The translations under genes and the position numbers were made by a program. A stretch of 64,000 nucleotides of DNA from NCBI GenBank assembly GCA_951406725.2, contig OX597827.1, positions 74,276,001 to 74,340,000 of the forward strand, given 5' to 3'. Numbering within the stretch: the first letter of the stretch is position 1; each line of letters opens with the position of its first letter. Shown piece by piece: positions 1-64,000 of the stretch. The notes beneath the pieces were generated by a model. It saw only the letters and a program-made list of their open reading frames with translations, was not told where the DNA came from and made no database searches. This stretch comes from Octopus vulgaris (Eukaryota).

Positions 1-429
1 ACTGTGCCAAGTGTCGTTGCTCTACTGCTATGGGAAGTGGGTCAGGGGCATTACTTATTGAACGCCCCTCGTATATGTATAAGGTTATATTTGCATGTAT
101 GTATCTAAGATGTTGTAGCCATTCCCCGTTAGACGTTGGTAAGAGGGACAAACGCACGCGCACGCACACACGCACACGCACATATATATATGTGTGTGTG
201 TCTATATAAATATATACGTATGTACAAATACAACCTTCAACAAGGTAACAGTCATGTATATAACTCGAACAGACGCATATCACTACATGAACATACATTC
301 ACATGTACATACATATGTACACACACAGACATGTCTACACTCTCCTAAATACACAAATACATACGTAAGTACATAAGAACATACATACATGCGTATAGGC
401 ATGCACATATGCATACGCACATACATGTA

Positions 430-455
430 CACACATACATACATACGCACATACA

Positions 456-489
<34 letters not shown>

Positions 490-492
490 CAT

Positions 493-575
<83 letters not shown>

Positions 576-580
576 TACAT
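430..580. repeat. (TACA)n/(CA)n microsatellite; representative of dozens of (TA)n, (CA)n, (CT)n and (TACA)n tracts in the window
   Basis: Directly visible; these tracts explain most Y/I/H/T/C/V-rich entries in the ORF track. Confidence 0.95.
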
Positions 581-760
581 ATATATCATGAACTGACTGT
601 TACTTTCTCAGATGCAGCACGGAGTTTTGTCAGTGAACAGGTCGCGGTCTCAAAGCAACGAAAATATTTTCACAAATCAATTTTAAATGTTTAAGTGAAT
701 CTAACGGGTTTTGTGTATTTCTTTAATGGCTTATAAACACCTTCTACGCTGCGATTGTTT

Positions 761-847
<87 letters not shown>

Positions 848-850
848 TTT

Positions 851-1050
851 TTTCCTTGCGGCTGGCCAGATTGGAGGTATCTCGAGTATAACCTGCCGAA
901 ATTACAAAGATAATCTGAAACTCGACTGAGGGAAAAAAACTCCCAATGACCCGTCTTTGTTTTCTTTGTATAATCTATTTGGATACTTTGTTGTCCCTTT
1001 TTTGTATCACCTAACAGTCTGGTTGTTTTGCGTTCTTGTCCCATTTTGTA

Positions 1051-1052
<2 letters not shown>
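851..1052 (+). repeat. ~200-bp interspersed repeat, same family as 54658-54860
   Basis: Colinear similarity with 54658-54860 (gccagattggag...cgagtataac...ctcgactga...ttttgcgttcttgtcccattttgtatt); a short inverted piece of the same end lies at ~1112-1132. Confidence 0.75.
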
Positions 1053-1097
<45 letters not shown>

Positions 1098-1510
1098 TAC
1101 ATATAATACAAGATGGGACAAGAACGCAAAAATTAGATCCTGTCATGCCTTACTACACAATTCATCTAACGGTGATTTTTCTGTCTATCTTGCAACTGTG
1201 GTACTGCTCGCTCAGGTGATGTGATATTTATTCCCAATTTTTCATATGGTATGGCAACAACGGTCACTTAGGAGTGCATCCTCCTCCCGTACCTTCCGTC
1301 AACCCTCCCTCCCTCACCTCTCCCTAATCCCTCCTTTATTCACCATCACCCCTCCTCATCTTCTTTAACCTATTTCACTTCGCCTGCAACAAACTGATAT
1401 TCGTATCAAATTCCTTCTTTGAACATCTATGAAACTGCTGACACACAAAAGTGCAGTTGAATTAATCGCACTTTATATCTTAAAGGTACGCCATCAACAT
1501 CACTCTCTCC

Positions 1511-1593
<83 letters not shown>

Positions 1594-1719
1594 ACCAGCG
1601 GATGAAGCCATGTAATCACATCTTCAGCAAGATACCTATTCCTGTCTCTCTACCATACTTTTATATGCCTCAATACCGTACCCCATTTTGCTGAAGGTTC
1701 TTGCCTTGGAAAACTTGGT

Positions 1720-1925
1720 GACATCACTAGTGCTGGTGCAACGACAAAAGCGCTCTGTGCACACTGTAAAGTGTTTCATGTTAATAAGAGCATCCAGCTA
1801 CAGAAACCCTGCCAAAGCAGACACAATAGCTTGGCGCAGTCCTCTGCTCTCGTTGGGACACCTAGAACCTCACAACGGCTACCCACATACAGAACGGATG
1901 TCAAATGGTGATGATGATGATGAAA
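1720..1925 (+). mobile_element. SINE 3' portion with (GAT)n tail; copies at ~20640-20845, 38379-38555, 43447-43623, and tail-only pieces at 41112, 46198, 48893, 51681
   Basis: gtgctggtgcaacgacaaaagcgc...gcatccagctacagaaaccctgcc...acggatgtcaaatggtgatgatgatga resembles cephalopod SINE bodies and tails. Confidence 0.6.
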
Positions 1926-2042
1926 CCTAGTCTCATTGAAATGAAGTTTTTAACATGGATATTATAGCCTACCCGTTAGTTCAATCGATTTCTGTGTCTT
2001 TTCAGGTCTTCTCATCTACCTTATATATATGATGTACATATA

Positions 2043-3282
2043 CAGAGGTTGGACAAAATAATGCAAACGCCAAGCATCATAGTATCAAAATTTTGAAATA
2101 TCTATAAAAACCATCAAAATTTATTTTTATATATATATTCTGATTTATTATTTTTCTCGCATAATATATTTTGCTAAAATTGCTGTTTCTTTTCAGTTAC
2201 CATTAGAAAAAGGTAATTGAAATTCATTAAAATATCAGATCTATTGGACTTTCAAAGAGGTCAAATTGTTGGTGCTCATATGAGAGGTGCTAGCGTAACG
2301 AAAACAGCCGAAATATTTGGTTTATCAAGAAGTACTGTCCTGGAAAATAATGCAGCCTTTGACAAAGCGGGAAAAACCTCCTCTTCGAAATAAAACTCTG
2401 GAGGAGAACCAAAATTAGGGACTCTTCCGTGAATTGTTAGAATGGATCACAAAAGTACAGTTCCCCAAATTCCTGCAGAGCTTAAGGACCACCTTGAGAA
2501 CCCTGTTTCCACAAAAAACTGTTCGCCGGAACTGCACAAAAACGGATTTCACGGGAAGGCTACAATCAGAAAACCACTACTTTCAAGAGAAACGTCGCAA
2601 TGCGTTTAGAGTGGCGTAAAAACCTAGAGAATTGGTGCCTAGAGCATTCTTTACTTAATTTCCAACGAGCAGTCGAGTATACTAGTGGAGAGAGCAAAAA
2701 GAATCAGGAAGCATTTGACCCAGACTGTCTTCTTCCAACTGTTAAATATGGAGGAGGATCTGTGATGATCTGGGTTGGGGATGCATCTCTGAAATTCTCC
2801 GGCCCAATTGTTTCCCTTCATGGCAGAATTAATAGTGAAGGCAAATTTAAGCATCTTATCTCATCAAATTCATCCTATGATTGCGGAACTGTTTCCTAGG
2901 AGAAATGCAATCTTTCAGGATGATAAAGCACCAATTCAAACAGCTAAAGTTGTTACAGAATGGCAGGACAGACATTCTTGTGAAGATGAACAGTTCATCG
3001 ATTCACCACAGCCTCCAGATCTCAATATATTTTAGTTTTTATTGTTCATTGTATACAAACATATAAAGAGTCGATATCCTCCACCATAACAGCATCACCA
3101 CTGCACGCAATGGAGACTTTTATAGCTGAGGAATGTAGAAAATTTCCTTTCGAAAAAATTCAAACTTTGTAGGAGTCCATACCCAGTAGAATTGAAGCTG
3201 TAATTACTACCAAAGGCCTGGCTGATATTGCGATAATTTGTTTACAATTTCAAGGTGTTTCCATTATTTTGTCCAACCTCTG
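2043..3282 (+). mobile_element. Tc1-family DNA transposon, full length, defective transposase (unit 1)
   Basis: TA-flanked TIRs CAGAGGTTGGACAAAATAATG / CATTATTTTGTCCAACCTCTG; fragments DFQRGQIVGA, PTVKYGGGSVMIW, IFQDDKAPI, PQPPDLNI broken by frameshifts. Confidence 0.92.
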
Positions 3283-3748
3283 TATTTATGTATACATACA
3301 AACACACACTCACACACTCACGCACACACACACACATATATATATATACACACATTTATGTATATATATATACATGTGTATATATGTATATAAATACAAA
3401 TACATATATATATGTACATATATATATATTTATTATATATATGTATATATATGTTATATATATATGCATAAATACATGTATATATATACATAAAAACATG
3501 TATATATATATATATATATATATTTATAAATACATATACAGACATACATACATATGTAAAGCATACATAGAAACGCATGAAACCCACATATCTCAATATG
3601 AATTCACGAAGTATTTAATGAAACTAAGTTTGGAAAGTATATTGGTTATAAACCTGAATCGTCCCCGATAAAAGGAAAGATAAAGTAAGGATCAGATGCA
3701 GAGATTAAAACATATCTTTATGAAATATGTTATAGTTTTATATCATAC

Positions 3749-3883
3749 TTTGTTGACAAAAGTCGCCTCTATATCCAGCAGAACATCCATCTGAGCATTT
3801 TCCAGTTATTCTGTCGCAGTTTTCGTCGTCGATACAATGACATGTTCTTCTACAATTGCTACCAAATCTACCAACTTCACATT
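3749..3883 (-). CDS. EGF exon B1 (8-Cys laminin/Tie2-type EGF), contains RGD
   Basis: ttttcAG|AATGT ... CAACAAA|GTatga; 135 bp, phase 1-1; CEVGRFGSNCRRTCHCIDDENCDRITGKCSDGCSAGYRGDFCQQ. Confidence 0.9.
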
Positions 3884-4144
3884 CTGAAAATATTAATATA
3901 AAATACAACAGATTAGATATTATTAGACCCACACAATAAAAGTTATGGCTGTAAGAGTTCTCTTCTACAAATATATGTGAGATATCAAAGACATGCTTTT
4001 TTATTACCTTATCTTAAAGCATAACTCATGAGTTAACATTGAAGTAGTCTTTGATAACAAATAATAAAGGTGATTTACGCTAAGAAACACTAAATCAAAT
4101 GTAGAGAATTTTAAAATGTTGGAATAAAAGGTGTTGGAAATAAC

Positions 4145-4273
4145 CTTCTTGGCAGTTGTACCCGGTGTATCCTGCATCACACACTCCTGGACATAGTCCA
4201 TTTATGTGGTTACATGTTTCGGAACAATGACAGGACTTTGTGCAATTGCGACCAAATCTGCCGCTGAGACATT
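4145..4273 (-). CDS. EGF exon A1
   Basis: atttcAG|AATGT ... CAAGAAG|GTtatt; 129 bp, phase 1-1; CLSGRFGRNCTKSCHCSETCNHINGLCPGVCDAGYTGYNCQE. Confidence 0.88.
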
Positions 4274-4410
4274 CTGAAATAATAAAATAAAAACGTTGGC
4301 TATGAATTGCTATTATAAGAGTTTTATGGTATCTCATAGATGACTCAGTATCCAAGATATTGTAATTTCCTTTAGCGTTAAAACACCAGATAGAGATGAA
4401 TATATACTTG

Positions 4411-6053
4411 ACTACCAGTGATACTCGCCGTTGCCCGTGTTGCATTCAATTGAAGAATCTGTCTTTTCTCTTATAATTTCTGTAATGAACTGGAATATTT
4501 ATGTTTCGAAATGCAGATGAGGGTTATTTGCCTCTTTACACACCCTAAAAAAATTGTATTCCTGCCACATGTATCCCATATTACTGATTTTTATGCGCAT
4601 ATTCTAAAATTCCAGTCTTATTGGATTTTGCTCCTGAAAAATGAACTTCATGGAGCTCTAAAATGTGAGAGTTAAGGCCCCTGTTGGGGGTGGGTGTCTT
4701 GATGTCAAGCAGAGAAGTTGCATTGTTGAGAATCTTTTTAACTTGTGTCTTATATCTATTGTTTGAATTTCTTTGAAATTGGAAATATATGTTCACTGGG
4801 TTTGTAAAAGAGAGCAAAGCTACAGGAAACCGAAAGACGAATGATCACAATGAGCAGTCAGCTACAGTACCCTAGTCGTTACCACTCCTAATGTAGGATT
4901 CCTCACAATCCAGGTGACAGGCACAGCCCTAAGATGCATTACGAATCTATCGCAACTGGAAGAGCGTGACCCAACTGAAATAAACATTAACAACTGTGTG
5001 ACGTGAGTGCTAAGGAGAAATGAAAGTTGGAGTTTGCAAATGACCACTATAGTGATACGTAACTGGACAGAATAAATTTAGAATCTATAAATGGCTTTGA
5101 ATAACCAGTCACTCATCTTAGAGGGCCTTGAAATCAATATTACCATTTGGGGACTATTTGTGTCCCAGTGATAATAAAAAGACTGAAAGGAGGTCTGCAA
5201 TCAAATAACTTTACTCAATACTTTGCAACTGAATCAGTGGAAACAAAGATGCCTTTCGCTTACTTGACAATTTATGCAGCACATTGCAGAAATCACAATC
5301 TAAGTGTATGTCAAAGCAAACTCTTACACTGTTGTACCATTGAATTACAAATAACGCTCATCTTTTATGCTCGGGTAACCCTACAGCTTCCAAGAGTACA
5401 ACGACATTCGTCTTTGCTTAGATAAAATGACAAAATTGTGGGTGTTAAATCCCCATGGATGGGTCTTTCTAACTTGTAAGAAGATAAATTTTATAAATAT
5501 TACTTCATTTGTGTCTAATATCTATGGTTAAAATTTCATCAACAGCAAAATTACATGAATTGTCATTGGGGTTATAGCCCTTATGCATAGAATATAATTT
5601 CCAAATTTCGTAAAGATCCATTCAGTACTTTTGACTTAGTTTTGGATCATAAAAGAAATTACTAAGATTTAGGAGTTAAGGCCCCCATGAGGGTGTCTTA
5701 GAATCCTCATATGAAGAGGAAACTTTCAGAATACTTCTTGATATGTGTCAATTACCCATGGTTGAAATTTCCTCATCATCGAAAATTTATGAATTTTCGC
5801 AGGTGTTCTGCCCCCTTTAAACCATCTGAAATTCAAACCAAACATATTGCATTATACCCGCCCTTATGCATTGAATCTAAGTTTCAAATATTATAAGGAC
5901 CCATACAGTAATTTTGGTCCATGAAATTACAGCATTACCCTTCTCCCTAGGTTTGGATTTTGTGTTCCAAATTACATTATGATCGGTGCAGCAGTTTTCG
6001 AATGTATAAGAAATACACGAACACATATAGACATTGACTTTGATATAATAGAT
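4411..6053 (+). mobile_element. Non-coding ~1.64-kb insertion with DINE-1/HINE-like (non-autonomous rolling-circle) ends
   Basis: Interrupts the intron after 'tatatacttg' compared with other units; starts actaccagtgatactcgccgttgcccg and ends gcagttttcgaatgtataag...gactttgatataatagat. Confidence 0.5.
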
Positions 6054-6103
6054 ATGAATGTGCACATATACATACATGTATACATACATATATATTTGAT
6101 TGA

Positions 6104-6253
6104 TTTCTTTCAGTTTCTGTCTACATAATCCACTGGCAAGGCTTTGGTTGGTCTGAGGCTATAGAAGACAGATGCCAAGTCACCACAGTGGGACTGAACC
6201 TAGGACCATGTGTTTTGGAACGAAGTTTGTTACCACACAGCCACACCTGCACC
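6104..6253 (-). mobile_element. tRNA-derived SINE head/body; copies at ~10845-10994, 25046-25195, 29795-29944
   Basis: Reverse complement shows a box A-like TGGCTGTGTGG and a box B-like GGTTCAGTCCC, followed by ...accaaagccttg...gaaactgaaagaa. Confidence 0.75.
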
Positions 6254-6308
6254 TATGTATGTGTGTGTCTTTATGTGTGTATGGGTATATATATGTATGC
6301 CTGTATAT

Positions 6309-7159
6309 AAAAGTACAGTTCCCCAAATTCCTGCAGAGCTTAAGGACAACCTTGAGAACCCTGTTTCCACAAAAAACTGTTTGCCGGAACTGCACAAAAC
6401 CGCATTTCACGGGAGGGCTACCACTACTTTCAGAAAACCACTACTTTCAAGAAAATCGTCGCAATGCATTTAGAGTGGCGTGAAAACCTAGAGAATTGGT
6501 GCCCAGAGCATCCTTTTCCTAATTTCCGACAAGCGGTCGAGTATACGAGTGGAGAGAGCAAAAAGAAGCAGGAAGCATTTGACCCAGACTGCTTTCTTCC
6601 AACTGAACTGTTAAATATGGAGTGGGATCTGTGATGATCTGGGGTGGGGATGCATCTCTGAAATTCTCCGGCCCAATTGTTTCCCTTCCTGGCAGAATTA
6701 ATAGTGAAGGCTATTTTATCTAATCATTTTATCTAATCAAAGTCGTCCTATGGTTGTGGAACTGTTTCCTGAGAGAAACGGAATCTGTCAGAATGATAAA
6801 GCACCAATTCACACAACTAAAGTTGTTACAGAATGGCAGGAAAATCATTCTAGTGATGTTGAAAAAGTCATCGGGTCACCACAGTCCCCAGATCTCAATA
6901 TTATTGAGCATTTATTGTGCATTTTATCAAAACGCATAAAGAGCCGATATCCTCCACCATATCGACACCAACACTACAAATGATGTAGACTTTTTTACCA
7001 GATGAATGGAAGAAATTTTCTTTGGAAACAATTTTAACTTTGTACGAGTCCATACCTTGTAGAATTAAAGATATAATTATTGCCAACGGCCGTCCTACCA
7101 TATATTAAGATAATTTGTTAAAAATTTCAAGGTGTTTCAATTATTTTGTCCAACGCCTG
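6309..7159 (+). mobile_element. Tc1 remnant, 5'-truncated (unit 2)
   Basis: Colinear with 2452-3282; SPQSPDLNIIEHL motif; 3' TIR present. Confidence 0.88.
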
Positions 7160-7211
7160 TATTTACGTATAACCACACACACGCACACACACGCACACAC
7201 ACACAGACACA

Positions 7212-7284
<73 letters not shown>

Positions 7285-7485
7285 GTGTGTGAGCTACATA
7301 TATATCTGTATTACATAGATATGTATGTATATATATATTATATACATACACACATATATATATATATACATGTATATAAATATGTATATATATATATATA
7401 TACAAATATACATATATATATATGCCTAAATATATATATGTGTATATATATATATACATACACATATTATATATATATATACATA

Positions 7486-7577
<92 letters not shown>

Positions 7578-7581
<4 letters not shown>

Positions 7582-8160
7582 ATTTAGGAATGGTCATATT
7601 GCCAGTTTTGAGCCAATTTTGCTTCAGTGTTATTTATTTTTTACATTAATCTTAATCTTATTTCGGACAGAATTCTTTCGCCACACTCCTGTGACCGCAT
7701 CAAAGGTCCTTTGTTTTCTTCTTTCTTATTTGTGTCTCTCCTTACTAACCATCAGCCAATTTGTATTTCTATTGTATGTCTTCATTTGCGCATGCTTATA
7801 TCTCTATGTGCGTTTATGTTAATTTAGTGTGTGTATGTGGGGGGATGCCTGTAATATTTGTATCTTCTGTTTATATATGTTCATGTAATTTGTATTTTGT
7901 TTTTGTTGTTTATTCTTATTTTGTTCATGTGTTTACATCCACTTATTATAATAATAAGTGGATGTAAACACATGAACAAAATAAGAATAAACAAAAACAT
8001 ATATAAACAGAAGATACAAATATTACAGGCATCCCCCCACATACACACACTAAATAAACATAAACGCACATAGAGATATAAGCATGCGCAAATGAAGATA
8101 TATAGTGCGTGTGTTTTTATTGGCTAAACTGGCAATATGACCATTCCTAAATACAACAAT
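7578..8160. repeat. Long foldback (inverted repeat) centred at ~7950
   Basis: Outer arms tgtatttaggaatggtcatattgccagttt / aaactggcaatatgaccattcctaaataca; inner arms ~7780-7948 versus ~7952-8097. Confidence 0.88.
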
Positions 8161-8198
8161 ATCTGTTTCAACACACGATTTCACTTAAAAAATCTTGC

Positions 8199-8254
<56 letters not shown>

Positions 8255-8499
8255 TAAATACATGTATAGGTATATGTATAAATACATCCACATACAGTCA
8301 TACAACATACATAAAATCGCATGCAGCCCACATATCTCAATATGGATTCACGAAGTATTTAATGAATGTTAGTTTGGCAAATATATTGGTTATAAACCTG
8401 TATAGTTCTCATCAGGAAATAAACGGAAAGATAAAGTAAGAATCAGATGCAGAGATTTAAACATATTTTTATGAAATGTATTATAATTTCATATCATAC

Positions 8500-8634
8500 T
8501 TTGTTGACAAAAGGCGCCTCTATATCCAGCAGAACATCCATCTGAGCATTCTCCAGTTATTCTGTCGCAGTTTTCGTCGTCGATACAATGACATGTCCCT
8601 CTACAATTCCTACCAAATCTACCAACTTCACATT
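8500..8634 (-). CDS. EGF exon B2
   Basis: AG/GT intact; CEVGRFGRNCRGTCHCIDDENCDRITGECSDGCSAGYRGAFCQQ. Confidence 0.9.
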
Positions 8635-8893
8635 CTGAAAATATTAATACAAAACACAATAGATTAGATATTATTAGCTCCACACAATAAAAGTTATGGC
8701 TGTAAGAGCTCTCTTCTACAAATATATGTGAGATATCAAAGACATGCTTTTTTATTACCTTATCTTAAAGCATAACTTATGAGTTAACATTGAAGTAGTC
8801 TTTGATGATAAATAATAATGTTGACTTACACTAAGAAACTAAATCAAATGTAGAGAATTTTAAAATGTTGGAATAAAAGGTGTTGGAAATAAC

Positions 8894-9022
8894 CTTCTTG
8901 GCAGTTGTACCCGGTGTATCCTGCATCACACACTCCTGGACATAGTCCATTTATGTGGTTACATGTTTCGGAACAATGACAGGACTTTGTGCAATTGCGA
9001 CCAAATCTACCGCTGAGACATT
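8894..9022 (-). CDS. EGF exon A2
   Basis: AG/GT intact; same peptide as A1. Confidence 0.88.
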
Positions 9023-9159
9023 CTGAAATAATAAAATAAAAACGTTGGGTATGAATTGCTATTATAAGAGTTTTATGGTATCTTATAGATGACTCAGTAT
9101 CCAAGATATTGTAATTTCCTTTAGCGTTAAAACACCAGATAGAGATGAATATATACTTG

Positions 9160-10794
9160 ACTACCAGTGATACTCGCCGTTGCCCGTGTTGCATTCAATT
9201 GAAGAATCTGTCTTTTCTCTTATAATTTCTGTAATGAACTGGAATATTTATGTTTCGAAATGCAGATGAGGGTTATTTGCCTCTTTACACACCCTAAAAA
9301 AATTGTATTCCTGCCACATGTATCCCATATTACTGATTTTTATGCGCATATTCTAAAATTCCAGTCTTATTGGATTTTGCTCCTGAAAAATGAACTTCAT
9401 GGAGCTCTAAAATGTGAGAGTTAAGGCCCCTGTTGGGGGTGGGTGTCTTGATGTCAAGCAGAGAAGTTGCATTGTTGAGAATCTTTTTAACTTGTGTCTT
9501 ATATCTATTGTTTGAATTTCTTTGAAATTGGAAATATATGTTCACTGGGTTTGTAAAAGAGAGCAAAGCTACAGGAAACCGAAAGACGAATGATCACAAT
9601 GAGCAGTCAGCTACAGTACCCTAGTCGTTACCACTCCTAATGTAGGATTCCTCACAATCCAGGTGACAGGCACAGCCCTAAGATGCATTACGAATCTATC
9701 GCAACTGGAAGAGCGTGACCCAACTGAAATAAACATTAACAACTGTGTGACGTGAGTGCTAAGGAGAAATGAAAGTTGGAGTTTGCAAATGACCACTATA
9801 GTGATACGTAACTGGACAGAATAAATTTAGAATCTATAAATGGCTTTGAATAACCAGTCACTCATCTTAGAGGGCCTTGAAATCAATATTACCATTTGGG
9901 GACTATTTGTGTCCCAGTGATAATAAAAAGACTGAAAGGAGGTCTGCAATCAAATAACTTTACTCAATACTTTGCAACTGAATCAGTGGAAACAAAGATG
10001 CCTTTCGCTTACTTGACAATTTATGCAGCACATTGCAGAAATCACAATCTAAGTGTATGTCAAAGCAAACTCTTACACTGTTGTACCATTGAATTACAAA
10101 TAACGCTCATCTTTTATGCTCGGGTAACCCTACAGCTTCCAAGAGTACAACGACATTCGTCTTTGCTTAGATAAAATGACAAAATTGTGGGTGTTAAATC
10201 CCCATGGATGGGTCTTTCTAACTTGTAAGAAGATAAATTTTATAAATATTACTTCATTTGTGTCTAATATCTATGGTTAAAATTTCATCAACAGCATGAA
10301 TTGTCATTGGGGTTATAGCCCTTATGCATAGAATATAATTTCCAAATTTCGTAAAGATCCATTCAGTTCTTTTGACTTAGTTTTGGATCATAAAAGAAAT
10401 GACTAAGATTTAGGAGTTAAGGCCCCCATGAGGGTGTCTTAGAATCCTCATGTGAAGAGGAAACTTTCAGAATACTTCTTGATATGTGTCAATTACCCAT
10501 GGTTGAAATTTCCTCATCATCGAAAATTTATGAATTTTCGCAGGTGTTCTGCCCCCTTTAAACCATCTGAAATTCAAACCAAACATATTGCATTATACCC
10601 GCCCTTATGCATTGAATCTAAGTTTCAAATATTATAAGGACCCATACAGTAATTTTGGTCCATGAAATTACAGCATTACCCTTCTCCCTAGGTTTGGATT
10701 TTGTGTTCCAAATTACATTATGATCGGTGCAGCAGTTTTCGAATGTATAAGAAATACACGAACACATATAGACATTGACTTTGATATAATAGAT
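9160..10794 (+). mobile_element. Copy of the DINE/HINE-like insertion
   Basis: Near-identical to 4411-6053 (8-bp deletion near 10295). Confidence 0.5.
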
Positions 10795-11049
10795 ATGAAT
10801 GTGCACATATACATACATGTATACATACATATATATTTGATTGATTTCTTTCAGTTTCTGTCTACATAATCCACTGGCAAGGCTTTGGTTGGTCTGAGGC
10901 TATAGAAGACAGATGCCAAGTCACCACAGTGGGACTGAACCTAGGACCATGTGTTTTGGAACGAAGTTTGTTACCACACAGCCACACCTGCACCTATGTA
11001 TGTGTGTGTCTTTATGTGTGTATGGGTATATATATGTATGCCTGTATAT

Positions 11050-11900
11050 AAAAGTACAGTTCCCCAAATTCCTGCAGAGCTTAAGGACAACCTTGAGAAC
11101 CCTGTTTCCACAAAAAACTGTTTGCCGGAACTGCACAAAACCGCATTTCACGGGAGGGCTACCACTACTTTCAGAAAACCACTACTTTCAAGAAAATCGT
11201 CGCAATGCATTTAGAGTGGCGTGAAAACCTAGAGAATTGGTGCCCAGAGCATCCTTTTCCTAATTTCCGACAAGCGGTCGAGTATACGAGTGGAGAGAGC
11301 AAAAAGAAGCAGGAAGCATTTGACCCAGACTGCCTTCTTCCAACTGAACTGTTAAATATGGAGTGGGATCTGTGATGATCTGGGGTGGGGATGCATCTCT
11401 GAAATTCTCCGGCCCAATTGTTTCCCTTCCTGGCAGAATTAATAGTGAAGGCTATTTTATCTAATCATTTTATCTAATCAAAGTCGTCCTATGGTTGTGG
11501 AACTGTTTCCTGAGAGAAACGGAATCTTTCAGAATGATAAAGCACCAATTCACACAACTAAAGTTGTTACAGAATGGCAGGAAAAACATTCTAGTGATGT
11601 TGAAAAAGTCATCGGGTCACCACAGTCCCCAGATCTCAATATTATTGAGCATTTATTGTGCATTTTATCAAAACGCATAAAGAGCCGATATCCTCCACCA
11701 TATCGACACCAACACTACAAATGATGTAGACTTTTTTACCAGATGAATGGAAAAAATTTTCTTTGGAAACAATTTTAACTTTGTACGAGTCCATACCTCA
11801 TAGAATTAAAGATATAATTATTGCCAACGGCCGTCCTACCATATATTAAGATAATTTGTTAAAAATTTCAAGGTGTTTCAATTGTTTTGTCCAACGCCTG
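11050..11900 (+). mobile_element. Tc1 remnant, 5'-truncated (unit 3)
   Basis: Near-identical to 6309-7159. Confidence 0.88.
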
Positions 11901-11955
11901 TATTTACGTATAACCACACACACGCACACACACGCACACACACACAGACACACAA

Positions 11956-11994
<39 letters not shown>

Positions 11995-12192
11995 CATGTG
12001 TGTGTGAGCTACATATATATCTGTATTACATAGATATGTATGTATATACATATTATATACATACACACACACACACATATATATATATATACATGTATAT
12101 AAATATGTATATATATATATATATATACAAATATACATATATATATATATGCCTAAATATATATATGTATATATATATATACATACACATAT

Positions 12193-12215
<23 letters not shown>

Positions 12216-12223
<8 letters not shown>

Positions 12224-12802
12224 ATTTAGGAATGGTCATATTGCCAGTTTTGAGCCAATTTTGCTTCAGTGTTATTTATTTTTTACATTAATCTTAATCT
12301 TATTTCGGACAGAATTCTTTCGTCACACTCCTGTGACCGCATCAAAGGTCCTTTGTTTTCTTCTTTCTTATTTGTGTCTCTCCTTACTAACCGTCAGCCA
12401 TTTTGTATTTCTATTGTATGTCTTCATTTGCGCATGCTTATATCTCTATGTGCGTTTATGTTTATTTAGTGTGTGTATGTGGGGGGATGCCTGTAATATT
12501 TGTATCTTCTGTTTATATATGTTCATGTAATTTGTATTTTGTTTTTGTTGTTTATTCTTATTTTGTTCATGTGTTTACATCCACTTATTATAATAATAAG
12601 TGGATGTAAACACATGAACAAAATAAGAATAAACAAAAACATATATAAACAGAAGATACAAATATTACAGGCATCCCCCCACATACACACACTAAATAAA
12701 CATAAACGCACATAGAGATATAAGCATGCGCAAATGAAGATATATAGTGCGTGTGTTTTTATTGGCTAAACTGGCAATATGACCATTCCTAAATACAACA
12801 AT
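12216..12802. repeat. Foldback, copy 2
   Basis: Near-identical to 7578-8160. Confidence 0.88.
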
Positions 12803-12824
12803 ATCTGTTTCAACACACGATATC

Positions 12825-12901
<77 letters not shown>

Positions 12902-13155
12902 GTATATAGATAAATACATGTATAGGTATATGTATAAATACATCCACATACATCCATACAACATACATAAAATCGCATGCAACCCACATATCTCAATATG
13001 GATTCACGAAGTATTTAATGAATGTTAGTTTGGCAAATATATTGGTTATAAACCTGTATAGTTCTCTTCAGGAAATAAACGGAAAGTTAGAGTAAGAATC
13101 AGATGCAGAGATTAAACCATAATGTTATAAAATATGTTTTAGTTTTATATCATAC

Positions 13156-13290
13156 TTTGTTGACAAAAGTCGCCTGTATATCCAGCAGAACATCCATCTG
13201 AGCATTTTCCAGTTATTCTGTCGCAGCTTTCGTCGTCGATACAATGACATGTCCCTCTACAATTCCTACCAAATCTACTAACTTCACATT
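13156..13290 (-). CDS. EGF exon B3
   Basis: AG/GT intact; CEVSRFGRNCRGTCHCIDDESCDRITGKCSDGCSAGYTGDFCQQ. Confidence 0.88.
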
Positions 13291-13549
13291 CTGAAAATAT
13301 TAATACAAAACACAATAGATTAGATATTATTAGCTCCACACAATAAAAGTTATGGCTGTAGGAGCTCTCTTCTACAAATATATGTAAGATATCAAAGACA
13401 CGCTTTTTTATTACCTTATCTTAAAGCATAACTCATGAGTTAACATTGAAGTAGTTTTTGATGATAAATAGGAAAGTTGATTTACGCTAAGAAACTAAAT
13501 GAAATGTAGAGAATTTTAAAATGTTGGAATAAAAGGTGTTGGAAATAAC

Positions 13550-13678
13550 CTTCTTGGCAGTTGTACCCGGTGTATCCTGCATCACACACTCCTGGACATA
13601 GTCCAATTATGTTGTTACATGTTTCGTAACAATGACAGGACTTTGTGCAATTGCGACCAAATCTACCGCTGAGACATT
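13550..13678 (-). pseudogene. EGF pseudo-exon A3 (splice acceptor lost)
   Basis: Acceptor CAG changed to CAT (plus-strand a at 13679); frame open but with S>Y, H>N and N>I changes (CHCYETCNNIIGLC). Confidence 0.8.
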
Positions 13679-14052
13679 ATGAAATAATAAAATAAAAACG
13701 TTAGCCATAAATTGCTATTATAAGAGTTTTATGATATAGTATGGATGACTTAATATGCTAGATATTGTTATATATTTTAGCATTACAGACCCTAGATAGA
13801 GATGAATATATACTTGATTCCTCATTGTATTTCCACGTGGATCAATGAAATGTCACTACAGATAATAAGATGAAAGTATTCGGGTAAAATAAAATTCCAT
13901 GAAATATCAAATACAGATAATTATAAAGAATCACGAGCTGAACACGACTTCTTTCAGCAACTTTTTCATACGTCGCCCTCTGTATATCAGAAATGGTGTT
14001 CAATGGTGATAGATTTATTAATGAATGACAGTTTGGTAAGTAGCTTGCTTCC

Positions 14053-15264
14053 GGTTCCGGTCGTTAGTTGTTATTCACTCGCCTGTTGAAGTCGCAACGT
14101 TGGTTTGCAGCTGGCGAAAATTAAAAGACACTCTACTGTAAGGTAAGACTTTTTGCTTCTTGAGTCCAGTAGGATTTGTTGCTTGTAGGTTTTATATTTT
14201 GTACTAGCACGGAGGCGAGATGGATCGAGGAGACCATCCGGCGAGGCCTGGGGGATAGCGGGCCCAGGCTATTGAGTGTAGAGATTACTCCCGCGGTCGA
14301 CTAGGAGGGGTCAAAGGCAACTTTGACCCTGTGGACCCCGGTGGCCGTGGGAGATATGATATTCCCACACTTCCTAAAAATGGCCGGGTACAGGTACCCG
14401 GTATTACTCGAGGGACGCCCTCCCCCCGAGTGTCACCTGTGCATGGAGCCTGGCCATATCAAAAGGAACTGTCCCGGGGGCCGTGGTGGTGCCCTGGAGC
14501 ATGAGGAAGAAAAGGTGTCCGCCGCCCCCTTATTGGAGGGGGAGACGGTACAAGTCGTGGTGGAAGTTGCCTCCACGAAAGGAAAAAGAAAGGTGAGCAA
14601 CAATGGTTGCTCACCAAAGAATGTTCAAGCGGCGGAGGAGGGTTGCGACCCTCCGCGTCTGTCGACGCAGCCCCCTACACCCGCAACCTCAAAAGAAAGA
14701 GAAAAAAGAGGAGCAGAGGACGGTCTGCGGATGTTCCTGGGCCGCCGACGGAGCCACCTGCGGATAGGGCTCCATCAGTGGGAAGTGTGCCACTGACGGA
14801 GCAGTGTGAAGTCCCTTCCTGTGAAGAGGAGGTGTTTGTCCTCCTTTACCACGAGGGAGGGACGGTGAGTAAATTTTTGGACGGCTTGGGTGACCGAGAA
14901 CGTGTGTACTCGGTCTACTCAAGTAGTCCGATATAGCATCCGCAGGTGGCTGAGGAGGCAGTTACTGAATAAATTTTGTCAAAGGTCGCTGTGAAAGAAT
15001 TTGCTTTCCTCTTTGCAGGCCCCGACTTATCGATGCAGAGTTGTCTGCAGTCGGCAAGTCACTTAGCTTGGGGGACCTGAAAAAGAGAATTGTAAGAAAA
15101 TTTTATATTGTTGTAAAGAAACTTTGTATTCGAGGGTTTATCGGTCGGTGGGCGCCAACATCCCTCCCATCCGCATTATTTCGTTCCATTTCATCTCATC
15201 CTGTCTATGTCCAGCCCACAAGCTTCTATCTGTGTACAGCCCTTGTGGCAAATTATATGAAATA
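14053..15264 (+). mobile_element. Internally deleted L1/Tx1-like non-LTR retrotransposon (ORF1 zinc-knuckle remnant) inserted in a SINE head
   Basis: GC-rich; CCHC knuckle CHLCMEPGHIKRNC; A-rich 3' end; 15-bp TSD aagtagcttgcttcc (14038-14052) / aagaagcttgcttcc (15265-15279); no endonuclease or RT seen. Confidence 0.72.
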
Positions 15265-15408
15265 AAGAAGCTTGCTTCCCAACCATATAGATCCGGGTTT
15301 AATCCCACTGCGTTGTACATTGGGCGTCTGTCTTTTACTATAGCGTCGGGCTGACCAAACCCTTGTTAGCAGATTTGGTCGGCGGAAACTGAAAGAAGGC
15401 AGTCGGAT
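15265..15408 (+). mobile_element. tRNA-derived SINE (remainder after the insertion); copy at 33437-33580
   Basis: cttgcttcccaacca...ccgggtttaatcccactgcg...gggctgaccaaa...ggaaactgaaagaag; uninterrupted version at 54425-54548. Confidence 0.75.
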
Positions 15409-15445
15409 GCATATATATACACACACACACACACATAAGTATATG

Positions 15446-15522
<77 letters not shown>

Positions 15523-15708
15523 AGGTGAATGAATTATCTTAGTATGGATAATTCGGTTAACCGATACCTGGGTAGCAAATTCACGTCAGAAAACACGGTT
15601 GAAGCTACATGCCAAATGCAGAAATCCCGTGATCTCGTGTGGAAATTTGTGTGTCTTTTTTAACTATGAATAAATGAAAGAATGAAGTCGAACGACGATT
15701 TAACAAAA

Positions 15709-15807
15709 TTCCTTTACTCTCGACACATGTTTCGAAGGCTGCATATTCTTAATTCCGAAGGAATAAAGGGTGCATTATACCGCCATCTCATCAGGAAAGA
15801 CAAGGAA
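15709..15807 (-). ncRNA. Type I hammerhead ribozyme motif (intact core), sense to the host pre-mRNA
   Basis: UUCCUUGUCUUUC-CUGAUGA-G[extended stem II]C-GAAAC-AUGU-GUC^GAGAGUAAAGGAA; minimal stem III with palindromic ACAUGU. Confidence 0.72.
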
Positions 15808-17633
15808 CTTATGTCAGCATCATGACGAACAAAAACTTTTAGATGACTGCCCACATGATGTCCACAGTAATAACGAGTGTTTCTTTAAAATATACCGTTA
15901 TAAGCAATGACGTCAAAATTGGTTGGATGGAGAATGTTCTAAAAAGTTCAAGAGTTCAAATTTGGTTGGAAGGAGAAAGTTCTAGGGAGGTGATAGAGTG
16001 CAAGCTGTATTGTATGGGGATGCGTGGGTGTATGCTATTTTTAATGAGTTTAAGTGCTTGTGTGTGTGTATGTATATAACTGGATTCGTGTCTGTGTGTG
16101 TGTGTGTGCGTGACCGTGTGTGTAGGGGTATAAATGTCAGAAACATTTAGTAGTGAGGTGACAAATTTGTGTCTGTGTGTTCGATTGTGGGTATGATAGA
16201 GAGAGAGAGAGAGAGAGGTAGGGAGATGCAGAGAGAAAGAGGAAAACATATCCCAACAAATTTAGTAGTAATTCTTCATGTACCGTAGTAGAAAAAAATT
16301 TTGTCTATGGTGGTGTTGTAGAAGTGAGACTAAATTATTAAATCAAAGAGTTTATCTATATTAATCATCATTCATATGAGTGGAAAGTATGTCTCTGCCA
16401 ATGTTTGCACTTATAGGATTTTTCTATAATTGTGTTTACCAAGAGGAATTTGGAGAAAAGTATAAAGAAGAGTTCGGAATTACAAATGCCACAGAATTTC
16501 CTGCCCTTATCAAAAGGAAAGGATACAGATAATATGGACCAGTCCAGTTTGAAAGTTATATTGCTGTCCTTAAGACGCCAAACTAATTTACTTAGTCCTA
16601 TACTATGTTGTTTTTTCTTATTTCGGAAAGTTGAATAATGATTGGAAATTCTCTTGGACAATCGAGAAGTTGTCGCGCCAATATCGAAGAAGACACCGGT
16701 ACTGGAAGAAATCTTACACTGGTAAATGGAGTTTTTAATTTTGGAATTGCTGGACAAGAACTTTAATCTGTTAGGGTTTTCCTCCGAGATTAAAACGGAG
16801 TTTCTATTGTTCTGATTGCTGTTAATATTACTGCTATCATTGATCACTACACTATTTCTATTATTGTTATTATTATTAGTTGTACTATCACCGGCAATAT
16901 CCCTGACAATAGAAATGCTGTCGTTGTTACCATCAACACTACCACTGTTATAAATCCCACTAATATTATTATTAATACCAACGCTGTTACGAATGTTGCT
17001 ATTATCAATACTATTTCTATCATTATTATTGTATGTTTGGTTGGAATTGGTTAGAATAGAGTTGTAACTCCCGGGTGAAGAATCTTTGTTTAGCAGCTTA
17101 TTATTATGGGAGGCGATAATTTGTGAAATATTTCTAGTGTTAGAGAATGCAATCTCACCCTATGCGAATTAATAATAGAGTAATACCTAGAATCCCTGGG
17201 AAAGTTCTTAGCTATGGCTTCACGGAACTGTAAGGGAAGATTTGATTTGATTTGCTTCCCGAAAGGTATAACAAACCAGATAGAGTTTTTTGTGGATTTA
17301 GAATTGGTCATATTGTTACTGTTGACAGTAAAGGGAAAAATTCCTGTGCTGGAAATTTGGGGTTGGTTGTCTATTTCTTCCACTGGTCCGTAAATTAATT
17401 TTCTTATCTACAGGGGTGCCGACATTGTTAGAGCTGGAATCAATATTCTCACTATTTCTATTGTTATTAGTTTTCTTATCCTGAGAAGCAATTATTGGTT
17501 TAGAACATTCTCCATCCAACCAATTTTGACGTCATTGCTTATAACGGTATATTTTAAAGAAACACTCGTTATTACTGTGGACATCATGTGGGCAGTCATC
17601 TAAAGGATTTGTTCGTCATGATGCTGACATAAG

Positions 17634-17732
17634 TTCCTTGTCTTTCCTGATGAGATGGCGACATAATGCACCCTTTATTCCTTCGGAATTAAGAATATGC
17701 AGCCTTCGAAACATGTGTCGAGAGTAAAGGAA
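17634..17732 (+). ncRNA. Type I hammerhead ribozyme motif (intact core)
   Basis: CTGATGAG at 17647 ... CGAAACATGTGTC ending at 17719; stem I arms ttccttg.tctttc / gagag.taaaggaa. Confidence 0.72.
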
Positions 17733-17765
17733 TTTTGTTAAATCGTCGTTCGACTCCATTCTTTC

Positions 17766-17837
<72 letters not shown>

Positions 17838-17839
<2 letters not shown>

Positions 17840-18223
17840 AGAAGGATCTGTGATGATCTGGGGTGGAGATTCATCTTGGAAATTCCTCGGCTTAATTGTT
17901 TCCCTTCATGGCAGAATTAATGGGGAAAGCTAATTAGGCAATTTATCTAATCAAATTAATCCTATGGTTGCGGAACTGTTTCCTGAAAGAAACGGAATCT
18001 TTCAGGATGATAATGCACCAATTCACACAGCTGAAGATGTTAGGGAATAGAGACGGTTTTAGCAGACGAATTGAGAATATTTTCTTTGGAATGAATTGAA
18101 ACTTTGTACGAGTCCGTACCTCGTAGTATTGAAGGTGTAATTATTGCCGACGGTGGTCCTACTCCATATTAAGATAATTTGTTTAGAATTTCAAGGTATT
18201 ACCATTATTTTGTCCAACGCCTG
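17838..18223 (+). mobile_element. Tc1 remnant, 3' part with internal deletion (unit 4)
   Basis: GSVMIWG..IFQDDNAPIHTA; 3' TIR ccattattttgtccaacgcctg. Confidence 0.85.
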
Positions 18224-18382
18224 TATTTATATATACACACAAAGACACACACACACACACACACACCACACACATACATATATATATATATACATGTGTG
18301 TGGGGGCTATATATATGTCTGTATTACATAGATATGTGTGTATATACATACTATATATATATATATATACACACATATATAT

Positions 18383-18588
18383 ATCATCATCATCATCATT
18401 GTTCGACCGTGGTCGAGACAATGGAATTTACCATGCTACGCCAGACTTCACGGTCCATCATGGCATTACGGAGGTCCTGTTGCTAGATGCCAGTATCTCT
18501 GGAGATTACATCAGGGTAGGAGAGTGTGTGCCCTCTGGTATTGCGAGTAGATGGCTTCCAGAGGAGAAGAGTAGAAATTACCTCTCTT
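18383..18588 (-). mobile_element. RTE-type LINE 3' fragment; copy at 36747-36952
   Basis: [47 protein letters not shown] followed by a (GAT)n tail. Confidence 0.7.
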
Positions 18589-18733
18589 TCATTTATATAT
18601 ACATGTATATATATATACATATATAGATATATATATATATATATATATATATGTATAAGGTTGAAAAGGAATATATGTATATGTATATATGTATGTACAT
18701 ACATATACATATATATATATACGTAATATTTAT

Positions 18734-18778
<45 letters not shown>

Positions 18779-18782
<4 letters not shown>

Positions 18783-18840
18783 GGTGCCCCAGCATGGCCA
18801 CAGCTCATTAGCTGAAACTGGAAAAATCAAAATCAAATCA
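18779..18840 (+). mobile_element. Very short 3' tail of the LINE family seen at 55050-56500; copy at 37168-37225
   Basis: ggcggtgccccagcatggccacagctc..tgaaact matches 56451-56490 (agcggtgcatcagcatggccgcagctc..tgaaact). Confidence 0.6.
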
Positions 18841-18854
18841 TATATCAAAATTAT

Positions 18855-19088
18855 AAATTAGGGTATCTACGAGATAACACCATGCTGAAAATAGCAGCCA
18901 TAATCTGACTTTAAAACCACCTTAATGGAGAGAAAACAAATAGACAAGATGAAAAGCTAAAAAATTAGTAGTTTCATCTTGTCTATTTGTTTTCTGTCAG
19001 TGTTGATATATGGACAATTAAGGTGTTTTTAGAGTCAGATCATGGCTGCTATTTTCAGCATGGTGGTATCTCATAGATACCCTAATTT
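18855..19088. repeat. ~230-bp imperfect hairpin (foldback/MITE-like)
   Basis: aaattagggtatcta...catgctgaaaatagcagccat...aaaacaaatagacaagatgaaa pairs with tttcatcttgtctatttgtttt...atggctgctattttcagcatg...tagataccctaattt. Confidence 0.85.
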
Positions 19089-19179
19089 TAATTTCAATTA
19101 TTATTACCTTTGAAGGTTCTTTTTTCCATGCTGACCACTTAAAAAAATCGTTATTTTATTGTAAATTAACGATCTTATA

Positions 19180-19235
<56 letters not shown>

Positions 19236-19560
19236 ATGTATGTATGTATGTATGTATGTATGTATGTATGTATATATATATATATATATAAATAAATACA
19301 TGTATATGTATATGTATAAATACATATGCATATATCCATACATGTATACAACAAGCATGAAAACGCATGACACCCATATATCTCATTATGAATTTACGAA
19401 GTATTTAATGAATCTAAGTTTGGAAAATATATTGGTTGTAAACCTGTATAGTCCCCGTCACAATTACCACGTTAATTAAATGAAAGGAAAGATAAAGTAA
19501 GAAACTGATGCAGAGATTTAAACATAATTTTATGAAATGTATCATAGTTTCATATCATAC

Positions 19561-19695
19561 TTTGTTGACAAAAGTCGCCTCTATATCCAGCAAAACATCC
19601 ATCTGAGCATTTTCCAGTTATTCTGTCGCAGTTTTCGTCGTCGATACAATGACATGTCCCTCCACAATTTCTACCAAATCTACCAACTTCACATT
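19561..19695 (-). CDS. EGF exon B4, contains RGD
   Basis: AG/GT intact; CEVGRFGRNCGGTCHCIDDENCDRITGKCSDGCFAGYRGDFCQQ. Confidence 0.9.
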
Positions 19696-19956
19696 CTGAA
19701 AATATTAATACAAAACACAATAGATTAGATATTATTAGCTCCACACAATAAAAGTTATGGCTGTAAGAGCTCTCTTCTACAAATATATGTGAGATATCAA
19801 AGACACGCCTTTTTATTATCTTATCTTAAAGCATAACTCATGAGTTAACATTGAAGTAGTCTTTGATGATAAATAATAAAGTTGATTTACGCTAAGAAAC
19901 ACTAAATCAAATGTAGAGAATTTTAATATGCTGGAATAAAAAGTATTGGAAATAAC

Positions 19957-20085
19957 CTTCTTGGCAGTTGTACCCGGTGTATCCTGCTTCACACACTCCT
20001 GGAAATAATCCATGTATGTGGTTACATCTTGCGTAACAATGATGAATCTTTGTGCAATTGCGACCAAATCTACCGCTGAGACATT
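19957..20085 (-). CDS. EGF exon A4, degenerate (2 of 8 Cys lost)
   Basis: AG/GT present and frame open; CLSGRFGRNCTKIHHCYARCNHIHGLFPGVCEAGYTGYNCQE. Confidence 0.55.
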
Positions 20086-20965
20086 CTGAAATCATAGAAA
20101 AATTGTTGGATATGAATTGCTATTATAAGAGTTTTATGTTATATTATAAATGATTCAGTATGTCAGATATTGTTTTTTCTTTTAGGATTACAGACACTAG
20201 ATAGAGATGAATATATACTTGATTCCTCATTGTATTTCCACGTGGATCAATGAAATAACACTCTAGATAATAAGATGAAAGTATTCGGGTAAAATAAAAT
20301 TCGATAAAATATCCAATATAAATAATTATAGAGAATCACGAGCAGACAAGCGACTTCTTTAAACATCTCTGAAACTGTTGACACACAAAAGCGCAGTAAA
20401 CTAAATCGCACCTTGTATCTTGAAGGTACGCTCTCAACATCACTCTATCTCTCTATATATATATATCTCCCTCTCTCTCTCCCTCTCTCTCTTTCTATCT
20501 CTCTCTCTCTCTCACCAGCTGATGATGCCATGTAATCACATCTTCAGCAAGATACCTATTCCTGTCTCTCTACCATACTTTTATATGCCTCAATACCGTA
20601 CCCCATTTTGCTGAAGGTTCTTGCCTTGGAAATCTTGGTGACATCACTAGTGCTGGTGCAACGACAAAAGCGCTCAGTACACACTGTAAAGTGTTTCATG
20701 TTAATAAGAGCATCCTGCTGTAGAAACCCTGCCAAAGCAGACACAATAGCTTGGCGCAGCCCTCTGCACTCGTTGGGACACAAAGAACCGCACAACGGCT
20801 ACCAACATACAGAACGGATGTCAAATGGTGATGATGATGATGATACCTAGTCTCATTGAAATGACGTTTTTAACATGGATGTTATAGCCCACCCGTTAGT
20901 TCAATCGATTTCTGTATGTCTTCTTCAAGTCTTCTCATCTACCTTATATCTATGATGTATATATA

Positions 20966-22212
20966 CAGAGGTTGGACAAAATAATGCAAACGCCTACTAT
21001 TATAGCATCAAAATTTTGAAATATCTATAAAAACCATCAAAATTTATTTTTATATATATATTCTGATTTATTATTTTTCTCGCATAATATATTTTGCTAA
21101 AATTGCTGTTTCTTTTCAGTTACCATTAGAAAAAGGTAATTGAAATTCATTAAAATATCAGATCTATTGGACTTTCAAAGAGGTCAAATTGTTGGTGCTC
21201 ATATGAGAGGTGCTAGCGTAACGAAAACAGCCGAAATATTTGGTTTATCAAGAAGTACTGTCCTGGAAAATAATGCAGCCTTTGACAAAGCGGGAAAAAC
21301 CTCCTCTTCGAAATAAAACTCTGGAGGAGAACCAAAATTTTCAGATAGGGACTCTTCCGTGAATTGTTAGAATGGATCACAAAAGTACAGTTCCCCAAAT
21401 TCCTGCAGAGCTTAAGGACCACCTTGAGAACTCTGTTTCCACAAAAAACTGTTCGCCGGAACTGCACAAAAACGGATTTCACGGGAAGGCTACAATCAGA
21501 AAACCACTACTTTCAAGAGAAACGTCGCAATGCGTTTAGAGTGGCGTAAAAACATAGAGAATTGGTGCCTAGAGCATCCTTTACTTAATTTCCAACGAGC
21601 AGTCGAGTATACTAGTGGAGAGAGCAAAAAGGATCAGGAAGCATTTGACCCAGACTGTCTTCTTCCAACTGTTAAATATGGAGGAGGATCTGTGATGATC
21701 TGGGTTGGGGATGCATCTCTGAAATTCTCCGGCCCAATTGTTTCCCTTCATGGCAGAATTAATAGTGAAGGCAAATTTAAGCATCTTATCTAATCAAATT
21801 CATCCTATGGTTGCGGAACTGTTTCCTGGGAGAAACGCAATCTTTCAGGATGATAAAGCACCAATTCAAACAGCTAAAGTTGTTACAGAATGGCAGGACA
21901 GACATTCTTGTGAAGTTGAACAGTTCATCGATTCACCACAGCCTCCAGATCTCAATATATTTTAGTTTTTATTGTTCATTGTATACAAACATATAAAGAG
22001 TCGATATCCTCCACCATAACAGCATCACCACTGCACGCAATGGAGACTTTTAAAGCTGAGGAATGGAGAAAATTTCCTTTCGAAAAAATTCAAACTTTGT
22101 AGGAGTCCATACCCAGTAGAATTGAAGCTGTAATTACTACCAAAGGCCTGGCTGATATTGCGATAATTTGTTTACAATTTCAAGGTGTTTCCATTATTTT
22201 GTCCAACCTCTG
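20966..22212 (+). mobile_element. Tc1 element, full length, defective (unit 5)
   Basis: Both TIRs with TA flanks; near-identical to 2043-3282. Confidence 0.92.
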
Positions 22213-22252
22213 TATTTATGTATACATACAAACACACACTCACACACACACG

Positions 22253-22286
<34 letters not shown>

Positions 22287-22690
22287 CACACATTTATGTA
22301 TATATATATATATACATGTGTATATATGTATATAAATACAAATACATATATATATGTACATATATATATATTTATTATATATATGTATATATATGTTATA
22401 TATATATGCATAAATACATGTATATATATACATAAAAACATGTATATATATATATATATATATATTTATAAATACATATACAGACATACATACATATGTA
22501 AAGCATACATAGAAACGCATGAAACCCACATATCTCAATATGAATTCACGAAGTATTTAATGAAACTAAGTTTGGAAAGTATATTGGTTATAAACCTGAA
22601 TCGTCCCCGATAAAAGGAAAGATAAAGTAAGGATCAGATGCAGAGATTAAAACATATCTTTATGAAATATGTTATAGTTTTATATCATAC

Positions 22691-22825
22691 TTTGTTGACA
22701 AAAGTCGCCTGTATATCCAGCTGAACATCCATCTGAGCATTTTCCAGTTATTCTGTCGCAGTTTTCGTCGTCGATACAATGACATGTTCTTCTACAATTG
22801 CTACCAAATCTACCAACTTCACATT
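22691..22825 (-). CDS. EGF exon B5
   Basis: AG/GT intact; as B1 but GYTGDF. Confidence 0.9.
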
Positions 22826-23086
22826 CTGAAAATATTAATATAAAATACAACAGATTAGATATTATTAGACCCACACAATAAAAGTTATGGCTGTAAGAGT
22901 TCTCTTCTACAAATATATGTGAGATATCAAAGACATGCTTTTTTATTACCTTATCTTAAAGCATAACTCATGAGTTAACATTGAAGTAGTCTTTGATAAC
23001 AAATAATAAAGGTGATTTACGCTAAGAAACACTAAATCAAATGTAGAGAATTTTAAAATGTTGGAATAAAAGGTGTTGGAAATAAC

Positions 23087-23215
23087 CTTCTTGGCAGTTG
23101 TACCCGGTGTATCCTTCATCACACACTCCTGGACATAGTCCATTTATGTGGTTACATGTTTCGGAACAATGACAGGACTTTGTGCAATTGCGACCAAATC
23201 TGCCGCTGAGACATT
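23087..23215 (-). CDS. EGF exon A5
   Basis: AG/GT intact; as A1 but VCDEGY. Confidence 0.88.
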
Positions 23216-23352
23216 CTGAAATAATAAAATAAAAACGTTGGGTATGAATTGCTATTATAAGAGTTTTATGGTATCTTATAGATGACTCAGTATCCAAGAT
23301 ATTGTAATTTCCTTTAGCGTTAAAACACCAGATAGAGATGAATATATACTTG

Positions 23353-24995
23353 ACTACCAGTGATACTCGCCGTTGCCCGTGTTGCATTCAATTGAAGAAT
23401 CTGTCTTTTCTCTTATAATTTCTGTAATGAACTGGAATATTTATGTTTCGAAATGCAGATGAGGGTTATTTGCCTCTTTACACACCCTAAAAAAATTGTA
23501 TTCCTGCCACATGTATCCCATATTACTGATTTTTATGCGCATATTCTAAAATTCCAGTCTTATTGGATTTTGCTCCTGAAAAATGAACTTCATGGAGCTC
23601 TAAAATGTGAGAGTTAAGGCCCCTGTTGGGGGTGGGTGTCTTGATGTCAAGCAGAGAAGTTGCATTGTTGAGAATCTTTTTAACTTGTGTCTTATATCTA
23701 TTGTTTGAATTTCTTTGAAATTGGAAATATATGTTCACTGGGTTTGTAAAAGAGAGCAAAGCTACAGGAAACCGAAAGACGAATGATCACAATGAGCAGT
23801 CAGCTACAGTACCCTAGTCGTTACCACTCCTAATGTAGGATTCCTCACAATCCAGGTGACAGGCACAGCCCTAAGATGCATTACGAATCTATCGCAACTG
23901 GAAGAGCGTGACCCAACTGAAATAAACATTAACAACTGTGTGACGTGAGTGCTAAGGAGAAATGAAAGTTGGAGTTTGCAAATGACCACTATAGTGATAC
24001 GTAACTGGACAGAATAAATTTAGAATCTATAAATGGCTTTGAATAACCAGTCACTCATCTTAGAGGGCCTTGAAATCAATATTACCATTTGGGGACTATT
24101 TGTGTCCCAGTGATAATAAAAAGACTGAAAGGAGGTCTGCAATCAAATAACTTTACTCAATACTTTGCAACTGAATCAGTGGAAACAAAGATGCCTTTCG
24201 ATTACTTGACAATTTATGCAGCACATTGCAGAAATCACAATCTAGGTGTATGTCAAAGCAAACTCTTACACTGTTGTACCATTGAATTACAAATAACGCT
24301 CATCTTTTATGCTCGGGTAACCCTACAGCTTCCAAGAGTACAACGACATTCGTCTTTGCTTAGATAAAATGACAAAATTGTGGGTGTTAAATCCCCATGG
24401 ATGGGTCTTTCTAACTTGTAAGAAGATAAATTTTATAAATATTACTTCATTTGTGTCTAATATCTATGGTTAAAATTTCATCAACAGCAAAAATACATGA
24501 ATTGTCATTGGGGTTATAGCCCTTATGCATAGAATATAATTTCCAAATTTCGTAAAGATCCATTCAGTACTTTTGACTTAGTTTTGGATCATAAAAGAAA
24601 TGACTAAGATTTAGGAGTTAAGGCCCCCATTAGGGTGTCTTAGAATCCTCATGTGAAGAGGAAACTTTCAGAATACTTCTTGATATGTGTCAATTACCCA
24701 TGGTTGAAATTTCCTCATCATCGAAAATTTATGAATTTTCGCAGGTGTTCTGCCCCCTTTAAACCATCTGAAATTCAAACCAAACATATTGCATTATACC
24801 CGCCCTTATGCATTGAATCTAAGTTTCAAATATTATAAGGACCCATACAGTAATTTTGGTCCATGAAATTACAGCATTACCCTTCTCCCTAGGTTTGGAT
24901 TTTGTGTTCCAAATTACATTATGATCGGTGCAGCAGTTTTCGAATGTATAAGAAATACACGAACACATATAGACATTGACTTTGATATAATAGAT
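23353..24995 (+). mobile_element. Copy of the DINE/HINE-like insertion
   Basis: Near-identical to 4411-6053. Confidence 0.5.
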
Positions 24996-25250
24996 ATGAA
25001 TGTGCACATATACATACATGTATACATACATATATATTTGATTGATTTCTTTCAGTTTCTGTCTACATAATCCACTGGCAAGGCTTTGGTTGGTCTGAGG
25101 CTATAGAAGACAGATGCCAAGTCACCACAGTGGGACTGAACCTAGGACCATGTGTTTTGGAACGAAGTTTGTTACCACACAGCCACACCTGCACCTATGT
25201 ATGTGTGTGTCTTTATGTGTGTATGGGTATATATATGTATGCCTGTATAT

Positions 25251-26101
25251 AAAAGTACAGTTCCCCAAATTCCTGCAGAGCTTAAGGACAACCTTGAGAA
25301 CCCTGTTTCCACAAAAAACTGTTTGCCGGAACTGCACAAAACCGCATTTCACGGGAGGGCTACCACTACTTTCAGAAAACCACTACTTTCAAGAAAATCG
25401 TCGCAATGCATTTAGAGTGGCGTGAAAACCTAGAGAATTGGTGCCCAGAGCATCCTTTTCCTAATTTCCGACAAGCGGTCGAGTATACGAGTGGAGAGAG
25501 CAAAAAGAAGCAGGAAGCATTTGACCCAGACTGCCTTCTTCCAACTGAACTGTTAAATATGGAGTGGGATCTGTGATGATCTGGGGTGGGGATGCATCTC
25601 TGAAATTCTCCGGCCCAATTGTTTCCCTTCCTGGCAGAATTAATAGTGAAGGCTATTTTATCTAATCATTTTATCTAATCAAAGTCGTCCTATGGTTGTG
25701 GAACTGTTTCCTGAGAGAAACGGAATCTTTCAGAATGATAAAGCACCAATTCACACAACTAAAGTTGTTACAGAATGGCAGGAAAAACATTCTAGTGATG
25801 TTGAAAAAGTCATCGATTCACCACAGTCCCCAGATCTCAATATTATTGAGCATTTATTGTGCATTTTATCAAAACGCATAAAGAGCCGATATCCTCCACC
25901 ATATCGACACCAACACTACAAATGATGTAGACTTTTTTACAAGATGAATGGAAGAAATATTCTTTGGAAACAATTTTAACTTTGTACGAGTCCATACCTT
26001 GTAGAATTAAAGATATAATTATTGCCAACGGCCGTCCTACCATATATTAAGATAATTTGTTAAAAATTTCAAGGTGTTTCAATTATTTTGTCCAACGCCT
26101 G
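25251..26101 (+). mobile_element. Tc1 remnant, 5'-truncated (unit 6)
   Basis: Near-identical to 6309-7159. Confidence 0.88.
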
Positions 26102-26154
26102 TATTTACGTATAACCACAGACACGCACACACACGCACACACACACAGACACAT

Positions 26155-26226
<72 letters not shown>

Positions 26227-26429
26227 GTGTGTGTGAGCTACATATATATCTGTATTACATAGATATGTATGTATATATATATTATATACATACACACATA
26301 TATATATATATACATGTATATAAATATGTATATATATATATATATACAAATATACATATATATATATGCCTAAATATATATATGTGTATATATATATATA
26401 CATACACATATTATATATATATATACATA

Positions 26430-26490
<61 letters not shown>

Positions 26491-26498
<8 letters not shown>

Positions 26499-27077
26499 AT
26501 TTAGGAATGGTCATATTGCCAGTTTTGAGCCAATTTTGCTTCAGTGTTATTTATTTGTTACATTAATCTTAATCTTATTTCGGACAGAATTCTTTCGTCA
26601 CACTCCTGTGACCGCATCAAAGGTCCTTTGTTTTCTTCTTTCTTATTTGTGTCTCTCCTTACTAACCATTAGCCATTTTGTATTTCTATTGTATGTCTTC
26701 ATTTGCGCATGCTTATATCTCTATGTGCGTTTATGTTAATTTAGTGTGTGTATGTGGGGGGATGCCTGTAATATTTGTATCTTCTGTTTATATATGTTCA
26801 TGTAATTTGTATTTTGTTTTTGTTGTTTATTCTTATTTTGTTCATGTGTTTACATCCACTTATTATAATAATAAGTGGATGTAAACACATGAACAAAATA
26901 AGAATAAACAAAAACATATATAAACAGAAGATACAAATATTACAGGCATCCCCCCACATACACACACTAAATAAACATAAACGCACATAGAGATATAAGC
27001 ATGCGCAAATGAAGATATATAGTGCGTGTGTTTTTATTGGCTAAACTGGCAATATGACCATTCCTAAATACAACAAT
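26491..27077. repeat. Foldback, copy 3
   Basis: Near-identical to 7578-8160. Confidence 0.88.
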
Positions 27078-27115
27078 ATCTGTTTCAACACACGATTTCA
27101 CTTTAAAAATCTTGC

Positions 27116-27189
<74 letters not shown>

Positions 27190-27442
27190 TAGATAGATAA
27201 ATACACGTATAGGTATATGTATAAATACATCCACATACATCCATACAACATACATAAAATCGCATGCAGCCCACATATCTCAATATGGATTCACGAAGTA
27301 TTTAATGAATGTTAGTTTGGCAAATATATTGGTTATAAACCTGTATAGTTCTCATCAGGAAATAAACGGAAAGATAAAGTAAGAATCAGATGCAGAGATT
27401 TAAACATATTTTTATGAAATGTATTATAATTTCATATCATAC

Positions 27443-27577
27443 TTTGTTGACAAAAGGCGCCTCTATATCCAGCAGAACATCCGTCTGAGCATTCTCCAGT
27501 TATTCTGTTGCAGTTTTCGTCGTCGATACAATGACATGTCCCTCTACAATTCCTACCAAATCTACCAACTTCACATT
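27443..27577 (-). CDS. EGF exon B6
   Basis: AG/GT intact; CEVGRFGRNCRGTCHCIDDENCNRITGECSDGCSAGYRGAFCQQ. Confidence 0.9.
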
Positions 27578-27836
27578 CTGAAAATATTAATACAAAACAC
27601 AATAGATTAGATATTATTAGCTCCACACAATAAAAGTTATGGCTGTAAGAGCTCTCTTCTACAAATATATGTGAGATATCAAAGACATGCTTTTTTATTA
27701 CCTTATCTTAAAGCATAACTTATGAGTTAACATTGAAGTAGTCTTTGATGATAAATAAGAATGTTGACTTACACTAAGAAACTAAATCAAATGTAGAGAA
27801 TTTTAAAATGTTGGAATAAAAGGTGTTGGAAATAAC

Positions 27837-27965
27837 CTTCTTGGCAGTTGTACCCGGTGTATCCTGCATCACACACTCCTGGACATAGTCCATTTATGTG
27901 GTTACATGTTTCGGAACAATGACAGGACTTTGTGCAATTGCGACCAAATCTACCGCTGAGACATT
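27837..27965 (-). CDS. EGF exon A6
   Basis: AG/GT intact; same peptide as A1. Confidence 0.88.
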
Positions 27966-28102
27966 CTGAAATAATAAAATAAAAACGTTGGGTATGAATT
28001 GCTATTATAAGAGTTTTATGGTATCTTATAGATGACTCAGTATCCAAGATATTGTAATTTCCTTTAGCGTTAAAACACCAGATAGAGATGAATATATACT
28101 TG

Positions 28103-29744
28103 ACTACCAGTGATACTCGCCGTTGCCCGTGTTGCATTCAATTGAAGAATCTGTCTTTTCTCTTATAATTTCTGTAATGAACTGGAATATTTATGTTTCG
28201 AAATGCAGATGAGGGTTATTTGCCTCTTTACACACCCTAAAAAAATTGTATTCCTGCCACATGTATCCCATATTACTGATTTTTATGCGCATATTCTAAA
28301 ATTCCAGTCTTATTGGATTTTGCTCCTGAAAAATGAACTTCATGGAGCTCTAAAATGTGAGAGTTAAGGCCCCTGTTGGGGGTGGGTGTCTTGATGTCAA
28401 GCAGAGAAGTTGCATTGTTGAGAATCTTTTTAACTTGTGTCTTATATCTATTGTTTGAATTTCTTTGAAATTGGAAATATATGTTCACTGGGTTTGTAAA
28501 AGAGAGCAAAGCTACAGGAAACCGAAAGACGAATGATCACAATGAGCAGTCAGCTACAGTACCCTAGTCGTTACCACTCCTAATGTAGGATTCCTCACAA
28601 TCCAGGTGACAGGCACAGCCCTAAGATGCATTACGAATCTATCGCAACTGGAAGAGCGTGACCCAACTGAAATAAACATTAACAACTGTGTGACGTGAGT
28701 GCTAAGGAGAAATGAAAGTTGGAGTTTGCAAATGACCACTATAGTGATACGTAACTGGACAGAATAAATTTAGAATCTATAAATGGCTTTGAATAACCAG
28801 TCACTCATCTTAGAGGGCCTTGAAATCAATATTACCATTTGGGGACTATTTGTGTCCCAGTGATAATAAAAAGACTGAAAGGAGGTCTGCAATCAAATAA
28901 CTTTACTCAATACTTTGCAACTGAATCAGTGGAAACAAAGATGCCTTTCGATTACTTGACAATTTATGCAGCACATTGCAGAAATCACAATCTAGGTGTA
29001 TGTCAAAGCAAACTCTTACACTGTTGTACCATTGAATTACAAATAACGCTCATCTTTTATGCTCGGGTAACCCTACAGCTTCCAAGAGTACAACGACATT
29101 CGTCTTTGCTTAGATAAAATGACAAAATTGTGGGTGTTAAATCCCCATGGATGGGTCTTTCTAACTTGTAAGAAGATAAATTTTATAAATATTACTTCAT
29201 TTGTGTCTAATATCTATGGTTAAAATTTCATCAACAGCAAAAATACATGAATTGTCATTGGGGTTATAGCCCTTATGCATAGAATATAATTTCCAAATTT
29301 CGTAAAGATCCATTCAGTACTTTTGACTTAGTTTTGGATCATAAAAGAAATGACTAAGATTTAGGAGTTAAGGCCCCCATTAGGGTGTCTTAGAATCCTC
29401 ATGTGAAGAGGAAACTTTCAGAATACTTCTTGATATGTGTCAATTACCCATGGTTGAAATTTCCTCATCATCGAAAATTTATGAATTTTCGCAGGTGTTC
29501 TGCCCCCTTTAAACCATCTGAAATTCAAACCAAACATATTGCATTATACCCGCCCTTATGCATTGAATCTAAGTTTCAAATATTATAAGGACCCATACAG
29601 TAATTTTGTCCATGAAATTACAGCATTACCCTTCTCCCTAGGTTTGGATTTTGTGTTCCAAATTACATTATGATCGGTGCAGCAGTTTTCGAATGTATAA
29701 GAAATACACGAACACATATAGACATTGACTTTGATATAATAGAT
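28103..29744 (+). mobile_element. Copy of the DINE/HINE-like insertion
   Basis: Near-identical to 23353-24995. Confidence 0.5.
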
Positions 29745-29999
29745 ATGAATGTGCACATATACATACATGTATACATACATATATATTTGATTGATTTCTT
29801 TCAGTTTCTGTCTACATAATCCACTGGCAAGGCTTTGGTTGGTCTGAGGCTATAGAAGACAGATGCCAAGTCACCACAGTGGGACTGAACCTAGGACCAT
29901 GTGTTTTGGAACGAAGTTTGTTACCACACAGCCACACCTGCACCTATGTATGTGTGTGTCTTTATGTGTATATGGGTATATATATGTATGCCTGTATAT

Positions 30000-30163
30000 A
30001 AAAGTACAGTTCCCCAAATTCCTGCAGAGCTTAAGGACAACCTTGAGAACCCTGTTTCCACAAAAAACTGTTTGCCGGAACTGCACAAAACCGCATTTCA
30101 CGGGAGGGCTACCACTACTTTCAGAAAACCACTACTTTCAAGAAAATCGTCGCAATGCATTTA
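30000..30163 (+). mobile_element. Tc1 stub (unit 7); the rest is deleted into the downstream TA microsatellite
   Basis: Matches 11050-11213, then runs directly into (TA)n. Confidence 0.8.
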
Positions 30164-30184
30164 TATATATATACATACACATAT

Positions 30185-30222
<38 letters not shown>

Positions 30223-30233
30223 CATACACATAT

Positions 30234-30963
<730 letters not shown>

Positions 30964-30985
30964 ATCTGTTTCAACGCACGATTTC

Positions 30986-31062
<77 letters not shown>

Positions 31063-31316
31063 GTATATAGATAAATACATGTATAGGTATATGTATAAAT
31101 ACATCCACATACATCCATACAACATACATAAAATCGCATGCAACCCACATATCTCAATATGGATTCACGAAGTATTTAATGAATGTTAGTTTGGCAAATA
31201 TATTGGTTATAAACCTGTATAGTTCTCTTCAGGAAATAAACGGAAAGTTAGAGTAAGAATCAGATGCAGATATTAAACCATAATGTTATAAAATATGTTT
31301 TAGTTTTATATCATAC

Positions 31317-31451
31317 TTTGTTGACAAAAGTCGCCTGTATATCCAGCAGAACATCCATCTGAGCATTTTCCAGTTATTCTGTCGCAGCTTTCGTCGTCGA
31401 TACAATGACATGTCCCTCTACAATTCCTACCAAATCTACCAACTTCACATT
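31317..31451 (-). CDS. EGF exon B7
   Basis: AG/GT intact; CEVGRFGRNCRGTCHCIDDESCDRITGKCSDGCSAGYTGDFCQQ. Confidence 0.9.
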
Positions 31452-31710
31452 CTGAAAATATTAATACAAAACACAATAGATTAGATATTATTAGCTCCAC
31501 ACAATAAAAGTTATGGCTGTGGGAGCTCTCTTCTACAAATATATGTAAGATATCAAAGACACGCTTTTTTATTACCTTATCTTAAAGCATAACTCATGAG
31601 TTAACATTGAAGTAGTTTTTGATGATAAATAGGAAAGTTGATTTACGCTAAGAAACTAAATGAAATGTAGAGAATTTTAAAATGTTGGAATAAAAGGTGT
31701 TGGAAATAAC

Positions 31711-31839
31711 CTTCTTGGCAGTTGTACTCGGTGTATCCTGCATCACACACTCCTGGACATAGTCCATTTATGTGGTTACATGTTTCGGAACAATGACAGG
31801 ACTTTGTGCAATTGCGACCAAATCTACCGCTGAGACATT
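31711..31839 (-). CDS. EGF exon A7 (not in the ORF track)
   Basis: AG/GT intact, 129 bp; as A1 but a conserved Gly is changed to Glu (GYTEYNC). Confidence 0.8.
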
Positions 31840-32213
31840 CTGAAATAATAAAATAAAAACGTTAGCCATAAATTGCTATTATAAGAGTTTTATGATATAG
31901 TATGGATGACTTAATATGCTAGATATTGTTATATATTTTAGCATTACAGACCCTAGATAGAGATGAATATATACTTGATTCCTCATTGTATTTCCACGTG
32001 GATCAATGAAATGTCACTACAGATAATAAGATGAAAGTATTCGGGTAAAATAAAATTCCATGAAATATCAAATATAGATAATTATAAAGAATCACGAGCT
32101 GAACACGACTTCTTTCAGCAACTTTTTCATACGTCGCCCTCTGTATATCAGAAATGGTGTTCAATGGTGATAGATTTATTAATGAATGACAGTTTGGTAA
32201 GTAGCTTGCTTCC

Positions 32214-33436
32214 GGTTCCGGTCGTTAGTTGTTCTTCACTCGCCTGTTGAAGTCGCCACGTTGGTTTGCAGCTGGCGAAAATTAAAAGACACTCTACTGT
32301 AAGGTAAGACTTTTTGCTTCTTGAGTCCAGTAGGATTTGTTGCTTGTAGGCTTTATATTTTGTACTAGCACGGAGGCGAGATGGATCGAGGAGACCATCC
32401 GGCGAGGCCTGGGGGATAGCGGGCCCAGGCTATTGAGTGTAGAGATTACTCCCGCGGTCGACTAGGAGGGGTCAAAGGCAACTTTGACCCTGTGGACCCC
32501 GGTGGCCGTGGGAGATATGATATTCCCAGAATTCCTAAAAATGGCCGGGTACAGGAACCCGGTATTACTCGAGGGACGCCCTCCCCCCGAGTGTCACCTG
32601 TGCATGGAGCCTGGCCATATCAAAAGGAACTGTCCCGGGGGCCGTGGTGGTGCCCTGGAGCATGAGAAAGAAAAGTGTCCGCGGCCCCCTTATTGGAGGG
32701 GGAGACGGTAGAAGTCGTGGTGGAAGTTGCCTCCACGAAAGGAAAAAGAAAGGTGAGCAACAATGGTTGCTCACCAAAGAATGTTCAAGCGGCGGAGGAG
32801 GGTTGCGACCCTCCGCGTCTGTCGACGCAGCCCCCTACACCCGCAACCTCAAAAAGAAAGAGAAAAAGAGGAGCAGAGGACGGTCTGCGGATGTTCCTGG
32901 GCCGCCGACGGAGCCACCTGCGGATAGGACTCCGTCAGTGGGAAGTGTGCCACTGACGGAGCAGTGTGAAGTCCCTTCCTGTGAAGAGGAGGGGTTTGTC
33001 CTCCTTTACCACGAGGGAGGGACGGTGAGTAAATTTTTGGACGGCTTGGGTGACCGAGAACGTGTGTACTCGGTCTACTCAAGTAGTCCGATATGGCATC
33101 CGCAGGTGGCTGAGGAGGCAGTTACTGAATAAATTTTGTCAAATGTCACAGCGACCTTTGACAAGAAAGAATTTGCTTTCCTCTTTGCAGGCCCCGACTT
33201 ATCGATGCAGAGTTGTCTGCAGTCGGGAAGTCACTTAGCTTGGGGGACCTGAAAAAGAGAATTGTAAGAAAATTATATATTGTTGTAAAGAAACTTTGTA
33301 TTCGAGGGTTTATCGGTCGGTGGGCGCCAACATCCCTCCCATCCGCATTATTTCGTTCCATTTCATCTCATCCTGTCTATGTCCAGCCCACAAGCTTCTA
33401 TCTGTGTACTGCCCTTGTGGCAAATTATATGAAATA
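32214..33436 (+). mobile_element. Tx1/L1-like insertion, copy 2
   Basis: Same CCHC knuckle and TSD (32199-32213 / 33437-33451); frameshifted relative to copy 1. Confidence 0.72.
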
Positions 33437-33622
33437 AAGAAGCTTGCTTCCCAACCATATAGATCCGGGTTTAATCCCACTGCGTTGTTCATTGGGCGTC
33501 TGTCTTTTACTATAGCGTCGGGCTGACCAAAGCCTTGTTAGCAGATTTGGTCGGCGGAAACTGAAAGAAGGCAGTCGGATGCATATATATACACACACAC
33601 ACACATAAGTATATACATATAT

Positions 33623-33669
<47 letters not shown>

Positions 33670-33858
33670 AGGAGGTGAATGAATTATCTTAGTATGGATA
33701 ATTCGGTTAACCGATACCTGGGTAGCAAATTCACTTCAGAAAACACGGTTGAAGCTACATGCCAAATGCAGAAATCCCGTGATCTCGTGTGGAAATTTGT
33801 GTGTTTTTTTTAACTATGAATAAATGAAAGAATGAAGTCGAACGACGATTTAACAAAA

Positions 33859-33957
33859 TTCCTTTACTCTCGACACATGATTCGATGGCTGCATATTCTT
33901 AATTCCGAAGGAATAAAGGGTGCATTATGCCGCCATCTCATCAGGAAAGACAAGGAA
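33859..33957 (-). ncRNA. Hammerhead motif with core mutation GAAA>GAAU
   Basis: Plus strand cgacacatgAttcg (33880) versus cgacacatgTttcg in copy 1. Confidence 0.55.
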
Positions 33958-35783
33958 CTTATGTCAGCATCATGACGAACAAAAACTTTTAGATGACTGC
34001 CCACATGATGTCCACAGTAATAACGAGTGTTTCTTTAAAATATACCGTTATAAGCAATGACGTCAAAATTGGTTGGATGGAGAATGTTCTAAAAAGTTCA
34101 AGAGTTCAAATTTGGTTGGAAGGAGAAAGTTCTAGGGAGGTGATAGAGTGCAAGCTGTATTGTATGGGGATGCGTGGGTGTATGCTATTTTTAATGAGTT
34201 TAAGTGCTTGTGTGTGTGTATGTATATAACTGGATTCGTGTCTGTGTGTGTGTGTGTGTGCGTGACCGTGTGTGTAGGGGGATAAATGTCAGAAACATTT
34301 AGTAGTGAGGTGACAAATTTGTGTCTGTGTGTTCGATTGTGGGTATGATAGAGAGAGAGAGAGAGAGGTGGGGAGATGCAGAGAGAAAGAGGAAAACATA
34401 TCCCAACAAATTTAGTAGTAATTCTTCATGTACCGTAGTAGAAAAAAATTTTGTCTATGGTGGTGTTGTAGAAGTGAGACTAAATTATTAAATCAAAGAG
34501 GTTATCTATATTAATCATCATTCATATGAGTGGAAAGTATGTCTCTGCCAATGTTTGCACTTATAGGATTTTTCTATAATTGTGTTTACCAAGAGGAATT
34601 TGGAGAAAAGGATAAAGAAGAGTTCGGAATTACAAATGCCACAGAATTTCCTGCCCTTATCAAAAGGAAAGGATACAGATAATATGGACCAGTCCAGTTT
34701 GAAAGTTATATTGCTGTCCTTAAGACGCCAAACTAATTTACTTAGTCCTATACTATGTTGTTTTTTCTTATTTCGGAAAGTTGAATAATGATTGGAAATT
34801 CTCTTGGACAATCGAGAAGTTGTCGCGCCAATATCGAAGAAGACACCGGTACTGGAAGAAATCTTACACTGGTAAATGGAGTTTTTAATTTTGGAATTGC
34901 TGGACAAGAACTTTAATCTGTTAGGGTTTTCCTCCGAGATTAAAACGGAGTTTCTATTGTTCTGATTGCTGTTAATATTACTGCTATCATTGATCACTAC
35001 ACTATTTCTATTATTGTTATTATTATTAGTTGTACTATCACCGGCAATATCCCTGACAATAGAAATGCTGTCGTTGTTACCATCAACACTACCACTGTTA
35101 TAAATCCCACTAATATTATTATTAATACTAACGCTGTTACGAATGTTGCTATTATCAATACTATTTCTATCATTATTATTGTATGTTTGGTTGGAATTGG
35201 TTAGAATAGAGCTGTAACTCCCGGGTGAAGAATCTTTGTTTAGCAGCTTATTATTATGGGAGGTGATAATTTGTGAAAGATTTCTAATGTTAGAGAATGC
35301 AATCTCACCCTATGCGAATTAATAATAGAGTAATACCTAGAATCCCTGGGAAAGTTCTTAGCTATGGCTTCACGGAACTGTAAGGGAAGATTTGATTTGA
35401 TTTGCTTCCCGAAAGGTATAACAAACCAGATATAGTTTTTTGTGGATTTAGAATTGGTCATATTGTTACTGTTGACAGTAAAGGGAAAAATTCCCCTGCT
35501 GGAAATTTGGGGTTGGTTGTCTATTTCTTCCACTGGTCCGTAAATTAATTTTCTTATCTACAGGGGTGCCGACATTGTTAGAGCTGGAATCAATATTCTC
35601 ACTATTTCTATTGTTATTAGTTTTCTTATCCTGAGAAGCAATTATTGGTTTAGAACATTCTCCATCCAACCAATTTTGACGCCATTGCTTATAACGGTAT
35701 ATTTTAAAGAAACACTCGTTATTACTGTGGACATCATGTGGGCAGTCATCTAAAGGATTTGTTCGTCATGATGCTGACATAAG

Positions 35784-35882
35784 TTCCTTGTCTTTCCTGA
35801 TGAGATGGCGACATAATGCACCCTTTATTCCTTCGGAATTAAGAATATGCAGCCTTCCAAACATGTGTCGAGAGTAAAGGAA
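35784..35882 (+). ncRNA. Hammerhead motif with core mutation GAAA>CAAA
   Basis: agccttcCaaacatgtgtc (35858) versus agccttcGaaacatgtgtc in copy 1. Confidence 0.55.
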
Positions 35883-35918
35883 TTTTGTTAAATCGTCGTT
35901 CGACTCCATTCTTTCATT

Positions 35919-35971
<53 letters not shown>

Positions 35972-35976
<5 letters not shown>

Positions 35977-36111
35977 TTTATTATATAGAAGGAGCTTCTA
36001 CAGGACTAGAACTGTTTCATTCAAGAGAAATCTTCAGGAAGCTTCCTGAAGATTTCTCTTGAATGAAACAGTTCTAGTCCTGTAGAAGCTCCTTCTATAT
36101 AATAAATTAAT
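35972..36111. repeat. Perfect 140-bp palindrome with a hammerhead-like motif on each strand
   Basis: 70-bp arms centred on aag|ctt (36041/36042); GCUUC CUGAAGA UUUCUCUUGAAU GAAACAG UUCUAGUC CUGUA GAAGC at 36041-36089. Confidence 0.88.
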
Positions 36112-36173
36112 TTTACTCTGCTATGTATTGAATACCTTATTTACTGTGGTTAACCCCGAATCAACCCGGGACC

Positions 36174-36208
<35 letters not shown>

Positions 36209-36209
<1 letters not shown>

Positions 36210-36594
36210 GAGAAGGATCTGTGATGATCTGGGGTGGAGATTCATCTTGGAAATTCCCCGGCTTAATTGTTTCCCTTCATGGCAGAATTAATGGGGAAAG
36301 CCAATTAAGCAATTTATCTAATCAAATTAATCCTATGGTTGCGGAACTGTTTCCTGAAAGAAACGGAATCTTTCAGGATGATAATGCACCAATTCACACA
36401 GCTGAAGATGTTAGGGAATAGAGACGGTTTTAGCAGACGAATTGAGAATATTTTCTTTGGAATGAATTGAAACTTTGTACGAGTCCATACCTCGTAGTAT
36501 TGAAGGTGTAATTATTGCCGACGGTGGTCCTACTCCATATTAAGTTAATTTGTTTAGAATTTCAAGGTATTACCATTATTTTGTCCAACGCCTG
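36209..36594 (+). mobile_element. Tc1 remnant (unit 8)
   Basis: Copy of 17838-18223. Confidence 0.85.
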
Positions 36595-36625
36595 TATTTA
36601 TGTATACACACACAGACACACACAC

Positions 36626-36656
<31 letters not shown>

Positions 36657-36969
36657 CATGTGTGTGGGGGCTATATATATGTCTGTATTACATAGATATG
36701 TGTGTATATACATACTATATATATATATATATACACACATATATATATCATCATCATCATCATTGTTCGACCGTGGTCGAGACAATGGAATTTACCTTGC
36801 TACGCCAGACTTCACGGTCCATCATGGCATTACGGAGGTCCTGTTGCTAGATGCCAGTATCTCTGGAGATTACATCAGGGTAGGAGAGTGTGTGCCCTCT
36901 GGTATTGCGAGTAGATGGCTTCCAGAGGAGAAGAGTGGAAATTACCTCTCTTTCATTTATATATACATG

Positions 36970-37038
<69 letters not shown>

Positions 37039-37113
37039 AAGGTTGAAAAGGAATATATGTATATGTATATATGTATGTACATACATATACATATATATAT
37101 ACGTAATATTTAT

Positions 37114-37167
<54 letters not shown>

Positions 37168-37240
37168 GGCGGTGCCCCAGCATGGCCAGCTCATTAGCTG
37201 AAACTGGAAAAATCAAAATCAAATCATGTATCAAAATTAT

Positions 37241-37474
37241 AAATTAGGGTATCTACGAGATAACACCATGCTGAAAATAGCAGCCATAATCTGACTTTAA
37301 AACCACCTTAATGGAGAGAAAACAAATAGACAAGATGAAAAGCTAAAAAATTAGTAGTTTCATCTTGTCTATTTGTTTTCTGTCACTGTTGATATATGGA
37401 CAATTAAGGTGTTTTTAGAGTTAGATCATGGCTGCTATTTTCAGCATGGTGGTATCTCATAAATACCCTAATTT
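37241..37474. repeat. ~230-bp hairpin, copy 2
   Basis: Copy of 18855-19088. Confidence 0.85.
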
Positions 37475-37565
37475 TAATTTCAATTATTATTACCTTTGAA
37501 GGTTCTTTTTTCCATGCTGACCACTTAAAAAAATCGTTATTTTATTGTAAATTAACGATCTTATA

Positions 37566-37617
<52 letters not shown>

Positions 37618-37943
37618 TGTATGTATGTATGTATGTATGTATGTATGTATGTATGTATGTATATATATATATAAATAAATACATGTATATGTATATGTAT
37701 AAATACATATACATATATCCATACATGTATACAACAAGCATGAAAACGCATGACACCCATATATCTCATTATGAATTTACGAAGTATTTAATGAATCTAA
37801 GTTTGGAAAATATATTGGTTGTAAACCTGTATAGTCCCCGTCCCAATTACCACGTTAATTAAATGAAAGGAAAGATAAAGTAAGAATCTGATGCAGAGAT
37901 TTAAACATAATTTTATGAAATATATCATAGTTTCATATCATAC

Positions 37944-38078
37944 TTTGTTGACAAAAGTCGCCTCTATATCCAGCAGAACATCCATCTGAGCATTTTCCAG
38001 TTATTCTGTCGCAGTTTTCGTCGTCGATACAATGACATGTCCCTCTACAATTTCTACCAAATCTACCAACTTCACATT
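37944..38078 (-). CDS. EGF exon B8, contains RGD
   Basis: AG/GT intact; CEVGRFGRNCRGTCHCIDDENCDRITGKCSDGCSAGYRGDFCQQ. Confidence 0.9.
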
Positions 38079-38339
38079 CTGAAAATATTAATACAAAACA
38101 CAATAGATTAGATATTATTAGCTCCACACAATAAAAGTTATGGCTGTAAGAGCTCTCTTCTACAAATATATGTGAGATATCAAAGACACGCCTTTTTATT
38201 ATCTTATCTTAAAGCATAACTCATGAGTTAACGTTGAAGTAGTCTTTGATGATAAATAATAAAGTTGATTTACGCTAAGAAACACTAAATCAAATGTAGA
38301 GAATTTTAATATGCTGGAATAAAAAGTATTGGAAATAAC

Positions 38340-38378
38340 CTTCTTGGCAGTTGTATCCGGTGTATCCTGCTTCACACA
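38340..38378 (-). pseudogene. Truncated exon A8 (3' 39 bp only, no acceptor)
   Basis: CEAGYTGYNCQE|GT remains; the upstream part is replaced by SINE sequence at an 'aca' microhomology. Confidence 0.85.
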
Positions 38379-38677
38379 AAAGCGCTCAGTACACACTGTA
38401 AAGTGTTTCATGTTAATAAGAGCATCCAGCTACAGAAACCCTGCCAAAGCAGACACAGTAGCTTGGCGCAGTCCTCTGCACTCATTGGGACACTAAGAAC
38501 CTCACACCGGCTACCAACATACAGAACGGATGTCAAATGGTGATGATGATGATGAAACCTAGTCTCATTGAAATGAAGTTTTTAACATGGATATTATAGC
38601 CTACCCGTTAGTTCAATCGATTTCTGTATGTCTTCTTCAAGTCTTCTCATCTACCTTATATCTATGATGTATATATA

Positions 38678-39828
38678 CAGGGGTTGGACAAAATAATGCA
38701 AACGCCAACTATTATAGCATCAAAATTTTGAAATATCTATAAAAACCATCAAAAACTTATTTTTATATATTTTCTGATTTATTATTGTCGCATAATATGT
38801 CTTGCTAAAATTGCTGTTTCTTTTCAGTTACCATTAGAAAAAGGTAATCAAAATTCATTAATATAACAGTTCTATTGGACTTTCAAAGAGGTCGAATTGT
38901 TGGTGCTCATATGACAGTTGCTAGCATAACAAAAACAGCCGAAATGCACCCTTTGAGAAAGTGGGAAAAACCTCCTCTTCGAAATAGAACTCCGGAAGAG
39001 AACCAAAACTTTCAGATAGGGACTCCTACGCGAATTGTTAGAATGGATCACAAAAGTACAGTTCCCAAAATTACTGCAGAGTTCAATGACCATATTGGGA
39101 ACCCTGTTTCCACAAAAAACTCTTTGCAGGGAGCTGCACAAAGCCGGATTTCACGTGAGGGCTACAATCAGAAAACGACTACTTTCAAAATCAAACATCG
39201 CAAAGCGTTTAGAGTGGAGTAAAAAACTACAGAATTGGTCCTTAGAGCACCCTTTCCCTTACTTCCGACCACCGGTCGAGTATACGTCTGGAGAGAGCCA
39301 AAAGGAGCAAGAACCATTTGACCCAGACTGCTTTCTTCAAACTGTTAAACATGGAGGAATATGTGGCAGAATTAATAGTAAAGGCTATTTAACCATTTTA
39401 TCTGATCAAATTCCTTATATGGTTGCAGAAAAGTTTCCTGAGGGAAACGCAATCTTTCAGGATTATAATGCACCAATTTACACAGCTAAAGTTGTTTCTG
39501 AATGGCAGGAAAAACATTCTAGTGATGTTGAAAAATTCATCGGGTCACCACAGTCCCCAGATCTCAATATTATTGAGCATTTATTGTGCATTTTATTGAA
39601 GCATGTAAAGAGCCGATACCCTACACCATATCAATATCATCGCTACAAGAAATGGAGATTGTTTTAGCTGAAGAATAGACAAAACCTCCTTTGGAAACAA
39701 TTCAAACTTTGTACGAGTCCATACCCCGTAGACTTGAAGGTGTAATTACTACCAAAGGCGGTCCTACCCTATATTAAGATAATTTGTTTAAAATTTCAAG
39801 ATGTTTCCATTATTTTGTTCAACCCCTG
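38678..39828 (+). mobile_element. Tc1 element, both TIRs, internal deletions (unit 9)
   Basis: CAGGGGTTGGACAAAATAATG ... CATTATTTTGTTCAACCCCTG; 210-aa partial transposase ORF with IFQDYNAPIYTA and SPDLNIIEHL. Confidence 0.92.
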
Positions 39829-40198
39829 TATTTATGTATACGCACACACACACGTATATATATATATTAGTGTGTTACATAATTATGTGTGTATATACAT
39901 ATATAAATACATGTATTTACACACACACATATAAATATATATACGTAAATACATATATATGTATATGTAATAATACATACACATACATCCATACATATAT
40001 ACAACATAAATAGGAACGCATGCATCCAACATATCTCAATATGAATTCACGAAGCATTTAATGAATCTAAGTTTGGAAAATATATTGGTTATAAACCAGT
40101 ATAGTTCTCATCATGAAATAAACGGAAACATAAAGTAAGAATCAGATGCAGAGATTTAAACATAATTTTAAGAAATGTATCATAGTTTCATATCATAC

Positions 40199-40333
40199 TT
40201 TGTTGACAAGAGGATCCTGTATATCCATCAGAACATCCACCTGAGCATTCTCCAGTTATTCTGTTGCAGTTTTCGTCATCGATACAATGACATGTCCCTC
40301 TACAATTGCTACCAAATCTACCACCTACACATT
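40199..40333 (-). CDS. EGF exon B9
   Basis: tttccAG/GT intact; CVGGRFGSNCRGTCHCIDDENCNRITGECSGGCSDGYTGSSCQQ. Confidence 0.9.
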
Positions 40334-40597
40334 CTGGAAATATTAATACAAAACACAATAGATTAGATATTATTAGCTCCACACAATAAAAGTTATGTCT
40401 GTAATAGCTCTCATCTACAAATATATGAGAGATATCAATGACATGCTTTTTTATAATCTTATCTTAAAACATAACTTATGAGTTAACATTGAAGTAGTCT
40501 TTGATGATAAATAGGAAAGTTGATTTACGCTAAGAAACACTAAATACTTAACACTAAAGAATTTTAAAATGTTGGAATAAAAAGTATTGGAAATAAC

Positions 40598-40726
40598 CTT
40601 CTTGGCAGTTGTATCCGGTGTATCCTGCTTCACACACTCCTGAACACGATCCATTTATGTGGTTACATGTTGCGTTACAATGACAGGACTTTGTGCATTT
40701 GGGACCAAATTTACCATTGTGACATT
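40598..40726 (-). CDS. EGF exon A9
   Basis: AG/GT intact; CHNGKFGPKCTKSCHCNATCNHINGSCSGVCEAGYTGYNCQE. Confidence 0.88.
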
Positions 40727-41309
40727 CTGAGATAAAAAAACATTAGCCATGAATTGCTATTTTAAGAGTTTTATGATATAGTATGGATGACTTAATATGC
40801 TAGATATTGTTATTTGTTTTAGCATTACATACACTAGATAGAAATGTGTATATACTTGATTCTTCATTGTATTTCAACGTGGATCAATGAAATGTCACTA
40901 TAGATAATAAGATGAAAGTATTCGGGTAAAATCAAATCCGATGAAATATCAAATATAGATAATTATAAAGAATCACAAGCAGACAAACGACTTCCTTCCG
41001 CAACTTTTGCATACGTCCTCTCCCTATATCAGAAATTGTGTTTAATGGCGATAGAGTTATCAATGAATGAAAGTTTGGTAAGAAGCTTGCTTCCCAACCA
41101 TATGGATCCGGGTTGGGACACCTAGAATCGCACAACGGCTAACAACATACAGAACGGATGTACACTGGTGATGATGATTGTTAATGATACCTAATCTCAT
41201 TGAAATTACGTTTTTAACATGGATATTATAGCCTATCCTTTAGTTCAATCGATTTCTGTATGTCTTCTTCAAGTATTCTCATCTACCTTATATATATGAT
41301 GAATATATA

Positions 41310-42510
41310 CAGAGGTTGGACAAAATAATGGAAACGCCTACTATTATAGCATCAAAATTTTGAAATATCTATAAAAACCATCAAAAAATTATTTTTATAT
41401 ATTTTCTGATTTATTATTATTGTCGCATAATATGTCTTGCTAAAATTGCGGTTTCTTTTCAGTTACCATTAGAAAAAGGTAATTAAAATCCATTAAAATA
41501 ACACATCTATTGGACTTTCAAAGAGGTCGAATTATTGGTGCTCATATGACAGGTGCTAGCATAACAAAAACAGCCGAAATGTTTGGTTTATCAAGAAGTA
41601 CTGTCCTGAAAGTAATGCAGCCTTTGAGAAAGTGGGAAAAACTTCTTCTTCGAAACAAAACTCCGGAAGAGAACCAAAACTTTCAGATAAGGACACTTAC
41701 GCGAATTGTTAGAATAGATCACAAAAGTACAGTTCCCAAAATTCTTGCAGAGCTAAAGAACCACCTTGAGAATCCTGTTTCAACAAAAACTGTTTGCCGA
41801 GAGCTGCATAAAGCCGGATTTCACGGGAGTGCTTATTCTGAAAACCACTACTTCCAAAATCAAACGTCGCAATGTTTTTAGGGTGGAGTAAAAACTACAG
41901 AATTGGTCCTAGAGCATTCTTTACCCTATTTCCGACCACCGGTTGAGTATACTTGTGGAGAGAGCCAAAAGGAGCAAGAACCATTTGCCATCTTCCAACT
42001 GTTAACTATGGAGGAGGATCTGTGATGATCTGGGTTAGGGATATATCTTGGAAATTCCCCGGCCCAATTGTTTCCCTTCATGGCAGAATTAATGGTAAAG
42101 GCTATTTAAACATTTTATCTAATCAAATTCATCCTATGGTTGCGGAACTGTTTCCTGAGGGAAACGCAATCTTTCTGGATGATGATGCACCAATTCATAC
42201 AGCTAAAGTTGTTACTGAATGGCAGGAGAAACATTCTAGTGAAGTGAAGTTCATCGGGTCACCAGTGTCCCCTGATCTCAATATTATTGATCATTTATTG
42301 TGCATTTTATAAAAACAAGTTAAGAGCCGATATCCTCCACCATATCGATATTAAAACTACAAGAAATGGAGATTGTTTTTGTTGACGAATGGACAAAAAT
42401 ACCTTTGGAAACAATTCAAAATTTGTACGAGTCCATACCTCGTAGAATTGAAGGTGTAATTACTGTCAAAGGCGGTCCTACCCCATATTAAGATAATTTG
42501 TTTAAAAGTT
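41310..42510 (+). mobile_element. Tc1 element lacking the 3' TIR (unit 10)
   Basis: 5' TIR; DFQRGRIIGA..TAEMFGLSRSTV; PTVNYGGGSVMIW..IFLDDDAPIHTA..SPDLNII. Confidence 0.9.
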
Positions 42511-42677
42511 ACATGTGTGTGTAAGCTATATATATGTGTGTATTACACTGATACGTATGTATGTACATATTATATACATACACACACATATATATATATT
42601 CACATGTATATATATAGACATATATATATATATAAGCATAAATACATATATATATATATATTTATACTCCCCCCCCC

Positions 42678-42750
<73 letters not shown>

Positions 42751-43011
42751 ATGCATAAATACATATACATGTATATGTACAAATACATATCCATACATAT
42801 ATACAGCATACATACAAGCATAGAACCCATATATCTCAATATATCTCGATATGAATTCACGAAGTATTTAATGAATCTAAGTTTGGAAAATAAACTGGTT
42901 AGTCTGCGTCTCCATTACCACGTTAATGAAATGAAAGGAAAGATAAAATAAGAATCTGATGCAGAGATTTAAACATAATTTTATGAAATATTTCATAGTT
43001 TCATATCACAC

Positions 43012-43146
43012 TTTGTTGACAAAAGGCGCCTCTATATCCAGCAAAACATCCGTCTGAGCATTCTCCAGTTATTCTGTCGCAGTTTTCGTCATCGATACAA
43101 TGACATGTCCTTCCACAATTCTTACCAAATCTACCAGCTTCACATT
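43012..43146 (-). CDS. EGF exon B10 (not in the ORF track)
   Basis: AG ... |GTgtga; CEAGRFGKNCGRTCHCIDDENCDRITGECSDGCFAGYRGAFCQQ, read manually. Confidence 0.88.
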
Positions 43147-43407
43147 CTGAAAATATTAATACAAAACGCAATAGGTTAGATATTATTAGCTCCGCACAAT
43201 AAAAGTTATGGCTGTAAGAGCTCTCATCTACAAATATATGTGAGATATCAAAGACACGACTTTTTATTATCTTATCTTAAAGCATAACTCATGAGTTAAC
43301 GTTGAATTAGTCTTTGATGATAAATAGGAAAGTTGATTTACGCTAAGAAACACTAAATCAAATGTAGAGAATTTTAATATGCTGGAATAAAAAGTATTGG
43401 AAATAAC

Positions 43408-43446
43408 CTTCTTGGCAGTTGTATCCGGTGTATCCTGCTTCACACA
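43408..43446 (-). pseudogene. Truncated exon A10 (same breakpoint as A8)
   Basis: gcttcacaca|aaagcgctcag junction identical to the one at 38378. Confidence 0.85.
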
Positions 43447-43745
43447 AAAGCGCTCAGTACACACTGTAAAGTGTTTCATGTTAATAAGAGCATCCAGCTA
43501 CAGAAACCCTGCCAAAGCAGACACAGTAGCTTGGCGCAGTCCTCTGCACTCATTGGGACACTAAGAACCTCACACCGGCTACCAACATACAGAACGGATG
43601 TCAAATGGTGATGATGATGATGAAACCTAGTCTCATTGAAATGAAGTTTTTAACATGGATATTATAGCCTACCCGTTAGTTCAATCGATTTCTGTATGTC
43701 TTCTTCAAGTCTTCTCATCTACCTTATATCTATGATGTATATATA

Positions 43746-44909
43746 CAGGGGTTGGACAAAATAATGCAAACGCCAACTATTATAGCATCAAAATTTTGAA
43801 ATATCTATAAAAACCATCAAAAACTTATTTTTATATATTTTCTGATTTATTATTGTCGCATAATATGTCTTGCTAAAATTGCTGTTTCTTTTCAGTTACC
43901 ATTAGAAAAAGGTAATCAAAATTCATTAATATAACAGTTCTATTGGACTTTCAAAGAGGTCGAATTGTTGGTGCTCATATGACAGTTGCTAGCATAACAA
44001 AAACAGCCGAAATGCAAGAATACTTTGAAAGTAATGTGGAAAGGGGAAAAACCTCCTCTTCGAAATAGAACTCCGGAAGAGAACCAAAACTTTCAGATAG
44101 GGACTCCTACGCGAATTGTTAGAATGGATCACAAAAGTACAGTTCCCAAAATTACTGCAGAGTTCAATGACCATATTGGGAACCCTGTTTCCACAAAAAA
44201 CTCTTTGCAGGGAGCTGCACAAAGCCGGATTTCACGTGAGGGCTACAATCAGAAAACGACTACTTTCAAAATCAAACATCGCAAAGCGTTTAGAGTGGAG
44301 TAAAAAACTACAGAATTGGTCCTTAGAGCACCCTTTCCCTTACTTCCGACCACCGGTCGAGTATACGTCTGGAGAGAGCCAAAAGGAGCAAGAACCATTT
44401 GACCCAGACTGCTTTCTTCAAACTGTTAAACATGGAGGAATATGTGGCAGAATTAATAGTAAAGGCTATTTAACCATTTTATCTGATCAAATTCCTTATA
44501 TGGTTGCAGAAAAGTTTCCTGAGGGAAACGCAATCTTTCAGGATTATAATGCACCAATTTACACAGCTAAAGTTGTTTCTGAATGGCAGGAAAAACATTC
44601 TAGTGATGTTGAAAAATTCATCGGGTCACCACAGTCCCCAGATCTCAATATTATTGAGCATTTATTGTGCATTTTATTGAAGCATGTAAAGAGCCGATAC
44701 CCTACACCATATCAATATCATCGCTACAAGAAATGGAGATTGTTTTAGCTGAAGAATAGACAAAACCTCCTTTGGAAACAATTCAAACTTTGTACGAGTC
44801 CATACCCCGTAGACTTGAAGGTGTAATTACTACCAAAGGCGGTCCTACCCTATATTAAGATAATTTGTTTAAAATTTCAAGATGTTTCCATTATTTTGTT
44901 CAACCCCTG
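43746..44909 (+). mobile_element. Tc1 element, both TIRs (unit 11)
   Basis: Near-identical to 38678-39828. Confidence 0.92.
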
Positions 44910-45282
44910 TATTTATGTATACGCACACACACACGTATATATATATATTAGTGTGTTACATAATTATTGTGTATATACATATATAAATACATGTATTTAC
45001 ACACACACACACATATAAATATATATACGTAAATACATATATATGTATATGTAATAATACATACACATACATCCATACATATATACAACATAAATAGGAA
45101 CGCATGCATCCAACATATCTCAATATGAATTCACGAAGCATTTAATGAATCTAAGTTTGGAAAATATATTGGTTATAAACCAGTATAGTTCTCATCATGA
45201 AATAAACGGAAACATAAAGTAAGAATCAGATGCAGAGATTTAAACATAATTTTAAGAAATGTATCATAGTTTCATATCATAC

Positions 45283-45417
45283 TTTGTTGACAAGAGGATC
45301 CTGTATATCCATCAGAACATCCACCTGAGCATTCTCCAGTTATTCTGTTGCAGTTTTCGTCATCGATACAATGACATGTCCCTCTACAATTGCTACCAAA
45401 TCTACCACCTACACATT
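45283..45417 (-). CDS. EGF exon B11
   Basis: AG/GT intact; same peptide as B9. Confidence 0.9.
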
Positions 45418-45681
45418 CTGGAAATATTAATACAAAACACAATAGATTAGATATTATTAGCTCCACACAATAAAAGTTATGGCTGTAAGAGCTCTCATCT
45501 ACAAATATATGAGAGATATCAATGACATGCTTTTTTATAATCTTATCTTAAAACATAACTTATGAGTTAACATTGAAGTAGTCTTTGATGATAAATAGGA
45601 AAGTTGATTTACGCTAAGAAACACTAAATACTTAACACTAAAGAATTTTAAAATGTTGGAATAAAAAGTATTGGAAATAAC

Positions 45682-45810
45682 CTTCTTGGCAGTTGTATCC
45701 GGTGTATCCTGCTTCACACACTCCTGAACACGATCCATTTATGTGGTTACATGTTGCGTTACAATGACAGGACTTTGTGCATTTGGGACCAAATTTACCA
45801 TTGTGACATT
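45682..45810 (-). CDS. EGF exon A11
   Basis: AG/GT intact; same peptide as A9. Confidence 0.88.
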
Positions 45811-46395
45811 CTGAGATAAAAAAAAACATTAGCCATGAATTGCTATTTTAAGAGTTTTATGATATAGTATGGATGACTTAATATGCTAGATATTGTTATT
45901 TGTTTTAGCATTACATACACTAGATAGAAATGTGTATATACTTGATTCTTCATTGTATTTCAACGTGGATCAATGAAATGTCACTATAGATAATAAGATG
46001 AAAGTATTCGGGTAAAATCAAATCCGATGAAATATCAAATATAGATAATTATAAAGAATCACAAGCAGACAAACGACTTCCTTCCGCAACTTTTGCATAC
46101 GTCCTCTCCCTATATCAGAAATTGTGTTTAATGGCGATAGAGTTATCAATGAATGAAAGTTTGGTAAGAAGCTTGCTTCCCAACCATATGGATCCGGGTT
46201 GGGACACCTAGAATCGCACAACGGCTAACAACATACAGAACGGATGTACACTGGTGATGATGATTGTTAATGATACCTAATCTCATGGAAATTACGTTTT
46301 TAACATGGATATTATAGCCTATCCTTTAGTTCAATCGATTTCTGTATGTCTTCTTCAAGTCTTCTCATCTACCTTATATCTATGATGAATATATA

Positions 46396-47582
46396 CAGAG
46401 GTTGGACAAAATAATGGAAACGCCTACTATTATAGCATCAAAATTTTGAAATATCTATAAAAACCATCAAAAAATTATTTTTATATATTTTCTGATTTAT
46501 TATTGTCGCATAATATGTCTTGCTAAAATTACTGTTTCTTTTCAGTTACCATTAGAAAAAGGTAATCAAAATTCATTAATATAACAGATTTATTGGACTT
46601 TCAAAGAGGTCGTATTGTTGGTGCTCATATGACAGGTGCTAGCATAACAAAAACAGCCGAGATGTTTGGTTTATCAAGAAATACTATTCTGAAAGTAATG
46701 CACCCTTTGAGAAAGTGGGAAAAACCTCCTCTTCGAAATAAAACTCCGGAAGAGAACCAAAACTTTCAGATAGGGACTCCTACGCGAATTGTTAGAATGG
46801 ATCACAAAAGTACAGTTCCCAAAATTACTGCAGAGTTCAATGACCATATTGGGAACCCTGTTTCCACAAAAAACTGTTTGCAGGGAGCTGCACAAAGCCG
46901 GATTTCACGTGAGGGCTACAATCAGAAAACGACTACTTTCAAAATCAAACGTCGCAAAGCGTTTAGAGTGGAGTAAAAAACTACAGAATTGGTCCTTAGA
47001 GCACCCTTTCCCTTACTTCCGACAACCGGTTGAGTATACGTCTGGAGAGAGCCAAAAGGAGCAAGAACCATTTGACCCAGACTGCTTTCTTCAAACTGTT
47101 AAACATGGAGGAATATGTGGCAGAATTAATAGTAAAGGCTATTTAACCATTTTATCTGATCAAATTCCTTATATGGTTGCAGAAAAGTTTCCTGAGGGAA
47201 ACGCAATCTTTCAGGATTATAATGCACCAATTCACACAGCTAAAGTTGTTTTTGAATGGCAAGAAAAACATTCTAGTGATGTTGAAAAATTCATCGGGTT
47301 ACCACAGTCCCCAGATCTCAATATTATTGAACATTTATTGTGCATTTTATTGAAACATGTAAAGAGCGGATACCCTACATCATATCAATATCATCACTAC
47401 AAGAAATGGAGATTGTTTTAGCTGAAGAATGGACAAAACTTCCTTTGGAAACAATTCAAACTTTGTACGAGTCCATACCCCATAGACTTGAAGGTGTAAT
47501 TACTACCAAAGGCGGTCCTATCCCATATTAAGATAATTTGTTTAAAATTTCAAGATGTTTCCATTATTTTGTTCAACCCCTG
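46396..47582 (+). mobile_element. Tc1 element, both TIRs (unit 12)
   Basis: TIRs with TA flanks; frameshifted transposase; shares an internal deletion with units 9 and 11. Confidence 0.92.
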
Positions 47583-47978
47583 TATTTATGTATACACACA
47601 CACACACACACACGTATATATATATATATATATATATGTATATTAGTGTGTTACATAATTATGTGTGTATATACATATATAAATACATGTATTTACACAC
47701 ACACACACATATAAATATATATACGTAAATACATATATATGTATATGTATAAATACATACACATACATCCATACATATATACAACATAAATAGAAACGCA
47801 TGCATCCAACATATCTCAATATGAATTCACGAAGCATTTAATGAATCTAAGTTTGGAAAATATGTTGGTTATAAACCTGTATAGTTCTCATCATGAAATA
47901 AACGGAAACATAAAATAAGAATCAGATGCAGAGATTTAAACATAATTTTATGAAATGTATCATAGTTTCATATCATAC

Positions 47979-48113
47979 TTTTTTGACAAAAGTAGCCTCT
48001 ATATCCAGCAGAACATCCATCTGAGCATTTTCCAGTTATTCTGTTGCAGTTTTCGTCGTCGATACAATGACATGTCCCTCCACAATTGCTACCAAATCTA
48101 CCAACTTCACATT
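47979..48113 (-). CDS. EGF exon B12
   Basis: AG/GT intact; CEVGRFGSNCGGTCHCIDDENCNRITGKCSDGCSAGYRGYFCQK. Confidence 0.9.
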
Positions 48114-48374
48114 CTGAAAATATTAATATAAAACACAATAGATTAGATATTATTAGCTCCACACAATAAAAGTTATGGCTGTAAGAGCTCTCTTTTATAA
48201 ATATATGTGAGACATCAATGATACGCTTTTTTATTTTCTTACCTTAAAGCATAACTTATGAGTTAACGTTGAAGTAGTTTTTGATGATAAATAAGAAAGT
48301 TGATTTACGCTAAGAAACACTAAATCAAATGTAAAGAATTTTTAAATGTTGGAATAAAAAGTATTGGAAATAAC

Positions 48375-48503
48375 CTTCTTGGCAGTTGTCTCCGGTGTAT
48401 CCTGCATCACACACACCTGGACACGATCCATTTATGTGGTTACATGTTTCGGAACAATGACAGGACTTTGAGCATTCGGGACCAAATTTACCAATGGGAC
48501 ATT
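48375..48503 (-). CDS. EGF exon A12
   Basis: AG/GT intact; CPIGKFGPECSKSCHCSETCNHINGSCPGVCDAGYTGDNCQE. Confidence 0.88.
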
Positions 48504-49090
48504 CTGAGATAATAAAAAAAACATTAGCCATAAATTGCTATTATAAGAGTTTTATGACATAGTATGGATGACTTAATATGCTAGATATTGTTATTTCTTT
48601 TAGCATTACAGAAACGAGATAGAAATGTGTATATACTTGATTCTTCATTGTATTTCAACGTGGATCAATGAAATATCACTATAGATAATAAGATGAAAGT
48701 ATTCGGGTAAAATCAAATCCGATGAAATATCAAATATAGATAATTATAAAGAATCACGAGCAGCCAAACGACTTCCTTCACCATCTTTTGCATACGTCCT
48801 CTCCCTATAACAGAAATTGTGTTTAATGGCGATAGAGTTATCAATGAATGAAAGTTTGGTAAGAAGCTTGCTTCCCAACCATATGGATCCGGGTTGGGAC
48901 ACCTAGAATCGCACAACGGCTAACAACATACAGAACGGATGTACACTGGTGATGATGATTGTTAATGATACCTAATCTCATTGAAATTACGTTTTTAACA
49001 TGGATATTATAGCCTATCCTTTAGTTCAATCGATTTCTGTATGTCTTCTTCAAGTCTTCTCATCTACCTTATATCTATGATGAATATATA

Positions 49091-50290
49091 CAGAGGTTGG
49101 ACAAAATAATGGAAACGCCTACTATTATAGCATCAAAATTTTGAAATATCTATAAAAACCATCAAAAAATTATTTTTATATATTTTCTGATTTATTATTA
49201 TTGTCGCATAATATGTTTTGCTAAAATTGCTGTTTCTTTTCAGTTACCATTAGAAAAAGGTAATTAAAATCCATTAAAATAACACATCTATTGGACTTTC
49301 AAAGAGGTCGAATTATTGGTGCTCATATGACAGGTGCTAGCATAACAAAAACAGCCGAAATGTTTGGTTTATCAAAAAGTACTGTCCTGAAAGTAATGCA
49401 GCCTTTGAGAAAGTGGGAAAAACCTCCTCTTCGAAACAAAACTCCAGAAGAGAACCAAAACTTTCAGATAGGGACTCTTACGCGAATTGTTAGAATGGAT
49501 CACAAACGTACAGTTCCCAAAATTCTTGCAGAGCTAAAGAACCACCTTGAGAATCCTGTTTCCACAAAAACTGTTTGCCGAGAGCTGCATAAAGCCGAAG
49601 TTCACGGGAGTGCTTATTCTGAAAACCACTACTTCCAAAATCAAACGTCGCAATGTTTTTAGGGTGGAGTAAAAACTACAGAATTGGTCCTAGAGCATTC
49701 TTTACCCTATTTCCGACCACCGGTTGAGTATACTTGTGGAGAGAGCCAAAAGGAGCAAGAACCATTTGCCATCTTCCAACTGTTAACTATGGAGGAGGAT
49801 CTGTGATGATCTGGGTTAGGGATATATCTTGGAAATTCCCCGGCCCAATTGTTTCCCTTCATGGCAGAATTAATGGTAAAGGCTATTTAAGCATTTTATC
49901 TAATCAAATTCATCCTATGGTTGCGGAACTGTTTCCTGAGGGAAACGCAATCTTTCTGGATGATGATGCACCAATTCACACAGCTAAAGTTGTTACTGAA
50001 TGGCAGGAGAAACATTCTAGTGAAGTGAAGTTCATCGGGTCACCAGTGTCCCCTGATCTCAATATTATTGATCATTTATTGTGCATTTTATAAAAACAAG
50101 TTAAGAGCCGATATCCTCCTCCATATCGATATTAAAACTACAAGAAATGGAGATTGTTTTTGTTGACGAATGGATAAAAATTCCTTTGGAAACAATTCAA
50201 AATTTGTACGAGTCCATACCTCGTAGAATTGAAGGTGTAATTACTGTCAAAGGCGGTCCTACCCCATATTAAGATAATTTGTTTAAAAGT
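49091..50290 (+). mobile_element. Tc1 element lacking the 3' TIR (unit 13)
   Basis: Near-identical to 41310-42510. Confidence 0.9.
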
Positions 50291-50454
50291 TACATGTGTG
50301 TGTGAGCTATATATATGTGTGTATTACACTGATACGTATGTATGTACATATTATATACATACACACACATATATATATTTACATGTATATATATAGACAT
50401 ATATATATATAAAGCATAAATACATATATATATATATATATTTATACTCCCCCC

Positions 50455-50503
<49 letters not shown>

Positions 50504-50766
50504 ATGCATAAATACATATACATGTATATGTACAAATACATATCCATACATATATACAGCATACATACAAGCGCATAGAACCCATATATCTCAATATATC
50601 TCGATATGAATTCACGAAGTATTTAATGAATGTAAGTTTGGAAAATAAACTGGTTAGTCTGCGTCTCCATTACCACGTTAATTAAATGAAAGGAAAGATA
50701 AAGTAAGAATCTGATGCAGAGATTTAAACATAATTTTATGAAATATTTTATAGTTTCATATCACAC

Positions 50767-50901
50767 TTTGTTGACAAAAGGCGCCTCTATATCCAGCAAA
50801 ACATCCGTCTGAGCATTTTCCAGTTATTCTGTCGCAGTTTTCGTCGTCGATACAATGACATGTCCGTCTACAATTGCTACCAAATCTACCACCTACACAT
50901 T
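50767..50901 (-). CDS. EGF exon B13
   Basis: AG/GTgtga; CVGGRFGSNCRRTCHCIDDENCDRITGKCSDGCFAGYRGAFCQQ. Confidence 0.9.
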
Positions 50902-51164
50902 CTGAAAATATTAATACAAAACACAATAGATTAGATATTATTAGCTCCACACAATGAAGTTATGGCTGTAAGAGTTCTCTTCTACAAATATATGAGAGAT
51001 ATCAATGACATGCTTTTTTATAATCTTATCTTAAAACATAACTTATGAGTAAACATTGAAGTAGTCTTTGATGATAAATAGGAAAGTTGATTTACGCTAA
51101 GAAACACTAAATACTAAACACTAAAGAATTTTAAAATGTTGGAATAAAAAGTATTGGAAATAAC

Positions 51165-51293
51165 CTTCTTGGCAGTTGTCTCCGGTGTATCCTGCATCAC
51201 ACACACCTGGACACGATCCATTTATGTGGTTACATGTTTCGGAACAATGACAGGACTTTGTGCATTTGGGACCAAATTTACCATTGTGACATT
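51165..51293 (-). CDS. EGF exon A13
   Basis: AG/GT intact; CHNGKFGPKCTKSCHCSETCNHINGSCPGVCDAGYTGDNCQE. Confidence 0.88.
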
Positions 51294-51878
51294 CTGAGAT
51301 AAAAAAAAACAATAGCCATGAATTGCTATTTTAAGAGTTTTATGATATAGTATGGATGACTTAATATGCTAGATATTGTTATTTGTTTTAGCATTACAGA
51401 CACTAGATAGAAATGTGTATATACTTGATTCTTCATTGTATTTCAACGTGGATCAATGAAATGTCACTATAGATAATAAGATGAAAGTATTCGGGTAAAA
51501 TCAAATCCGATGAAATATCAAATATAGATAATTATAAAGAATCACGAGCAGACAAACGACTTCCTTCCGCAACTTTTGCATACGTCCTCTCCCTATATCA
51601 GAAATTGTGTTTAATGGCGATAGAGTTATCAATGAATGAAAGTTTGGTAAGAAGCTTGCTTCCCAACCATATGGATCCGGGTTGGGACACCTAGAATCGC
51701 ACAACGGCTAACAACATACAGAACGGATGTACACTGGTGATGATGATTGTTAATGATACCTAATCTCATTGAAATTACGTTTTTAACATGGATATTATAG
51801 CCTATCCTTTAGTTCAATCGATTTCTGTATGTCTTCTTCAAGTCTTCTTATCTACCTTATATCTATGATGAATATATA

Positions 51879-53078
51879 CAGAGGTTGGACAAAATAATGG
51901 AAACGCCTACTATTATAGCATCAAAATTTTGAAATATCTATAAAAACCATCAAAAAATTATTTTTATATATTTTCTGATTTATTATTATTGTCGCATAAT
52001 ATGTTTTGCTAAAATTGCTGTTTCTTTTCAGTTACCATTAGAAAAAGGTAATTAAAATCCATTAAAATAACACATCTATTGGACTTTCAAAGAGGTAGAA
52101 TTATTGGTGCTCATATGACAGGTGCTAGCATAACAAAAACAGCCGAAATGTTTGGTTTATCAAGAAGTACTGTCGTGAAAGTAATGCAGCCTTTGAGAAA
52201 GTGGGAAAAACCTCCTCTTCGAAACAAAACTCCAGAAGAGAACCAAAACTTTCAGATAGGGACTCTTACGCGAATTGTTAGAATGGATCACAAACGTACA
52301 GTTCCCAAAATTCTTGCAGAGCTAAAGAACCACCTTGAGAATCCTGTTTCAACAAAAACTGTTTGCCGAGAGCTGCATAAAGCCGAAGTTCACGGGAGTG
52401 CTTATTCTGAAAACCACTACTTCCAAAATCAAACGTCGCAATGTTTTTAGGGTGGAGTAAAAACTACAGAATTGGTCCTAGAGCATTCTTTACCCTATTT
52501 CCGACCACCGGTTGAGTATACTTGTGGAGAGAGCCAAAAGGAGCAAGAACCATTTGCCATCTTCCAACTGTTAACTATGGAGGAGGATCTGTGATGATCT
52601 GGGTTAGGGATATATCTTGGAAATTCCCCGGCCCAATTGTTTCCCTTCATGGCAGAATTAATGGTAAAGGCTATTTAAGCATTTTATCTAATCAAATTCA
52701 TCCTATGGTTGCGGAACTGTTTCCTGAGGGAAACGCAATCTTTCTGGATGATGATGCACCAATTCATACAGCTAAAGTTGTTACTGAATGGCAGGAGAAA
52801 CATTCTAGTGAAGTGAAGTTCATCGGGTCACCAGTGTCCCCTGATCTCAATATTATTGATCATTTATTGTGCATTTTATAAAAACAAGTTAAGAGCCGAT
52901 ATCCTCCACCATATCGATATTAAAACTACAAGAAATGGAGATTGTTTTTGTTGACGAATGGACAAAAATTCCTTTGGAAACAATTCAAAATTTGTACGAG
53001 TCCATACCTCGTAGAATTGAAGGTGTAATTACTGTCAAAGGCGGTCCTACCCCATATTAAGATAATTTGTTTAAAAGT
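51879..53078 (+). mobile_element. Tc1 element lacking the 3' TIR (unit 14)
   Basis: Near-identical to 49091-50290. Confidence 0.9.
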
Positions 53079-53242
53079 TACATGTGTGTGTGAGCTATAT
53101 ATATGTGTGTATTACACTGATACGCATGTATGTACATATTATATACATACACACACATATATATATATTTACATGTATATATATAGACATATATATATAT
53201 AAGCATAAATACATATATATATATATTTATACCCCCCCCACC

Positions 53243-53287
<45 letters not shown>

Positions 53288-53549
53288 ATGCATAAATACA
53301 TATACATGTATATGTACAAATACATATCCATACATATATACAGCATACATACAAGCGCATAGAACCCATATATCTCAATATATCTCGATATGAATTCACG
53401 AAGTATTTAATGAATGTAAGTTTGGAAAATAAACTGGTTAGTCTGCGTCTCCATTACCACGTTAATTAAATGAAAGGAAAGATAAAATAAGAATCTCATG
53501 CAGAGATTTAAACATAATTTATGAAATATTTTATAGTTTCATATCACAC

Positions 53550-53684
53550 TTTGTTGACAAAAGGCGCCTCTATATCCAGCAAAACATCCGTCTGAGCATT
53601 TTCCAGTTATTCTGTCGCAGTTTTCGTCGTCGATACAATGACATGTCCATCTACAATTGCTACCAAATCTACCAGCTTCACATT
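53550..53684 (-). CDS. EGF exon B14
   Basis: AG/GTgtga; CEAGRFGSNCRWTCHCIDDENCDRITGKCSDGCFAGYRGAFCQQ. Confidence 0.9.
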
Positions 53685-53945
53685 CTGAAAATATTAATAC
53701 AAAACGCAATAGATTAAATATTATTAGCTCCACACAATAAAAGTTATGGCTGTAAGAGTTCTCTTCTACAAATATATGTGAGACATCAATGATACGCTTT
53801 TTTATTATCTTATCTTAAAACATAACTTATGAGTTAACGTTGAAGTAGTCTTTGATGATAAATAAGAAAGTTGATTTACGCTAAGAAACATTAAATCAAA
53901 TGTAGAGAATTTTAAAATGTTGGAATAAAAGGTGTTGGAAATAAC

Positions 53946-54074
53946 CTTCTTGGCAGTTGTATCCGGTGTATCCTGCTTCACACACTCCTGGACACGATCC
54001 ATTTATGTGGTTACATGTTAGGGAACAATGGCAGGGCTTTGCGCAATTACGACCAAATTTATCGCTGAGACATT
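53946..54074 (-). CDS. EGF exon A14 (first array exon in transcript order)
   Basis: AG/GT intact; CLSDKFGRNCAKPCHCSLTCNHINGSCPGVCEAGYTGYNCQE. Confidence 0.88.
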
Positions 54075-54424
54075 CTGAAATAATAAAAACAATATTAGCC
54101 ATAAATTGCTATTATAAGAGTTTTATGACATAGTATAGATGACTTAATATGCTAGATATTGTTATTTCTTTTAGCATTACAGACACTAGATAGAGATGAG
54201 TATATACTTGATTCCTCATTGTATTTCAACGTGGATCAATGAAATGTAACCACAGAGAATGAGATGAAAGTATTCGCGTAAAATAAAATTCGATGAAATA
54301 TCAAATATAGATAATTATAGAGAATCACGAGCAGACAAAGGACTTCCTTCAGGATCTTTTGCATACGTCGTCTCCCTATATCACAAATGGTGTTCAGTGG
54401 TGATAGAGTTATTAATGAATGATA

Positions 54425-54548
54425 GTTTGGTAAGAAGCTTGCTTTCCAACTATATGGATCCGGTTTCAATCCCACTGCATGTCACGTTGTGCATATGTCT
54501 TCTATTATAGCGTCGGGCTGACCAAAGCCTTGTTAGTGGATTTGGTAC
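54425..54548 (+). mobile_element. tRNA-derived SINE head at the right edge of the array (empty site for the Tx1-like insertion)
   Basis: gtttggtaagaagcttgctttccaac..ccggtttcaatcccactgc..gggctgaccaaagccttg. Confidence 0.75.
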
Positions 54549-54657
54549 ATACACACAAACACACACATACACAACACACACACACACACACTCATATATA
54601 TATATATTTATACATATATATATTTATTTATACATATAGATATATGAAAATAAGTAT

Positions 54658-54860
54658 TTTTCCTTGGGGCTCGCCAGATTGGAGCAATATCGAGTATAAC
54701 CAGCCGAAATTGCAAAGATCATCTGGAACTCGACTGACGAAAGAAAACTCCGAATGACCCATCCTTGTTTTCTTTGTATCGTCTATATGAATTTTTTGTT
54801 CTCCCTTTTTTGTATCACCTGACTGTCTGGATGTTTTGCGTTCTTGTCCCATTTTGTATT
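54658..54860 (+). repeat. ~200-bp interspersed repeat, same family as 851-1052
   Basis: Colinear similarity; flanked by TA tracts. Confidence 0.75.
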
Positions 54861-55049
54861 ATATATATATATATAGCGCCGTACGTAAGTATACAGTTTT
54901 CTAAATGTTGCACGACTCTATTTCTGTCTTTCAGCCCTTTCACGCTTATTTGTTCATTCCACTCTTCGTTCGGACGTTCCCCCTCTCTCACATTTCTTTG
55001 CCTTCTCTCGTTGCTCAGTTCCCTCCACTTTTCGCTTCACTCTGTCCTA

Positions 55050-56500
55050 GCTTTCGACCAGGTAGGAGCTGCCTGACCCAGCTCTTACATCCTTATGTTA
55101 GTTAGTTAGTTAGTTAGTTAATTTGGCTCAAAAGCAAATAGCAAGGCCATGTAGGGGGACATGGAGTTAAGTACAGGGTGGTGTTCATGTAAAGAGTTCA
55201 GGCCACTTGAGGTCCAGGGAGGCTGGGTGTTGAAGCATTTACTCAACAAGTCAAATGTGTATGTAATATACCCTGATTTTGCAAAAGCTTTTGACAAAGT
55301 GGATCATGGTATGATATGCAACAGACTGCGTGATCTCGGCATAGCTGCAAAACTTGGAGAATAGTTACATGACTTTCTGAAATATAGAAGTCAGAACGTT
55401 GTGGCTCATGGAGCCACCTCTATGAAAACACAAACACTGAGTGGTGTTCCAAAGGGCACTGTCTTGGGACCACTGCTTTCTATAGTGGCCTTCTCAGATA
55501 TGCCCTCATGTGTCCGGATAGTCACCCTTGCAAGATACGCAGACGATACACAAGTCTCGCAGAAAATACAGAACCACAGCAAAGTGCACATCTGCAGCAG
55601 ATGTTGGACTCAATATACAGATGGACTGACGATAATAATATGCAGTTTAATGTTGAAAAATTCCAAACCCTGCGCTACCCGCGTCCAAAACAGAATATAA
55701 AACTTATAGGTTACACTGGTCCACAAGAAATTTCAGTCCTAGAGCCTAAATCAGTTAGGGACCTGGGTATCGACATGAGTGATGATACCTCTTTCCAATT
55801 GCAGGTTTCCAGGATGGCAACAAAGTGCAGACGACAGGCTGGATGGATCCTGAGAACATTCAGAGATAAGAACGATGTTGGTTCTCTGGAGGACATTCGT
55901 CCTCAGCCACCTTGATTACTGCTCCCAGCAGTATGAAATTACCAGTATGAAATTATCATCGGACCTTGAAGCAATCCAGAGAAGATTCACAAAGAAGATC
56001 GTCTTTTTGCAACTGCTCAGCTACTGGGAAAGGCTGAAACAGCTAAGATTCTACTCCTCGGAGAGAAGGCGGGAGAATAATGCTGCAATATACATCTGGA
56101 AGATCTTGGAAATAATTGGCCAAATTTTGGCATTGAAAGCTACACCAATGCCAACGACACTGCATAGTGCCAAAGATCCCAGCAACGCCATCGAGCTTCA
56201 GAACGAGTTACTGCAACAGCCTGGGGTTCAGGGGTCCACAGCATTTTAATATTCTCCCAAAGAGCCTGAGGAACATGCACAAAGTAGATGTAGGCGTTTT
56301 TAATTCAAAGCTGGTCTTCTTCCAGTCGAGATTCCTAGATGAACCTACCTCACAGCAAAAGAGGCAAATGAAGGTAGCTACATCAACCACCATTCTTCCC
56401 CAAGTGTCGGATTTTGGAGGAGACTCTCAGTAATAACAGTGTAGCAAAACAGCGGTGCATCAGCATGGCCGCAGCTCTGATTTGAAACTACAGAAAAAAA
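55050..56500 (+). mobile_element. 5'-truncated CR1/L2/Jockey-group LINE, reverse transcriptase pseudogene
   Basis: FRPGRSCLTQLL, VIYPDFAKAFDKVDH, SGVPKGTVLGPLL, YADDT, VRDLGI, LEAIQRRFTK, SYWERLK; stops and frameshifts present. Confidence 0.92.
55098..55222 (-). mobile_element. Short antisense retroelement 3' end with (TAAC)n tail nested in the LINE RT
   Basis: Splits QLLHPY from WVLKHLL; begins with (GTTA)n on the plus strand. Confidence 0.55.
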
Positions 56501-56591
<91 letters not shown>

Positions 56592-56622
56592 TATATGTAC
56601 ACATATTTATATATAACTATGT

Positions 56623-56870
56623 GGAGGCGCGTGACTTAGTGGTTAGGGTGTTGAACTCATGATCGTATTTCTGTGGTTTCCATTCCTGGACCGGGCGTTG
56701 CGTTGTGTTCTTGAGCAAAACACTTCATTTCACGTTGATCCAGCTAGTAAAAGTGAGTAATCCTGCGACGGACCGGCGTCTCGTCCAGGTGGGGAACCTA
56801 TACGTGAAGAAAACCGAGAATCTGGCCCTATGACACAGGCGCGGCTCGAGAATGGACAAAGAACAAGAAT
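56623..56870 (+). mobile_element. tRNA-derived SINE
   Basis: ggaggcgcgtgacttagtggttagggtg (box A), gtttccattcc (box B-like), then ttgtgttcttgagcaaaacactt...ctgcgacggaccggcgtctcgtccagg core. Confidence 0.75.
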
Positions 56871-59800
56871 AATTAACTATGTATATATTTATGTACAGAT
56901 CTGTTTATATATATATATATATATATATATATTTTTATGTGTATATATAATAAATATCTAAACGAGGTATAAACAGTAGAATATTTGCCACTTAAATGTG
57001 GCTAACCACTAAGTGTGAATGTTACTGTAGCTTGTAGCCCCAGGAGAACATCTTCTCCAGCTGACTATTCTGTGCCGTATCAGTATTTGAAAAGGAAAGC
57101 CATCCTTCCAATCGTCGACCTGACGTGACACGCACGGGCCCGGGTTTCTGGTTATTTACCCGTCGTCAGCGCGCGACAATCACCGGTCTTCGATGTAGAG
57201 GGGTCCCAATGCAAATACATATATCCTTCTTTCAGTGACGATCACTGATTTCGAAAAAGTGTAAGACTACATATAGTCTTTTCACCCTCTGAAAATTAGT
57301 GTCCCTTTCATGTTTGAGTTTACTATTTTAAGAAAGGGAGAAAACATTGCAAAATATATAGTATTTCATGTTTCGGGGCTAAACGCTCACTCTGTTTGTC
57401 TTACACACACTCTCTCTCTCTCTCTCTCACTCTCTCTCTCTCACTCCTTCTCCTTCTCCTTCTCATGCCTACAATCGTCGGCAGACTTGGACTTCTCTAC
57501 CATAGTCTGAAGATTCTTGATTTTCCTTGTGCAAGATACAGCATTAGATTCTCGTTACCGACTGCGATTTATTTACAGTTTAATCTTTTGGTCTCTTACT
57601 CTCCTAATTTTATCCTTGAGCCAGAAGGCTTATTTAATCTCTAAACAGTGGAAGAAGTTCACGTGATATAAGGACATGTCCACACTGCGGTAGGCATTCT
57701 TGGCCCATGTCATAGAGCAGACTCTACTCCGAATCCTGGGTGTCTTAGCCTCAATAATCGCTTCTGCTAATTTCATCCCTCACTGGTATTACCATCTTTA
57801 GGCCAGAGATACTATTTGTGGTGACTAAAAAGTAACATTATTCTCCCTAAAGTTGGAACCTCATCATGAGATACAGTTTAATGTCTAGCTTAGGACATGT
57901 TATTAAGAGAGACTAGCTGTTTTCGTATTTTCCTTACTTCGAATTTGTTTCAGCCACTCTCCTTCACTTTCTCGTCATTCTGCCTGTCTCGCTCTCTTTC
58001 TTTCTGTCTGTCTGTTTTTCTTTCTTTCCTCCTTCATTTCTTTCTTTCTTCTTTCCTTATTTATTTCTCCCTTCCTTTCTCTTGCACGGCTAGATATATC
58101 TTTTCTTTTTTTTAAGGTATCAGAGATTCTTAGGGCCCAAGAGAAATCTGCAGTGAAATATGTCTATAACTAGCGAATACCATAACACCAGTTCCATTGA
58201 CAATACTATATAGCCCTTTATATATTTTTATATATTTTCGGATCTGCAATAATCGGATCCCCTATTTAGCAAGTTATTATTGAGTAAGTTTAACTGTGTG
58301 CAAGGTTTAGGATCAGATTCCTATTCTAAAGTTAACAGAAAATCTTTAGTGCTGCTTCGATTATAACTTCCTTTGCTTAATGCCACTGCTATCCAGCGGT
58401 TACAGATAGAAAATGTACTGTATGAGAGAATATCTTAATTTTACTTTAGGATTTACATAAATAAGTGGGACGGCATCCATGAATCTTCAAGCCTCCCCAT
58501 ACAGGTGAAATTAGTTGAGATGATTGATAGTTTGAAAATTTATAGAATGGCGATCCTCATAGTCACCGGATAGTTATAGATCTGAGAGGGAAGAACGGGA
58601 GGAAGACAATTTAGTGAATGTTTAAGGGGTTGAGAGATGGTTAGGATATGGTGAATGGATGTAGTTATAGAAGTATTATTCAGAAAACTACAGAGGAACA
58701 GTAGGAGACATATTAAGCAATAATAAAAAAAAAATTGTAGAAGAAACAACGTGTCTGTAAGATATTGATTGGTATGTGTTTCTGTGTTTGTGAGTAAAGT
58801 GAGAAAATGTTTGTGAGTGTTTGTGAGTAAAGTGAGGAAAGTATAATTGTTAAAACTGATGACATAGGTAATGAGACTTTGGTGGAGTTTTGTTGAGTGG
58901 GTGAAGAGCAGAAATTGAAATTGAATGAATAAAGTATGTTGAGCCTCTGTGTAACAGTGCTTATAACTAGGCTGCCTTGATTATGAATGGGTGAGTAGCG
59001 GTCTCTTAAAGCCTGGAGATTTTCTTTGAAAGGAGTAGTTGTGGTGAGTGACCTGCTCTAGAACAACTAGAAAATAGGCAGATAATGATATTCAGTAATC
59101 AGCAGGTTTGAGTAAGAAAAACAAAACAAAATATTCATCCCAGTTGTAGTTTATCTCTCAGAGTGGCCCTGTTGGAACGGATATATCATCAGAGGTATTA
59201 CTCATGTGGCCATCCAGTTTTTCTTTATATATTGTGTACCTAGTTTTATATTATCTAATTTATCCATTTGTTATTTCAGACAATAGTGTGTAGTGTAAGG
59301 GATGATTCACTGCTATTTCTAGCGGATTATACAAACATTGAAATGTTTTCCGCTGGAACTGTTTATTTTTCAGCCAGACCTGGTTGAGCGTAGTTTACTA
59401 TGTCACTTATTCCTTCCTCGAAGTTAATTTTTCTGTATCTGTGGCGCCACTGCTTTCGGAACTGCTCCAAGTACACTAGCATTTATTCGGCTATCTCGCG
59501 ACCTGAATTGCTATGATTAGATAGTGATCATTTGGTTTGATCGGTGACGACTAAGTTTTGGGCTTTTGGATGAAAAGACAGCTTCTGCTCCTATTTTATT
59601 AATTAGAAATATGTATGTATCCAGATAATTAAAGTTAATTGTAAGATGAACATCCCGGTTTTTTGTTTTCCAGAAATACTCTATGTACTGTTACAACACG
59701 CATTATTCCAGTCTCCTTTTAAGGAGGTGAGGTATACTTCTCTGAATATTTTGCTGGTATTTCCATCATGTCGAGGGACCACGTAGGGACACTACCCATT

Positions 59801-60472
59801 TTGGCCCACGTTCAGTTTGGTGCTTGGAGCACAGATGTGATGATGATTAGAGGAAACAAGACATTGATCAATATATTCCAGCGGTAAACATTCATTAAAA
59901 GTAGAGCCTATAGCGTGTTTATTGCGACAATGCAAGTAGAAAATGGCTGTTTTACATAGTGCAGAGTTCTGATTTACTTTGGTCATCTTTAATTTCGGCA
60001 TAACAAAGATTCTAGACAGTCTGCCTTTGCTGGGAATGTTAAGAACAATATATATTTGAAACTAAGAGTAAATTGTATATTTGTAAACTGAACAGAAAGA
60101 CAGAGAAACAACAATTGAGACCGAAATGTTAAAATAGGGAAAGACACAGAAGAAGAGAAGAAAGATATTACAGGGAAAGCAATCTGTGCCATAAACAGTT
60201 GTAAGATTTCTAATATATTTCCGCATAAAAATTAATATCTCGGCGGTAATAGTAGAAAGTAATCGAGTTAATGAGACAGATTAAGTCCCATAGATTTTCC
60301 AAACAGAATATTAAATAATGATCATACCAGATCATATAAGGTTGATAATGTTAATATTCAAAGGTTATTGCGGATATGGATATTTCTAGAAACTGATATA
60401 AGAAAGATTTGCAATGAAATCTAATAATCCCTCAGTAATATTATTGAGCAGGAGATTAAAAGTTTATCTAAC

Positions 60473-60610
60473 CTATGCACTTCTTTTTACGAGAGTCCCA
60501 GTAATATCCTATAATGCAATCACAGCGTCCCGTTTCTTGATCACATTTAGAGCCTTCACAGAGTTCGCAACGTTCCATACACATATCTCCATAGAATCCA
60601 GGAACACATT
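60473..60610 (-). CDS. Unique 8-Cys EGF exon (not in the ORF track)
   Basis: ttattacAG|AATGT ... TGCATAG|GTtaga; 138 bp, phase 1-1; CVPGFYGDMCMERCELCEGSKCDQETGRCDCIIGYYWDSRKKKCI. Confidence 0.88.
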
Positions 60611-61405
60611 CTGTAATAACAAAAATGATTGAAAAAGAAAATATCACGGTTTCTGTATGTATTTCACGAGCGTTAGCACATAAATATTCAGTTGTAATGA
60701 TATTCTATAGAATGAATATGGTTTAAATTGTTAGGGCTTGAAAGAAGAAATAAGGAGTAATCTTTTAGTGACCTCAAAAATGAACATAACCATGGACAAG
60801 TCGAATGTTTGAAAACACATAATCTTAACGAATCGTGTAAAATGAAATAAGATGAGTGGATGAAAGTTGGCGAGAGTGTAATGGTATATAAAATTATATA
60901 TATTTAGTTTATAAAGTACACCATTGAAATATTTGTTATATCAATCTTAATTAGCTTTATCAACACTCCAGTCAACACCAGTGGAAAGTTTTATGGTCAA
61001 CAGAATGACTTTGTTCATTGGATATAGAGTTCTTGACTGTAGGTAAGCAGTATGCAAGTATATTTGACAAGTGTTTGCTTAGCCTGTAATAGTGAATTGA
61101 AATCGTATCACTAAAGTGTTACTATTTAGGAAAACTATGGCGGGGGAGGGACAAAGAAGTGGGGAAGCAGAAAGATTTCAAAACCGAACCAACCGTCTAA
61201 TGGTAATTAGTATGTTCATTTATGTTCGGAGTTCAAACCCCGCTCTATACATTTTACCTTTTAAACTTTCAGGATCGATAACATAGTTATCAGTCCACTA
61301 TGGAAGTCAAGATAAACGGTTGTATTTTATCTCAAAATCGATAGCTCTGTAACATTCTCAAAAATCAATATTTACCAAGTGAAATAACAAATAAACATAA
61401 CTTAC

Positions 61406-61588
61406 GTAATACTTCCACTTCACAAAGAGTAAGCATTTCATCATCTCCCTCTAACGATATCCAGACATAACTTGCAGTGGGTTGTTTCTTACATTTAATA
61501 TGAATTACATCTTCATTGTATTCATAATATTGACTTTGAAAACAAAGTGATGATCCTACAAAAACTTTAAATCCTTTCAGCCTGTCAC
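61406..61588 (-). CDS. F-type lectin / galactose-binding-like domain, C-terminal half, of a lectin-multi-EGF (MEGF/SCARF-like) protein
   Basis: ttctAG|GTGAC ... GTATTAC|GTAAGT; 183 bp, phase 1-1; DRLKGFKVFVG..LC...IHIKC....ASYVWISL.....LTLCEVEV matches the fucolectin-fold C-terminal signature. Confidence 0.85.
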
Positions 61589-61721
61589 CTAGAACCAAAA
61601 TATAAGAGTAAAATTGGAATCAGATGTTATTTATATTGAGATTAATTTGAAAAGAAAGATCATCAAGCGAAGAGTTTACCATTTTAATAATTTGTCTTAT
61701 TAATAATCGGTTACACAATAT

Positions 61722-62020
61722 GTACTGGCACTCCGCCGGTTACGGCTACGAGGGTTCCAGTTGATTTGATAAACGGAAGAGCCTGCTCGTGAAATTACCG
61801 TTCAAGTGGCTGAGTACTCCACAAACATCTGTACGCTTAACGTAGTTCTTAGGGAGATTCAGCGTGATGCAGGGTGTAACGAGGCTGGCCCTTTGAAATA
61901 CAGATACAACTCATTCTTTCAGCTGAGAGGACTTGGGCAATGTGAAATAAGTCGCCGGGAATTGAACTCACGACTTTTCGATCGTTAGCCGATTACCCTA
62001 ACCACTAAGCCACACGCCTT
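61722..62020 (-). mobile_element. tRNA-derived SINE
   Basis: Reverse complement: ggcgtgtggcttagtggttaggg (box A) ... gagttcaattccc (box B) ... tgtggagtactcagccacttg ... ggaaccctcg. Confidence 0.78.
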
Positions 62021-62094
62021 TACATCGATAACACAATGAGTTGAAAAAAATCAAAAATACATATACATATATGTACATAAGTACAGATAGTTAT

Positions 62095-62096
<2 letters not shown>

Positions 62097-62187
<91 letters not shown>

Positions 62188-62192
62188 TAGAT
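62097..62192. repeat. (AGAT)n/(AGAC)n microsatellite
   Basis: Directly visible. Confidence 0.95.
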
Positions 62193-62339
62193 AAATTTAA
62201 TTGAAAACAAGGAAATTATCTTTAACAAGGTGGTGTATACTTCTGTGTCTGTATCTGTGGTTATTTGCCTTGTGCATCATTAATGTGTGTAGTAACGTAT
62301 GAATGTGCGTGGATGAATACACAGGATATTCTAGATATA

Positions 62340-62835
62340 CGAGGGTGGGCTGAAAGATTCATAGGACGACTATGAAGGAGTGATGCTAGAGATGTGTAAT
62401 CTTGCATGCATTAATTTTCAACTCTACTTCTTAATATCTGTATTGTTTCCTTCCAGGTAAACTGACATCTGATCAAAGAAGACTTCAAATATTACTAATA
62501 ACGACTTAATTGAAAATGAACGAAAGTTGACACTGTGCTGTTATCAAATACCTTGAGAGAGAGAAATGAAAATACTTTGTACAAGAAACATGATGAACTT
62601 GTCATGACGAATGTTTCCTGCGTGGTGGATGCCACTTCTATTGACACCTGATGGTAAAGTGCACCAGTCGTATAACATCACTGGAAAATCTGACATTGTT
62701 TGAGGCAGGTTTAGCTAGTTTCCTTAAATATTTCCTAAGCTAAGATGAGTTTTGGGTTTATCACTTTGAGATAGAGTCAAAAAGACAATAGATGGAGGAG
62801 AAACACCCCACCTCCTCTGCTTCAAAGGTCGTTAC
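62340..62835 (+). mobile_element. Mariner-family transposon remnant
   Basis: TA+CGAGGGTGGGCTGAAA TIR-like start; degenerate AVIKYL, ELVMTNVS/AWWMPLLLTPD (WVPRLL motif) and HFEIESKRQ*ME.KHP. Confidence 0.7.
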
Positions 62836-62947
62836 ACACACATGCATACACATATATCATGCATACACATATGCATACATACATACAAGAAAGATGTACG
62901 CCTGTTATTTATGTATGTATGTATGTATATATGACAATATACCCCTC

Positions 62948-62985
<38 letters not shown>

Positions 62986-63069
62986 CACACACCCGCATAC
63001 ATAGATACAAGAAAGATGTACGCCTATTATTTATGTATGTACGTATATATGACGAAATACACCCCTCAC

Positions 63070-63110
<41 letters not shown>

Positions 63111-63184
63111 TCCTCTATTTCCTCTGTGGTTTGATACTGTATGTATATATATGTGTGTGTGTGTTTGTGTGTGCAGGCAGGGTT

Positions 63185-64000
63185 CTACAATCGTAAGGAA
63201 AAAGCAGGGGAATTTTCTTTCTTGATGCTCCTGGTGACACACATAAAAAGTTTTGAAACATTACTTCTCCCCAAAGTGAGACAAAAAAAATTTGTAGTTA
63301 CTGTACCTTTGTCTGGCTTGGCTGCCACCATTCTCACAGGTGGACGAACAGCTCATTCTGCTTTTAAATTACCACTAAACCTCGTGACAACTGACAGTCT
63401 AATTTGTAACATAAGCAAAGATGGAGGTTCAGCAGAAGTGTTGTTCCCATGCCACCATATCATTTAGGGTGAACGTACCATGTCACATAGAGGTGAAATG
63501 GAAGCCCTTGGTAACACCTTACAGGACATCAGAGGCAACAATAAATTTATGGGAGAAGTACAAATCAGTTACTTCAGTCCTTGATGAAAATCAAGCTGTC
63601 CATTACCCAACAGAGTTCCTTAATTCTCTTGAGCCACCTGGAATTCCTCCACATAAACATTTTCTAAAGGTCGAGTCCCAATAATGCTTCTAGGAAATTT
63701 AGATCCTCCTAAATTATGCAATGCGACAGGGTTGATTGTCAAGACATTATCACCTAATGTGACAGAAGCTACCATCATCACTGGATGTGCCTCTGAAGAA
63801 GAGGTTTTCGTTCCAAGAATTTCAATCAAACCAACAGATATGCCCTTTGAGTTCGAACGAACACAATTCCCAGTGCGACTTCCCTTTGCAATGTCTGTTA
63901 ATAAAGCTCAAGGTTAGTATTTGAAGTCTACTGGCGTGATTTTCTTATAGTCAAATTCTTATGGTGAAATTTGCTCCAGTGTAGGTAGTTTGCAAGACCT
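63185..64000 (+). mobile_element. Helitron PIF1-like helicase pseudogene, internally deleted
   Basis: [76 protein letters not shown] across frameshifts. Confidence 0.9.

Follow-up and report, generated by a model that had tools for sequence, protein, structure and literature searches.

We found that G7, the lectin-EGF gene in the 64-kb stretch of Octopus vulgaris DNA analysed here (the window), lacks transmembrane (TM) and phosphatase exons, its 3' half being lost in this assembly, and that by its sequence it is a truncated copy of an F-type-lectin/EGF receptor tyrosine phosphatase (PTP) gene. The reading we favour, at somewhat better than even chances, is that a copy of the parent receptor gene lost its TM and phosphatase exons and had its two-exon EGF unit multiplied to 15 copies, likely via unequal crossing-over, so that the predicted product would be a secreted lectin whose stalk has as many as 27 EGF modules and which would probably act as a soluble decoy or opsonin alongside membrane-bound siblings. 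We infer secretion, a role in immune recognition, and a stalk whose length would be varied by copy number and ordinary exon skipping. Such an array can grow and decay because its phase 1-1 exons make the gain, loss or death of a module harmless to the frame.

On its minus strand the window carries the second exon of the F-type lectin domain (61406..61588, 183 bp), then a unique EGF exon, E0 (60473..60610, 138 bp, 8 Cys), and then slots for 14 A exons of 129 bp and 14 B exons of 135 bp, reaching down to 3749. In order along that strand, the units are unit 1 (53550..54074; A1 54074-53946, B1 53684-53550), unit 2 (50767..51293; A2 51293-51165, B2 50901-50767), unit 3 (47979..48503; A3 48503-48375, B3 48113-47979), unit 4 (45283..45810; A4 45810-45682, B4 45417-45283), unit 5 (43012..43447; an A5 remnant, B5 43146-43012), unit 6, a copy of unit 4 (40199..40726; A6 40726-40598, B6 40333-40199), unit 7 (37944..38379; an A7 remnant, B7 38078-37944), unit 8 (31317..31839; A8 31839-31711, B8 31451-31317), unit 9 (27443..27965; A9 27965-27837, B9 27577-27443), unit 10 (22691..23215; A10 23215-23087, B10 22825-22691), unit 11 (19561..20085; A11 20085-19957, B11 19695-19561), unit 12 (13156..13678; A12 13678-13550, B12 13290-13156), unit 13, a copy of unit 9 (8500..9022; A13 9022-8894, B13 8634-8500), and unit 14, a copy of unit 10 (3749..4273; A14 4273-4145, B14 3883-3749). 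Near-identity groups these 14 units into 9 classes, and a higher-order duplication with an offset of 18-19 kb (1414..38378) pairs 1414-11213 with 20354-30163, 12010-17846 with 30172-35993, and 17803-19995 with 36174-38378; outside simple repeats, the copies differ at 82 of 8,963 and 52 of 5,214 columns.

All internal ectodomain exons of G7, the array included, are phase 1-1, a symmetry that is the usual condition of EGF modules. Both splice sites are intact in 11 of the 14 A slots: A5 and A7 retain just their last 40 bp, with the acceptor gone, and A12 is dead through an acceptor change from AG to AT (3/14 dead A slots in the window, or 3/15 counting unit 15); A11 has 6 Cys. The array set out in the earlier note (lectin exon, unique EGF exon, 14 phase 1-1 pairs of A and B exons) was thereby confirmed, with its 26 in-frame EGF modules (1+11+14) totalling 1,148 aa. 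Its statement that the B exons encode 13 distinct peptides with every Cys kept also proved true, AG/GT ends and 8 Cys being found in 14/14, but because most B variants are common to non-array paralogs, this intactness would be a weak sign of selection on the array. Pfam searches of single window exons gave no curated match and a weak one to EGF_STAB1-2 only.

The lectin exon of the window encodes the second half of its domain, and seven further G7 exons lie 21-77 kb upstream on the minus strand of G000:C14: a signal peptide exon (74414313-74414238, judged by eye), N1 (74396469-383), N2 (74393502-350), N3 (74380462-313) and N4 (74379225-082), the last two likely forming a degenerate second F-type domain, an upstream EGF exon (74369875-729), and the first lectin exon (74359073-74358813). 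As mapped, G7 comprises 34 exons and 1,549 codons with no stop, with AG at 33/33 acceptors and GT at 34/34 donors. At its other end, 710 bp left of the window, is an assembly gap (G000:C14:74275191-74275290). A 50,000-bp piece on another chromosome (G000:C21:3878995-3828996) matches the gap with single-base precision on both sides when judged against unbroken paralogs, starting one base past the end of G7's contig and stopping one base before the start of G6's; by this sequence fit, the assembly has placed a 50-kb piece of chromosome C14 on C21 in error. The piece carries A15 and B15, followed by the signal-peptide and N1 exons of G6, and B15 has a TGA at codon 11, one lost Cys and a donor changed from GT to CT. 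Neither tblastn nor blastn found a TM or PTP exon in the piece, a deficiency of G7 on which the earlier note was silent. The related genes G5 and c3 terminate in the same B15, also without a TM segment, and among the 40 of 79 candidates scored, the intron after B14 had a full-length match at G7, G5 and c3 only. The terminal exon of G7 would thus lie at unit 15, and the predicted product of the gene, some 1,600 aa long, would be secreted.

G7 belongs to an octopus cluster of 1.66 Mb with at least nine lectin-EGF genes, and for G1, G2, G3, G6, G9 and G10, exons of all four kinds (lectin, stalk, TM and D1-D2) were mapped. There are two D1 types, that of G3, G6, G8 and G10 having KNLH where the other has KNRY. 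The PTP motif HCSAGVGRTG occurs in paralogs and is missing from G7; a single TM helix is present in six paralogs and absent from G7, G5 and c3. Homologs of the window's lectin exon bear PF22633/PF00754 together with PF00102, and relatives with the same domains, among the matches listed, come from chiton, bivalves and gastropods. Hence, of the family proposed in the earlier note, the fucolectin-plus-EGF part stands and the MEGF10/ced-1/SCARF part does not, the parents being F-type-lectin/EGF receptor PTPs. Across paralogs, the types of lectin exon, stalk and phosphatase are reshuffled, and within this one genome stalks hold from 0 to 26 A/B modules. Among the papers listed by a literature search, none described this octopus cluster, and the terms phosphatase, EGF, lectin and draper are all absent from PMC13230822.

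By homology, G7 is expected to have an F-type jelly-roll fold: paralog P0002 matches FBP32 in sequence (E=2e-22), the top eight Foldseek matches of its model are all fucose-binding F-type modules, the model aligns with the two-domain F-lectin 3cqo over 309 columns, and G7 is 73% identical to P0002 over the second lectin exon. The cation motif h2DGx, given for F-type lectins in a section of PMC5712786, is present in G7 as AVDGN. In the fucose motif His...Arg-x-Asp-x4-Arg/Lys, G7 keeps both Arg, with Ser replacing the His and Gly the Asp, and from its sequence fucose binding is not expected; His-Arg-Arg is retained in G2, G3 and G4. Of the two lectin types in the cluster, type I (Ser) and type II (His), only type II would be predicted to bind fucose.

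Three near-identical arrays, in G7, G5 and c3, differ in unit content, G5 lacking unit 9 and having unit 14 doubled and c3 showing a different order again, in line with the earlier note's suggestion of a recently amplified, copy-number-variable stalk. Considered as possible alleles, G5 and G7 differ by 0.4% in their arrays, but are 69% identical around the first lectin exon and do not have the same neighbours; three arrays imply at least two loci. Because the sister arrays differ in unit number and duplicates inside the array diverge by 0.9-2.4% outside simple repeats, the array was likely amplified by unequal crossing-over. That a short stalk was instead expanded in assembly seems to us very improbable, even in a 1.66-Mb region with 10 gaps, redundant copies (G2 and G4 are 0.11% apart), a misplaced 50-kb piece, and a doubled unit 14 in G5 that differs at just 3 of 2,817 columns, since the unit order recurs on separate contigs that have diverged by 0.4-1.0%. 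We give similarly little credence to a Dscam-like cassette, in which a single A and a single B exon would be chosen to yield many binding specificities, although the symmetric exons are many and skipping does occur. RNA contigs bear on this: they came from four of 24 listed runs, covered 1,181 bases of an array of some 53,000, and derive from animals whose haplotypes may differ; the runs were taken as RNA by guess, which splice joints back for three of the four, and contig depth, which sums paralogs, was not used to rank genes. A GT-AG A-B joint was found in two of the four runs (at unit 1, paralog contigs included), a B-to-A3 joint in two runs from two studies, and a B-B joint in one. The A3 start and the B end of the B-to-A3 joint occur, within the 1.66-Mb cluster, in tailless copies only; because A3, with its private start, is common to G7 and G5, these joints are array-type rather than specific to G7. 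Array-type exons are thus seen spliced in RNA, and the B-to-A3 joints speak for serial inclusion. So do eight isoform models of an O. sinensis relative, three with all 11 modules and five with nested subsets. Between the unique intron and the units, a blastn search for docking/selector pairing (word 7, minus strand, 54100-61400 against the units; short or loose pairings can escape it) returned no repeated complementary element beyond (TA)n and one dispersed repeat at 72%. Finally, the 14 units amount to 9 classes behind a single-copy variable head. The earlier note's hypothesis of mutual exclusivity is thus not supported, and its in-frame skipping is upheld by the B-B joint, the nested RefSeq models of the sister species, and the dead exons that anchored paralogs also contain. 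Serial inclusion with exon skipping is supported; the G7 array is no new Dscam, and G7 is likely a long secreted recognition protein rather than a Dscam-style exon lottery.

A more serious competitor, though one we rate as clearly the less probable, is that G7, G5 and c3, though transcribed, are duplicates without function, in which loss of the tail freed the stalk and copy number drifted up while exons died. Consistent with this, A5, A7 and A12 are dead, A11 is short of Cys, B15 has decayed, and three G5 exons carry indels of 1-3 bp, which are either genuine or errors of the consensus. Array-private changes show no Cys protection: in A exons they comprise 2 synonymous and 7 other sites, including two Cys codons lost in A11, and in B exons 2 synonymous and 6 other sites, including one stop and one Cys loss; the argument for constraint from conserved Cys, at P=0.005 when all B variants are counted, is lost when just the array-private ones are, and B-exon pN/pS is 1.0. 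On the other hand, the frame and splice sites of G7 are whole over 34 exons, 8 Cys persist in 14/14 B exons ahead of the stop whereas B15 took stop, Cys and donor losses, and the 5' exons of G7 differ from those of G6 at 53 replacement and 14 silent sites, as anchored paralogs do; because the array is young, these intact features carry limited weight against decay. It is also conceivable, but improbable, that the G7 stalk is spliced past the G6 signal-peptide exon onto G6 N1, giving a giant two-lectin receptor with the anchor and phosphatase of G6. The two genes lie in tandem on the same strand, and the A15 donor and the G6 N1 acceptor, about 46 kb apart, are both phase 1; however, G6 has a start exon of its own, and no EGF-to-N1 joint was found among 24 of 90 loose RNA-contig ends. 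Three runs show no contig cover in the intron after B1, which says nothing on read-through of that intron. G5 and c3 cannot read through because their neighbouring gene is on the opposite strand, and a giant G5-G4 fusion, envisaged when G4 was thought to be without a start exon, was ruled out by the presence of that exon.

The favoured reading, a secreted derivative of a receptor PTP, can be set beside the Biomphalaria SudRes1 and LG5R subgroups 1B/1C, which sections of PMC12297450 and PMC13712769 describe as MEGF/galactose-binding-domain receptor-like PTPs, in snail clusters tied to schistosome resistance and with EGF loss between haplotypes. Like the octopus anchored genes, those receptors have a signal peptide, a galactose-binding/fucolectin domain, multiple EGF modules, a single TM and tandem PTP domains, and alike too are the clustered paralogs, haplotype copy-number and structural differences, EGF-domain loss and diverse ectodomains. 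G7 has the signal peptide, the galactose-binding/F-type domain and multiple EGF modules, but lacks the TM and PTP and has an intragenic array of 15 units that brings its stalk to as many as 27 modules; it would thus be a derivative rather than a SudRes1-type member, and the likeness is one of architecture. Oyster bindin, as sections of PMC5712786 describe it, is an F-type lectin diversified by recombination in a domain-splitting intron, repeat number and splicing, with some isoforms without the His-Arg-Arg triad; it repeats the lectin domain and works in fertilisation, whereas G7 repeats the spacer behind a single head. The stalks of MEGF10/Draper/CED-1 and SCARF1, where tandem EGF modules form a long curved stalk (in a section of PMC11563577), are similar in sequence to that of the octopus. 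No EMI domain was matched in 4/4 full-length relatives scanned, and 3/4 have a PTP tail. MEGF10/Draper/CED-1 proteins are defined by an N-terminal EMI domain and a non-catalytic tyrosine-motif tail, and automatic names such as 'draper' on relatives mirror the stalk only. Dscam1 has tandemly duplicated symmetric exons, chosen in mutually exclusive fashion through docking/selector sites; the G7 array shares the symmetric duplicated exons, but shows no mutual exclusivity and no docking/selector elements were found, and its near-identical units would alter length more than specificity. CD45/PTPRC, which undergoes isoform splicing, is a single gene with a mucin/FN3 ectodomain and no lectin head. 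It is a tandem D1-D2 receptor PTP whose ectodomain height sets its exclusion from phagocytic contacts (in part of bioRxiv 10.1101/250373). This suggests how stalk length could be of consequence for anchored octopus paralogs, although the model is not directly applicable to G7 because G7 has no phosphatase.

Most ectodomain exons are more variable than their introns: the F3 exon has 35/171 variable sites against 35/439 in flanking introns (P=3e-5), and six non-lectin ectodomain exon sets pooled have 95/816 against 138/2589. PTP exons are less variable than introns (11/1224 against 304/4296); among ectodomain exons, the exceptions are the type II first lectin exon, which falls below its introns (14/264 against 40/421), and the EGFu exon, which equals them. 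For the lectin, with synonymous and replacement counts of 11 and 57 and an expected share of 0.209, dN/dS did not exceed 1 significantly (P=0.21), so that positive selection was not borne out. Variable ectodomains with a conserved catalytic tail are a signature like that of other recognition genes, to which tailless long-stalk copies add a soluble-versus-anchored axis. To our knowledge, candidate polymorphic receptors in cephalopod immune recognition are few; because it joins a snail-resistance-like architecture to this signature, the octopus cluster offers a concrete locus for association tests. Speculatively, and with considerable doubt, one could envision a combinatorial innate-recognition locus in which recombination assorts two deeply diverged lectin exons with stalks of 3-27 modules, two phosphatase tails and soluble or anchored ends, splicing trims the stalk further, ligand choice is diversified independently of receptor height, and tailless long-stalk copies serve as decoys for inhibitory receptors. 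The range of 0 to 26 A/B modules provides a natural series for testing the gating of a receptor phosphatase by height in animals other than vertebrates. A search for long arrays among database proteins (at most 2,000 aa, and a weak search) gave 3 matches among 4 candidates, none above 15 modules. One orphan contig carries 14 stalk exons; in O. sinensis, model P0009 has 691 aa and no TM, and P0004 combines 15 modules with a TM, so that a long stalk also occurs in a gene that is not tailless.

The window spans positions 74276001-74340000 of chromosome C14. Its gene, G7, lies on the minus strand in a cluster of paralogs (G1 to G10) on that chromosome, and we conclude that it is a tailless, long-stalk derivative inside this module-shuffling cluster. 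Its segment of lectin plus unique 138-bp EGF exon (E0) has nine matches of at least 92% within 1.4 Mb, and in the databases the window lectin exon is related to Octopus proteins that combine F-type lectin with tyrosine-phosphatase (PTP) domains, one named O. vulgaris protein matching G1 exon by exon at ~100%. With parts of that protein as queries, cluster exons were mapped over 1.664 Mb of C14. Six genes carry lectin, stalk, transmembrane (TM) segment and two PTP domains, with differing numbers of slots for the paired stalk exons A and B (G1, 9; G2, 12; G3, 3; G6, 8; G9, 10; G10, 4); G4 and G8 are interrupted by gaps, 14 stalk exons lie on one orphan contig, and a long array is present at three places, G7, G5 and a third place, c3. 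The distant relatives outside C14 carry one A/B module (C30) or none (C3). Seven further G7 exons lie 21–77 kb upstream of the window lectin exon, giving 34 exons with 1,549 open codons and canonical splice sites; having neither TM nor PTP domains, G7 is not a receptor PTP. More divergent EGF and PTP exons prolong the cluster at C14:74796000-75093000, and a run of more than 40 EGF exons at C25:21081000-21234000 is likely a conventional MEGF gene. The first PTP domain of G3, G6, G8 and G10 has KNLH instead of the substrate-loop motif KNRY and retains WPD and HCSAGVGRTG; these tail copies are 99–100% alike, and the four genes are possibly a second receptor class of altered activity.

The exon positions proposed in the earlier note were borne out: a 183-bp lectin exon, E0 and 14 slots of A (129 bp) and B (135 bp), all phase 1-1. 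All 14 B exons are intact and, as it had claimed, encode 13 distinct peptides, and the 26 modules come to 1,148 aa, against its ~1150. Both splice sites are present in 11 of the 14 A slots; two are 40-bp remnants, one lacks an acceptor, and one otherwise complete A exon lacks two Cys. Duplications are nested within the array (2.7-kb units ~93% alike, a 5-kb and an 18–19-kb duplication), and the divergence between internal duplicates, simple repeats excluded (0.91%, 1.0% and 2.43%), exceeds that of a copied read. A 2.1-kb insert with inverted ends (274 bp, 97–98%) stands at window 15670-17771 and 33820-35921; its 263-aa frame had no Pfam match and looks, by eye, like a Penelope-type endonuclease. 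Transposon remnants comprise a zinc knuckle (window 14305-14796; PF00098, E 0.003), a broken reverse transcriptase (55365-56433; PF00078, E 5e-5) and what is presumably a broken Helitron-like helicase end (63500-63950).

The probable 3' end of G7 was found elsewhere in the assembly. The C14 contig breaks off at a gap of 100 N, 710 bp to the left of the window. A stop-bearing B exon on C21 pointed to a gap-bounded piece there, exactly 50,000 bp long (G000:C21:3828996-3878995), whose proper place is this C14 gap (74275191-74275290). Its first base continues the G7 contig end, G5 being unbroken across the same point, and its last base directly precedes the G6 contig start, according to G5 and G4. 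It contains, in order, A15, B15, ~26 kb of intron-like or intergenic DNA, and the G6 signal-peptide and N1 (N-terminal) exons, which are missing from C14. The round length suggests a scaffolding break; the adjoining piece, C21:3778896-3828895, is likewise exactly 50,000 bp and is possibly misplaced too. B15 has a TGA at codon 11 and its donor changed from GT to CT. In the C21 piece no TM exon was found (blastn with TM queries matched only intron flanks), and PTP queries had no matches. G5 and c3 finish with the same B15, followed by no TM within the next 39 kb and 48 kb, respectively; thus all three long arrays with a visible end are tailless. By a hand sum, the predicted G7 product would be ~1,600 aa long and carry 27 EGF modules after its lectin. 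An AATAAA ~95 bases past the stop in the C21 copy is missing from G5 and c3 and may be there by chance.

The earlier suggestion of a copy-number-variable stalk was upheld, as unit content differs among the arrays: G5 lacks unit 9 and has unit 14 doubled, and the unit order in c3 is different again. In a tree built from 44 segments of B units (every unit of G7, G5, c3 and G3, only the first 2–3 of G1, G2, G6 and G10), G5 and G7 units pair by position and the 14 G7 units fall into nine classes. The arrays of G5 and G7 are 0.4% apart, and c3 is 1.0% from each of them; a diploid animal with three versions must have at least two loci. One G5 intron holds a tandem array of 372-bp units, 99.5% alike (C14:74057131-74062239), which the same G7 intron lacks.

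Four of the 24 listed public runs, taken as RNA, were mapped on 1,181 bases that contain A1 and B1, with a likeness of 88% chosen to admit paralogs as well. Cover was concentrated on exons, in run X16 reaching tens of thousands against ~44 in the intron, a sum over paralogs and no measure of G7; X13 showed neither exon pile-up nor exon joint on these bases. A 261-base skip with GT-AG ends occurs in X14 and X16. Among the loose ends, A is joined to differing B starts, and a B-to-A3 joint appears in X14 and X17, from two studies. Within the assembled cluster the A3 start is confined to G7 and G5 and the joined B end to G7, G5 and c3, all tailless copies, and therefore tailless-type exons are spliced in series. 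A B-to-B joint was seen in X17; the dead A12 may force such a joint. For one spliced B-to-A joint in X16, the A start has no counterpart in the assembled cluster; the joint is from an allele or paralog missing from the assembly. The anchored G1 and G6 also contain dead stalk exons, which must therefore be skipped, and eight predicted RefSeq models of a relative in O. sinensis have 11, 11, 11, 10, 10, 9, 8 and 7 modules, all subsets of the longest. The Dscam-type exon choice raised earlier was not sustained: docking/selector pairing was looked for and not found, and tailless-type exons are joined in series. Read-through past every window B donor gives three residues, a stop and, 300–720 bases on, AATAAA, and the TM-less 691-aa O. 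sinensis model P0009 terminates in this way; intronic polyadenylation could give secreted forms of any length, from anchored paralogs too.

Around the first lectin exon the paralogs are of two types, ~70% alike. This type does not depend on the type at the N-terminus, at E0 or at the phosphatase: for each of these, all four pairings occur. G3 and G10 are 99–100% alike at N1 and P4, and 71% at the first lectin exon. Most ectodomain exons have a higher density of variable sites than their flanking introns, and PTP exons a lower one (gap columns removed; G4 and G9, near-copies of G2, omitted from the lectin sets, and G5 from N3); the exceptions are the first lectin exon of type II and the exon EGFu. 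Replacement-to-silent ratios are near neutral and not significantly above, and we infer that old ectodomain variants have been retained while conversion homogenises introns. The array variants are mostly inherited from paralogs, and Cys codons are not spared by those private to it; these variants therefore do not demonstrate that the array itself is constrained. The main rival reading makes G7 a transcribed relic, which we regard as possible but rather doubtful.

Our preferred reading is that G7 would yield a secreted lectin head carried by a long spacer that is glycosylated (13 sequons), most plausibly a decoy or opsonin, a role we favor with modest confidence. In the anchored parents, the lectin head would serve to bind a surface ligand, a glycan or another, and a phosphatase threshold would be set inside the cell; their stalk height may govern squeezing out of close contacts, by analogy only with CD45, for which such exclusion by height has been shown (bioRxiv 10.1101/250373). 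A breakpoint in the intron that follows unit 15 likely cost the G7 ancestor its 3' half. Freed of the anchor, or perhaps already before this loss, the stalk likely lengthened through unequal crossing-over, its symmetric exons tolerating each unit gained or lost. A 1.0–1.4-kb repeat, in both orientations, lies at C14 ~73906000, 74091800-74096500 and 74420300-74424300, flanking G5 and standing before the G7 start; it may have driven the G5 inversion and the 3'-half loss.

In the Biomphalaria papers (PMC12297450, PMC13712769), resistance loci resemble the octopus cluster in architecture, clustering and EGF-number variation; TM-less members are counted in the latter as possible fragmented annotations, and tailless forms may be listed in the supplements of both. 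Bindin shares the means of lectin diversification (PMC5712786). Among listings of open-access papers, we found no description of the octopus cluster.

Both the structure model of the paralog protein P0002 (mean pLDDT 72) and its sequence are best matched by F-type lectins. Judged against the fucose/cation motif in PMC5712786, the G7 lectin retains the cation motif and both Arg, with Ser replacing His and Gly replacing Asp, so from these residues its ligand is likely not fucose; the His-Arg-Arg triad is retained in G2, G3 and G4. In the 14–21-kb intron dividing the lectin domain, G7 and G6 have in common a degenerate copy of part of the first lectin exon (C14:74356383-74356493 and 74228192-74228296).
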